DNA of 64,000 nucleotides, taken from NCBI GenBank assembly GCA_964187785.1, contig OZ076409.1:59212001-59276000 (forward strand). Direction: 5' to 3'. Shown here in pieces: positions 1 through 64,000 of this stretch; position 1 is the stretch's first letter, and the number at the start of each line of letters is the position of its first letter. Source of the stretch: Amphiscolops sp. MND2022 (lineage: Eukaryota). The notes beneath the pieces were generated by a model that did no database searches, was not told the origin of the DNA, and worked only from the letters and a program-made list of their open reading frames with translations. The position numbers and the translations under genes were made by a program.

Positions 1-520
1 CGTCTAAAGTCGGCGCTATATCTAAAGCTCAAAAAGCGCAAAGTTTTTAAAATTGTAAAAGGGGGACCCTTTCGACTTTTTGAAAATCCAGATTGTTGCA
101 AAATATCAAAGTTGAAGGGGGACCCTTTGGAGACATTTAAAAAATTCGAAAAACGAAAAATGAGAATTTTGAAAGTCTCACAGTGCCGATAAACTACAAA
201 GGGGGGACCCTTTGGGCTTTTTGAAACTTCAGTTTGCTGCAAAATATCAAAAAACTTGAAGGGGGACCCTTTGGCGACAAAAAATTCAAAGGGGGTACTC
301 TATAGTCCCGTCCGGTTTTGTATCTTCCGTTAAAAATTGAGTACACGGAAGGGGGACCCTTTGCACTACCTTAAATGCGTTTCCGCTTGCCTGTCCAGTA
401 GTTTAGTAGTTCTGTAGAAAAAGTGTCCACTACGCATACATTGTTGTCTGACGAAAAAAAAAGAAAAAAACTTGTAACTGTAATAGTCGGGCTCATTTTG
501 TTAAAATGCGCCGACTAAAA
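1..520 (-). mobile_element. HINE/Helentron-like family A copy
   Basis: AGTCGGCGC at 8 and GCGCCGACT at 507; internal GGGGACCCTTT repeats. Confidence 0.75.
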
Positions 521-654
521 ATGGGTATTAGGTGGATGCATTATATTGGTCATCACTGGTTGGCACTTTTGAGTTTCAACGTGAATTTCAAGGCTGGTTT
601 AGAAGCTGATCTTGAGGAGTGGTCCGAAAGGGAAGGCCTACACCCAGTTTTTTT

Positions 655-1787
655 TAGTCGGCGCTTTTCCATTAAGGGAAAAATGCCCGACTATAGCAGT
701 GACTGTTTTTAGTCGGCGCGTTTTCCTTTTAAGGAGAAATGCCCGACTATAGCAGTGACCTTTTTTTCAGACTACAATCCTCACACTGATCGGTCCACTT
801 TTTAGAAACAATCCTGAAACCACCTAAGGCGCCCAGTCCGGCAAAGGGGCCAAGGCAAACTTAGTGCAAAGGGTCCCCCCTTTCATTTTTTACTTTTTCA
901 AGGTAACCTACAAAACCGGACGGGACTAAAGAGTCCCCCCTTTCGATTTTTTTTCGGCACTGTGCGACTTTTTTCTCGAATTTTTTTTTGTCTCCAAAGG
1001 TTCCCCTTTCATTTTTTCACTTTTTTAACGTAACCTACAAAACCGGCCGAGGCTAAAGGGTCCCCCCTTTTGATTTTTTTTCGGCACTGTGCGACTTTCG
1101 AAAATTTTTTAATGTCCCCAAAGGGTCCCCCCTTTGAGTTTTTTGTTATTTTGCAACAGAATGCATGTTTGGAAATCAAAAAGGGTCCCCTCTTTTACAT
1201 TTTTCGGCACTGTGCGACATTTTCCGAAAGGAATTTTTTTTTGAAAATTTCAAGTTTTTTCCAAAAAAATGTTTTGCGCTTTTTGAGCCTTAGATATAGC
1301 GCCGACTTTAGACGTTCCCGTCTTGTTTTTTCTTCAGACTACAATCCTCACAATGATCGGTCCACTTTTTAGAAACAATCTTGAAACCACCTAAGGCGCC
1401 CAGTCCGGCAAAGGGGCCTAGGCAAACTTAGTGCAAAGGGTCCCCCCTTTCATTTTTTACTACTTTCATTTTTTTCAAGATAACCTACAAAACCGGACGG
1501 GACTAAAGAGTCCCTCCTTTAGAATTTTTTTTCGGCACTGTGCGACTTTTTTTCGAAAATTTTTTTGTCCCCAAAGGGTCCCCCCTCTGAGTTATTTTGC
1601 AACAGAATGCATGTTTGGAAATCAAAAAGGGTCCCCTCTTTTACATTTTTCGGCACTGTGCGACATTTTCCGAAAGAAAAAAATTTTCGAAAATTTCAAG
1701 TTTTTTTCGAAAGTTTTTTTCCAAAAAAAATGTTTTGCGCTTTATGAGCCTTAGATATAGCGCCGACTTTAGACGTTCCCGTCTTGT
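655..1787 (+). mobile_element. HINE-like family A, doubled 5' end and tandem-duplicated body and 3' end
   Basis: 5' ends at 657 and 711; 3' ends GCGCCGACT-TT-AGACG-TTCC-CGTCT-TGTT finishing at 1327 and 1787. Confidence 0.8.
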
Positions 1788-2240
1788 TCATGAGAACACC
1801 AGCCGCAGAAAGTCAAAAAATTAAGAACCTTTTAAGAACACTACCGAGGCTCAAATTGGAATTCAATTGAAAACAACTTTAAATTACATCAACAAAATAA
1901 ACTTCAGCACCTACTATTTCAGAAGGACTATTATAGTCAATTGAATTCTTGCAAGGTTTTGTTGTAGTATGCAATTTTTCCTGCGTGCCCAACATACGGA
2001 GCCCGAACAGAGCGGCCCATATTCTGATCACTTGTATCCCAGTTATCCTCGTAGTCAACTCGTTTTTCGTTTTCGTCGTCAATTTACGCGTTGTAGTGAA
2101 AAGCTTCCGATTTCTAGAAATAAATAAGAACACCTCGAGCCTCAAATTGTCGAAAATTAAAGAACATAAGAACTTTTTGAGCCTCATTTTTCCGGGTTTT
2201 TAAGAACAATTGAGCATCGATCTGTAGGTAATGTTCTTAT

Positions 2241-2770
2241 AAACAAGCCGAGAACGGCCAAAGTCGGCGCCATATCTAAGGCTCAAAATTTGAAAGGGGG
2301 ACCCTTCGGGCTTTGTGAAACTCCAGCTAGTTGCAAAAAATTTTAAAAAATTGAAGGGGAGACCCTTTGGAGACATGAAAAAATTTCCCAAAAAAAATTT
2401 TTTAATGAGATTTTTGAACAGTGTCACAGTGCCGAAAAATGTAAAGGGGGGGACTTTTTGCGATTTTTTGACATCCATTGTGTTGCAAAATATCGAAACA
2501 AATGAATGCACCCTCTGATGCAATCCAAAAAACTTCAAAAAAAGTCGCATAGTGCCGAAAAAAAGTGGGGCTAAGGTGGGATCTTTGGACGTCTGTTTTG
2601 TTTTTTCTTTTCGTTTTGGACGCGCTTCTGAGGTTGGAGTTGTTGGGGTTTGAAGTTGTTGAGGTTTGAAGTTGTTGAACAAATGAACAAAAAAGTGGAC
2701 CTTACGCGTCTAAAAAAACTACCCGCTGTAATAGTCGGGCACATTTTCTACTAAAATGCACCGACTAAAA
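2241..2770 (-). mobile_element. HINE-like family A copy
   Basis: AAACAAGCCGAGAACGGCCAAAGTCGGCGCC at the left; CCGACTAAAA at the right. Confidence 0.75.
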
Positions 2771-2838
2771 ACTGGGTGTAGTCATAATTTAGTATTTTGA
2801 ATACCTTCAATTAGTTGATTTCACATAAAACTGCTTAG

Positions 2839-3027
2839 GGGTTTCTGTTTCTTCGGGAGGCCTCTGTGAAGGCGAGCTCTCTACAGCCTCACCAACTGAT
2901 CATCAAGTCGCACAGTGGCCACGAACAGCAGTGGAGCATCTCTAGTGGTCTAGACAGGAATGGAGACCGCACCCTCAGACAGAAATGGGTCACTGCTCTG
3001 CAACTGCACATAGACTACGCCAATAAG
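2839..3027 (+). CDS. OSBPL1A: OSBPL1A-like exon, end of PH domain (not in the ORF track)
   Basis: Acceptor cttag|GGG; translates GFLFLREASVK...RQKWVTALQLHIDYANK; donor AAG|gcaagt (GC donor). Confidence 0.75.
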
Positions 3028-6000
3028 GCAAGTGCCAATGTTTGAGAAACATATGCTTGAGATATGGATGAAATTCATTGAGAGGTAAATGCCAAATTGA
3101 GTTGTTGACGATTTTGTGACACTCATTCCTACAAAGACGTAGCTTTTGTAAAAAATGATCAAAACATACCGGCTTCTGATGAAAAGTTGAACGTTATTTC
3201 GAAAAAGTTAATGGCTGAGGCTCAAGAAAAAACTTACGCGTCAAGTTGAATAAGTTTTGAGATTTTCGCAATTTTTAACGAAAGTATCAATGTGTTTATG
3301 GACCGTTTTGATACTCTCTCAGTTCCTGAAAGATGCACCATCAGACTAGAAGAGAAAGATGATAGTGCGGTGCATGTCTCTAGGTTCATCTATCCTTTTT
3401 TTCCAGGCTTACCCAGAGGTGGAAAACGTAGCCAACCCCAGTCAGATTAGGAGCAAGTCGAGGCCTTCTTGGGACACCAACTGCAGTGAGCCCAATCTCA
3501 GACCGATAAGTGAGTTCTTACCATCGTTTATTTTTTTGCATCGAATGGCTTTGGAACGAGTGTTCTACTACAGTGTAAGCCGAATATAACGACAGTTGAA
3601 TATGCACCAGAGGTGACCAGTGAATATGATCATAAGAAAAGTCCTATGTACAATCTTTACACTTGCGATAAGCAAGTGTTATGGGAAAGTGCGGGTGCTT
3701 TTTTTCCGCGCGACAACTCTCTCGTTTCAGCCCGCAAGTCGCATAGTTCAGGCGTTCGCGGTTTAGTGGTAAGATGCTTGCTTTTCAACCCAGAGGGTTC
3801 GTGTTCGAACCCGTGCGTATGCGCTATTTTTTACAAGTAATCTGAAGCAGAAGATTCTCACTTCGGCACTGTGAGACCCTCCCCTTTTCGGCTTTGTGAG
3901 ACTTGTTTTCCAAATTTTTTAAATATCCCCAGAGGTTCCTCCCTTCATTTTTTTGTTTATTTGCAACAGAACGAATGTTAAAAAATCCCAAAGGGTCCCG
4001 TCTTTCAGATTTTTCGGCACTATGAGACTGTTAAAATTCTCATTTTTTTTTCGAAAACTTTTCGAAGTCTCCAAAGGGCCCCCTTCAATTTTTTTTAATT
4101 TCGCAAAAGAATGGATGTTAAGAAATCTCAAAGAGCCCCCTTTTACAGTTTTCGGCATTGTGAGATTTTTCAAAATGAATTATTTTTGTCTTAAAATTAG
4201 GTTTTCTCAGGCCCAGCACTCTATATCCGATTTTTTTTGTAAAGACCGGTGTTTTTTTTCTTTTTGTCTAATTTGTTTTCATCGAAGCCCCCTCAATTTT
4301 TACTAGAAACCAAACGTTTTGCGAGCATAAAGGACTGCTCAAGGTTTTCGGCACTATGCGACTAACAGGAGACCAATTTTTTTCGAAAAATTTCAAAAAA
4401 AATTTCCTCAATGTTCTGTTTTTTTTAAAGGTTTTCGGTTCAGAATGAATTTTGGCGCTGTAAAATTGATGAAATTGTAACAATATCCTTTTACCTTTGG
4501 TTCTCCGTATGATATTGCTTATTTGGTTTTCTTCAAAAAGTTCGCAACTTTCTTCGCAAGTGTTTGCGAAGCACGGCTTCGCCTCTGTGTATAAATATCA
4601 TTTCGCAAAAATGGGGTTTCATAGGAAACCTTATTGTTAGGATCCTGTGAAGCGTCCCTCTTCGATTTTTAGGATTAATATCTACAAATATTACCACCTC
4701 GATGAAACAAAATGATTTCCATTATCGATTAGTAGTTTCAATTTTTTTAAAATTTCGTCATCTGAGGGAACGTTGAGAATGAAAATGCTTTCCGTAGCAA
4801 CTTGAAATAGGTCTGATTACTACAATACACACTTTTTTTTTCGCTTAATGAATTCTGTGAATATATCCTTTATATTCGCTGTAACGTGAATTTACCCTTT
4901 ATATAGGGTACTGTTTATAGATTATTCACCCTGTAACAGTCAACTTTGACATGCGCCTCTAATTAAGCGCGGCTGTCATAAGCGATTAGATTTTATAATC
5001 GGTGAAGCACTAGCCATACTTCCGTTTTCTTTTTTTCTCGAGAGTTTGGGATTTGTTAAAACTAATTTCTGTATATGGTCTTTTCGAGCTCTGCTATTCC
5101 ACGTTTCCTTGATGATTACTGAAACTCCTGTTTTTTTGTAACTGTTGCCATTGATTTCCACGTGAATGATTATTTCATCAAAGTATATTGATCTTGGATG
5201 TATCAACATTCAGTTGCCAAATTGTTTTGGTGGATTTAACTTCGGCGAACTTTTCGCAACGTTTTTTGGTCTTGGAAAATTTCAAATTCCCTGTATCATT
5301 CCACAGTTTTTCAGGCAGTGTTCGCGACACCCTTCTTAACGCTCAAGGTTTAGTGAAACTCCTGGAATCGCAAGTGTCCGAAATGGCCTCTACCATTGGC
5401 GGTCTGGGTTCTTACTCAGCCTCACTGGACCCCACTTCTCGCAGGATGATGGAGCCCGAGTCAGCTTCGATGGGCGCGGGAGGAGCTACAAGTTCGGGCA
5501 TGGCTGGCACTTCGTTGACCGAAAGCCGACTTTGTTCTAATCACTTCAAAGTTCTCAGGCAGATGATAGACGTGAGCGAGTTGTCAAGAAATGTAACCAC
5601 CAGTTTAGAACAGTGTATGCTGGTCATGTCGCAGCAAGAAGAGTATCGTTTAGGTTGGTCACATTTCTTTATCTAAGTGTGAAGGTCCTTTTCTTGCAAC
5701 ACTTGGAAAAAGGCAAGAAAGCGCAAATGATAGAGCATTTATTAGAGCATTTGGCGATCATAAGTTAATAGAATAGATTAGTTACTCTGTTTGATCTGAT
5801 CTCAACAAAGTGAGGAAACTAAGACTTGGTTGTTTGACAGAAGCTACTTGGTCATTAAGATGTTATCAATGATGTTGATGACGTGGTTCCGCTTTGGTTT
5901 GTTGAATCTGTACTAATTTGGAGTGTTTCAGAGATCTAGATTTAGAGGGCGAGTAGAATAATGATACGAATGACGAAAGGAATGATATTAACCCTGATGA

Positions 6001-9000
6001 TAAAAGAAGATGCCCGTATCTTCATAACGTCATTTGGGTTCTCTCAAATGACTCAAGCTATTGTCTATCTTCCTTTTTGTTGTTCTCCTGTGTCGTAGTA
6101 GTTTGAAGTTGGCTCACATCCATGCATGCATGCACTCTAATTCTGACGTCACTGCAAAAAGTGAAACAAGGCTCAAAAGTCCTTCATGTTTGCTAGGAAG
6201 CTGTTTTTGTGAATAAAGTGAAAAATCACTGCTGGAAAGGTTTTGAAAGAACCATTTTCAGCTGTTTTTAGTCGGCGCTTTTCTAGTGAAAAGACCCCGA
6301 CTATTACAATGGCTAGTTTTTTTTCGTCAGACTTTTCATTCATCGCGTATGTACCACTTTTTGTGAAAGATTCACTTTTACCAAAAGTAATCAGTACTTG
6401 ATTTTGAACGCATCCAAAGGCCTCTACCTTGAAATGCAAAACCCAGAAGGGTCCCCTCTTTCAATTTTTCGGTGCTATGAGACTTTCCCCGCCCCTTTTC
6501 GGCTTTGTGAGACTTTTTTCGAAATTTTTAAAGTCTTCAAAGGGCCCCCCTTCTATTTTTTTGGTGTTTTGCACCTGAATGGATGTTGAAAAAGCCTAAA
6601 GGGCCCCTTTTACATTTTTCGGCACTATGAGACTGTTAAAAATTCTCATTTTTTGTTTTTTTGGAAAATTGTAAAAAAAATTCGAAATTTTTCAATGTGT
6701 CCGAAGGGTCGCTCCTTCATTTTTTTTTGATATTTTGCAACAAATTAGATTTTCAAAAAGCCCAAAGAGTCCCCCTTTCTACAATTTTAAAAACTGCGCT
6801 TTTTGAGCCTTGAATATGGCGCCGACTTTAGACGTTCCCGTCTTGTTGCTTCTATATGGTTGCAAATTGTCAAAATTTATAAAGGGAGGTGTGAAAATAA
6901 TCAGATAATTCTGTGTCCAATAACAGGAGTCCGATTGATTTTTTTAAAGAATAATTTTCGTCACCATAATCTAGTTCTAAGAGGGTTTGTACGTTAAGTG
7001 CATTGTCATTCGAGGCTTGTTCAGAGGTAGCTATTGACAATTTTGAAGGACAGTCACGCGGGACACCCCCTGTCTAGTTGGATGTTATATGTAGTAGTTT
7101 GGAAATCAAGTCAGATCTTCCATCTAAAACGGTATTGTGGAATGCCCAATGGCAAAGCATGATAACAAAATAAGCATCAAACTTCATCAGTTTTTCTCTT
7201 GAATTATCTCTTTCGGTTTTGAACTTTCTGAAATTATGTGTAAGGAACTGATAACTTTTATTGACTAGTTTTTCTTTAGATACGTCATCTTAGATGTTAA
7301 GGTTTCAAAGTTTCAGATTCACTGTTGTGCAAAATTAACTCGATTGGTTAACTATAATTAGACTGACTGGTTTCAATTCTCTTTTCAGTTCAAGTCCATT
7401 CATAGTAACTAAACATGAGTACCATCTATCTGATATCTGTGAATTATTCTCTGCTCTTTTCGCTTGTCGTGTTTCTGCTTGGAAGGGTTTAATTTTCAGT
7501 TTCTCCTTAATGAAGATGTGGTTATTCATTTTTATACAAATTCATTGGATGCAAATTCATTTCAGTAATTGATGATTTGTTTATCACCAAATGTATTGAA
7601 AGCTTTTTCTGATATGAATTCCAAACGTCCAGGAGAAAAGTGAAAGTGAAGGTATGTCAAAGAGTACGAGGGTGTCATGAACACTCACTTCTGCAGAGCT
7701 TTTTATAGTCTCATTTTGGTTCCATGAAAATAAATATAGAAAACCGGAGAAATTACTAACACATCATATCACGAAGTTAAGCATTGCTTGTTCAAGTAAA
7801 ATTTAGTAAAGATTCACATCCCAAAAGATACGCTGTGGAGTTGTTCATTGGATAATCTTCCCACTTTCTCAGCCTACACGAAACGCCGAAAGTTGCTACA
7901 TCGGGCATATCTTGATAGATAGATGATATTCAGCATGTCTCGTAATTTTTGACCTAGAAATTTGAAAAACCCGAATGTTCGCCGCATTGAATTTCGAGGA
8001 ACTTTTTGTTCGAATCTCTGCTTTTAGAAGTTGTGTTCTTCGAATTTTCTCACGAAACATTAATCACGCTAATGAATATGAATCGCTCAGTGTTATGTTG
8101 TAACGTAGCCTTTCAGCACCATTACACGGGTTGCACTTTTTGGAACTGCGGATTTTTTCCTTTATCACTTGTAATATGTAGTTGCATTTGCCTCGTTTTA
8201 CAAATTGTTTCTATAATCCCAGTGTGGTTGCCAGTAATGAGCACCATTTCGATTTTGTCGTTTTGGTTATTACGTCGGATGCGTTCACTAAATTTTAACC
8301 CGGTTGATCTTCAGCGCTGTATACAATTTGAGCTTGAACCTATCAGTGTTATTCGCGTAACCGTTTTTATTCGGAAAGTAGCCACACCTGGATAAGAGTC
8401 TGAAATGTTTCTTTCCAGTTCAATTTCCTGTTCGAATAGAAATGAATATTTTTGTTGGTCGAGTGGTGAAAAATATATTGGGAAGTTTTTTGCGGATACA
8501 GAAATGTTATTGAGCCCCGGAGGGACCGAGTTTGATTTTAAAAACTGAAAGGTAGATTTTTAAAAATATATAATTGGTGCTGACGTAATTGCACAGACGT
8601 TCCTGGGTTGTCACTTGGTTAATTGCTTCTTGAACTTTTCATCATTTCCGCAAAATGGAAAATGCATTTATGAAGCACCTAGCAGTGAAGACAAAGTGTC
8701 TGTTCTTGAGGAAAGCTTCGAAGTGTATTTGGTTTCAGGTTACTAAGTTTGTTTTCAGTATATAAATATAACGCGACTGTTTTATAGATTTTTTCAATCC
8801 TATCTAAGTGACCAAAAAAGTTAACCATAAGCATAAAAATATGAATCTCCTCCTCAAATTTTGACATTTTACTTCGTATTACAAAGCTTTTACTTCGTGT
8901 TTTTGGTCCCCCCTTTCATTTTTCTTCGGCACTGCGAGACTTTTTTTCTCGAAAAAAAATTTTCCCCAAAGGGTCCCCCTGCATTTTTTTGACGTTTTGC

Positions 9001-12000
9001 AACAAAATGGATGTTGAAAAACTCAAAGGGTCCCCCTTTCAGTTTTTCTGCATTGTGAGACTTTAGCGCGCCACTCGGTCCTTTTTTTCGAAAAAGTTTC
9101 GATTTTCGAGTACTGTAAAAGAGAATACTTGACACTTGGAAGTCTTTTTGCTATTTTCGAGCCTTGGATATGACGCCGACTTGAGCCGGTCCCGGCTTGT
9201 TTTCAATCCACATGAACTGACCAAAATAGTTCTCAAAAGTTCTACGAAATTTTATGGTCACAAATTGAATCATTTGGCGTAGCGAACTGAACCAAAAAGG
9301 TTTTCCCTCTTTTTCCGCGTAACATACAATACCGAGAGAGACTAAAGGGTCCCCCTTTCAGTTTTTTCGGCATTGTGCGACTTTTCGGAATTTTTTTTCC
9401 ACCAAAGGGTCCCCCTTCAATTTTTTGATGTTTTGCAACCTTGGATGTTACAAAATGCGAAAGGCCCTTCTTTTAGAGGGCCAGGGGCCCGCGCTAGCGG
9501 GCACCTGGCGCCCCAGTTCTCGGTCGTTTGGGTTTTTCGCGAGTTTGATACACTTTTTGTGAGTTTGATTCTTTGAGTTTTGGACACTTTTATGTCCTTT
9601 TGCTATATTTGAGCCTTAGATATGTCGCCGACTTATGCCGTTCCCGGCTTGTTTTTAGTCGGCGCTTCATGAAGTGAAACGCGACTATTATAGTGACTCT
9701 TTTTTTTCTATCCACACGAAGAACTGACCAAAATAGTTCTTAAAAGTTCTACAAAATATTATTGCACCAAATTGCACTATTTGGCCTAGCGAACTGAACC
9801 AAAAAGTTTTTCCGCGTAACATTCCGCGTTCCCCCCTTTCATTTTTTTTTCGGCACTGCGAGACTTTTTTCGAAAAAAAAATTTCCCCAAAGGGTCCCCC
9901 CTGCATTTTTTCATGTTTTGCGACAGAATGGATGTTGAAAAACCTCAAAGGGTCCCCCCTTCAAGTTTTTCGGCATTGTGAGACTTTAGCGCGCCACTCG
10001 GTCCTTTTTTCGAAAAAGTTTCGATTTTCGAGTACTGTAAAAGAGAATACTTGACACTTGGAAGTCTTTTTGCTATTTTTGAGCCTTGGATGTGGCGCCG
10101 ACTTGGGTCGGTCCCGGCTTGTTCTAATTTTCAGTCGGCGCTTTATGAAATAAAATGCGACAATGATAGTGGCCTTTCGTCGTGTTTTTTTTTCAATCCG
10201 GTCGTAGAGACCATTTCGTGCCGAATGTCAATGTTTGTGCCGGATACCGAAATAATTCAATGGATCCTCCCGTTTTATATGTCATCCCTTTCTTTTTCAA
10301 CATGTGTATGTGGATTTCAAGCTATTTGTAACTTCAATTGCGACACCGTGTGCTTTTTTTTCGAAAATTTGAATTTTCACAAAAAAGCCCCTCTGTTTTG
10401 GCATTTTTAGTTATGAAAACTTTCAAGCCCAAAGAATCCCTTTTCGTGTTTCGTTTTGGCACTGTGCGACATCATTCACATGGTGTGCATTCAGTATTTT
10501 TGAAAGTCAATGAAGCTTTTTCAAGCCCAAAGACACAGCTTTAGATTTTTTCTACTGTAAGATTGAGAATTGTCCAAAAACAGTTCCTTTGGAGTACATT
10601 GCGCATTTTGAGCCTTGAGCAGTACGTTCCCAATTTACAGAGCGAATTACAAAGCCTGTTGAGACCAAAAGGTCCTTTTGTTTTTTTTTTGCATTGAGTC
10701 TTTTTTTCAAACTTTTGTGTGCGAGGAGCCCCTCCTCGGTTTTTCAAAATCTTTTGTTTGAGCTCAAAGTGCCATCTTTGGATATTTTTTGACACTGTGT
10801 GATTTCGAATTTTTCCGAAAAACAGCCACTTGACATATTTAAAAGACTTCCGGTTGCAAAGAAGCGATAGTCTAGTGGTAGAAAAAGCGTTTTACGAGCT
10901 TAAAACTCCTTTTTTGGCACTATGGGACTTTTTCCGAAAAGTTTGTGGTCTGAAAATTGTGTTTTTCGATGTTTCCAGTTAGAGAAAAAGCGGTCTTGGA
11001 GCCTTATAGGCAGGGTTCGCATGTTTAAAACATGCCGTGTTTAAAACGCGTTTTAAACATGTTTTAAACAGAGTTTTAAACATGACAAAAACCTTCATTT
11101 TGTTCAATTGTTTATGTATTTCAGTTATAGATATTTTCAAGTTCCTAAAATCGCAAGTAATCTTGGGTAATTTGGCGGAAGACATCAAGGAAATTGCCGA
11201 TGCGCTTCTGGTTTTTATTCGAAGTTCGGCAGGCTTGGAACCAGTTTTCAGCACCCTGGGCTTCGTCCACAATTAAACACGGAATCGACTCTCAATTGAG
11301 AAAGCCAACGAACTTGCTTTCTGTCTTTGCATTCTGCATTGAACTCAGTTTTTAGGTCGTTTTGTGTTAGACATATTTATGTGATAGATCTAGAGTTTTG
11401 AACATGTTTTAAACAAAAATTTTTAATGTTTTAAACGTTTTAAACACGATTTTTTCAAAATCTTGTTTTTTTCCGAACCCTGCTTATAGGTATCCCTTCG
11501 GGTATTTTTTGGCACTGTAAAATTTATAAAAATTTCTACAATTGTGTCCCTTAGCATATTCAAAAAACTTTGCTCTTTCTGAACCTTGATCGGACGCCGA
11601 CTTGGGTCGTTCCCGACTTATTAAAATCAGCTCGCACCTACCTAGCCTTTTGTTTTTCGAGAAAAGACTGCACGCCCTCCATTGTATTTGTTCAGTATTG
11701 GATCTGGCTTGCCTGGAACTGTTACAATCTTGATGTACAAATGTTTTTGTTTCCAAATTTGAACCGTTCAATCTGAAATAACATCCTTTTGAGCTCTTAT
11801 TAAAGTTCTTTTGAAATGGGGGGAGAGGGGTACTGGCTTTATACAAGTTGCTTTCAAAAAGATATGAAATGGTGCCAGCTTGCCTGCATAAATTCTTGAA
11901 GTTGAAAGCATGTTGAAAACGATGAAACATGCGGCAAAACATGCTCCTTAATGCATATCAACAGTTGAACGTAAGTGCACTGCTGATGGTCAGTTCAATT

Positions 12001-15000
12001 AGTAGCAATGTAATGATAAGAATTGATCCTTTCTCCATATAAACTTTGGAGGGTTAATGCTTTTGACACATGAACATCAGCTTCTTTCTATTCTACGATT
12101 GGTGATATACAGAAGTATGTATGTATGTATACAGTAGTGCTACTTAACAATTACGACTTCGGAGTTTCCTAACTTGTATAATTTGCTCTTACATAATTAA
12201 CGAAATCAATCTGACATCTTTCGATTTATGACATTTCATTTTTTATTGATTATTGTTCCGCTTTTCCATTAAAAAATGATCAAACTGCAAACTTACTTGT
12301 GATATACCATTTCGATTTTTGAGTGGTGGGTTTTATTTGAATGGTTCTTTTTCCTGTTTCCAGTCTGTTACTGTTTTTGTCGCCGCTCAAATACTCTCAC
12401 GTTTTTGTAAAATCGCGAATTGACTACCGAATTGTACTATCCCTAATCTGGAAAATGAACGTTATAATTGCGACTACAACCCCTTCCCTCGATTCACCCC
12501 TCAAGCTCTCAACATTCCGCACCAGAAACTTTTTTGTCGGATTGGAATTCCAGACTTCCGGCTCAAGTGCAAAATGGTATTTACAAAGTTTGCATTTGTC
12601 TTTAGTTTTCAGCGGGGGTTCTACATCGATCTGCCATAAACTACTGAAACATTGTCTGTATACAGACAAAACTCCTGCCACGTTTGGAAGCAGGCGAATG
12701 TGGATTCGAATCCCGCTCAGAGGGCCAATATTTTTGAACGTTTTGAAACCAAGCCGTACTGATAGTTTTCAAATAACGTATCTAACGAAAACTACATTCA
12801 AATTTTTGACGGTATATGAGGTTGTATGACGTTATAGAAGTTGGTGACTCAAGTCAAGAAAGTCATTGAAGGTCGTTCTGAAGGTCGCTTTCTTTCGGTA
12901 AGTACTATTTCTTCACTTTGCCAAAGTTGGATATGCATGAACTAATTTTCAAATCTGTCGGATATTGTTTCAATTAGATTAATTCGTCACTTTTCTCGTC
13001 GAATCATTGTGGCTGGGAGTGGTCAATTGAGGATCAAAGAGCGCGGTTAAAGTCAATCTAAGATTGCCGACAAATTTATGAAGTGGGGTTCTTTGGGCTC
13101 GAAAAACGCTTCTCTAACTGAAAACGTCTAAAACCCCATTTGTTTGGAAGAAAATTGCACAGTGACGAAAAAACTCCAAACATGAAAAGTTGTCATGTGC
13201 GGGATTCGAACCCATGACTTCCTGCTTGCAAAGCACCCATCCTTGTCACTAGGGTAAGAGGTGGGATCTCGGCTCCAAACTTTGAAAAGTGGCCTTTTCA
13301 GTGTGAGGTCTGTGGTCTGACTAAAACATTTGCCACTGTGAGGCAGCACTTTTTGTGAGAAGCGCTGACTAAAAACCCCGTTCTGCAAAGCATTTTTAGT
13401 TGGCGCTTTCATTAATATTTCTGCTTTAGCAGGAATGTTATTGAAATCTCAAAATGTCTACTTTTTTTCAGTACAATTCTTGGCACGATACTGAATAATT
13501 CAGATATTTTGTTCGGCAGTGACTATAAGCGTGAGAAATAAGTTTCTCAAGCTGCCGACGACAATTCAATTCTCGTGCGATGGAACGAGCGAGTGGTAAT
13601 TATGCATTCGTGAGCTGACGTCATTGAGATGAAGCGAGAGAATGTTCGTAATTGTGCTTTCGTTGCGCCGAGTTATTGAGATGAAGCGAATGAGTGTTAA
13701 TTATACTTTCGCGGAGAGCTTCGCCGTATTCAAATATATATTTGCTTTAGTCCGAGATTTACTACTATTACTACTAAAAGACTGAATTTATTCTAGAAAG
13801 AAATACTTGATGATATTTACATGCACAGATTTTTTAAACAACAGATTTAACGGTATAAACTGGTTGTGATTAATTGTGCGCTAAATAATGATTAAACAGG
13901 AGTGTATTGGTATTGCAGATATGATTCTTCCATTAATAAAAGAAAAGCAGAAATAGTAGTGTGCCCCTATTTTTTAATAAAAGAGCCCGCTTATTACAGT
14001 CACTCGTTTTTTCTTTAAGACCATCTCGAATGCGACAAAAACTTTGTTCAATTTGTTCAACTAAACGATTACCTGGAAACCGCATCAAAGTTAAGGGCAA
14101 GTTATGGGCTTTTTAAACGTAACAGAAAAAACCGGACGAGACTAAAGGGTTCCCTTTCAATTTTTCTGGCACTGTGTGACTTTTTTTGTCTCCAAAGGGT
14201 CCCATCTTCGATTTTATTGAAGTCCCCCTTTGGGAGCAATCCCTTCAGACGGGTTGATTAATCGAAATGTTTTTTTTGTAGTGTGAGTTGTATTGTGTTG
14301 TATATCTAATCATCCTCGACCATCTGTAAATCCATAAGAATAATATCCGGAATAAAGGGCTATATCCGAACTTTTGACGTTATATCTGAACTATATTGCG
14401 TTTTATTAAGGAAGAGGCGGAGGTTCGAAAACTGGAGTGTTTCACGAAAACGTCCTTCGCATATTTTAAAAACTGCGCTTTTTGAGCCTTAGATATAGCG
14501 CCAACTTGAGACGTTCCCGTCTTGTTTTTTAGTCGGCGCTTTTCTTGAAAAAGCCGACTATAGTCATGGCTTTTCGTCAGTGTTTTTTCGATACACCAGA
14601 AGTGACCAAAATAGTTCTACAAGTTCTACAAAATTTTATGGTGTTCAATTGAACCATTTGGCCTAGCGGACAAAATCAAAAAAGATTTTCCTTTTTTTCC
14701 GCGTAACATACAATACCGGGCGAGACTAAAGGGTTTGAGTTTTTTCAACATTGTGGGACATTTTTTTCCGAAAAAAATTATCCCCAAAGGGTCCCCCTTC
14801 AATTTGTTCGGAGTTTTGCGACAGAATGGATGTTGAAAAATCCCAAAGGGTCTCCCCTTTCAGTTTTTTTCGGCATTGTGAGACTTTCAAAAAAATCATA
14901 AAAGGGTACCCAACTCACCAATACTTTGACATTTTGAAGTCCTGTTTCTATTTTTGAGCCTTAGATATGGCGCCGACTTGGGCCGGTCCCGGTTTGTTTT

Positions 15001-18000
15001 TATTAGTGAGTGATGAATTATTTGCTAGTTAATACAGTGCCTTCTGCTTCCAATTTCTTTCCAGAATTTTACGTCGGAAAGGTGTCTATTCTTTAAACCT
15101 CATATAATATCATAAAGTTTTCAAATGCTCCAAAATTTGTTAGCCTTGAGCTATTTCTGAGAAGGGCTAATATTAATAACACATAAGTACCAATAAAACT
15201 CATTTCAACTTAGTGGATCTTGAATTTTTGTGCTTCGAATAATTGTAGACGTTTTCAGAGCAACTAAATGAAGTGCATCGGAAGAACGAGATCCTGGAGA
15301 ACGCACTTCGCATTCTGGCTCATCAGCACCACAATCTAGAACTGACACTGAATGAGTCATACAAGTCGGCCACCGCCGCTGACTCATCCTTCATCAACCA
15401 GCTACAAAAGACGGTCGAAAAACACATGGACAGGTATGCGCTCCAATCACCTGATACAAGTCCATGATCATCATAGATTCTACGTGAAAAGAGCGAGTCT
15501 ATTTTATCCTAAGTTTGATTAAAGAACTCTTGGGAGCTCACGCCACTCGTGCGGTTGTCATAAACGAATTTGGTTGTGTGTCTCATCTTTATAGGTATTC
15601 AAACGATACCAATCCCAAAGAAGATATTCGAAAAATTGACGTGGCTTTCAATTCTTAAAATTAGGTTTTCTCAGTGGCCCAGCACGCCATATTTACGGCG
15701 TTTTTTCTATGCGACTTTTTTTCCAATTTGTTTTCATTGAAGCCCCCTCGATTTTTACTAGAAACGAAACGTTTTGCGAGCATAGAGGACTCTTAAGGGT
15801 GTTCAGCACTATGCGACTTACCGGAGACCTGCAAAAGTTTTTCGCCTTCTGAGACTTTTTCTGTGGAGCAAATTGGGTTTTTTATTATTATTATTACAGG
15901 TTTCTTTGAAATGCTTATAAAAGATATAAATGCACATCTGAAGTAGCATAATCAAAGTAGACCCAAGACAACACCTTTAGGTGTCAATTTTATGGGGCCC
16001 TGGCCTTAGTCACTAAGATTCAATGTTGTGAAAATTGAGTTGTAATTGAAGTTTTAACTTATTTAACTTTCACCTATTTTAGAGGGAAAACAGTTTAGAG
16101 TAGCAAAACTCATACTTACCGTGGGGACGCTTTGCGCTGCTCTTTTCTTCGTCTGGTAGCTAGGAATATTAGTCTTCTTTCCTGTCGTTTATGAGGGATG
16201 TTTCGAACATGGAAGGGTCCAATGGTTCACACTGGGAAACCAACCATGCTCAGCATTTTTTCTAACTCCCCTCCTCGTAACTCTCAGCTTGATCCCTTCG
16301 ACTAGAGGTGGTCAAGTCTTACGAAGAGCTACGGGGAGTTAGAAATACCACTCATCAATTGAGCATTTCAAGTAAGTTATCATCTGGTATAGGTAGTAAA
16401 AAACGTTTGAGTTCGTGAATTGTATTATCCAGTTTAGATTGTGAAAATTGCATTAAATCATTAGGGTATAACCCTTGGTCTATCAAAACAATGAGGAGTC
16501 TTGTACCACGATAGCGCAGAGAAAACTTCTCCCAGTTGTTACAAACGAAAGGTGTTACAAAACTACTGTTATTTTCACTTCTACAAGATCGGTTTCTCTG
16601 TTGTCTTTGGAATAAATTGTTCATGTGCTCGGTAGGCATCTCTTGTCGAATACTTCGGAAGGCAAACTTCATAATTTCATAAACATAAAGTTGCGGTACA
16701 CTTAGTATCTGAGCATTTATCATTTCAGTTTCAACACTTCCTGTTCGCTTGAAAAATTTGAGACGCAACAATTTTCTCTGCCTTGTGGCAACTTTGTTCA
16801 AATGCGCTTTGTACGTACCGCCATAGACAAGGATTCCATATTGTATGACAGGTTTAATGTAGAGATTGTAATAGAGTAGTGTGACTTCTTTGGAAACGAA
16901 ATGCCTTAACTTTGATACAATACCAATTGCTTTTAAGAGCTTTTTTGACACCCGGTTGATATGGTCCGTAAACTTCAGTTCTTTATCGATAAGGACACCG
17001 AGATATTTGACACTACGGCATTCTTCGATCTTCATACTGCTAAGCTCAATATTTCCAGGGGTTTTGATTCTAAATGAAACACATTTCGTTTTGTCTACTT
17101 CAGACACAATTTGTTTGCGGTGAGCCATTCATTCACGCGAATCAGTTCTCTTGATAAAAGTTTTTCGAGGGTGTCTTTGTTTTTCGATGTAATTACAAGA
17201 TTTGTATCGTCTGCAAAAAATGTTGGCGTTGAGTATATACAAAAATGCTCCAGATCGTTCATGTAAATAAGGAAGAGAATTGGACCTAGAATTGAACCTT
17301 GCGGAACGCCCCTAGATATCGATTTAACAGAAGACTGTACATTATTGACCTCAACTTGTTGTTTTCTATCACTAAGATAAGATTCAAACCACTTATACAA
17401 TGAACCGCGAAATCCAATTCGATGCATTTTTTCAAGAGAGTTTCATGATCAATTGTATCGAAGGCTTTGGTTAGATCCAAGAAAACACATTTGCTGTACA
17501 GCGCTGTTTTTGTCGCGATTTTTTTCCGTAATACTAACAATAGCATCAACTGTCGACCTTTTACTCCGATAACCATTTTGAGAGTCGGAAAGCAGTTTGA
17601 ACGTTTCCGAAAAAGCATATATTCGATTATGAACTACTCGCTCAAAAACTTTCGAGATTACAGATACAACTGAAATGGGTCTGTAGTTGTTCAAATTTTG
17701 ATGATCGTCTGATTTGAATAGAGGTTTGACTGTAGCAGTTTTCAAACAATTCGGGAAAATTCCTTGTCCGAGAGACTCATTGACTAATTGAACTAAATAG
17801 GGGCCAATTACCGAGGAGCTTATCTTAAGCACTTCAGAAGGAATACCATAGGTACCAACTGACTTGTTTTCCTTCAAACTATTCAGTATAGACAAAACTT
17901 CATTCAAGGTAGTTCGTTTACAGTAACATGAGAACGGTGTCATCTCGATGTGATTAAGGTCATTTGTTTGGTCTTGTTGCAACTCTGACAGTAGTTTCGC

Positions 18001-21000
18001 TCCAACTGTTGTAAAGTGCTCGTTAAAACTTTCAGCAATTTCACTATCTTTGTTTATTTCCTTCTTGTTAACGTAGAGCGATGTTACTCGTGATCTCCCT
18101 ATTTTTTCTTCCTAAAAGATTGTTCGAAAGAAACTTTGTTTATCCTCGAGAGAACTTTTGAATAAAGTTGATTGTAATACTGTTTCTTTTTCAATTTTAG
18201 TACAGCTTTCACGTGTTTTCTAGAATGTTTGAATTTTGAAAAATTATCGCTTGTAGGTGCGCGAGTGAATCGTTTGTGAAGTTTATTCCGCTTGGATATT
18301 TGATTTTTCAAATGGTTGTCATACCACGGGGGCTTCGAGCGTTTTCGTCGATTATTTTTCAGCTTGACGAATTCACTCATCGTATCTTGAATTATCTTGA
18401 GAAAGTTTTCTGTTGCTATATATTTGTCTGTCAGATCGCCAATTTTCTCTGTCAAATTTTCCCGCAATTTGAATATGAAAAGATTCCTCAGTTTTTCGTT
18501 CTTTGTGAAACTAAAGTCAGTTTTTGGAATACTTTTTGCTTTGGGAAGGTTTTGAGAAAATTTTGCAAAAGTTGATGAAATTTTAACAAAAGTGTCTTTT
18601 TGCATATTTAAATTTTTACACTTCTACACCGCTCCCGGGTTTTTATTGCTTGCAGATGGGCGGGTTCAGTTATTTGTCGAGTATATCCGCTCCATAATCG
18701 GAGGTTTGAACTTGCAAATTGTTCCGATAATCTTGAACCAATTAATTGAGATTGTTAATTTGCTGAAGAGACTTTTTTAAGTATTGAAATTCTCAACTTT
18801 GAAGATGTTTTTATTATAATTGCTTCATGTAGTTTCAAAATGATAAAACCTTTTACAAGTATCCTGTGAGTTCAAATGAGATCTACCTGTGCTTTTATGG
18901 CAGTCACAGTAATGGGGCGGGACCTCACCATGGCACGATGGGGGCCCAGGGGGGAGCTGTGATGGGGGATGAGTTCGGGGACTGTGCCAGTGACGATGAA
19001 CCTTTCTTCGATGCGGGCGAGAGTTTCGCTGACGACTTGTCTTTGGATGCAAGGTTTGGTTAAATCACCTAACATCTTCAATAACCTTTCTAGCTACCAA
19101 GAGACAGCTGACCTCGTGTCCAAATTCGATCATCCTTTCTATTCTGCTAAAAATATTTGAAAGCTTTTGATTGTCATGGCTCTTTCAAATGTAATACCAA
19201 CCCTTCGATGATTTCTGTGTTTAGAGCGTTAGAGTTAGTCGTTCTCTCATTGCTTATCTACTTTCAAACCTGTCTGACAAAAAACCTCTGCTCCAGAATC
19301 TCAACTACGTAGAGAACGTTTTCTAGCTCTGAGAAACATTAAATACTCTGGTGTCTTTTGTTGCCGGGATCTCCATCACTTCTAATGGCGGTAACAGTCG
19401 AACCCCTTCTGCTTCGGATTCCCTATTAATTGTGACGTAATTAATTTCAGAGCCTCCTCTCCGATAGAACACCTGATACCCGGCACCGAGTGCAATGGAG
19501 TGAGAGCCGCCAGTGATGTCTCCAACTCCTTCGAAGGGGACGAGATGACAGGTATCAGTATGTCCAGCTCAGAATCTGTCAACTCCAGATCTCCTTCCAA
19601 ACAGGGTTAGCTACTAGCTGTTAAAAGTGTTAATTGAAATGGAATCATAAAGTTGAAAAAGACTTGTAGCAAATGTCTATTAGCATGTACAAAAATAGAA
19701 TAGCAGGTATCGAAACCCCATAAACTGAAAAAATATGCTATACTTATTAGTCACTGATGTTTGACTCACACTTAATTAAGTTCTGCTCATTTCACATATC
19801 CTCGAAAATTTTTCTCCTGAACTTCCAATGCTGTTTGTAGAACTACGAAAATTTTTACGCATTCTTGCATTTTCGTTTTTAACATATTTTGTTTATTATA
19901 TAGTCTGTGATACATTGCCAGCACTCACTGTCCCATATCTATGTTGTCTCAAAAAGTATTGTTATTTTTCAAATGCCAAAATTGATCGTAGTAGTCAATT
20001 TTTTCGCAAATAAATAATTGGAATCAATAATTGGCTAATAAATTAATTTTAACGTCCCTGTCTTTTTTTCTAGGCGACACTGTAGCCCTGGTCCTCAATG
20101 ACAAATGCCAGTCGGCCTCACAAAAACCCACTTTTCTTGAAAACACAACTTTAGCCGAAATGTTCTCTAGCTGTCTGGGACATAGCGAAGACGAAAGAAA
20201 GATGTTCGTCAACTGTTTTTTGTCGGCGTATCGACAACAGTTGCCGGCCGAGATGCCCAAAAGTAAGATGCTTTCTATCTGGGAGACGTTGAAGGAACTT
20301 TTGGGAAAGGATCTCACCAGGGTTTCCATGCCTGTTTATTTCAACGAGCCATTGTCTATGCTGCAAAGGTTAGGGTGCTACTGACAATTTTCGCAGTACT
20401 TAGTTTTTCTCTAAGCTGGAATATAGTACCTTTATTAAGGAATTATCCCCTGGGCTGACTTGATGCTCGATTTTGATACTGAAAAACATCAGAAATGAAA
20501 GTTTCAGAATTTTATCTAGTTTGCATTAGTGTTTTTTAAATTTCTGAGACGAAAATTGTGGAAAGCTAAGCTTATTTAAGTATTTAAAATTATTTAAGAA
20601 ACTGAATTTAAGTAAAACTGCAATTTTTCGGCGTTTTTAAAATATTTTTTGACCGTTTTACCTACAGCTTTCGCGATGAAAAACTCATTTAGAATGTTTC
20701 TGGCACAAAACATAGCACTGGATTCTAGACAACCGGCAAAATTCGTAGACAACAATAAATTAGGACAAAATGTTTCGATAGATTATCTATCATCATCAGG
20801 TCTGAAAACCATATCTAAAAAACAAAAAGCAACCAAGTTACTTGAAAGACACATGAGTTCTTTAAAGATAATACAACATGTGAGTTCAAAAACGCAGCGA
20901 CAAGTGTCGCTGCCTAAATTCCTCCCGGAAGTTTAGTGTAGGCGACTGTTTAGCTATATAAATAGCCTCAAGTGCAGAGAGTTTCCGGCAATTCCGGGCG

Positions 21001-24000
21001 GCGTCAATAATTCGAGTACTGTCAATCAGAGAATCCGTATGACCAACTCAAAATTCGTAGAATCTGAATTTTTCGATAATCTCGAAACGGAAAATAATTG
21101 AGCGAGATTTTGCTTAATTAATAGGAAAACTAATTTTCGGCAAAAAATTTGCGTTTTCGGTGGCAAAGACCCTACTAGTTTCGGCGGCAAAAAAGGGCAT
21201 GTTGGGCAAGAAAATAGCTTGAATATCTTACAAAGAAGAATTATACTTCATGAAAATAAGCTCAATGGGGGAACGGGGGATGGTAATGGCTCCTTCTTCC
21301 ACTTGAAATTTTCCATTTTTCGCGACGTCGGGGGCATTTTTCAAATACCTTTTTGCGTTTTTGACAAGATCGTTCACTGCCTTGTTGTAGTAGTATACGA
21401 AATGACATAGACTCAAATAAGTTTGTCTCTGCTGCTTTCATTTATCTCTCCAAAGCATTTGACTCCATGTGTCATGAAATTCTAATAGAGAAATTGGAAT
21501 GTATGAATTTCGGTGATAAAGCCATATCAATAATAAAAACATATCTTCAAAATCGGATATAAAAGGTCATCCTTCTATCTTGTTCTTCCGACTGGATAAA
21601 ATTATATCAGGGTGTACCACAAGGCACTATAATGGGTCCCCTTCTATTTAACATTTGTTAACTTTATGAGATCCTCTGTACAGAGACCAACACAACTTGT
21701 ATGCTGACGATACTTTTCTCTATTCAGCAACTGGAAATTTGGAACAATCCATAAAAGATCTTGAAACCAATATAAAAACGTGATACTTTTCTTTGAAAGA
21801 CACCGCCTCAACAAAAACGCTGACAAAACAGAGTTTATGATTTTTTGTAAAAAGTCACATAATCATATAGCTGATGATCGTCAATTGAAAGTGAAAAATG
21901 AATTCATTGAACAATCCAAATCTGCAAAATATTTAGGCGTTTATCTAGACCAAAACTTGACATACCAAATGGAAGTGCAAAACATCCTCCGTAAAATGGC
22001 TACAGGTATAAAAGTCTTGTATTCTATCCGGAACATCCTACCTAAAAAACACGTCTTCTACTGCTGAATTCACTAGTTCTAAATCATCTCCATTACTCTT
22101 CTTTTTTGATGAATGGTTTTTCGCAGAATCCGGTTACCTTTAGAGAAACATTTAAGCTGGGGTGTGAAAGCTTGCTTTCACAAGAAGAAAGACGATTCAT
22201 CGAGAGATCTCAAGTAACAATACGAAATTTTACCTCTGGGTCTCTTTTTGGACTTGAAATCTGTTCTTTCTTTCTTGAAATATCAAAATGATTTATTACC
22301 GGCGTTTAAACATCAAGAAATAACAACTGCAAAACTTAAGATACTCAAAAGGTCAAATCTTTTGGTTTATGATTCAATGACTAATCGCAGCTACTTGACC
22401 AACAGCTTTTTTCAAAAAATTGTTTCCTTGTGGAACAACCTTCCTTCTGAATTAAAAACAAAAAAATGGACATATGGTACTATCAAAACTAAATTCAAAG
22501 ACTTTTCCAAGACAAATTTAAACATCAAATTGACACATCAGAATTTGACAAGAAATGTTGGACGGACTACCGGTTTCTTTGATTTCATTTTAAATTATAA
22601 TTCATTATTTCGGTGTAAGTTATATATTTTTTAATTTGAACTTGTACACTGCCTTTTATAAGGAAAGCATTTTTTCTCTTATATGAAAAAATTCAGTGTT
22701 TTTAGTCAGCAATTTTGACACAAACTCGTGATTACATATGAGGAAAACAAGTTTTGGTTAAGAAATAAGTCACGATACGAGCTTAATTCGGCGCTTCAAG
22801 ACCTTCCGCTTTCTCGTGAATTCACCGGTCAAATCAGGAATATGCTTGGTTTTATTTGCAATGAAATCTTTGCCGCAAACAGTGCATAATACACCCTGAA
22901 TAAAAATAACTCCAAACGATGCTTCCATCGCTCTTAGTATTGTTAATAATAACCTTGTATTGTTAACAGCGGCAGCGGTTCATCCGGCTGGCGCACAGCT
23001 CTAGTGATCACTATATACATGTAGCAAATATTTGTTTTCAATTTGACGCCTGAATATGTTTTTCAAATAGGACGCCTTTCGGCTAGCGTATTCGTTTTCG
23101 GCTTGCTAATGGCTTTTCCGACAACTTTCGGCTCAGCCGAAAATCAGTTTTCTTATTCAATAACCAGTGAAAATTAGAAACAAGCCGGGAACGGCCCAAG
23201 TCGGCGCTATATCTGAGGCTCAAAAATAGCAAAAGGGGAACCTTCGGAGACATTTAAAAAAAATTGGGAAAAAAGTCTCACAAAGCTGAAATAACTTGCA
23301 CAAAAAAATTTTGGTCAAGAGCGGGACTCGAACCCACGTCCTTCTGCTTGGCAGACCTCAAAAACGCCTAATTAACCTCTATGCCAAGTGCTAGTAGAAG
23401 TAGTGTAGCAGTTACAGCAAGTCAGCTTATAAAGCTCATGAAATCTGTCACTTCGTTGGTCTTTAGTCACTACTATAGTCTGCGTTTTCTACGGAAAGCG
23501 CCGACTAATGAGAGCTAATAAACAGTTTTAATTGGTTGAAATGACTCTCAGTGAACATGGGTTGGTTTCTGAACAATGGTACTGTGTCATTATTGAGACA
23601 CTAAATTTATCCTTTTCCAATCTGAAAGTGAGCTTCGCAAGTCTCATCCAAAGAAAGCTAGCTGACCTTTTGTCGGTTTTGCTTTTTTGAAGTGAGGAAT
23701 TTAGATTTGGTCCAAAAAACCTGACGTTAAAGCTGATTTTCACAAGTCAACCGGATTTTTTGGACTTCGGTAAATTTTATTTTTTTTTGAAGTACAATTC
23801 AAGTTACTAGGTTTTTAGGAATTTTTTGCAAGGCTTTTCTTCTACATTTTTTAACTTCTAATTTTTTACGAAAACGACCGACATTGGCATAGGCGCAAAT
23901 GCTGCATCATTCAGGGTTTGCGAAATTCGTTAATTTCTGACTTTTTTCGACATTTTTTCCACAATTGATTTTCAGCGAAAACACCTGACTTAAAATTCGA

Positions 24001-27000
24001 GAAAATTTCAAAATTTTTCTCATTCAAAATGTTACTCGATGAAAGTATGAAAAAAATCCAACGAATTTGTTGGTATTATAATGAATATTGGCATACATGG
24101 TGAGTATTCGAATTGCAATTTTTCTGTATTGTGTTAAGGTCGTGTGAGTTCATGGAGAGTGTATTCCTGCTGGCCAAGGCGTCCAAACTGAAGGAGTCGC
24201 TCTCTCAAATGGTGTTGGTGGCCACTTTCGCCACTGTGTGCATTAACTCTCTCTCGGACAGACTCAACAAACCCTTCAACCCCATCCTGGGAGAGACATT
24301 CCAATTCACAGACGAGGAGGTTTGAACATAGATTTCATCCTGTCCATTTCATTCAATAGTGATAGATATCGTTAGGAATAGTGGATTGTATGGTAAACAT
24401 GCGCCTGGGATGATTTCATTTCACACCTTGATTAAATGGTTTGCAGAGAAACTAATCTAGAGTGGACCGCTTAAAATGTGAAGTAGTTCCAAATAATTTT
24501 CGCATTTTCTATCGCAGCTAATTATACAAGGTTTTTGGTGTATAATCTGGGCATTTGTAACTTATTAACAAACCTGATATAATTTGTATGTAGCTTTTAC
24601 CTGATTGATATGAGTTATCGCGTGACATGAGTTGTTTCTATACCGATATTGGTCATAACATATTGGTGCCCAAGATTCATCCAATTTATTTTTAAAAAGC
24701 CATATTTTAATTCTCGTATAAAGGATTGTGCAAAATAGTTTTTTTTCTTTAATAGGTTTTGCCATACCCTATTTTTATACTCAGAAGATGAAGCTTCTTT
24801 TATAGAATTCAACTACAAAAAAGTAACATCATAAATGGCATCTTTTATTTCGAAAAGATGTTTTGGATGTTCAAATTAGTTTGAACAAAAAATATGTAAA
24901 CCATTCCTCTATTAAGGAAAATTCAAGAAAAAAATTGTGAAAAATTACCAAAGCCACAAGCGTATATATTCATGGCGATATCTGAACTTTTTGAAGAAAA
25001 GCAGCTCAGAAAGTGCCGAACATTTCCTTCAGTTTTTGAACGTTTCGTGCAATTTGTAGGTGGGTGTCAGGGTGATTGCCGAACAAGTGAGTCATCATCC
25101 GCCTATCACAGCTTTCAACTTCCAGTCATCTTTCGCCCACATCAATGGCAATGCCGCTCCCAAAATCAGTTTCGGAGGAATGGGACAGTCTATACAAGTA
25201 GGTTGTCCTGTTTTTTTTGTCGGCGCGCAACTTACGGTGATTAGTTTTTAGTCGGCGCCTTTTCCTTTAAGGAAACAAGCCCGACTAATACAGTGGCTAG
25301 TTTTTTTCAGCTGACAATCTCACTCTGAATGGTCCACTTTTCTTACAATTCTTACAATCTTAAAAAAATTACAATTTTTACCTTGCGAAGTAGTATTTTT
25401 TACATCATCTAAGAAACTCAACGGGGCCAAAGGGTACTCCCTTAGAGCATTTTCGCCTCTGTGAGACTTTTTTTCGAAAAAAAAATCACCAAAGGGTTCC
25501 CCCTTCAATTTTTTGATATTTTCCGACAGAATGGATGTTGAAAAATCCCAAACAGTCCCCCTTTCAGTTTTTTCGGCATTGTGAGACTTTCAAAAAAATT
25601 CATAAAAGGGTAGCCAACTCACCAATACTTTTGACATTTTGAAGTTCTTTTTCTATATTTGAGCCTTAGATATGGCGCCGACTTGGGCCGGTCCCGGCTT
25701 GTTTTTCTCTCAGACCACAGAGCCCACACTCAGAGGTCCACTTTTCAGGCTTCAAGTCTGGGCCAGTACGGAAAACTCAACACATGAAAACTCAACACAA
25801 TAAAACTCAACACAGAAAACTCAACACAAGAAAACTCAACACAGAAAACTCAACACATTTCAACACATTTAAATAATTTTAGTTAACACCTCAATTGAGT
25901 TTATTTTCCGAAATCTAACTAATTGTTAGATCCGGATTATTTCCGTTTACAATTGGTCACAGTTGCGACTCATTTCAAAGACATATAAGGACGTATAATT
26001 CCCTTTACACCTAGTCATGATTGCGACTTTTTCCAATATTAAACTATTTTTCACGTTGAAACATTGTTTACATTGGCCCAAACCATGAAACAAAACGATC
26101 GAAAAAGTTTAAACGCAAACACAAATTTTTTAGAAAAATTGTGTCAAATGCATAAATTTTGAGCAGTACGAACAAGGAATATAGATATATAATATATATC
26201 ACGATTAATAAATGCTCAAAATGTTTTGAGTTTTCTTGTGTTGAGTTTTCTTGTGTTGAGTTTTCTTGTGTTGAGTTTTCTGGTAATCAAGTCTGGGATC
26301 TAAGGCGCACCCAAAGAGATCAAAAGGGTACCACCCACTTTGAGTAATTCATAGTTTTGCCGTATCCTGAAAACTATATTGGACCGTAGGGTCCACTTTA
26401 GGGTTTTCTGGGCACTGAGTGACCCTTCAATCTTATCTTTTCAGTTAGTACAATACGTTTCAAGAGCATAAAGGCCCCCTTCAAGTTTTCGGCACTGTGC
26501 GACTTTCGAAAGGAAAACGTTTCTCACCATTTTTTCGATGATTCTAGGGTTCAATTGGCGCTTAGCTGTTTTTAGTCGGCGCCTTTTCCCTGAAGGAAAA
26601 AATACCCACTATTACAGTGGGTAGTTTTTTAGTCGGCGCTTTTTAGTGAAAAGTGCCCGACTATTACAGTGGCTAGTTTTTTTTTCTTTTTTTTCGTCAG
26701 ACTACAGTCTCACTCTGATTGGTCCACTTTTCTTAGAACAGAAACTACTAAAACTACTAAGGCCGTAAGGCCAAGTCCGGACAGCGGAAATTAAGTGCAA
26801 AGGGTCCCCCCTTTCATTTTTTACTTTTTAACGTAACCTACAAAACCGGACGAGACTAAAGGCCCCCTTTCGATTTTTTTCGGCATTGTGCGACTTTCGA
26901 ATTTTTTTTTATGTCTCAAAAGAGTCCCTCTTTCAAGTTTTTTGATATTTTGCAACAGAATATATGTTAATTAAGCCGAAAGGGTCCCACCTTTTACATT

Positions 27001-30000
27001 TTTCGGCACTATGCGACATTTTCCGAAAGAAAAAAATTTCGAGAACTTCAAAAAAAGTTTTTTTCCAAAAAAAATGTTTTGCGCTTTTTGAGCCTTAGAT
27101 ATAGCGCCGACTTTAGACGTTCTCGTCTTGTTTCATTTTTCAGTTCACTCTGAATGGTCCTTTTTTTGCTCATTTGTTCAACTTTTTAGTCGAGATATTT
27201 TAGTTCATATATAACGTTTTAAAGTTCGGATGTAACGTTTTCAAAGTTTAATTTCGGATGTAACGGTTTCAAAGTTCGGATATAACGTTTTCAAAGTTCG
27301 GATATAACGTTTCCAAAGTTCGAATATACGGTTTTCAAAGTTTGGATGTAACGTTTTCAAATTTCTTATATAACATTTTCAAAGTTCGGATATAACGTTT
27401 TCAAAGCTCGTATATACCGTTGTCATTTTTTCCCAATTTTTTTTTCGATTTGTTCCCCAAAATTTCACATACTTTGTTGAGCCTTAGATATGGCGCCGAC
27501 ATTGGCCGTTGCCGGCTTGCTAGTACTCAATCTAAAACTGTCTACAGCGCCGTATATAGCTAGTCGTTTTCGCCATGGGGATGAAAAAAAGAATTGTTCT
27601 TAGGAAGGAATCTAGAGTGTTCTAGCTACAAGCGGCGAAATGATCATGATTGCCGACACCAAAACATTCCTGGCTCAATGCAGCATAAAGAAACCAAACG
27701 CGGTCATGTTCAACGACAGATTTTTTAGAAAACCTCATAAATTACAAACTGTCAAACAAATTCAAAGGGGAACTCCTGAGGTTCGAAAAACGCGACGGTG
27801 ACGCTCAAAGGTTAGATTTGAAAAAGTTCGAAAAAAGTAGCACAGTGTCGAAAACCCCAAATAGTCTCGTATATGTAAAACGTATTAACCCAGAATGGAG
27901 GTGGAATTTTCTGGATTCATCCGAAAATCTGGTGCTTAAATTTTGAACCGCAATATCTCCAAAACTATTCGAGTCCGACAAACGATTTATACAGCATTCG
28001 AAAGAAGAGCATCGGGGCTTTCAAATCAATTTTAACACTGCTGGTCTGGGGGCCCGCTTCGCCGCACTGGCTCCGGACTTTGCGCCAAAACTTTGCACGC
28101 GTGGTGTCTCTGGCTGCAGTTCAGCTTGTTTCAAAACATGCTAGGGCCTTTGACCTAATCTTGTCCCCAGTATTATAAAGTGGCCACACAGGAAAATCGG
28201 AAATTTTGCGCTAATTTTTTTTGATTTTTTTGTTCTCGTTTTTCTGATTTTGGAGACATCAAGTCAAGAATCCGTGAAAATGCGTGCAATTCTATGTTGT
28301 TTTGCCTGAAAATCTTATTCAAGAGTTTTCTTCACCATACGGTGGGCTGATGCCTTAGAAGTTCGCAGATTTTAAGTTGTGCAAATACGTACCGCGATGC
28401 TAAATAAGGTTGAACTGTGAATACAAAACAAAAATACCCGTGGTGTTAGATTGATCTTTCGGTGTTATCAATTTGATGTTAGATTGGTATTTCGGTATTA
28501 TCGATTTGAATTTATGAAAGTGGACGCTTCACGGTAATGTGAAGAAAAAAACTAGCCAATTTAAAACTCGTGCATGTTGGAAAAACAATTTTTCAGGTTC
28601 GTGTGATCGGCAGCACCGTGGTTGACCTGAAGTTGCCCAGTGGCAAAGTGGAGACTATATCGTGGAGTAACCCCCGTTACGTCGTGCATAATATCATTGC
28701 CGGTCAGCTGTGGCTGGAACAAGTGGGCGTTCTCAGGGTGGTCAATCACTCGTCGAAGTTCTCTGCCGAGGTAGAGTTCAAACAGGCTGGCTTTTTCAGG
28801 GGATCGCTGCACGAAATAGAGGGATATGTAAAGGTTGGTAAAGGTGTATGTAATGTGCCGGGAGAGCAATTCAAACTTGTTAATTTGTTGAAAATTTGTT
28901 TCTGAATTTTTCTTTCATTTCATAGCAAAAAAATTCCCAAAAACCCAACAAATAGGTATGAAAAAGTGTTTTTCTGGAAATCGACTCTCCTCTTTGAAAC
29001 TTCATGCTGTACTTACAAGGCTATCTCGCCATCGCAAATTTTAATACGGTATATTTTAGTATTTTTCAATATGAAACACCCGTTGTTGCGTCATTCATCC
29101 TCGAAATTTGGCAGAAAAGTTGTATCTAGTTGAATTGCATTATTGTTTTTGAGTATGAATGTTTTTTCTTAAGGCGTCTCTGAACTATCTTGAAATGGTT
29201 TGGAGAAAATAGTGTCCCGTGGAAGCCTGAAGTCAAAGCTTGTACCTCAGAAAAGTGTACGACGAGTTGAGGTGTTATCAAACATTTGTCAAAAGTTGTC
29301 AAACAATTGTTATCAAGACCCTTTTTGACTTCATTCGTTCTTTGATCTCAGTTCCATCTCTCGCTTCATTGCAGGATCCCTCGGGAATCAACAGAATGTA
29401 CCTCTTTGGCAAATGGAATGAGCAAGTGCATGCAATCCCGGTGGAGAGCCTAACTAAACACATGGAGGAACGGAGACCTGGCGAGGCTCTCAGTGAAGCT
29501 CTCCGCAACGACCCAGAATGTGTTCTAGTGTGGAAACGCAATGAAAAACTACCAAATTCGCAGCTCTATTACAACTTCTCAGCCATCGCGATGGCTATGA
29601 ACGATAAAAACTTGAAGCATGGATCCGTCGAAGACTTGCCCAAGAGCGATTCCAGATTGAGACCAGATATCCGCTTTTTAGAAGAGGGTCAGCTGAACAA
29701 AGCCACGGAAGAGAAGTATAGACTTGAGCAGAAGCAAAGGGCTGCACGAGCATCCAGAGACAAAAGTGAGGCACAGTGGAAGCCTCTTTGGTTCGACGAA
29801 ATTGAATTTGAAGATGGAAATGGATTGACCAATCAGAACAAAGCTACAATAAATTCATCTATGACGTCATCATTGTTCAACGCTAATATTCCCGAAGTTC
29901 CAGTTCAGAAGTATGTACAGGCGTTCAAATATAAATGTTGGAATATGATTTGCAATTTTCAGCCCAAAGGGGAAAACTTGAAAGGATTACATCGAATCGT

Positions 30001-30004
30001 CTGA
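2839..30004 (+). CDS. OSBPL1A: Oxysterol-binding protein-related protein (ORP1L/OSBPL1A-like), 5' part outside window. Exons 2839-3027, 3407-3509, 5315-5653, 15259-15433, 18904-19053, 19451-19605, 20074-20368, 24139-24319, 25060-25197, 28597-28833, 29375-30004
   Basis: All 10 junctions are phase-compatible. Motifs: PH C-terminal helix QKWVTALQLHIDY; coiled coil EQLNEVHRKNEILENALRILAHQHHNLE (ORP1L-like); FFAT-like DDEPFFDAGE; ORD motifs [48 protein letters not shown] and EEKYRLEQKQR. Confidence 0.9.
3407..3509 (+). CDS. OSBPL1A: OSBPL1A-like exon
   Basis: Acceptor ttccag|GCT; donor A|gtgagt; phase 1 joins 5315. An alternative phase-1 donor exists at 3486. Confidence 0.7.
3659..4590 (+). mobile_element. 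HINE-like family B element with tRNA-like segment and family-A internal repeats
   Basis: subTIR ACACTTGCGA (3659) / TCGCAAGTGT (4554); 5' partial IR GCAAGTGT; 3' hairpin GCGAAGC-ACG-GCTTCGC, then CTCTGTGT. Confidence 0.75.
5315..5653 (+). CDS. OSBPL1A: OSBPL1A-like exon
   Basis: SSVRDTLLNAQ...CMLVMSQQEEYRL; donor G|gttggt, phase 1, joins 15259. Confidence 0.8.
6265..6847 (+). mobile_element. HINE-like family A copy
   Basis: Complete 5' end TTTTAGTCGGCGC...CCGACT and 3' subTIR plus hairpin. Confidence 0.8.
8890..10123 (+). mobile_element. Three head-to-tail HINE-like family A units
   Basis: 3' ends at 9201, 9653 and 10123; direct junction CTTGTT|TTTAGTCGGCGC at 9653/9654. Confidence 0.8.
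10128..11620 (+). mobile_element. Degenerate HINE-like family A unit(s) interrupted by a hAT MITE
   Basis: AGTCGGCGC at 10133; 3' end CGCCGACTTGG-GTCG-TTCC-CGAC at 11595-11617. Confidence 0.6.
11011..11482. mobile_element. hAT-type MITE nested in a HINE-like element
   Basis: TIR CAGGGTTCG/CGAACCCTG; perfect 8-bp TSD CTTATAGG at 11003-11010 and 11483-11490; subterminal TTTAAAAC repeats. Confidence 0.88.
13970..14997 (+). mobile_element. Two head-to-tail HINE-like family A units
   Basis: Junction CGTCTTGTTTTTTAGTCGGCGC at ~14520-14539; 3' end at ~14997. Confidence 0.75.
15259..15433 (+). CDS. OSBPL1A: OSBPL1A-like exon, coiled coil
   Basis: Acceptor ttttcag|AG; EQLNEVHRKNEILENALRILAHQHHNLE; donor AG|gtatgc. 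Confidence 0.85.
15880..18780 (-). mobile_element. 5'-truncated, frameshifted non-LTR retrotransposon (L2/CR1-group LINE) ORF2 with 3' UTR, inside an OSBP intron
   Basis: RT motifs spread over shifted frames: NYRPIS, GYRSKRST, FLDLTKAFDTI, GVPQGSILGPILFLIYMND, FADDT, KYLGV. (TAA)n-like tail at ~15880-15895. Confidence 0.9.
18904..19053 (+). CDS. OSBPL1A: OSBPL1A-like exon with FFAT-like motif
   Basis: SDDEPFFDAGE; donor AG|gtttgg; a second in-frame acceptor gives a start at 18910. Confidence 0.8.
19451..19605 (+). CDS. OSBPL1A: OSBPL1A-like exon, Ser-rich linker
   Basis: Acceptor tttcag|A; open frame RASSPIEH...SPSKQ; donor G|gttag; phases 2 and 1 bridge the neighbouring exons. Confidence 0.75.
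20074..20368 (+). CDS. OSBPL1A: OSBPL1A-like exon, start of ORD
   Basis: [32 protein letters not shown]. Confidence 0.9.
21420..22680 (+). mobile_element. Decayed LINE RT fragment (3' part)
   Basis: SKAFDS at ~21448, GVPQGTIMGPLLF at ~21611, LNKNADKTEFMIF, KYLGVYLD, LWNNLP; several frameshifts. Confidence 0.85.
23178..23508 (-). mobile_element. Short HINE-like family A copy carrying a tRNA-like segment
   Basis: Both ends are present; the minus strand carries a B-box GGTTCGAGTCCC at ~23322-23333. Confidence 0.75.
24139..24319 (+). CDS. OSBPL1A: OSBPL1A-like exon, ORD
   Basis: [14 protein letters not shown]; acceptor taag; donor GAG|gtttga. Confidence 0.9.
25060..25197 (+). CDS. OSBPL1A: OSBPL1A-like exon, ORD signature
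   Basis: EQVSHHPP at 25081-25104. Confidence 0.93.
25245..25703 (+). mobile_element. HINE-like family A copy
   Basis: Both ends are intact. Confidence 0.8.
25763..26286. mobile_element. Mutator/foldback-like non-autonomous element
   Basis: Inverted arrays (GAAAACTCAACACA)n at 25771-25868 and (TGTTGAGTTTTCT)n at 26222-26281; TCAAGTCTGGG duplicated on both flanks (25752-25762 and 26287-26297). Confidence 0.65.
26570..27521 (+). mobile_element. HINE-like family A tandem units, the second with a ~22-bp minisatellite
   Basis: 5' ends at 26574 and 26631; 3' ends at 27132 and ~27520. Confidence 0.75.
27210..27420. repeat. ~22-bp tandem repeat (AACGTTTTCAAAGTTCGGATAT)n, about 9 copies
   Basis: Read directly from the sequence. 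Confidence 0.85.
28597..28833 (+). CDS. OSBPL1A: OSBPL1A-like exon, ORD
   Basis: VHNIIAGQLWLEQVG...FKQAGFF...HEIEGYV. Confidence 0.9.
29375..30004 (+). CDS. OSBPL1A: OSBPL1A-like terminal exon
   Basis: LFGKWNE, LPKSDSRLRPDIRFLE, EEKYRLEQKQR, WKPLWF; stop TGA at 30002-30004. Confidence 0.9.
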   Translation, partial: DPSGINRMYLFGKWNEQVHAIPVESLTKHMEERRPGEALSEALRNDPECVLVWKRNEKLPNSQLYYNFSAIAMAMNDKNLKHGSVEDLPKSDSRLRPDIRFLEEGQLNKATEEKYRLEQKQRAARASRDKSEAQWKPLWFDEIEFEDGNGLTNQNKATINSSMTSSLFNANIPEVPVQKYVQAFKYKCWNMICNFQPKGENLKGLHRIV

Positions 30005-31033
30005 AATTGCCATCAATATTTTAAACATGTTTCGGTTATATATGCAATGGGTAGTTCTCAATTTTCTTCCTAGATTGTCAGTGAACTTCACGAATTTTTG
30101 TTCAAGGCTAATTATAATATTTAAGTGAAAGTTTTAATTTTCTGCTGACCCTTAGATATGTCGATTTCGTGGAAACTGTCGCTCTTAGTATCTTTTGTCA
30201 GAAAATGAATTGGCGAAGAGAAAATTGAGATTTTGAATCTTTTGGAAAATATCATTATTTGAACACCTTCAACATCTTCAAGGTACATATTCAACAATAA
30301 ATACTGGCATGGTCAGTATGGCTCATCGCCCGACCTATTCTGATGACCTTTGACCTTTCGCAAGCAAGCAGCATCTGACATTCAACCCAAGTTCCCGTTC
30401 TGGAGGAGAAATCCAAATTGCTATATGCATCTACTGTATAGTTCCCAAGTCAGTCATATCTCACTCAGTAGTCTGAACACTTTTTGCTATTTTGATATTA
30501 ATGTAGTATTAAGGAAATAGATTTTTGGTAATCTGAATTTATAATTTTATAATTATGGAGTAATCCAGAGTTTAAATCCAGGTTTCTTGTCGATTTTAAA
30601 TCTACTTCTTTGCATGATCCTGTTTTGAATGCAACCTGAGAAAAGTAAAGAGAGGTTTAGTTAGTGATAAGTATTTCATTGTTTTTGTGTTTTAGGAATC
30701 TTTCAAAAAAATTTACCTTTTTCAGATTCCCTTTTCATCAAAAAGTCAGGGCTTAATCGCTTTTCCATTGGAAGCAGTATTATCCGGTTGAATTATTTCT
30801 AAATTCAGTTTCAAATTTTTATTGGGCTTGGTTATTAACCGATCACTTGATCTAATTGTTTGCCAGAAAAAGAAAATTCAACTCAATTAAAACTAGCAGA
30901 ATTGTTCATTCCAAACATGAACAAGCTTTCCCACGCGGATGGATGCTGCTAAAACCGCTTCGTCGATTCCTGGTGTAAAGTTCCGCGGCTCTTTTCTAAA
31001 TCAGTTTCGCCCCCACCACACCATAAGTTTTTC

Positions 31034-31873
31034 AAACAAGCCGGGAACGGGCCAAGTTGGCGCCATATCTAAAGCTCAAAAATAGCAAAAGGACATGAAA
31101 GTGGAAAAAAATTAAAGTATCAAAATAACAAAAAGAGTATTAAACTCACGAAAAACCGAAACGACCGAACTGGCGCGCTAAAAGGGGGGATCCTTTCGGA
31201 TTTTTAGTCGGCGCTTCATGAAGTGAAACGCGACTATTATAGTGACTTTTCTTTCTTTTTTTTTCAATCCACACGAACTGACCAAAATAGTTCTACAAAA
31301 GTTCTACAAAATATTATTGCACTATTTGGTCTAGCGAACTGAACCAGAAAGGTTTTTCCTGTTTTCCCGCGTAACATACCATACCCGGCGAGACCAAAGC
31401 CCTTTCAGTTTTTTTCGGCACTGTGAGATTTTTTTCCGAAAATAAAAATTTTTCCCCCCTTAAAATTTTTTGATGTTTTGCGACAAAACCCCCTCAACTG
31501 CGACAAAAATGTTGACAATTTCGGAAGCGTCCCCCTTTCAGCGCGCCAAGGGCTCGCGCTAGCGGGCCCCGGCGCGCCACTCGGTCCATTTTTTGAGTAT
31601 GTAATTTTTTCGAAAATTTTTTTCGTAAAATTTTCGAATTTCGAGTGCTGTAAAAGAGAATACTTGACCGTCAAGTATTCTCGTTTACAGTACTCGAAAA
31701 TCGAAAATTTTACGAAAAAAATTTATTCGAAAAAATTACATACTCACCAAATTTTACGAAAAAAAATTTTTCGAAAAATTTACATACCATACTTCCAAGT
31801 GTGACACTTGGAAGTCTTTTTACTATTTTTGAGCCCTGGATATGGCGCCGACTTGGACCTGTCCCGGCTTGTT
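31034..31873. mobile_element. Minus-strand family A fragment (31034-31200) fused to a + strand copy (31201-31873) that holds an internal palindrome
   Basis: End motifs at 31034, 31206 and 31845-31873. Confidence 0.75.
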
Positions 31874-32574
31874 TAAACTTATTTTCACAAAGTTTGATAG
31901 CGGGAGGAACAGAAGAGATCCAGTTCCGCTCTGGAAAAGCGGGAGTTATTCATGAGAAATCTCGGGTCATTTTATTTTAGCTCGAAAGTTTAATGTGATA
32001 TTCCTAATTGGTCAATAACAATAGAAATACATGTAGTTGAATCGAGATAAAATTCATTTGGTTAGTTGAACATATGTTCAAGAGTTACATTTTTTATTTA
32101 ATAATATAACCGATCAGTTCAACTATTTATTGAACCAATCAATATAAATTGGACTTCAGTGATTAGAATTGAATTTTTGCTTCTGGAAACTCGAGGGTAA
32201 GATTTTTAATGTCAATTATGAGTCTGATGCGGTCTTGTAGGTATCCGATGAATGAAAAAAATGAACAAAATTCAAATAGCCTCCAAATTAATACCAATTC
32301 GAACGCCAGGAGAACGCAATGATTTTTTTTGGTAGATGGTCAAAAATGCGTGCATGTGAATTTGTTAATACTTCAGTCTAAAAAGTAATAGCAAGTTACA
32401 ATAATGATTTTTTTCAAACACATCGAACCGATGAAAATGGCATGCACGTCCTACTATCTACTTGGCTGTAGAACCTGTTTTCAACTGAAACTAAATCCCA
32501 ATTTTTAAAAGTCTTTCATCTAATAGTGAAATGATTCCAGTATGAGGTATGTTGATCATATAGATATTTCTTTA

Positions 32575-33192
32575 CTTTTAATGAAGTGAAACGCGACTAT
32601 TATAGTGACTTTTTTTCTATCCACACGAACTGACCAAAATAGTTCTACAAAAGTTCTACAAAATATTATTGCATCAAAATGCACTATTTGGTCTAGCGAA
32701 CAACCAAAAAGGTTTTTCCGCGTAACATACCATACCGGGCGAGACCAAAGACTCCCCCCTTTCATTTTTTTCGGCACTGCGAGACTTTTGTTTTCGAAAA
32801 AAAATTTTTCCCCAAAGGGTCCCCCCTGCATTTTTTTGATGTTTTGCGACAGAATGGATGTTAAAAAATCCCAAAGGGTCCCCCCTTTCAGTTTTTTTTC
32901 GGCATTGTGAGATTTTTTCCCGAAAATGAAAATTTTGTTTTCTTCAATTTTTTCATGTTTTGCGACAGAATGGATGTTGAAAAACCTCAAAGGGTCCACC
33001 CTTTCAGTTTTTCGGCATTGTGAGACTTTAGCCACTCGGTCCATTTTTTTTGAGTATGTAATTTTTTCGAAAAATTTTTTTCCAAAAAATTTCGATTTTC
33101 GAGTACTGTAAAAGAGTACTTGACACTTGGAAGTCTTTTTGCTATTTTTGAGCCTTGGATGTGGCGCCGACTTGGGCCGGTCCCGGCTTGTT
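32575..33192 (+). mobile_element. HINE-like family A copy, 5' end eroded
   Basis: Body matches the 9654-10123 unit; 3' end intact. Confidence 0.75.
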
Positions 33193-33584
33193 TTTAAAAG
33201 AAATGCTTAGCCGGGTTTGAGTGGAGCCGATTCCAAAATGCTGATTTAATTATCTGGAGATGACAGTTCAATAGTGGCATTTGATGCATAAAAACCTTTT
33301 CCTCAACATTTTCCCTTTTTCACTGAAAATCCAAAGATCACTGAAAATAAGAAAAACGTTTTCTGAAACCTTACGTTTTAGATATCTAGCAAATATTAGT
33401 GACTTTCCTTTCGTGAAAAATTAGAAATTTGCTCCATTTTTGGACATTACAACTTCCTCAACATGTGTTCTTATTCTCTGTAATATTTCAGCGCAAAATA
33501 TTCAAGTGCCACTGCACTATAGTTATGGGTTTTAAAATTAGTCCCTGGAATGTTTGTTGCGACCACTCAGCTAATGTCGCATAA

Positions 33585-34170
33585 AATAAGACGAGAACGT
33601 CTAAAGTCGGCGCTCGCTATATCTAAGACTCAAAAAGCGCAAAGTTTTTAAAACATGCCCAGGACGTATTTTTGAAAAGCTCAGAAATGAGTTTCGAGAC
33701 GCCCAAATAGCGCCTTTCACGCTCGATAAGACTCGGAAACCACTTTTTCCCCAACTGGGAACAAAAAAAACTTTCTTGAAAGAAAATTCAGATTTTTTTC
33801 TTTCGGAAAGTGTTGCATAGTGCCGAAAAATGCAAAAGGGTTGGGATTTATTAACATACATTCTGTTGCAAAATATCAAAAAACTCGAAGGGGACCCTTT
33901 GGAGACATTGAAAAATTTTCGAAAAAAAGTTGCACAGTACCGCAAAATCGACAGGGGGCGCTCGTTCAGTTTTGTGTTACGTTAAAAAGGGAAACATGAA
34001 AAGAGGGACCCTTTGCACTAAGTTTCCGCTGGCCGGAATTGTCCGATCTAGTGGTTTAGTAGTTTCTGTAAAAAAGTGGATCTTTCAGTGTCAGTGTGAG
34101 GTCTGTTGTCTGGAAAAAAGGGTCACTGTAAGACTCAGGCATTTTTGCTTCACAAAAAGCGCCGAGTAAA
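33585..34170 (-). mobile_element. HINE-like family A copy
   Basis: AAGACGAGAACGTCTAAAGTCGGCGC at the left; GCGCCGAGTAAAA at the right. Confidence 0.7.
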
Positions 34171-34569
34171 AAGGCCAGTTGGTCAGTGCTTTGTTCTCGA
34201 GTTATACTGAAGCAGCTTCCGATAAGCGTATCGTGGAGTTTTCGCAAACTAATAGTGGAACTTATGAACTCCATCCCACGAGATGGTGCGGAAATCACTT
34301 CAAACTTTTCAAATTTCGGATTTTCTGCAGTCGCAAAGATAAAACAGCCTTGAATTAGCCGATTTTCCTAAATATGTGAAGCCCCACATCTAACTGAAGT
34401 ATACAAAGACATCACTTGTAACAATTATTCCTTTAAAAATAGATCTTCACTGTGCTATCCATAGTTTCGGTGAACCTAATATATATATTTTTTGCATTAT
34501 TCAATGAAGTTTTACATGGTTACGTTTCATCCTGGATTAGAAATGTTTTGCGGGATTTTTTAGATTGAA

Positions 34570-34789
34570 ATGACGGCTTCTCTCATACTTTCCTTCGAGG
34601 GCAGAGGTAAGAAGTTAGACTCGGCTGATGACGCAAAGGAATTTGCGACCGAGATTGAAGCCAGTGGAGATATTGAGGTTCTGCAGATGAATGGCAACAC
34701 TGTTGGTCAGGAGGCTGCTGAGGTACTCAGAGAGTGTCTTAAACAGAAAGGATCCCTCAAGAGATTGATATGGCACGACATATTTACTG
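34570..34789 (+). CDS. RANGAP1: RanGAP1 coding exon 1
   Basis: ATG at 34570; ends HDIFT G|gttggt. Confidence 0.9.
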
Positions 34790-37700
34790 GTTGGTCCCGT
34801 CCACGTATAAGTACCAGTGACGACAAATTGAATTTTTAACATGTTCTTGATTCTACAACTTAATGGATACCGACTGCCTCTAAGGTAATGAGCAGGTTTG
34901 TAGAGGTAATGGGCTGTATAAGAACGAAAGCAAGCTTTGCCCTGCTCAAAAGCTCCGTTCTGTGCCTCCGCCAACCTGAAATAGTTGGTTCTGCGATCGG
35001 TGCAATAGTGGAAGAGGGAAGACTATAGTAGTGGAACCGCCACATGGTATCCCTGACGTGCATTTATTTGCTAGATTCCACTCACAACGAGCAATGTCTA
35101 ACATTGTGATAATATTGCAGTAATTTATAAATTTTACTCCACTTACGAAGGTTTTACAATATTTATTTATATGGGACCGTTAGTGACACCGCAAGGAGGG
35201 TCTGCAGCGTATACGGCACCCTCTTCAATCTTTTCCTATTCGCCCTCCTTTTAACAACGGGCTTATTTCATATTTGTCCCAACATGAAAAATGGGTTTCG
35301 GTACGCACGGTCCCTTTTTAGGAGTCGGAAAAAATTTTCGACTACTTATGCAATCGTGTTTTTTTTTCTCCCGACCTTTTCATGAAAATTTCAAATTTCT
35401 CAAAAACTGTCCATACGATTTTCACGAAATTTTGCACAGTCATTCTACACCCAAAGGGGCCCCTGCGTGTGCAAAGGCATCAAAATCGTATGGCTGGGAT
35501 GTGAGAAACATAGCCAAAATTAGCCCAAAAATGGCCAAAAAACAGCCATTTTTCGACTTTTTTCGCTTTTCTCAAAAACTGTCCATACGATTCGAACGAA
35601 ATTTTCTACAGTTATTCTACACCATATTAGAGTCCTATATGTGCAATGGCATCAAAATCGTATGGCTGGGATGTGAGAAACATAGCCAAAATTAGCCCAA
35701 AAATGGCCAAAAAACAGCCATTTTCCGACTTTTTTCGGTTTTCTCAAAAACTGTCCATACGATTCGAACGAAATTTTCTACAGTTATTCTACACCATATT
35801 AGAGTCCTATATGTGCAATGGCATCAAAATTGTATGGCTGGGATGTGAGAAACATGGCCAAAATTATCCCAAAAATGGCCAAAAAACAGTCATTTTTCCA
35901 TTTTTTTTCGATTTTCTCAAAAACTGTCCATACGATTCGAACGAAATTTTCTACAGTCATTCTACACCATATTAGAGTCCTATATGTGCAATGGCATCAA
36001 AATCGTATGGCTGGGATGTGAGAAACATAGCCAAATTTAGCCCAAAAATGGACAAAAAAGGGCCATTTTTCGACTTCAGAAGGAAAAAGACCTAAGCCGA
36101 CTCCTTTACCGCACATGCGGCTCTGGTTTATTGTACACTTATGGATACCTTAAATTGTTTTTTTTGAAGGAACGGTGTCCAAAACTGTTATTCGTTTTCA
36201 GTACGGAGACAAATCTTTTTTCTACAATTTTTGAATTTCCCAATAGGGGTCCCCCTTTTTTAAAATGACATTTTGGGTGAGAAAAAGTCTTTTCAAGCTT
36301 GGAGTTTTCTGCGCTGTGAGTCTTTCAGAACTTCATCAAAACAGCCTTTCAGCTTCGGCATATTCGAAAGCAAATTCGACGGCACTTTTGGAGCCTCAAG
36401 CGGACTTCCCGTCTTTTGTTTGGAGAACAATTTTTTTTAGAAATTTGAAATAAAATTCTTTGTCATAAGAAAATTTTACTTTGATTACTTAGAGCAAAAT
36501 TATTTTCTGAATACGTTTTGAGGAATGACAATAAAAATTGATATTTTATGCAGCTAAGTCGCATTCTTTAGGGTCCACCCTTTGAATTCTTTTCGGCACT
36601 GTGCAACTTTTTTCGAAATTTTTAGTCTCCAAAGGGTCCCCCTTCAATTTTTTGAATTTTGCAACAAACTGCACTTTCAAAAAGCCCAAAACCTCCTTTT
36701 ACAATTTTAAAAATTTTGCGCTTTTTGAGCTTCAGATATAGTGCCGACTTTAGACGTTCCCGTCTTGTTTATTCTTTGATAGAGATGATTTTAGTGTATG
36801 TTATTGTTTTGATTCTTGCTTCTAGGTCGTTCTCGCGAAGAGTTGCCCCCCTCTCTGAAAGCGATGATGGAGGGAGTGATGGAATCAGGGGCGAAACTGG
36901 AGGAGATCAACTTGAGTGACAATGCCTTCGGACCAGCGGGCATGGAAGGCATCAAAGACATTCTGGCCAGTAGCAACTGCTTCACTTTGAAAGAGTTGAG
37001 ATTAAACAACAATGGGCTGGGCACTTTCGGGGTGGCTGCCTTGTCCAAGTGTCTCATTGACGGATACAACAACAGTATCCAGGTTAGTAGAAACGAGAAC
37101 ATCCATAACTCTAACTACTGTCCATTCTTTTTTGAAAACGTCACTCGAGTTGATACAATCGGCTAGTACAGTGCTGTTGAAAACAAATGGGACATCAGAA
37201 ATGCTCATGAGAACTATCACTGCAAATTGCTCAAAAACAACTCAGAATAGCAGTTTTTTTTGCCAAATTTCATCTAATTTTAAATTGTTTTTTTTTCTGA
37301 AGTTTCTTTGACCAATGACGAAATTTGAAATTGACATATTCATATGAATTAAGCGGTTCTCACTGTCTCTAGGACGCGATGAGTGAGCCTTTTCAACTGG
37401 AAGTGTTTATCGCCGGTCGCAACAGACTCGAGAACCCTGGATGCTCAGACATGGCCAAAGTGTTTGACATGATGAGGTCCCTGGTTCACATTGAGATACC
37501 CCAAAACGGAATCCAGGCAGGGTTTCTGGCAAATATGTACAATCGAAAATAAGACAGGAGAAATTTTAACATAGTTTTTCATCCACTTCAATAATACTCA
37601 AGAAACGGGCGGTTAGTAAAATTGATTCGAAAAGGCAGAACAAATCGGGTGTGAACCAGAAATGGAACCCCTAGCGTACTGATTTATAGTGGCTAACTAG

Positions 37701-39542
37701 CCAGCTGGATTACCAAATCTAATATTAAAGATTTCCTTAGAGTATCGCAAAAGTTTCAATTGAAACGCTTACTCAAGGACATTTTCATAAATTGAGATAT
37801 GCCAAAAAACAATGTGCTACATGTACGATTTTTTTGGTTGCAGACAATATTGAGCCTGAGGACTGATTTTCAATATCGCCATTTTTAAGTTTTTGAAGTG
37901 CAAATTATCGGCAATAACATGAATACTTTAGTGGCAACTGAAGCTTTTGAAAAAAAAACAAGAAACTCTGGTTGGTTCTAGGCTGAAGGTATCTGCAATT
38001 TAGCGAATGCTCTGCAATATAACACGAATTTACGGGTGCTGAATTTGAATGACAACATCATCACTGAGAGAGGAGCTTTGCCTCTAATAGACGGTTTGAA
38101 AGACTTGCCTAATTTAGAAGAACTCAATTTGGGCGACAGCATCATTCGAAACGAAGGTGCTCTCAAACTTGCCTCTGTAGCCCCAACTAGTTGGCCCAAA
38201 CTTCAACTGCTGAATCTTTCAGCTTGTGAGATTGAGTTGAGTGGAGGTTTGGCCATCGTGAATTCACTGAAAATCAAGAAAAATCTGAAAAGTTTGGATT
38301 TGAATTGCAACCATTTCGGAGAAAACGGGGTTGAAGAAATAAAAAAGAATTTCACAACCAATGGAGTCCTGGATGAAAGTGTCTTGATGCCAATTGATGA
38401 CGATCAGGGTGAAAAGTCGGATGATGAGACAGACGAAGCTGCTGGTGATATGGAAAAAGGCACCGGTGCTGTCAAGTCTGAAGATTACGTCAATGTTAAT
38501 ACGTTGCAAAGTTTCTTAGCCAAACCGACGTTAGTTTGCCTTCTTATAGTCAAGTTTCTTGGAATTTTTAAGCTCCTGAAGTGCAGAAATTTGTTTTCAA
38601 AACCTGAATGCTGCTACTGTTGAAAGAAATCGGAGATCCAACTGGACTGGAGACACGTAAATATTCGCTTTTGCAGGATTTGGGGAGCGTAAATAAATTA
38701 GTTGTATATTTCACTTATAACAGGATTGGCCGTTTTGGAACTTCGGTTCAAAATGATCTTTTAAAAAACTGTTATTGGCTCGAGTAGAAAAAAAACGTTT
38801 CAAATTACAAGTTCCTCTAGACTGTTATATCACGAAACATTCGAACTTTTTTAAGTTTCCTAATTTCAAAGCTTGACGCTTTGAAACTTGAAGCTTGAGA
38901 AAGTTCTGATAATTTTTATGAATTTTGGCATGAAATCCAATTTTTGGCATGAATACGACAACTGGCATATTTTCATCTACCCACATATTTTTGGCCGCAG
39001 CACATCGTTGGAAAAATTAGCTAAATGTGCCTATAAATGGAAACTAAACATGAATCTTTTGAAATAGTTTGATTACCAATCCTGTGCTTCGTTTCAGTCC
39101 CGAATTGCTGGTTTCTTTTGGCGACAAGTACATAGAGGTCATATCGGAATACGTGCAAGACCGACTTACAGACCCCCTTTCAATTTCCAACCTTTTCCTC
39201 GACATCTCGACTGGGTGCATTGGCCATAACTGTGACGATCGAACACTCAAACTTCTAGACTGCCTCTTGCGAGAAGCAATTGAGCACCATGGACTTAGAA
39301 TCATGCAATTCTGTGACGTAATTTTGGAACAGTGTGGTTTGATTAAAAGCGAGCTGAAAATAAAACCGAGAAGTAATTTGACTGGTCCTTTGATTGCGTT
39401 ATCTCACATCGTCAGGCAAGATTATTTCACGAAAGATGTTAGACTTGTGCTCAAAGCCTTTTTTGGAAGACCCGACAAACCGCATTTATTGCAGTTCAAT
39501 AATGAAAGATCCAAACTTATGTCAACTTTACATTCCATTTGA
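34570..39542 (+). CDS. RANGAP1: Ran GTPase-activating protein 1. Exons 34570-34789, 36826-37082, 37373-37516, 37982-38529, 39098-39542
   Basis: LSFEGRGKKLDSA, GNTVG, DIFTGR, LSDNAFGP, LRLNNNGLG, FIAGRNRLEN, IPQNGI, LNLNDN, an acidic linker, FLAKPTPELL and the SUMO motif GLIKSE. Junction phases are consistent, one needing a GC donor. Confidence 0.95.
35316..36128 (+). mobile_element. HINE-like family C element enclosing a 172-bp tandem array
   Basis: subTIR AGGAGTCGG (35320) / CCGACTCCT (36097); 5' partial IR CGACTACT; 3' hairpin CCGCA-CA-TGCGG, then CTCTGGTT. Confidence 0.7.
35390..36075. repeat. ~172-bp tandem repeat, about 4 copies
   Basis: AAAAACTGTCCATACGATT recurs at 35402, 35574, 35746 and 35919. 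Confidence 0.92.
36826..37082 (+). CDS. RANGAP1: RanGAP1 exon 2
   Basis: GRSREELPPSL...LSDNAFGP...LNNNGLG. Confidence 0.92.
37373..37516 (+). CDS. RANGAP1: RanGAP1 exon 3 (not in the ORF track)
   Basis: DAMSEPFQLEVFIAGRNRLENPGCSDMAKVFDMMRSLVHIEIPQNGIQ. Confidence 0.88.
37982..38529 (+). CDS. RANGAP1: RanGAP1 exon 4
   Basis: LRRs plus acidic stretch; donor AC|gttagt. Confidence 0.9.
39098..39542 (+). CDS. RANGAP1: RanGAP1 terminal exon, C-terminal domain
   Basis: PELLVSFGDK...GLIKSE...GPLIALSHIVRQDYF. Confidence 0.9.
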
Positions 39543-41822
39543 ATAATTTCGCTGCATGGTTTTCCTTCCACTTTCTGTATCCAGCATAAAAGAAATTGTA
39601 ACGTGCTTCGGATTTGAACAATTCAGTGATTTAGAAAATATTTATTTGATGAAAAATGTTTCCCAGATCCACAATCCCTAAAAACCTCCAAAAGCAACTC
39701 TTGCTGATCAAACTGTCTTAGACCAATGCAAAGTTGGTGGTTTGACCGATGACCATATGAGCATCTATGTTGGCAATTGCCGGTAGTTAAACCAGTTTAC
39801 AAAATGAAATTAGTCGTAAAAAATAATTTCATAAGAATCATTCAAGAACTCAAATACAAAAATCGTGTGAAAATCAAATCTATTTTAAATGTGATCACGA
39901 TCATCTAAATCACAACACGAAACAGTTTTTTTCTCGGGACTTAATATTTTTGTCCATTCAGAGGATGATTTGATTGTCTATAATCAAACAAGGTTTTTTC
40001 TACAAAGCCTTGATTTTCTGTTCAACTTATATATAAGCTCGGAAAGAAAACTGCTCGAAATTGCATGAAGTTTTGCTCGTTTCATTATAAGATTCAAGGA
40101 GACTGAAGCAAATAGAAAAATAGACTAGAGAGTAGAGTGGCCTTAATGGCCTACTGTAACTCTAGGAAGCGCCCCGATTCTGCCAGCAGCATCCGCTGTC
40201 GCAGTCTCTCTGCATTAGTCCAATAACGCCACATCCGGTTCAACTGGCCCTCTGATATGTGGTTAGCCTGGAATATCACAAGATATAACTCCTCAGCTGA
40301 AATAGCAGAACATCTCCCTCCTAAACTAGGATTCTCGACTCCCAGGACCGCCCGAAGAGTTGTAGCTGAAAATTAGCGAACTCCTCCCAGTCGGGAGCCG
40401 TGACAGACACATAGCCGCGATGACCCCTCGTCCACCGGGACGTGTCCACCCACTCCAGTGAACGACAGATAAGTCCCCAGTCAAATATATCCATTAAAGC
40501 CTCTGTCCGGATTGCTTAACTCTCTCCGTATTGTTATACCGAGAGGACGCCTCACTGGGGTCACTACTGGAACTCCAATAGGCAAAGAGGTGTCCGGGCG
40601 ACTGGGCCCGGCCATGGGCTCCCTTGATGGAGCCATAGACACTGAGACAGAAGGAGCAGAAGACGACGGGGAGGCCTCAACCGCAGAAAACGACGGAGGC
40701 CGCAGCAACAGCAGAAGATGCTGTGACATCCGCAGACGCAATATCGTTAGAGGCATTACGGTTGTTGCTGATTGCTAAACTAAACAAGATAATTGAAAGT
40801 CATGTAACCCTACATATTCATTCAATCGTTAACTATTTACCCTAGTTTTCAAATAAAACTCTTGCCAGATTTCGAAATTTTCTGTCAGTCCTTACGACCT
40901 CACACGAGACCGTATTCATAATCTTCATTTACATATGTTCTCCAACGCAATCAAATAACTGATGAATAAATTTTCTGATTTGCTGTTTGACAAAGAACTG
41001 AGCGACCTCACACCTCATCGATGATCATAATCAAAATCGACGACCACCTTTCACATATTATGGACATCCAGAAACAGTCCTCGACGCAGAACATCATCCA
41101 AGCTTACGCAATAGCAGAAGAAAGTAAAGCGTACACTTCTCTGTCCGAATCACCCATATACCCATTGTTGGAGAGTTTACTTTATAACTGTACACCTACA
41201 GAAGTCTTCAAGAGCCAAGTCAGTTGTTTGTCCTCGCCGCCTAAACTTAGTCTCAAGTGTGATATCAAGGACTACTTCCAATCCCATTTCCAACGTATTC
41301 TTTGGACTCCCATCCAACATAAAGGGCAAATACAGTCAATCTTTAACGAAATCACTACAACGGCTATACAAAATCGCATACTTCCACCAGAAAATACGGA
41401 AGCTTTAGTTCTCTTCCCCATCCTCTTTGGATTAAAAATATGCGCTTATCTTCCTTACATTCAAGCAGTACTTACTTCAACATCCTGACGTCCTTAGAGA
41501 CGAAGCTTTCCAAGAGGAGATTAAAATCAAATATCTACCCGCTCATGTTGAAAATTACTATGATGGAATAAAGACTGTGCTGTGCCTAGAAGTGTAACTC
41601 AGTCCTAACCTTTACTTCCTTTTTTATAATTCAACATTTTCGTTTCCTATACACTTTCTGAACACAGATATCTCGTTTACAAATACTGCTTTGCATTTAC
41701 ACAATGTCTTTTTCGCGTGTACATGCAAGGCACTTCTCAGTATTACACGGAGTAAGCTATTGAGACTTTCTTACTCATTCTATCAATAATAGACCGTCTC
41801 CTGAAAGTGCTTTGAAAAATGG

Positions 41823-42420
41823 AACAAGCCGGGACCGGTCCAAGTCGGCGTCATATCCAAGGCTCAAAAATAGCAAAAAGACTTCCAAGTGTCAAGTATT
41901 CTTTTACAGTACTCGAAAAACGAAAATTTTACGAAAAAAATTTTTCGAAAAAAATTACATCCGGGCCCCTGGCGCGCTGAAAGGAGGACACTTCCGAAAT
42001 TGTCAACATTTTTGTCGCAGTTGAGGGGGTTTTGTCGCAAAACATCAAAAATTTGAAGGGGGAAAATGTTTTTATTTTCGGAAAAAAACTGATAGGGATT
42101 TTCCAACATTCATTCTGTCGCAAAACAGCAAAAAAACTGAAGGGGGGGCCCTTTGAGGAAAAAAAATTTCCGGAAAAAAGTCTCGCAGTGCCGAAAAAAA
42201 TTGGAAGGGGCGACCCTTTGGTCTCACCGGGTATGGTATGTCACGCGGGAAAACAGGAAAAACCTTTCTGGTTCAATTCGCTAGACCAAATAGTGCAATT
42301 TGGTGCAATAATATTTTGTAAAACTTTTGTAGAACTATTTTGGTCAGTTCAGGTGGTCTTAAAAAAACACTGACGAAAAGCCATGACTATAGTCGACTCG
42401 AAGAAAAGCGCCGACTAAAA
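41823..42420 (-). mobile_element. HINE-like family A copy
   Basis: AACAAGCCGGGACCGGTCCAAGTCGGCG at the left; GCGCCGACTAAAA at the right. Confidence 0.8.
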
Positions 42421-43695
42421 AGCGAGAGCAGCTGAGCTGACTACTACTGATAATAATTGAACAGTCCCTTGAAAAGGGAAAGTAGGAAAATAAAATTAAT
42501 TATGCGTGCGAGAAGTTTTTCTCGGTATTGACGCCCTGAGTTTCAGAGTTTCAAAATTCAGTTCGCAGAATTTTGAAGTTCTTGACGCCTTTTGATCCTT
42601 CAATGGGGCACCGACTTCTCCGCATGAAGTTACGAGGACTCTATGGAAGCAAAATAAAATGTGAGACAATATGCGATGTAATCTGTATTTTCACTATTTC
42701 CACTGTGCTTATACATTTTTACTTCATCGGTACTTTCCAATGCCTATCATTGGTCGTCAGTGGTATCGGCCGTCACAAGTTACACGGGACTCCTATTGAA
42801 TAGAGACAGCAGTCCAGATCTTTAAAAGGTATCAGAACGAGGTCAGATGGGAAGACATTTGCCGTACCAAAAATCTAAAACTTGATCGGTGTTTTTTGTT
42901 CAATTTTTGTATGAAGGGAAGGAAAATCAAATTTTGTGATTGATTTGAAACTGATGAGCGAAAGTGTGTTAATTTATTTGTTTTGTGTTTCTCATTTTTT
43001 CGATTGAATTCAATTTCATTAGAATAAGTTGTGAATTTAAATGTGTCATTTTGAGCACTTCGATCAATAATGTATTCGACAGCTGCTTAGCAGGTGATTT
43101 TTGCGATGGCGGAAAATGAGCTGTGTTCATCGGAGAGAGCATCGTTGTTTTTAACGTTTTTCACGCCACTATTTTGTCTGAACTATTTCATTTAACTTAA
43201 CAAGAACGTTCTTCAAATAATAATTTCATTTGCTTTAAAGTTTGAGTCCCGGACAATTCAAAACCAGGGTTTTTGGTTTAAATGTATAGTAGAATCATAG
43301 CTTTTTGCCAATATAAACAAACGACAGATTAATTCAAACCATAAGTATAACTGTAGCGCCCCAGTTACTGTATAACTGATAGTGGTGTTCTAAAATAATG
43401 CATCTTAGTTGCGTAAAATATCAATTTTCAGTGGAAAAATACATTGAAATCTCGAATAAGAGAAATTCCTCCGGGTGCTTGTGAGTGGGTGGGGATTAAA
43501 AACATGGTCCCTTATGTTTTTCAATTATTCCAACATGCTCCGAGATATTCAAATCTAAAAAAAATGTTTGCAGACGATTTCTTAATCACAGTACTAAAGA
43601 TGATTTTTTTTCCTGAAGTTCATTTTGTAGAAAAGTGAAACATTTTGAGGGTTATCAGTGGATGATAAACATCTTTCAAGTTATTTGGAGCAAAC

Positions 43696-44128
43696 CAGAG
43701 GTGTGATCGCTAACAATTTTATCGCTAATCGCTAACATCGCTAATGGCTTGATTCCATCGCTATCGCTACAATAAAATAGGTTCGCTAACGCTATCGCTA
43801 ATTAAAAAATCTGATTTTCAAGATATACATTTAAAAGTTTCAGAATTGTACTTAAAAAGTAACAAATTTTGATTTTTTTGAGCAAAATCTGATTCGCCTT
43901 GGGTTCTGTACATTGCCGGGCACCCTGAATAACCATTCGCAAGAAAATAAAAGCCAAGCCACAGCCAATATGTGTCAAGTTATTCGCATTAAATTATTGC
44001 ATTACTTAATTTTGGATTATTTAGCGAATAAAAATGTTCGCTAACGATTGAATTTGTCGCTAACTATCGCTATCGCTAATTCATGCTGAATTGTCGCTAA
44101 CGCTACCGCTATCGCTGTCACACCTCTG
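43696..44128. mobile_element. hAT-type MITE
   Basis: 11-bp TIR CAGAGGTGTGA/TCACACCTCTG; TSD GAGCAAAC/TAGCAAAC (7 of 8); ATCGCTA subterminal repeats at both ends. Confidence 0.85.
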
Positions 44129-45821
44129 TAGCAAACATGACATCAAGCACTTGAAGAACTTCTCATCGAGTTTGCGGCTTCTGTTAGAAGAATATTTCAT
44201 CTCTAATACGATTCTTATAATTTGTTTCGAAAGCCCTATGCTGATGATTCCCTTACATGAGCTGAATCTCCATTTTTCACCTTTTCAGTTGTGACATGCC
44301 GCCTCAGTCATCGAATATATTGCCAGGCCATCATCACTCGTCCTTATCTTTTTCCTCCCGTGACCTTAGCTGACCTCTGACCTCAAGTTATGTTGACCTC
44401 AAATTCACTCTTCCAACAAATTACTCACTCAACAGCTTTTATTTTTTTGCTCGACAAATTCACATGCAGGGATGTTATAAGCTTTGATCATTTGAGAATC
44501 TTATTGCTAGAAACATTAGCTTTAAATGCGATGAGATTGAGAGAATGAACAATCCTGTCATGTTGTGCATTTTGGAACGTTTTTGGTATCAAATATTTTT
44601 GGTAAAAATTTCACATTGCCGGTTTAGGTATTTTTCGAATATCAATAACTTTATGCTTTTCTAATGATGTGCTGCAGTCAAAATTTACATCAAAATTAAA
44701 GTAGCCCTTCAATTTTCAAATTTTCCTACGACTTCAAATCTTCGCCTTTAAGTTTGAAGCTTATGTTCAAGTGACGAATAATCAGGCCATTCCAAGCTTG
44801 AAGTTGTTCGAAAAATGCAAATTATTTGCGAACATTGATCAAATAGCAAGTACGTGATTCATAGAAAACTTTATCCATAAAAAATTGCCAAAAATCAATG
44901 GACTTGAAAGAACGACTGATGCTTTTTGTAAATGTTTCTAGATTTCCGCAATTATTGAAGAATTCCATTTATATATTCGAAACTAAAAACAGCATGAAAT
45001 CAGTTTTTAATTCCAAGTAAAGAACGGATGACTTCAAGTGGAATTTTTTAAGCGTTTGTTGGCTAAGTAAAATTGATCTTCGCTAGCCAAATAGAGTGAA
45101 GTGCGTCACCTCTTCGATTGCGAAGTAGCTGCTGTTGATGTCAAGATTGCATTAAGTCGATGTTTCTTGGTCAAAATACTATCTATTCAAAGTTTCGAAT
45201 TATTTTTAGACAAAAAACTCCAACTTAACAGGAATTTTTATTTTGCCATTAGTGTTAATTTTCTGGAGACCAAGCATTCCTTTGGTATAAGTCCTTAGTT
45301 GAGCTCGAATATACAGTGGTAATTGCTTAAAAACAACCCTCTCCGTGACTTTTTCTGAGTTATGTTTAGCCATTATTGTTTTTAAGGGATAGTGCATAAT
45401 AACTATCAGCCGGTGCATCCACTCAGAGTTATTAAGCTTTGTTATTAGAGCAAGTGTTATTTTATCCAATTAGCACTGTAGTTGCATATAGTCTATTGTA
45501 TTGTTCAACCGCCCCGGTCTTCTAAGTTTATAGGGTATTGCGCTTTAAAAAAGTATATTTGAACAAATCACGATGAAAACGTTATCACTTTTATATCAGA
45601 CAGAATTCAACGAGGTTTTGTTTTGTTATCTAATTGTCGAAGATCGGTCAGATGGCAAATATTTTCAGTTGAAATATCCTAACTTGAAATCTAGATAAAA
45701 TGGAATCAAAAGAGTCGCGCGTCCTTCTTTCGGGATGCTTTGCGCCCCTCCTGGTCGGCCTTCATCGAAATAGTCGCCGAACTACTAATTACTCGTCGCT
45801 GCGTTTAGAGCTGTGTGTCGG

Positions 45822-45832
45822 TGCCACGTATC
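45822..45832 (+). promoter_or_regulatory. Candidate XBP1/CREB3/ATF6-type UPR element upstream of EDEM3
   Basis: TGCCACGTATC, ~220 bp upstream of the ATG in a CpG-richer segment; compare the consensus GCCACGTCATC. Confidence 0.35.
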
Positions 45833-46044
45833 GGTATGTGAACTAAGCTAATCGCGATTATATAGTTTAGGAGATTTTTTACTTACGTGATCTTGACCTG
45901 ACACTCGAAAGTTATGTTACGATAATTTTGAAAAGTGTAAGTAAAAATCTCGGTCTCAATCCATTTTTATTCATTTTATAAATGCATCCCTGCTCACAGA
46001 GTCTTCCAGTGCTGACGTTTTTTCTGCTCAGAAACATAAGCAAA

Positions 46045-46246
46045 ATGAAGCTTCCTACTTCGGTGCTGTTCCCTTTGATACTACTAGCATGTAGTTTTGG
46101 GCCAAACCTGTTCCCTAGTGTAGAGGCTCTTAAGAAAACGAAGCAGCAACTGAGACTGGAGGTCCAGGAGATGATTCACCACGCATATGACAACTACATG
46201 CAGAATGCGTACCCGGGCGACGAACTCATGCCATTGTCTTGCCAAG
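46045..46246 (+). CDS. EDEM3: EDEM3 coding exon 1
   Basis: Signal peptide plus [16 protein letters not shown]. Confidence 0.9.
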
Positions 46247-49200
46247 GTTGGTTCCTTACTCAGAAGACTTCAAGACGCAAACATCTCAAATCGGCATCCG
46301 TTTAAGGCTCAATGAGCACGAAGTCGTTCCTATTTGTAATAGAGCTGTTTTTGATGAAAAAGCCGAAAAACTTCGCATTTCCGAAAGATAGCAAGAGGGA
46401 AGGGCTTTGGATGTTAATTTTTGTAAACACCTCAATAAGGTAGACAAAAGGAGTGCCTTTTGGATACTTTGTAATTCTTCTACGAGAAGTAGTAAATATG
46501 TATAACAAGTTGGGAACGGCATAAGTTCCCGATCTCAATCCAACTTGCTTAAACTTCAAAGAGCAAAGTCTTTTAATTTAAAAAAAGCTGTTTCTGAGAA
46601 AATTCTGAAAAATCTCACTCGGCCGAAGAATACCCAAAAAGAACGGATCCATTGGGCACATAAAGAGCTTTTTTCTAACTAAAAACATGGAAGAAAAAAC
46701 TTTCCCTTTTGCACACTTTTGTCGGCTTTAGATCTTATGCTAAGCTAAAAGTCTGTCGAAAAGTGGATCTCTAATCAATACTTTTTAAAACGTAGTTTTG
46801 CTCAGCGAACCTAAAACTGATATGTGCTCTTGTGACTCAACTCTATGTCGCGTTTAAAAGGTCGGGTGCGAGGTATGACCTCAAGCAGGGGCGACATTGA
46901 CGATGCGCTGGGCAATTTTGCACTGACACTGATTGACTCCCTGGACACACTGGCAGTGATAGGGGACCTGGACAGGTTCGAATCCGGGGTCAGAAAGGTC
47001 ATCGAAGACGTCAAGTTCGACTCAGACTTGGTCGTTTCTGTGTTCGAGACCAACATTCGTGTTTTAGGGGGATTAGTCAGTGCGCATGTAATGTCAAAGT
47101 TAGTTATGAAAATTCATTTTCAAGACCTCTGAAATGTTTCAGCTCTTCGAATTACTGTTGCCAATTTTTTAAAGCTGTTTTAGCCTTTCTTTGAACAGTT
47201 AAAGAAGTTGGTTTAAAAAGGCGATTCTTTGGCGCGCTCATGAACCGCTCATGTCGAGAAATTCAATTTTGACTCAAAAAACGTCCGGAAAAACGCCCTT
47301 TAACTTCATTTTGTAGCTGTACTAAAAGCTAGATGTACTTTTTGGGTCTATAGTTCATGTCAAAACTTCTTAAAAGGCATTAGTTTTGTCAAGTAGTTCC
47401 TGCTAACCGACTTGTTTTTGGTTTTAGAATGATGAAACACGAAGGCATAGCCATGTCGTGGTACAAAGACGAGCTTCTATATATGGGCATAGAACTGGCC
47501 AATCGGCTGTTGCCTGCGTTCAACACCTCTACAGGGGTTCCCCATTCCAGGGTCAATCTCAAGTACGGAGTGCACCATCCAAAGGTCAGTCATTGTCATC
47601 AACACCTTTGAAAACGTTCAATATTGCGATACTGCGAGCTCTTAAAATTAAGATATTTAATAAATCTCGACCCTCCGTTTTTAGGTAACAACTCTTGAAA
47701 AAAGACTGAAGTTTTTCACCAAAACCTCGACTTTAATGCCAATTTCTTTCCGACTTCGAATCATTCATAACAAGCAGGGGTCCGTTTCATTTTCAAAATA
47801 TTAGTAACCTGCCACACTGAATGACCTTTATACCATAATCATGTTTTACTGTTACTTTATACTTTATCAGTTTCATATGAATTCCGTTTAACAGTTTAAA
47901 AAATCATTGAATGGCAATCACTATTAAAGGCTGGTATCAAGCATGATGGCACGACATGCACTGCGTGTGCCGGAACGTTCCTTTTGGAGTTTGCAGCTTT
48001 AAGTCGCCTCATGGGAGACTCCATCTACGAAACAAAAGCGAGAACTGCTATGGACTACCTTTGGTCCAAGAGAAGTTTAACTTCGGATCTTGTGGGCACC
48101 ATTCTCAACGTCAAAACTGGGGAATGGATTAAGAAACACGCTGGTCTCGGGGCAGGTATTGACTCCTATTACGAGTATATTTTCAAGTATTATATACTAC
48201 AAGGAGATCAAAGCTACCTGGATCGATTCAATAAACATTACGATGCCATCAAAAAATACATCCTGGAGGGACCTTTGTTGTTGAATGTCAACATGCAGAA
48301 ACCTGAAATTGTGTACCGCTCGCATCTTGACGCACTCAGTGCTTTTTGGCCCGCTATTCAGGTTAGTGTTTATGCAGTTAGTGAAAAATGTTGTTGATTT
48401 CAAAAATATCGTTTAATGTTCGATCAAAACATCAAATGTGCACCCACGTATTAAATTGGAAGAAAATGTTTTTGAGCTGCTCAAACTTTTGGTTGTTTTC
48501 TGATTTGTTTGTGAAATCCCATTTTCGAAACCGGAAAGTAGATTCTATGGCATGTAGCTTTTGTCAGTGAAAAATTCCTCCATCTAATTCAAAATTGGAT
48601 TAAAGTAGAACCTTAGCGCGGCATTTCAGGTGCTGAAGGGCGATCTGAAGTCTGCGATTGAAGTACATGAAGTGTTCTACCAAGTTATCAAGCAACACAA
48701 GTTCTTGCCTGAAGCCTTCAATTCTCAATTCAAGACAGTTTGGAATCACCACCCCATCAGACCCGAGTTTGTTGAGAGCACTTACTTCCTGTACAGGGCC
48801 ACCGGGGATACTCATTATTTAGACGTGGCTGAATACATGGTCGAAGCAATACAGAATTTCACTAGGTAGTCATCAGTCAAATCGGTTATGGTCCACTTTC
48901 TTGTTCATTTGTTCAACTTGAACTGCGGATGTTCAAAACATACTCGAAACGTCAGAACCTCAAAAACATGCTAAGGATTCCCCTTTGGCTATCTTGGTGT
49001 TTTTAACTTGGATTTTTTGGAACTGAGACTTTTTGCGGACTTTTTTGAGACATTGGGGGAGCAATGATGTAGTGGTTAGAGCATTCGGCCTTTACTGGGC
49101 TGTAGCAGGTTCGAATCTCTCTCAACTCACCATTGTTGGTCCTTAAGCAAGTCCTTCATCCCTAGCTTAGTGGTATGGTCAATGACAAAAATTAACGCAT

Positions 49201-52200
49201 TTGGTAGAGAAAAGCAAAAATAAAAGGAGCAACGGTGAGCAGCCAGACCTTTGTGACTTTGAGCAAGTCACTTTGAAACCACAGCTTCAAGCCCACCATT
49301 GCTTGACCACTTGGCTGCATATATGGTACCATAGCTTTCTATGGGGAGATAGTATCCGAAATGGCGCCGACTTAGAAAAGCAGAACTGCTTATTCGGCGT
49401 CCACCCCCGGTAATGGGGAAATTAACTACTCCGACTTTTGCAACAGAATGGATGTTAAAAAATCCCCATAGGGCCCCCCTTTCTGCATTTTTCGGCACTA
49501 TGACACCGTTCAAAAGGTCTCCAAAGGGTCCCTAATTTTTTGATATTTTGCAACAGGAAGGATATTTGAAAAAAATCCCACACGGTCCCCCTTTTTAGCG
49601 CACCAGGTGTTTTGAAACTTTGAGTTTTTCATGAAAAAAGTCCTGAGCATATTTTAAAAAGTTAAAAAGTATGCTGTTTTTGAGCCTCAGGTATTGCGCC
49701 GACTTGAGACGTTACGGTTTTGTTATTTATACGGTACGGAACAGATCTCATGCTTTATTTGATTACTTTTATTCAGACTAGTTCAAGAGCAGGGTTGGCC
49801 ATTTTATGTTTTAAATTAATTTTAAACAAAACAAAAAAGTTTGAAAACATGTTTAAAATTCCCTCGGACAAAGACAGAAAAACAAGCTTGAAAGAATGAT
49901 CATATTCAATATCATTCAAATATCGCATCACAAAAGTAAGTTTTTCAACTTTCTGAACTCCAAGCCTGTTGCGAGTGCCAATTTCAGTAATCCTTCGAGA
50001 TAGATTTTCATTTTCACTTGACATTTCATTAATTTGCTCATTTTAGACGCCTACTTGTCTGTCTACAAGGATTACATCTAAATGAAATAAAAAACCTTTG
50101 ATGGGATTGATTTTTATTCAAAATAAAGCAGTGTTTTAAAACTGTTTTAAAACGTGTTTTAAAACACCCATGTTTTATTTTGGCCAACCCTGTTCGAAAG
50201 TTTTATTTTCCATTTTAGGTTTCTCATTAATCGCAAACTTCTCAATCTGCATTTTTTGTCATGATCAAATGTTTTTAGCCGCGGAGTACTGTTCATCGTG
50301 GATTTTGAATGGATGCAAAGCTGTTGATAAAGATGATACCGGAGAAGTATTTTGCATTGAAAAAATTTTAATCTATCGAAGAGCAAGCAATTGAAGATTG
50401 AATGGGTTTGTTTTCCACTGTTTTTTGGGAGAGAAATGACAGGTTATCGCTTTGAAGACCATGTTTTTCCGCGATGGCAACTATTCCTTCCTTTTTTATG
50501 CAATTTGTGTGAAGTTGTATTTTGCATGCAGCAAAAAAACTATCTTTTCGATTAAGTTGACCGATGGCTAATTTCTTTTAGAGTTCCTTGTGGGTTTGCG
50601 GCCATTTCGAACGTCCTGACATTCAAGAAAGAGGATCGATTTGATTCTTTCGTGTTGGCAGAGACTTTCAAATATTTGTACCTCATCTTCACAAGTGACG
50701 ACGAACTTTGGTTCGATGTTGAGAACTTTGTTTTCACCACAGAAGCCCACCTCATTCCTCTCAATTGGAAGGCCGACTACTTAGCAGGTACGATCGGAGA
50801 ATTCTGCTCTGAGAATAAAAGTCAGGATTCTGACATCGCTAAATTTAACCGCTGATCGCTAAGCCACTAATTTCGCAATCGCTGATCAAGAAGGGTTTTT
50901 AGTCGGCGCTTCATGAAGTGAAACTCGACTATTCTAGTGATTTTTTTTTCAATCCACACGAACTGACCACAATAGTTCTTAAAAGTTCTACGATACTTTA
51001 AGGTGTCAAATTGGACCATTTGGCCTGAGGTACTTAACCAAAAGAGAACAAAAGTCAGCATAACATACAATAACGGGCTAGACTAAAGGGTCCCCCTTTT
51101 CAGTTTTTTCCGGCATTGAGACATTTTTTCAATAAAATCACCAAGGGTCCCCTTCAATTTTTTTTGATGTTTTGCGACAGAAATGTTGAAAAATTCGAAA
51201 GGGTCCTCCTTTTAGCGCGCCAATTCGGTCCAACTTTTGGGTTTTCCGGGTACTGTAAAAGAGGATACTTGATATTTTGCTATTTTTGATGCCTTTTGCT
51301 ATTTTTGAGCCTTAGATATGGCGCCGACTTATGCCGTTCCCGGCTTGTTTCATTTTCAGTTGATTTACAAACACATAATTGAAGTAATTTTTTGGAAGTA
51401 AGGTCTTTTTGGAGACAAGACTGATTTCCAAAAAGTGGCTGTTTTCTATGGATAGAACTAGAACTTCGTTTACAGATAACTCAGCGCTTTCAAAGAACTC
51501 ATGCCAATCCCGATGGTTTTTGGTATATTTTATACTGTCTCCGTATATGCCACAGTTTTGTGTGCACTGTTGAAAATCGCTGTTAAAACAGTTATCGCTA
51601 ACTCCAATTCGCTTCGAAAGTCTTCCGCTGAGCCAAATTGCTCAACCATTTGTTGGAAGTGTTTTTTATTTACCCTAATTTTCAATTTAGTGTTAAGATC
51701 TCTGAGTTTCTATTTAAAAATAACGTCGGGGAGTAAGTATCTCTTTCAACTGATCTTTAACGTTGTCTATCAAATGGTATCGTAACAAAATCATCAAATC
51801 ATGTTAACATAAATGCGACAGAAATCAACTAGAGTTTGTAAATAGTATTTAAACAACTCTCTGTCTAAAGTATTTCAGGTTATGAAATGTGGCAGTTTTA
51901 TATTGGCATTCCACATCCCCCTCCAGGTAAAATGGGCTATGTATGGCTGTTTGAGTTTGAATGTCCGTATCATACGGTTCGTTTGTAGATTCTCTGTAAT
52001 TGACCGTATATTTCGGTTGTCCAGTTCCTCGTTACTGTTTGTCTCCAGTTGCTCCGGTTGGTTGATCTGTTTTTCCTGTAAAATACAATTGTTACTTGTC
52101 TTCTTTTTTTTGTTATTAGTATAGTATGGGATACCGCCTAATTTTTCGGGTTGTTTGGCATAGGGTAAACTTTTTGATTTTCTCACAGTTAGGTGGGATT

Positions 52201-55200
52201 CGTCAAATGGTTCGTTCATTTTCATATCTGTTTCTGGGGTTAGGTTTGCTTCTTTTGACAGGAGTTGCAGCTCGTCATCCAAGTTGGTGTGCATTGGTTT
52301 TCTTTCGCTAGTATTGTAGCACTGGAAATCATCATCTGACACCATGCTCAGATCGAGTTCCACAGGTTTGCTTGCTGATTTGCCGGGACTAGTAAATTGT
52401 CCTCTCTCGTTACTCGGTTGCTCTTTTCTTTTGAGCCAATCATCGCTGTTCTCGGTGTTTTCTGGACACGGCGGTTCTTTTCTGCGGTAACCGCAAATTG
52501 TTGTGTCCCGGTCGTCTTTGAGCAGGATGGCTGGTAAATTGCCCGTCGAGAGTCTTGTATTGATTCTCTTCTTTGGTGTGGCTGTGTTCTGAAAAGGTAT
52601 TTGGTTAGAAATTAGTTTCCTGTGTATGATTGTTTTTGTCGGTGGTGATGGTGTGCTTGGTACCAGAGACTGCAATCTGCGGTTTGTTATCGAATTTACT
52701 ACCGAGTGAGCTTTTCGTATGGACTTTGTCGAAAAAAGTAAACGGTAAGGTGGGATTTTTGTTGTTACTTACCGTATTTGACGGTTTTTTGTTTTGGGTG
52801 AAAGCCATCCCCTCCGATACTTCGGGTCGTTGCTTTTCTTTTTGGACATCACCAGGTGGTCCGTGATTTCTCCGGCGGAATGGCGGGTAATGTAGACTGA
52901 CAAGTCTTTGGAGTCAACTGAAGTAGTATTTTTCAGGTTGGATAATTTAGTTCCCGGAATGCAGTTCGAAAGGAGTTTTCTTCGTTTCTGCATGTGTGGT
53001 GAATCGGAGAACATACAGTGTATCATTTAGGCTTTCCCGTAAATTCTGTATTTCTTCTAAATTTGCTTTTATCAGATGCTTCAGTGATTGGATGGTTCTC
53101 TCAACCAATCCTGTACCGGTATGTAGATTTTGAATGCCGTAATCACGGATTGTTGTATTCGCTGCAAAAGCTTTTATATTCTTTTGAAATAGAGGCACTG
53201 CCTTTATCTGATTTAATTTTTCTCGGTACGCCGTATACGTTTATATATTCCCGTAGGAATGTTGTAACCGTATCGTGGTTTGTGTTTTTGCATATTTAAG
53301 CTGCCGGCAACTGCTATTTGTCTACGGCAACTAAGATCTGAGTTTCTACTTAAAAACAACGTCGGGGAGTAAGTATCTCTTTCAACTGATCTTTAACGTT
53401 GTCTATAAAACGAATGGTATCGTAACAAACTCATCAAATGATGTAAACATAAATGCGACAGAAATCAATTAGAGTTTATATGTAAATAGTATTTAAACAA
53501 CTCTGTCTAAAGTATTTCAGGTTATGAAATGTGGCAGTTTGACCTTGGCTTTTCACATTTAGTGATGTTTCAAGTTTGGGAAATGGTAACTAAGTCTCTT
53601 TTAAAAAAATGCCATAGTGTAGTTTTATTAGCAATTGGTAGAACAATAAAAGTGGTTTCTTAGCATGGAGATAAGCTGCTTTTGTATAGAAAAAGTGCCA
53701 AAAAGATGTACTTTCGAACTTTATGAGCAAGTTTTCAATGTATGTTGCCAAAACAATTAGATCCCGGAAAAATCCGTTGCTTAGCGGGCTTCTTGTTTTC
53801 ATATAATTAACATTGCTCATAAAAATACCAAATAGTATTTAAAATAATCAATATTGAAAAGAACCAGAAATTCGAACGCTATTATTCTTCAAACGAATAT
53901 TCCAGGTGTTGTTGCACATGACGAAGTCAATGTGCATTGCAGTCCAGCTAAGTAAGTTTTTTTTCCACTATAGTCAACTTCATAATGAGCGCCTTTTAGA
54001 AAAAAGCCAAAACCCCAGAGAGATTCGAACCTGCAGCCTCCCGATTGCACGGCATAAGTGTTGACCACTGTGCCATGGGGACGTTATTGAACAAAGTTGA
54101 ACTGTTGAATATATACGCATGCGATTTTAATAATATATACGCATATTAAAATAATCGATGTCTTCGTCATGTGTTGCGAAGCACCGCTTCGCCTCTGTGT
54201 TTTAGTTTTATTTTGATCTGCAATTGTGTTATTAATTAAACTGAAATTAATCTAGTCTTGAGTAACGTTTTGATTAGTTATAATTTGAACTTACCAACGT
54301 CGATTTTCTCACATAGACTTTGGAAACATTTTGAAAACATTCTCGTTAGATGTTAATTTTCACAACTGATATGACAATATTAGAGCATAATTCTGGTGTT
54401 TCGTCTTGCAGGCAATTCAAGCCACCACAGTTTTTTCGACAGCAGATTCGAGCAGCCGTCGCCGCAAGCACCTATTGTTGGCGGAGACAAAGACGATTTC
54501 TACACTTTATCAACTTCTTACGACAATACCTGTCAGAATTTCGATTTGATGAACAACCCATTTTACGCATTGGACGTCAGGAAACCTCTATGGGGCTTTG
54601 TTATGAAAGATGCACATAAGGTCAATACTCAGACTCCCTTGTGTTCGAATAGTGACTCCTTTTTCGATGCACCTACGGTTACTGTGTCTTCGGCTGCTTT
54701 CGGGGATGCATATTTCGATATAACTGTGAGAAAGATCTTGTTTTCAAAACAAAGTCTTTTATGGGAAATTCATTGGAAGTTTTTTTCAATCTACGATTTG
54801 ATTTCAATGAGAGAATGAATGCCAATGCTGGTTCAATTTTTAAACTTTGAGACTTTTGTTTTCATTTACTTTCCAACAAATTTCCGACTAATTTCATAAA
54901 GCAAAAATTGCCAAATTCATCCCTTCTTCGATTCAGTGGCACATTTATTTCGACCCCCAAAGATTTCAAGCCCATTTCTGCCCAAGAGTTTGATCACGCG
55001 AACTCTCAGCACGTGTCAATTCTTTCCATGATGGGCATTCAAATTGTTCAACAACTCGACGGGTCTCTGCAACTGAGCCACAGGTAATTTCAACAACTCA
55101 GTCACATTTTTCTAGAAATGGTTTAGCTGGGACATTACAGTAAACCCTCGATTATCCGCCACTCGATTATCCACCAACTTTGGTCATCCGCCACAAATCT

Positions 55201-58200
55201 ACCGGGACATTTTGCTATAACACCCGCGTCTAAGCTCCCTTGATTAACCGCCACTCTCACTTATCCGCCATAATTCGCGCTGGACCAATGGTGGCGGATA
55301 ATCGAGGGTTTACTGTACGAATCAAGCTCAAGGCCATACAGCATTAAAGTTCAACTGCAAGGTTTGCTGATGTTGATTTTGACTCAACAATGAAATTATA
55401 TTTCCCAAATCCCGCTGGGTGGACGCTGAATAAGCATATAAGCTTTTCTAAGCCGGCGCCTCTTCGGATACCATCTTCCCACAGCAAGCTTAACGATACT
55501 ATGTACCCGCCATAACAATGCATAAGTTGAACAGTACATCCGAAAAAATGTTTGATGGTAGAGTAAAGCTTTCTGTATTACCATCCATAAATTGATGATT
55601 AACAAACGAAGACAAACAATGCAGGTAAGAGGATAAATCACCTACCGAAAATTTCATTTGTTTGAGTTCTGCTGAGGAATTTCTTCTTGCTCATAGGGCT
55701 AGAAATGACTAAATTCACAAACAAGTCAGTCAAGTGCAGATTCAGTTAGATTTGATTTTTCTCTTGTGTTTTGATTCGCCGGTGTGCCGTGTAATTGTTG
55801 CTAGTGAAAAATGTCGCACCTCGAAAGAACTCCGCTACTATGGACTTGAAGCCGATTAACCGTGTTCAATGTATTACAGATGTGTAAAAATATTGCGATG
55901 AAAACCATGTTTCACGTTCGTCTGCTCCGGTAAAGTTGATTGCATTTGTCTGCAGGTCGGAAGATGCACTCAACCCCGCTTTGGGCCAAATGGGGTTAAA
56001 GTTCATAGCCGACATGTGGAAACTGAACGAGCAAAGCAAAGCCACCCAGAAGGTTGCCGTAGTGCAGATACTCAGCGCTCCTTACTACGGGTCCATGGTG
56101 TTCAAAGTGGGCGGAGCTCTCTTCGGCTATGACCTGTCAGTTAAGCCTGAGATATCTGGTTACGTCATCATGGCTTCGCCCTTTGATGCCTGCACTGTTG
56201 ATGCGATGTCACCGAGTATGGAAGGGTACATAGTTCTTGCTCAAAGAGGAAACTGTCTATTTGCAGAGAAGGTAATGCGTTACACTTCTCATGATTATCT
56301 TTCGTAAAATTAATTTTTGTCTGTGTGATATGATCTTGTATCATATTGCAGCTGCATTTTTGTTTAAAGATATTTTTTTTGAATATTTTTCATGATTTCT
56401 CGAGTTGACTTGCTATCAAATCCATGATTTTTCCGCTTGATTGGAATACTTCTAGGCCAGAGTTTTGCTCAATGCTGACCTTTTAAATTGTTTGCTTGCT
56501 CTGTCAATTTCCCCTCCAATTTATATGAAGAATTGTATTCTTTGGTACTAAACTGCTTCGACGAAACTCTAATTTCATGCGTCAAATATCCTCATATGTT
56601 GCCCATTAGATGTTCAATTTTCCATTTCTAAAAGTTAATTGTTCATCGCAACGAGATTAATTATAATCGAATGATACTATTTGAAAACTTCTATTATAAT
56701 TTCGCTTCAGGCTCGTGCGGTAGAAGAACTAGGAGCGGTTGGCATCATAGTAATGGACAATGTGGCGGACACGAGTGTTGAGGATAACGAACTGTTTTCT
56801 CTGTCGGTAGACAACAACCCCAAACCTATACATATCCCCACAGTCTTCGCCTATTACAAGGAGGGAATGGCGCTCCTAGCTCTGCTCAAAAACGAGGGAA
56901 AGCTCTTCGTTCGATTAGCAGGTGAGCAGCACTCTTCGAAGCAAGGTTTCAGGGTTTCAAAATGCACGGTCGATTGAGCATTTTAAAAAAGTAAAGAACG
57001 AAGAAAAAATTTCGAAAATTTAGAAGTAAACCGAGTCAATATTTTTTGGAAGTATTTTGAAACACGAATCTCTGAAGAAACACTGAATTTTGAACACAAA
57101 TTTATCAGCGGTATTAGAACGTTAAAATGTTAATCACTCGAATGTAAATGCAAAAAAAAGTTTCATTGACCAAAGTAAATTGATATCTCCAAATAAAAAA
57201 GTCTTATCAAATTGAGGAAACTTTCCTAAGTTTTGCATTTTTTCTTTGAAAATTTTTTAATTGATTAATTTCCAAAAAATCATCAAAAGTTTCATCGATT
57301 TTTTAAATGTAATCTGTAACATTGGCCCCAAATGAAACTTTCAAAGTATTTTCTCCCATATATTTTATCATTTGTACCAGAACTGTTCTGTAAGTAATAC
57401 GACTGTTTTTAACACAAAACGTTTCTCACCATACAGGTAGAGCAGAGGGCTTCGAGGTGCTAGAGCAATACTACGACTTGAAACTGAAGTTTACAGAGTT
57501 TGTTCCGCTAAAAGAACTTCATAAGTACAGCGAATATGTCATCACCAATGACGATGAAGATTTTGAAGAATCGTTGAAGTCTTACTCCACGAAGGGTGGC
57601 GAAATGGATGACGTAATTTTTGCAGATGATGCAACAGATGAAGTGTCCCCGAAGGATGATGAGGATTCGAGCGGTCCTGTTGAATTTGCCCTTCATGGAA
57701 ACAGTTTGGAGGTTGAGCGAAACCCATTGCAGGGTCTGCCGCCTCCGTTCTCAATGGCGAAAGCGATGATCGTCAAACATATCGTACTCATGGGTGAAAA
57801 ATCAGACATTTCAGGTAATCACTGCTGCTGAAAATTAAAAAGAAGCAGATGCTTCAGAAACTGGTTTGACGTATTCTCATTCACAACTAAAACGACGGTG
57901 TCATGTTGAAGAAAAAGTTGAGTCAACTATGAGCGATAATAATGATCTGAATAATAACTTTTCGAATGATCTGAACCCCGTTTCAGAAGAGAAATCTATA
58001 AGATATGATTATTGAATGTGAAAATGTTAGCAAAAATCAAAACTTTCTACTTTTCTCAATTTTTCGTTTGTAAGAAGTAATTTGGCTCATTGCACGAAAT
58101 ACAGTCCTGTGATAAACAAGCCGGGAAAGGCCCAAATCGGCGCCGTATCTAAGGCTCAAAAATAGCAAAAGGACTACAAAGTGTTAACATATTCTTCTAC

Positions 58201-60224
58201 AGTACCCGAAATGTTGGACCGAATTGGCGCGCCAGGAGCTTTATCGAAAAAAAAGCACTGACGAAAAGCCATGACTATAGTCGACTCTTTTCGTAGAAAA
58301 GCGCCGACTTAAAATGGAACCCATAATAGATACCAATGTTTGGAGCACTCCATGTTCTGATCATGTTTGAAACTATTCATAATCAGGACAAATATTTTGA
58401 TTAATAGCAAGACGCCCGCTATGCACCGGGATATTTTCCGCTTTCAATTGACTAACAATAGACGCTTAATCCAAAATTTGCCTACCTTGGCAAAACGCAA
58501 TTTACTTCGGATATAACGTCAACAATTCGGAAATAGCGCAATACAGTGGATCCCGGATATAATCAACGTCAGGGAAACGACTATTGGTGTTTCTTATAAT
58601 CGAACTTTCTTATATCCGGGTTTTAAAAGGAATGAAATTCTCAATCGGGGCCAAGATACGCATTGACTATAAGCGGGTGTTTCTTATAAGCGAGTATTAG
58701 TAAAAGTAACTAAAATAGAGAAACTGCCATATCCGGGCCATATTAACTATAATATAATAAAGTCAAGTAACTAAAATAGTCAAGCAGCTATAAAATAGTC
58801 AAGTAACTATAAAAACATAGTGAAGTGGGTGGAAAAACCGACAGAAGAAATTGATGGAGATTTGACAAAATTTGGAGAAAAACGCGACACAGATTATGAT
58901 TTTCCTCCCCCATTTTATGTGGGCGGAAAATAATAAGGTGTTCACACCTCACTATGTATTAAATTTGCGCTTCAAGTTTTTGATTTTTGCGTAATTTAGA
59001 AACAATTTTGATTTTATCACGTTTTTATTCATTTTACGATTCATCGCTGTCCATTGATTGTACTGTGAAACTTTGAAGCTCTTAGTGTTTATACCTCCGA
59101 AGAAAATCGACCATCTCCGCTGAAATAATTTCGGTATTTGTATTGAGATTGGGTGTATAAAAGCTGGTGAGATGCAAAATTCATCTCGTACTGGTAGTAA
59201 CATTTCCAAAATTAGAGGAAACTAAACTAAACATGACGCCCGCTAAGCACTTTTGTATATTTATAGTCCTTTTGTATATTTAAAAAACTTTACTCTTTTG
59301 AACCTTGAGCGGGGCACTCCCACTTGGGCCGTTCCCGGTTTGTTTAGAATTGAGCAAAATCAGTAGGTGTTCCAAACTTAATCACCAAAAAGAGGTTGCA
59401 TTCTTCTATCACAAGACTTGATTAGGCATGCCTTATAGTAGGAGAAACACGGTTTATTCCCCGTTAATCATGAAAAGGAGCATTGACAATTCCCATGAAA
59501 GTAGATGGAACATGAAGCTAGCTTTTTAGTCGGCGTTTTCGAAGAAAATCCCGACTCTTACAGTGGCTAGTTTTTTTTTCGTCAGTTCAACGCGTAACGT
59601 CCACTTTTCAACGCGTAACGTTCAACGCGTAAATCCAATTAATGCACATTTACCAACTTTTACCATATGTACTTAATACTTCATTTTCAACGCATCCAAA
59701 GCGTCTAACATGAGAAAAAGCGTCCCCCCTTTTACATTTTCGGCACTATGCGACTTACCGGAAACTTCGAAAAAAAATTTCAAAAATTCGAAATTTTTCT
59801 CAATTTTTAGTTTTTTGAGAGCTTTTGTTGTCTCCAGTTGTAGAAAAAGTGGTTTTCGAGTCTTTTTGAGCCTTAGATATGGCGCCGACTTGGGCCGTTC
59901 CCGGCTTGTTCTACGATAAATTTGAGCATTCTTTGTGTAGATGCATTTGACAACTTGGACTCAGAAATTAATGACGCCTCATTGGCAGCCGTCTTCTACA
60001 ACGAGATCCCCACTTTGGGAATGCGTGTATCCATGGTTGCCAGGAGTGGTCGTGCCAAGGTCAGTCTTATGGACGGCTTCAAGGAGCAGTTCAAGGAGAT
60101 CGTGAAACAGTTCCGCGCCCAGGGCTTCCTAAAGATACAGATCGATCGAATGACCAATGGCGTCGCTAGACTCAAAGGTCCTTTCACTGATATGACCATT
60201 ATCTCTGAAAGTTTAATGTTTTGA
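46045..60224 (+). CDS. EDEM3: ER degradation-enhancing alpha-mannosidase-like protein 3 (GH47 + PA domain). Exons 46045-46246, 46861-47098, 47428-47584, 47930-48361, 48630-48865, 50582-50787, 54412-~54650, ~54937-55083, 55956-56271, 56711-56921, 57437-57814, 59941-~60224 (3' end uncertain)
   Basis: Signal peptide [105 protein letters not shown] domain [27 protein letters not shown] marks it as EDEM3 among EDEMs. Confidence 0.92.
46861..47098 (+). CDS. EDEM3: EDEM3 exon 2
   Basis: RGDIDDALG...[12 protein letters not shown]. Confidence 0.92.
47428..47584 (+). CDS. EDEM3: EDEM3 exon 3
   Basis: WYKDELL...[22 protein letters not shown]. Confidence 0.92.
47930..48361 (+). CDS. EDEM3: EDEM3 exon 4
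   Basis: [19 protein letters not shown]...GIDSYYEY...AFWPAIQ. Confidence 0.92.
48630..48865 (+). CDS. EDEM3: EDEM3 exon 5
   Basis: FLPEAF...[20 protein letters not shown]. Confidence 0.92.
49056..49432 (+). mobile_element. tRNA-derived SINE
   Basis: A-box TGATGTAGTGG and B-box GGTTCGAATC, then a GTCCTTAAGCAAGTCCTT..CCCT body typical of tRNA-SINEs. No proper acceptor stem. Confidence 0.6.
49790..50192. mobile_element. hAT-type MITE, related to the 11011 element
   Basis: TIR CAGGGTTGGCCA/TGGCCAACCCTG; TSD TTCAAGAG/TTCGAAAG (6 of 8); TTTAAAAC repeats. Confidence 0.75.
50582..50787 (+). CDS. EDEM3: EDEM3 exon 6
   Basis: VPCGFAA...[16 protein letters not shown]...TTEAH. Confidence 0.92.
50895..51349 (+). 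mobile_element. HINE-like family A copy
   Basis: Both ends are intact. Confidence 0.8.
51691..53557 (-). mobile_element. Internally deleted LTR retrotransposon (Gypsy-like integrase remnant)
   Basis: Direct repeats 51691-51915 (TG...CA) and ~53332-53557; TSD TTTAG at 51686-51690 and 53558-53562; PPT GGAGGGGGA on the minus strand at 51916-51924; integrase motifs [19 protein letters not shown] and [11 protein letters not shown]. Confidence 0.9.
53914..54200 (+). mobile_element. HINE-like family B' element with an antisense tRNA-like segment
   Basis: subTIR CACATGACGAAG (53915) / CTTCGTCATGTG (54162); 3' GCGAAGC-ACC-GCTTCGC-CTCTGTGT. Confidence 0.75.
54412..54651 (+). CDS. EDEM3: EDEM3 exon 7 (donor uncertain: 54620, 54651 or 54725)
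   Basis: Acceptor ttgcag|GC in phase 1; open frame containing TCQN...VRKPL. Confidence 0.65.
54937..55083 (+). CDS. EDEM3: EDEM3 exon 8 (acceptor uncertain; not in the ORF track)
   Basis: [36 protein letters not shown] resembles the EDEM3 intermediate domain; donor AG|gtaatt. Confidence 0.75.
55138..55315. mobile_element. Tc1/mariner (pogo/Tigger-like) MITE
   Basis: Perfect 25-bp TIR CAGTAAACCCTCGATTATCCGCCAC, flanked by TA on both sides. Confidence 0.9.
55956..56271 (+). CDS. EDEM3: EDEM3 exon 9, start of PA domain
   Basis: GALFGYDL...ASPFDAC...[14 protein letters not shown]. Confidence 0.9.
56711..56921 (+). CDS. EDEM3: EDEM3 exon 10, PA domain
   Basis: [17 protein letters not shown]...IHIPTVF; donor G|gtgagc (alternative at 56945). 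Confidence 0.85.
57437..57814 (+). CDS. EDEM3: Probable EDEM3 exon 11, acidic region
   Basis: Acceptor atacag|GT in phase 1; long D/E-rich open frame; donor G|gtaatc. Confidence 0.7.
58114..58313 (-). mobile_element. Minimal (~200 bp) HINE-like family A copy
   Basis: Both ends are present with almost no interior. Confidence 0.75.
58405..58935 (-). mobile_element. Possible HINE-like family D element
   Basis: TATTTTCCGC (58432) / GCGGAAAATA (58923); partial IR at 58899-58931; CCCG-N8-CGGG near the left end; the left-end motif GACGCCCGCTA recurs at 59235. Confidence 0.45.
59523..59910 (+). mobile_element. HINE-like family A copy ending 30 nt before an EDEM3 acceptor
   Basis: Both ends are intact. 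Confidence 0.8.
59941..60224 (+). CDS. EDEM3: Probable EDEM3 exon 12, C-terminal extension
   Basis: Acceptor gtgtag|AT is phase-1 compatible; GC-richer, codon-like open frame. It may splice out at 60177. Confidence 0.55.
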
Positions 60225-60745
60225 CCCTGTTAACTTTTATTGACGTTCCCATCTAAAGTTTGAGTTCTTTGATCTTTTTTTTTCTAGGAGTAAAGACAGG
60301 GGAAAGTTCACTCGAAAAAATTCATAGCAGTGAAACTTTCGCATATTCGATTCCGAAAAGTTATCCATTTCGACAGAAACTTTTTAGTTTTTTTGTCCAT
60401 TTGAAGTCTGAATTTTTAACCAATTCCCTCGAACACAACTTATGGTTACTATTATTTATATTTCTGCTCAAACTGGAGTGTTATTGAAATACAAAATTCT
60501 TTTTTTTTCAGACGAGGTCCGTCCCCCTTTGATGTTTTTTCGTCAGAATTTTTTGGAAATTTTTAAAATTTTGGTTTCGCCAATTAATATTATTGATATT
60601 TTCAGTTAAGAAAAACGTTTTTGAGAGTTGAGCGATCTTTAAGCGAGGCGTCGATTTGGATTTTTTTAATTTACACATAGTTTAAAGAGAATTATAGAGT
60701 TGAGAACAATGTTCTATTAACCCTAGTTGAAAAAAAATACAAATC

Positions 60746-60920
60746 TTGCAAGAATCTTGCAAGATGTCTTGCAAGATCTTGCAAGACAATGCATTTTTCT
60801 GGCAGGTTTCTTGCAAGATTCTTGCAAGATATACATCATCTTGCAAGATTCTTGCAAGAAATACCTCATCTTGCAAGATTCTTGCAAGATGAAACTTTAG
60901 CTTGCAAGAATCTTGCAAGA
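60746..60920. repeat. Tandem array of the palindromic unit TCTTGCAAGA
   Basis: More than 10 copies of TCTTGCAAG(A), partly with a 30-bp higher-order period. Confidence 0.85.
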
Positions 60921-61749
60921 TATGCCGTTTCTAAATTGTGTTCAGCATGTTCCAAAAAATCCTCGTAGCATGCTTCAGCCTCGTACAAACGAGCAGGTGG
61001 ACAAAAAAGCCCAATTCACAATGATACATCATATGAATGAGCACAAAAACAATGATGTATGTCTCTTGGAATCCATCAAAAATCAGATCTGGACCTCGAA
61101 AATATCCGTCGTTTTTATAGTCTTGGCTGGCCAACTGAGAAACAGTCGACACTGGGAGGGCTACAAACAAAAAAGGACCTCGAACATCATATTAATATAC
61201 GATGAAAATATCTTGTGGCTTCGATTGAATTTTTGTAAGTGGGATTATAATATAGGTTTTATTCTTGTGTGAGCTATAAAATTTATTCAAATGATATTGA
61301 TGGTCATTTCTTCCAAAAGGGGTCAATACTGCAGAAGACCCTTTCGCTTCTAGTGACGATGTTTTGGATTATGAAAACGACAAGTTTTTGGCAGATTTGC
61401 TGGACGAAATTGTGGAGTCCGTTCACGTTGACCTCTACAGTTCAAAGGTCACGGTCAATTGAGAACAATCTTTAGCAGTTGGTTCTTCAAGGGTTGAGTG
61501 AATTGAACAGATTGAATGTTTGCCAAGTTTTTCTTTTCGTTGCAAATCAATACTTTGATTTTCCTATTGATCGTTATAATACTTTGTGACCAAAATGGTT
61601 TTTAGTTAGTTTTGACATTTTGGTGAGAAAAATCCTTTTTAGGCCCAAAGTGTGTGAGATTGCGATTTTCTTCAAAAAAGATTACTTGAATCTTCGAGAT
61701 ATTTTGCCCCTTTTTGAGCCTTTTGTATTGCGCCGACTTGTTAACTCAT

Positions 61750-62700
61750 GTATTCTCCGAATTTTTTTTCGAATCATTCGATGATTTCGACAGCACTATG
61801 ACGTTTTGAGAAGCTTTGTCAACACTTTTTTTTTCAAAAGAGAAAGAGTGAGAGAAGTTGAAACAAATTTCAAACAAGTTTGAAAACAAAAAGCGTCTCG
61901 ATGAACAATGTCTAATATAGTGTCTGCCAACATAAAGTTTGACATGAAACAAAAGTTCATAGAAATTTCGTGTTAACTGGCAAAAACATGGCTTATATTA
62001 CTGATTATATTCTTATTTGGCCAGACAGAATTTCGAACGTTTTACTGTTTATTTTAATATTGTTTTGCTTTCTAAAGGACCGTTGGTAGTATATAAATGG
62101 GCTCATTTTGGAAACCGTTTGGATCCATGTTCAATTCATGTGTTTGAATTTGCAAAAAATGGTATTCCATCCATTTTTTTAGAAAATTATTTTTTCTGGA
62201 AATTTGTTTTGGAAATTCACGAAGTTTAGAAAGTTTAGGTTATAAAGGATTAAGAGCTTAACAACCAACTCTTTTGAGATCCTGCGTCAACATAACTGCC
62301 TGTCTGCTGATTGTGGAATCTGCAAATTACTATTGTAAAGCCTATCTTCGCGACTCTGTTAATTTCTTTCCAGTCAACGCTGCAATGCAATAATGTATAT
62401 CAACAGAAAATCTATCTGGAAAACGAGCTGCTTGGTTTTCTGTTGACCTAGTTGCTTTGGGTAGATAGAAGTGTTGTACATCTATTTTTGTGTCATTCAC
62501 ATTGTTTTCCCGTTTTAATTTTTTTGTGAAAATAGTTGAACATATTTTTGGGAGAAAAGTATTGTTAGCTAGATTACTTTTTGAAAATTCCAAATCACTT
62601 TCAACTTTTTCTGTCCTTCTAGAAACTTGATCACTGTTTGTCATGAAATGAACGAGTAATCGTCGGAATGCAGGAAAAATATTGCATTTCATGTTAGAAG
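61750..62700 (-). pseudogene. Possible decayed hAT transposase C-terminal remnant
   Basis: Weak resemblance only: LPKATR..ARF and LFSNLFEICF segments on the minus strand. Confidence 0.25.
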
Positions 62701-64000
62701 CTTCGAAAATTTGTTCGTTTTGTTTTTGTTCGAGTTTTTATCCAATCAATCAAGATGTACTGCACTTCACAAGTTGGTATGGTGAAGGTATGTCGTGTTT
62801 TGTGTATATTAGGCTGACTCAACTTGCAAGAGGGTTGAAACTCTGTGGATTCGGAGCTGAGACTTTCACAGAGTGGTGATTGGGGGACACTAAAATAGAA
62901 TCATTTAACCAACAGTGCAATAATAACTTAGAGAAGAGAGAATGATGAGAGAGTTCAGTACAAATCAAACGTGATCATCGTCAAGTATATTTGTTGTAAC
63001 AGATTTTGTGAATAGTAGTTTTGGACAAGAGTAACACTGTTTTCATTTGAGTGGAGGATAAGCTGATTGCGCCCCGCAGTTTCTATGTTTAGACTTTCCA
63101 GGACTTTTAGTCGGGGCTTTTCCAGGTGTTACGTTATTACAAAAAGGTCCTCTTTTTTTAGAGATATGTTCTTTTTTTTTCAAATGAGCGCATATTTGTC
63201 CAGGGTCTCCATTTTAAAACATTTTGGGGTTAAGAAACTTATACTCTGCATTTTCTAATCTAAAGGGTTTTTATTTGGAGGGGGTTTCTACCAAAATGTT
63301 CATTTTGCGGGGCTTTCCTCAGAAGGCGGGTTCTAAAGCTATTCTTTGGTATGTTCCAGTTACGACGGTTTTACCACTACCAATTGGCCAATTTCCTGTT
63401 TATTGATCTGCATTCGAATTTCTTCGAAATTCTCCTTTAAACTGTCACCTTTCGACAAATTTGATATCCGGTTTGAACATGCAACATCCATCAAGACCTA
63501 ATTGTCGACTCAATTTGTTAGCCAATTTTGATTGGCTACTCCAAGTCTTTGTCTACTCTTTTGAATTCTCGAAGCAGCAAGTCAGCGCTTTCATTGAGAT
63601 GAAGCGAACGACCGTTAACTGTTCGTACGCCATAAGATGAAGTTCGTACACCGAGAGCTCAATATACGAATGCCAAACGTCATACGAATGCGAACTTAGT
63701 AATTGTCAGGGACCGTAAAAAAAGTAAAAACATTTGCTAAAAAACACTTTTTTAAGTAAAAAATTTCGCGAAAAAGGTAAGAAAAATTTTCTGGATGAAT
63801 CTTCAATTTATTCGCATGAACAAATGCTTATAAATCGTCTCACTTTTTATGTTTGTACAGTTATCCAACTTGGATTTTAGAATACTAAGCAAACGTTCAA
63901 CTGCACAAGATGTCAACGGACCATATAAAAATACAGCACAATTGTCCCGGATACAATTCAGGTCCGGGTTTTTTGCAAGAACAGATTTCCATTTTTCAAG

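What the first reader, a model, noticed from the sequence alone, without database searches (positions are those of the whole stretch)
1295..11620. Compensatory base changes preserve the 3' hairpin of family A
Seen: after GCGCCGACT the stem reads AGACG-TTCC-CGTCT (1311, 1771, 6830), AGCCG-GTCC-CGGCT (9184), GCCG-TTCC-CGGC (9637), GTCG-TTCC-CGAC (11606) and GCCG-TTGC-CGGC (27505). Both arms change together while the 4-nt loop is kept. Inference: the structure rather than the sequence is selected, as expected for a single-stranded DNA termination or recognition signal for a HUH Rep nuclease.
Basis: partly seen in the sequence, partly recalled or inferred. Interest (0 to 1): 0.7.

Follow-up and report, generated by a model that had tools for sequence, protein, structure and literature searches.

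The report
Helentron 3' hairpin, one covarying pair
The repeats are short, very abundant rolling-circle jumping genes of the known Helentron (DINE-1-like) kind; their small end hairpin stays paired, but only one of its five base pairs swaps on both sides, and the hairpin likely acts as the copy-stop signal already proposed for this group.

Summary
The seven stems are in the window (one is off by one base). Family A is a non-autonomous Helentron (HLE2, DINE-1/HINE-like): 9-10 bp subterminal inverted repeats, a 5' hairpin, a 3' hairpin, insertion into T-runs, and about 30,000 intact 3' ends. At least five RepHel lineages carry the same 3' end.

The covariation is narrower than claimed. Only the middle pair changes on both sides: A-T 13,573 and C-G 14,774 copies. 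The outer pair varies without compensation, three pairs are fixed in sequence, and the loop varies at two positions.

The covariation survives tree-based pairing (p about 0.008), but a non-pairing neighbour base also follows (p about 0.03). The hairpin therefore likely moves as a block, and only one or two compensatory events are needed. No amplified lineage has a mismatched core; the most uniform group measured carries a G·T wobble. The same hairpin, compensation and terminator idea were published for DINE-1 in 2008. No earlier scan note on this family came up.

The parts
656..692 (+). 5' module of the outer element: subTIR AGTCGGCGC plus partial inverted repeat ending CCGACT, predicted long hairpin
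711..1327 (+). Complete inner element nested in the T-run behind the outer 5' module (5' module 711-748)
   Evidence: paralogous empty site in L039
1299..1327 (+). 3' end: subTIR 1299-1307, stem AGACG 1310-1314, loop TTCC, CGTCT 1319-1323, terminal TGTT (pair 3 A-T)
1328..1788 (+). Body and 3' end of the outer element; hairpin 1771-1784 (A-T)
2242..2766 (-). Complete element on the minus strand, hairpin TG GCCG TTCT CGGC (C-G)
6270..6847 (+). Complete element; hairpin 6830-6843 (A-T)
9173..9201 (+). 3' end, hairpin AGCCG GTCC CGGCT 9184-9197 (C-G)
9625..9653 (+). 3' end, core stem 9637-9648 (C-G); outer pair is a T·T mismatch, typical of an amplified lineage
9657..10123 (+).
11594..11622 (+). 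Diverged 3' end, core 11606-11617 with T-A; count matches random double decay
14531..14998 (+). Complete element inserted right behind another 3' end (14526)
26574..27521 (+). Second nested pair: 5' modules at 26574 and 26631, 3' ends at 27132 and 27521 (hairpin core 27505-27516, C-G, loop TTGC)

Best explanation
Family A is a non-autonomous Helentron (HLE2, DINE-1/HINE-like) whose 3' hairpin likely serves as the stop signal when a RepHel protein copies it by rolling-circle transposition, and is likely selected for both its pairing and most of its letters. Shown: the anatomy; insertion into T-runs with no duplicated non-T bases; RepHel-coding elements with the same ends; one two-state base pair (A-T or C-G); one young G·T wobble lineage; no amplified lineage with a broken 4-bp core. 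Inferred: RepHel binds the AGTCGG/CCGACT repeats, nicks at the 5' end and displaces one strand, and the hairpin folds on that strand and tells it to cut at the terminal TTGTT. Also inferred: the middle pair switched once or twice, and the 16-nt hairpin block was then exchanged between subfamilies. The exchange would occur by recombination at the shared subTIR, helped by nested insertions that stack 3' ends in tandem.
For: Anatomy matches PMC2374699 and PMC4067079. Autonomous partner: two copies 98.4% identical over 11.4 kb, bounded by the same subTIRs, with a 2304-aa frame matching PF14214. Of 12 related RepHel loci, 10 have the hairpin end 0.5-1.1 kb after the frame with no 5' module between. 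Pair 3 is Watson-Crick in 93.6% of 30,314 ends, r2 about 0.95. Tree-independent pairs: the partner base follows in 7.7 of 9 and never goes the other way. The G·T lineage (29 of the first 100 rows, about 290 copies; 1.5% median divergence among 6 copies) has no A·C counterpart, although decay to G·T and A·C is symmetric (about 99 vs 108, by-eye tallies). Hairpin-less ends are 63 of 19,661 and scattered over backgrounds. Block exchange: unpaired neighbour a1 follows in 6.0 of 9 pairs while upstream bases do not. The two C-G RepHel lineages are not one clade (p-AU 9e-75), yet carry the identical 16-mer.
Against: No biochemistry exists here for this family, and I found none for any HLE2. Few copies ever become masters, so the absence of mismatched or hairpin-less lineages is weak: I estimate about 2 and under 0.1 would be expected without selection (rough, assuming about 50 masters per 30,000 copies). 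An amplified lineage has T·T at the outer pair (8 of 81). The G·T stem is predicted at only -2.1 kcal/mol against -3.0 to -4.6 for the amplified types. Two autonomous copies share sequence past their first intact hairpin, so it can be bypassed. Three of the five RepHel lineages are single copies, and only the 2304-aa lineage had its 5' end checked.
Confidence: 0.68

Rival explanations
1. Pure sequence recognition plus founder effect. RepHel reads the letters G·CG·T·C·CG·CTTGTT, positions a3 and b3 are free, and two old founders happened to carry complementary letters that then spread by linkage.
For: Three of four core pairs never vary at lineage level. Mutual information for non-pairing columns is nearly as high: a1-a3 0.73 vs a3-b3 0.86. 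One founding event plus block exchange explains all lineages seen.
Against: A chance double transversion landing on one pair and on the complementary base is about 1 in 20 (rough estimate). The only other amplified change at that pair is a wobble. Chimeras crossing inside the hairpin seem to exist (A·G in A-T backgrounds: 20 of the first 100 rows, against 1 of 100 for the mirror class), but none was seen amplified.
Confidence: 0.17
2. One reading: structure, not sequence, is selected, with repeated independent compensations along the stem.
For: Two changes of pair 3 on the RepHel tree, and monophyly of C-G is rejected. Sign test p about 0.008. The 5' hairpin keeps pairing across types of 29-38 nt: 9 of 10 types have z at or below -2.6.
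Against: Only 1 of 5 pairs has two-sided change. T-A is at the decay expectation. The repeated switches carry neighbouring unpaired letters with them.
Confidence: 0.1
3. Compensation comes from hairpin-templated repair (one arm copied from the other), with no selection on pairing.
For: It would explain a double transversion without a lasting mismatched intermediate (general knowledge of quasi-palindrome correction, recalled).
Against: No excess of corrected T-A stems among inserted copies: 11 observed, about 13 expected by independent decay. Repair during transposition itself is not tested by this.
Confidence: 0.05

Closest known systems
Drosophila DINE-1 (Yang and Barbash 2008, PMC2374699; passages read)
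   Same: Subterminal inverted repeats, partial inverted repeat beside the 5' subTIR, a 3' stem-loop a few bases after the 3' subTIR, internal repeats, T-rich targets. The paper already says compensatory mutations maintain the stem and proposes a rolling-circle terminator.
   Different: Unrelated sequence; subTIR 9-10 bp perfect instead of 13; stem 4-5 bp instead of 7-11; here the variation is within one genome, not between species.
Helentrons and HINEs (Thomas et al. 2014, PMC4067079; first three of eight parts and passages read)
   Same: Autonomous RepHel element sharing subTIRs and 3' palindrome with short partners; T-run insertion without target duplication; diverged autonomous families sharing the same subTIR.
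   Different: subTIR shorter than the 12-15 bp of mite HINEs and not palindromic; Rep motif 2 reads G-M-A-H, neither the Helentron S nor the Helitron L; N-terminus looks like a JAMM/MPN domain by eye.
HLE2 group (HELIANO, PMC11417382; passages read)
   Same: Short terminal inverted repeats, stem-loop after the right repeat, T/T insertion.
   Different: The repeat is at or below HELIANO's length setting (over 11 nt); placement in an HLE2 subgroup was not tested.
Helraiser, bat HLE1 Helitron (PMC4778049; passages read)
   Same: 3' hairpin as terminator that can be bypassed; stem letters exchangeable, loop sensitive.
   Different: HLE1 ends (5' TC, 3' CTAG), 19-bp palindrome, A/T target; no subTIRs.

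Membership tests
Non-autonomous HLE2 (HINE / DINE-1-like) | Subterminal inverted repeats at both ends | tested here: met
   AGTCGGCGC / GCGCCGACT in 130 paired ends; 9-10 bp perfect, shorter than the 12-15 bp published
Non-autonomous HLE2 (HINE / DINE-1-like) | Short stem-loop just after the 3' subTIR | tested here: met
   4-5 bp stem, 4-nt loop, 91.5% of cells paired
Non-autonomous HLE2 (HINE / DINE-1-like) | Partial inverted repeat beside the 5' subTIR (DINE-1 type) | tested here: met
   151 of 197 candidate 5' ends carry it; folds
Non-autonomous HLE2 (HINE / DINE-1-like) | Insertion into T-runs without target duplication | tested here: met
   20 of 120 tested gave a hit; 12 judged by eye true empty sites (about 9 events), all T-runs, no non-T duplication; 8 were self-matches. 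102 of 151 have exactly 5 T before the subTIR
Non-autonomous HLE2 (HINE / DINE-1-like) | Autonomous RepHel partner with the same ends | tested here: met
   PF14214 match in a 2304-aa frame bounded by the same 5' and 3' ends in two copies; five lineages with the 3' end
Helentron in the strict sense | AP endonuclease fused to the C-terminus of RepHel | tested here: inconclusive
   Motifs recalled as AP-endonuclease-like (ETW, GDFN, LD) read by eye in the last 230 aa of the translation; no profile scan obtained
Helentron in the strict sense | Rep motif 2 diagnostic residues (G-S-P-H; F/Y-x-R upstream) | tested here: inconclusive
   Reads G-M-A-H-I-H: neither S nor L
Helentron in the strict sense | RepHel groups with HLE2 in a transposase tree | not tested
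   No reference transposases were fetched
Canonical Helitron (HLE1) | 5' TC and 3' CTRR ends, insertion between A and T | tested here: not met
   Ends are a T-run plus AGTCGG and TTGTT; targets are T-runs
MITE (cut-and-paste derivative) | Terminal inverted repeats with target-site duplication | tested here: not met
   The 3' repeat lies 20 bases inside the end; no non-T duplication; a TT duplication cannot be told apart inside T-runs
HUH terminator hairpin (function) | Rep cleavage or termination depends on the folded hairpin | not testable with these tools
   Needs an assay; precedent only in Helraiser

The most novel reading that the evidence does not exclude
The 3' terminator is a 16-nt cassette exchanged among at least five RepHel lineages only 67-75% alike, through nested insertion and read-through. 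About 30,000 copies then form a natural mutation map of an HLE2 end that has not been dissected experimentally. The partner protein may also carry a JAMM/MPN deubiquitinase-like domain, a third deubiquitinase class beside the OTU and VTD domains known from Helentrons.
Probability: 0.35. Interest if true: 0.45.

Novelty: new member of a known kind. Interest (0 to 1): 0.24.

Why it matters
Mostly ordinary: it confirms in another animal what was proposed for DINE-1 in 2008. Its use is practical. Near-identical autonomous copies with long open frames and a large allelic series of ends make this a workable system for testing how HLE2 elements stop copying. It also shows how subfamily linkage and decay can pass for repeated compensation when only seven copies are read.

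Tried and rejected
T-A as a third compensated subfamily: rejected (11 copies, decay expectation about 13).

Covariation at pairs 1, 2, 4 and 5: none two-sided.

A second family with the same 9-mer and a different hairpin (49364, 55459): it belongs to a different repeat with tRNA-like boxes read by eye, likely a SINE; dropped.

Other RepHel families as partners: 8 of the 10 elements read do not show these ends bounding their frame, and 8 of 20 loci gave no DNA match to the partner.

A hairpin-less lineage: of 24 of the 63 ends read, 7 keep hairpin remnants and 17 are clean deletions in several backgrounds. The close pairs are mostly segmental duplicates; one pair at 3.7% has different flanks.

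The raw count of 11 A-T/C-G changes on the 208-row tree was not used as an event count: 121 of 201 branches are unresolved and that set was enriched for rare types.

No R-scape was available. The earlier-findings look-up returned three unrelated notes.

Full report
Observation. The seven stems are present, one off by a base. They are 3' ends of a dispersed repeat; 130 paired ends were mostly 0.3-0.7 kb long. The window lies in a 1.07 Gb genome; a 26-mer just upstream of the hairpin has 19,661 exact matches and its reversed control has none.

Anatomy. Each element begins with a T-run and AGTCGGCGC. A partial inverted repeat ending CCGACT follows 20-30 bases on, so the 5' end can fold into a 29-38 nt hairpin. 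The body holds short internal repeats. It ends GCGCCGACTT, two variable bases, a 4-bp core stem with a 4-nt loop, and TTGTT, after which sequence becomes flank. Empty sites: 120 tested, 20 hits, 12 judged true by eye (four are one tandem set), 8 self-matches. All are T-runs with no non-T duplication. Most are nested insertions into the T-run behind another copy's 5' module, which explains the stacked 5' modules and stacked bodies at 656-1788 and 26574-27521. This is the DINE-1/HINE layout (PMC2374699, passages; PMC4067079, three of eight parts and passages; PMC11417382, passages).

Partner. PF14214 gave 152 matches in the genome. Of ten elements read, two with a 2304-aa frame are bounded by the family's ends and are 98.4% identical over 11.4 kb. 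Of 20 further loci, 12 matched this element; 10 of them have the hairpin end 0.5-1.1 kb after the frame, one end is degraded and one locus has none. They fall into five lineages 67-75% alike: three with A-T and two with C-G at the middle pair. Helicase, AP-endonuclease and N-terminal JAMM-like motifs are read by eye with recalled labels; no profile scan of the whole frame was obtained.

Covariation, sample. Eighty 10-kb stretches at regular steps plus the window gave 86 candidates by an anchor that uses no hairpin letters. A looser anchor over all loci gave 244 candidates, 209 with the tail in register, 81 of them from the unselected set. The tail filter includes the last stem base, so its invariance is partly built in, and the diverged copy at 11594 fell outside the anchor. 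Pair 3 has the top mutual information (0.86), but non-pairing columns come close (0.73, 0.65), the mark of subfamily structure. One of five pairs has two-sided change.

Covariation, genome. With the other core letters fixed: A-T 13,573; C-G 14,774; A with non-T 328; C with non-G 647; G or T first 992, of which T-A 11. Splits within the last three classes are my by-eye tallies of the first 100 listed rows (contigs 1-3), scaled. T·G about 466 and C·A about 408 give about 13 expected T-A against 11 seen. So inserted copies decay symmetrically and T-A is not a lineage. One departure is amplified: a G·T wobble type of about 290 copies at 1.5% median divergence among 6 copies, the most uniform of the 12 groups measured. 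It arose where the outer pair is A-T, so four Watson-Crick pairs remain. An amplified type with T·T at the outer pair also exists (8 of 81).

Phylogenetic correction. On a tree from the 174 bases upstream (157 rows, targeted rare types removed), nine independent pairs differ at a3. The partner b3 follows in 7.7 and never opposes (p about 0.008). The unpaired-side neighbour a1 follows in 6.0 (p about 0.03), while bases further upstream do not. On the RepHel tree the state changes twice and one C-G clade is rejected, but both C-G lineages carry the same 16 letters, differing from the commonest A-T type at three places. Block exchange just after the shared subTIR is the simpler reading.

Necessity. 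Hairpin-less ends are at most 63 of 19,661, recurrent and scattered. Because few copies become masters, this and the absence of mismatch lineages are weak evidence. Two autonomous copies share sequence beyond their first hairpin, while four others of the lineage stop there. That fits occasional bypass as in Helraiser (PMC4778049, passages).

Verdict. A new family of a known kind. The hairpin, its compensation and the terminator idea are in print for DINE-1. Searches showed no experimental dissection of an HLE2 end, and (listing only) showed no description of this family; subscription papers, repeat databases and supplements were not seen. Selection on pairing is likely but rests on few events, and most letters are fixed as well.

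Noticed in passing
L065:7261 onward (G000:C1, about 34.708 Mb), first 200 aa of the 2304-aa frame: Motif read by eye as JAMM/MPN-like (H-x-H ... S-x-x-D, recalled). PMC9741609 (passages) lists OTU and VTD deubiquitinases in Helitrons; one search found no paper on a JAMM domain there. Not confirmed by a profile scan.
   Followed up: partly
window 656-1788, 26574-27521; L067-L068; L129: Russian-doll nesting: elements insert into the T-run right behind the family's own 5' module (4 of 54 5' ends in the random 800 kb, 2 of 15 in the window).
   Followed up: partly
5' modules, e.g. window 656-692, 2733-2766, 9657-9686: The 5' hairpin keeps pairing across types of 29-38 nt with different upper stems (9 of 10 types z at or below -2.6); more turnover than the 3' hairpin, though mostly T-run against A-run.
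   Followed up: partly
window 49050-49420 and 55402-55490; L100, L120, L152: Another dispersed repeat with tRNA-like A and B boxes read by eye, likely a SINE, that contains the same 9-mer by coincidence.
   Followed up: partly
G000:C1 71.6-76.5 Mb; L061-L064, L071-L074: A cluster of about 20 PF14214 matches, most with open frames of 2200-2550 aa, on contig 1; other RepHel families without family A ends.
   Followed up: no
L031-L038 (G000:C1:7560-10967): Eight 3' ends in tandem at about 483-base spacing near the start of contig 1: satellite-like array of the element.
   Followed up: no
window 16355-18623 (minus strand): Broken frames that look like a LINE reverse transcriptase by eye.
   Followed up: no
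window 35352-36076: Tandem array of four 172-base units; a related unit is the flank at the empty site L183/L155.
   Followed up: no

What the first reader, a model, noticed from the sequence alone, without database searches (positions are those of the whole stretch)
3659..54200. Second HINE family whose subTIR pair has been rewritten in concert
Seen: the elements at 3659-4590 and 53914-54200 share the 3' end TGCGAAGCAC(G/C)GCTTCGCCTCTGTGT. Their subTIRs differ (ACACTTGCGA/TCGCAAGTGT versus CACATGACGAAG/CTTCGTCATGTG), yet each is complementary to its own partner 250-900 bp away, and each has a matching 5' partial IR. Inference: long-range end-to-end pairing is needed for mobilisation, so there is a structural code shared across end families.
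Basis: partly seen in the sequence, partly recalled or inferred. Interest (0 to 1): 0.7.

Follow-up and report, generated by a model that had tools for sequence, protein, structure and literature searches.

The report
Two Helentron families with family-specific ends
The two repeats are short copies of two related rolling-circle jumping genes (Helentrons), each with its own transposase and its own pair of matching end sequences, a layout already described in flies and fungi; the matching ends are likely signals read by each transposase, and the proposed need for long-range DNA pairing remains untested.

Summary
Both elements are real, and the shared 3' end occurs 3,493 times in the genome. Two families account for it: A (1,188 exact ends) and B (1,983). 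In 98 sampled ends, 41 were A5'-A3', 35 were B5'-B3', none was mixed, and 22 had no 5' end in view. Each family has its own long partner encoding Rep-helicase-endonuclease. The two transposases are only 41% identical and are weakly supported sisters. So these are two HINE (non-autonomous Helentron) families, not one family rewritten. Family-specific subTIRs with conserved layout are published (DINE-1, PMC2374699 Table 1; Fusarium FoHeli1/2, PMC5148889). The inference that long-range pairing is needed is not shown. Folding favours it for B (p about 0.98) but not for A (0.02-0.12). None of 19 A copies mutated at a diagnostic site was compensated. Binding of both ends by each family's transposase would explain the covariation equally well. 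No earlier scan note on this topic was found. New members of a known kind; low interest.

The parts
3657..4590 (+). Family A HINE copy (about 930 nt), non-autonomous Helentron
   Evidence: Ends match autonomous A elements: first ~180 nt 86-87% identical and last ~95-105 nt 84-86% identical; 1,188 exact 3' ends in the genome
3659..3668 (+). A 5' subTIR (10 nt), preceded by TT
   Evidence: TT nearly invariant (50 of 50 and 49 of 50)
3672..3679 (+). A 5' partial inverted repeat; closes an 8-bp hairpin with the subTIR
   Evidence: fold -8.2 kcal/mol, z -6.2; pair probability 0.8-0.98 in the whole element
3752..3823 (+). tRNA-like segment inside A (weak)
   Evidence: Rfam tRNA 18.6 bits, E 0.72, below the gathering score; ARAGORN finds nothing; also present in autonomous A copies
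3874..4170 (+). Central repeats shared with the abundant D family of the window
   Evidence: repeat families D6, D7, D20
4554..4563 (+). A 3' subTIR, exact complement of 3659-3668
4566..4590 (+). Shared 3' terminus: 7-bp hairpin plus tail
53912..54200 (+). Family B HINE copy (about 290 nt), deletion derivative of a B Helentron
   Evidence: first 233 nt 94.9% and last 56 nt 100% identical to the long B element at G000:C8:17.64 Mb; 1,983 exact 3' ends
53915..53926 (+). B 5' subTIR (12 nt)
53926..53934 (+). B 5' partial inverted repeat; closes a hairpin with a GAA loop and one bulge
   Evidence: fold -7.3 kcal/mol, z -2.4
54022..54075 (-). Pol III A-box/B-box-like motifs, antisense to the element (weak)
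   Evidence: motif scan with recalled consensus; no Rfam match
54162..54173 (+). B 3' subTIR, exact complement of 53915-53926
54176..54200 (+). Shared 3' terminus: 7-bp hairpin plus tail, one loop base differs from A

Best explanation
The two elements are non-autonomous copies of two distinct Helentron (HLE2) families whose long partners encode different Rep-helicase-endonuclease proteins, and each family's subTIR is likely an end signal read by its own transposase at both ends. Shown: family membership, copy numbers, partners, T-rich insertion, and that the two or so changes separating the A and B motifs are mirrored in the 5' subTIR and 3' subTIR and, less exactly, in the 5' partial IR. Inferred: A and B descend from one ancestor; the 3' hairpin and tail stayed nearly fixed as the cleavage or termination signal; the subTIR drifted with each transposase. 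The two arms would stay complementary because they are the same signal on opposite strands, while the inner arm keeps the 5' hairpin. Base pairing between arms may occur in the displaced single strand or at a circle junction, where the arms would be about 30 nt apart, but it is not needed to explain the pattern.
For: Six of seven A-type transposase loci examined have both A ends. The protein has UCH, DUF6570, Helitron_like_N, PIF1 and a weak endonuclease match. One long B-ended element (8.4 kb) holds a broken Rep-Hel-EN in the same orientation. A and B Rep regions are mutual best hits at 41% identity. Two further families have the same layout with other subTIRs beside other transposases: F2 (470 ends, 37% identity to A) and D (35,165 ends, 28%). 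No mixed A/B element in 76 ends with a 5' partner. In the 930-nt A copy the local 5' hairpin outcompetes end pairing, and the cognate two-strand gain for A (-4.9) and D (-2.9 kcal/mol) is no better than some cross-family controls (-5.6, -3.5). Literature: families are defined by subTIR (PMC4067079), and subTIRs differ among DINE-1 types (PMC2374699).
Against: Protein binding is not tested by anything here. B and F2 ends are predicted to pair strongly and specifically (-9.2 and -11.9 kcal/mol; p about 0.98 for B). Natural B-B and D-D head-to-tail junctions fold with the subTIRs paired. In all four families the 3' subTIR complement runs past the 5' stem into unpaired bases, as a strand-displacement switch would need. 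The B partner is a single broken copy, so its link to B ends rests on one locus. Sisterhood of A and B has support of only 80/84 with a long-branch warning.
Confidence: 0.62

Rival explanations
1. End pairing is functionally required. In the displaced single strand or circle junction the 3' subTIR displaces the 5' partial IR and forms a panhandle that presents the terminal hairpin and junction to the transposase; sequence matters less than complementarity.
For: Perfect 9-12 bp complementarity in four families with four sequences. Complement extends into the 5' loop in all four, and cofolding is net favourable in all seven cognate pairs. B whole-element and B-B, D-D junction folds show the stem.
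Against: A whole-element pairing probability is 0.02-0.12. None of the 9 loci with an A 3' end joined to an A 5' end folds with the subTIRs paired (most carry mutations). Margins for A and D do not beat cross controls. No compensated variant among 19 mutated A copies. Complementarity is equally expected from two binding sites.
Confidence: 0.25
2. The arms are kept alike passively, by template switching or gene conversion between ends during rolling-circle copying or repair, with only one end motif under direct selection.
For: The same changes, including an indel, appear in up to three motif copies between A and B. Ends are adjacent in head-to-tail junctions.
Against: No recent conversion event seen: 0 of 19 copies mutated at one 5' site carry the matching change in the inner arm, and 0 of 16 with a visible 3' end carry it there. 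These are mostly dead copies, so the test is weak.
Confidence: 0.08
3. The shared 3' end comes from end swapping, or both families were moved by the A transposase, rather than from descent with separate transposases.
For: A 24-nt end with one difference is strikingly conserved for 41% protein identity. A has several near-intact copies and B only one broken one. Tree support is weak.
Against: The subTIRs are homologous at both ends, not only at the 3' end. The B long element's ends are about as young as the B HINEs (95-100% identity; median 97.9% to the family majority), so a B transposase existed during the burst. A and B are mutual best hits.
Confidence: 0.05

Closest known systems
HINE / Helentron families (Thomas, Vadnagara, Pritham 2014, PMC4067079; abstract, passages and Discussion read)
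   Same: SubTIRs, 3' stem-loop, T-rich insertion with variable T, autonomous partner with Rep/Helicase/endonuclease sharing both ends; families defined by subTIR sequence.
   Different: SubTIR of A is 10 nt (12-15 nt in the mite families). The protease domain here matches UCH, not OTU. These families were not found described for this genome (one search listed no relevant paper).
Drosophila DINE-1 (Yang and Barbash 2008, PMC2374699; passages with Table 1 and one Discussion section read)
   Same: 5' subTIR with adjacent partial IR, 3' subTIR followed by a hairpin, central repeats. Five subTIRs across 11 species and three subtypes with different subTIRs in D. willistoni. The authors already argue that structure is conserved despite sequence change.
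   Different: There the 3' stem sequence differs among species; here A and B keep the same stem while the subTIR differs. No microsatellite block seen here.
Fusarium FoHeli1/FoHeli2, Helitron2-type (Chellapan 2016, PMC5148889; passages read)
   Same: Sister subgroups with different 5' hairpins and asymmetric inverted repeats but a shared 3' terminus; GAA-loop 5' hairpins; PCR evidence of joined ends.
   Different: Fungal elements of 5-6 kb with another terminal motif and target.
HLE2 group (Li et al. 2024, PMC11417382; Introduction and passages read)
   Same: Short inverted repeats, 3' stem-loop, T-T insertion, EN domain; left ends more diverse than right ends.
   Different: None of kind.

Membership tests
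HINE / Helentron (HLE2) | Subterminal inverted repeats, near the 5' end and some 35-60 nt from the 3' end | tested here: met
   10 and 12 nt exact; 3' arm starts 37-39 nt from the end
HINE / Helentron (HLE2) | Short stem-loop near the 3' end | tested here: met
   7-bp stem; MFE in B, competes with an alternative hairpin in A
HINE / Helentron (HLE2) | 5' partial IR or palindromic subTIR | tested here: met
   5' hairpins, z -6.2 and -2.4
HINE / Helentron (HLE2) | Insertion in T-rich sites with no target duplication other than T | tested here: met
   T follows the end in 56 of 56; TT precedes in 49-50 of 50; paralogous empty sites show about two extra T at the three clearest loci, L016, L031, L040
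HINE / Helentron (HLE2) | Autonomous partner with Rep, helicase and endonuclease sharing both termini | tested here: met
   A: 6 of 7 loci with both ends. B: 1 broken copy
HINE / Helentron (HLE2) | Circular single-strand intermediate | not testable with these tools
   Only genomic head-to-tail junctions seen; they have another explanation
One Helentron family (Thomas 2014 rule) | At least 11 identical subTIR bases between A and B | tested here: not met
   SubTIRs differ by a substitution and an indel; hence two families
Canonical Helitron (HLE1) | 5' TC, 3' CTRR, insertion between A and T | tested here: not met
   Ends and flanks differ
MITE of a cut-and-paste transposon | Terminal inverted repeats at both ends and a DDE partner | tested here: not met
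   3' repeat is subterminal and partners are Rep-helicases; a TT duplication reading of the two extra T is not formally excluded

The most novel reading that the evidence does not exclude
Helentron ends work as a sequence-free DNA switch: in the single-stranded intermediate the 3' subTIR invades the 5' hairpin through its loop, and the resulting panhandle, not the subTIR sequence, licenses cleavage at the shared 3' hairpin. One transposase would then move any element with complementary arms, and A and B would cross-mobilise.
Probability: 0.2. Interest if true: 0.55.

Novelty: new member of a known kind. Interest (0 to 1): 0.17.

Why it matters
As found, it adds two families to the repeat catalogue of one animal genome and repeats a published pattern. 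Its use is as test material. The A/B pair shares the 3' terminus but differs in subTIR and transposase, and A has near-intact coding copies, so it suits an end-swap assay. My searches found no paper testing how Helentron subTIRs act (listings only; 0 papers held all three terms). A positive pairing result would define end recognition for the HLE2 group.

Tried and rejected
Third family with the same 3' end: of the first 100 loci, 87 were exact A or B. The other 13 are mutated A or B at the 3' side, and for six of them the 5' end was not fetched. Subfamily lacking the 5' hairpin (L004): rejected, it is a B copy interrupted by another element with an 8-bp duplication. A5'-B3' chimera (L228): rejected, B is nested in A. 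Amplified mismatched or compensated A subfamily at the diagnostic 5' site: none; 19 copies, the 13 put in a tree are scattered. Head-to-tail junctions as evidence on pairing: 21 matches, 14 independent (B3'-A5' 7, A3'-A5' 4, B3'-B5' 3). The mixed ones are not one amplified composite. D ends also precede A or B 5' ends (41 of 49 matches by my reading), and A/B ends precede a D 5' end once. Reuse of a T-rich target, with younger B landing at the 5' boundary of older A, explains them, so I do not count them for or against pairing. Ends of seven other transposase loci were not found de novo. Automatic alignment of the short ends was uninformative; the homology comes from blastn and direct reading. 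The first pair-probability output (end) was mis-indexed and was redone. The B protein was not scanned against Pfam; its domains rest on tblastn to A and on reading the ORFs.

Full report
Observation. Both elements are present as described. Each has TT, a 5' subTIR, an inner partial inverted repeat, an interior, the complementary 3' subTIR, a 2-nt spacer, a 7-bp hairpin and a short tail. The end motif has 2 matches in the window against 0 in shuffles and 3,493 in the 1.07-Gb genome. Exact B ends number 1,983 and exact A ends 1,188. The loop base tracks family, with 3 exceptions of the other family's base among the 200 rows listed. With mismatches allowed, 98 ends gave 41 A-A, 35 B-B, 0 mixed and 22 without a 5' end in view.

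What it is. A Pfam search found 152 Helitron-like matches. Fetching flanks showed A ends around a Rep-helicase-endonuclease gene at 6 of 7 A-type loci, giving elements of about 6-14 kb; the seventh showed only the 3' end. Pfam gives UCH, DUF6570, Helitron_like_N, PIF1 and a sub-threshold endonuclease hit. B ends flank a broken gene of the same order at G000:C8:17.64 Mb, a single copy at DNA level. The window's B copy is its deletion derivative: 233 nt at 94.9% and 56 nt at 100%. A and B Rep regions are 41% identical and mutual best hits. They group as sisters at 80/84 support with a long-branch warning, in a tree of 17 rows kept from 21 loci sought. Outside the last 41 nt the two HINEs share nothing detectable. 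Flanks are T-rich with an A-rich 3' side, and the three clearest empty sites show about two extra T. Two more families share the layout with other subTIRs next to other transposases: F2 (470 ends) and D (35,165 ends). B is somewhat younger: median identity to the family majority is 97.9% against 91.6%, and B is nested inside A at L020/L021 and L228.

How it likely works. By family knowledge (PMC4067079, PMC11417382) the HUH Rep nicks, the helicase displaces one strand, the 3' hairpin marks the end, and the endonuclease may nick a T-rich target; these steps are inferred, not shown here. The A and B subTIRs are homologous by direct reading, differing by about one substitution and one indel. The changes are mirrored at both ends and, less exactly, in the 5' inner arm. 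Since each motif goes with a different transposase, the simplest reading is a family-specific signal present on opposite strands at the two ends, as for ordinary terminal inverted repeats (recalled knowledge). Pairing is the main rival. For it: B and F2 ends cofold well (-9.2, -11.9 kcal/mol), the complement extends into the 5' loop in all four families, the whole B copy pairs at p about 0.98, and B-B and D-D junctions fold as panhandles. Against it: in A the local hairpin wins (pairing 0.02-0.12), A and D margins do not beat cross-family controls, and autonomous arms are kilobases apart. If pairing occurs it is more likely short-range at a circle junction than long-range. Within-family tests gave no compensation: 0 of 19 in the inner arm, 0 of 16 at the 3' arm. 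These are mostly dead copies, so this neither proves nor excludes pairing. Head-to-tail junctions, 7 of 14 of them mixed, are explained by target reuse and were set aside.

Comparison with what is known. Yang and Barbash 2008 (PMC2374699; passages, Table 1, one section) list different subTIRs across Drosophila species and three subtypes in D. willistoni, and argue function from conserved structure. Thomas et al. 2014 (PMC4067079; abstract, passages, Discussion) define Helentron families by subTIR and note related elements inserting next to one another. Chellapan et al. 2016 (PMC5148889; passages) show sister subgroups with different inverted repeats and one 3' terminus. Li et al. 2024 (PMC11417382; passages, Introduction) give the HLE2 definition. 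Supplements were not read; they may list further end sequences. Searches for a test of subTIR function returned nothing relevant in listings, nor did one for tRNA-like interiors. The library lacks most subscription journals. Earlier scan notes held nothing on this topic.

Verdict. Real, correctly classed as HINE, already explained at the level of kind. New members of a known kind; interest 0.17. The open part is how subTIRs act. The sequence-free switch reading has about 20% probability and would merit about 0.55.

Noticed in passing
window 655-59920, e.g. 9652-10125, 14526-15000: A third, far more abundant HINE family (D; about 22 3' ends in the window, 35,165 in the genome) with a 9-bp subTIR and an autonomous partner at G000:C1:34.70-34.72 Mb. 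Its terminal hairpin stem covaries (A-T or C-G) in 98 of the 100 rows listed.
   Followed up: partly
window about 13380-14520: One D copy has a matching change in both subTIR arms. Both are CpG transitions, so independent decay is possible.
   Followed up: no
window 3752-3823 (+) and 54022-54075 (-): Both families carry weak tRNA-like or Pol III box-like segments 90-170 nt inside the 5' end, in opposite orientations, also present in the long partners. Below thresholds; no paper found.
   Followed up: partly
L172-L192: 21 head-to-tail junctions, 14 independent, half of them B 3' end joined to A 5' end; eight have exactly two T at the joint. Per end about 3-4 times more frequent than after D ends (rough).
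   Followed up: partly
L004:1780-2330: A roughly 550-nt element with subterminal inverted repeats and an 8-bp target duplication (hAT-like by recalled rule) inserted into a B 5' hairpin.
   Followed up: no
L105/L106 (G000:C5:69.43 Mb), L193-L212: Family F2: same end layout, 470 ends, many in tandem arrays of repeated 3' ends and with head-to-tail joints.
   Followed up: partly
L151/L152 (G000:C12:19.47 Mb): Old, decayed A-like Helentron (pieces about 40-75% identical) with a degenerate A-type 3' end; 5' end not found.
   Followed up: partly
G000:C1:73.4-76.5 Mb and others: A cluster of many long open frames (about 2,375 aa) with weak Helitron_like_N matches; ends not found.
   Followed up: no
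3' flanks of A and B copies: The 3' flank consensus is T then an A-rich run, like the target of APE-type endonucleases (recalled), which fits the proposal that the endonuclease picks the target.
   Followed up: partly
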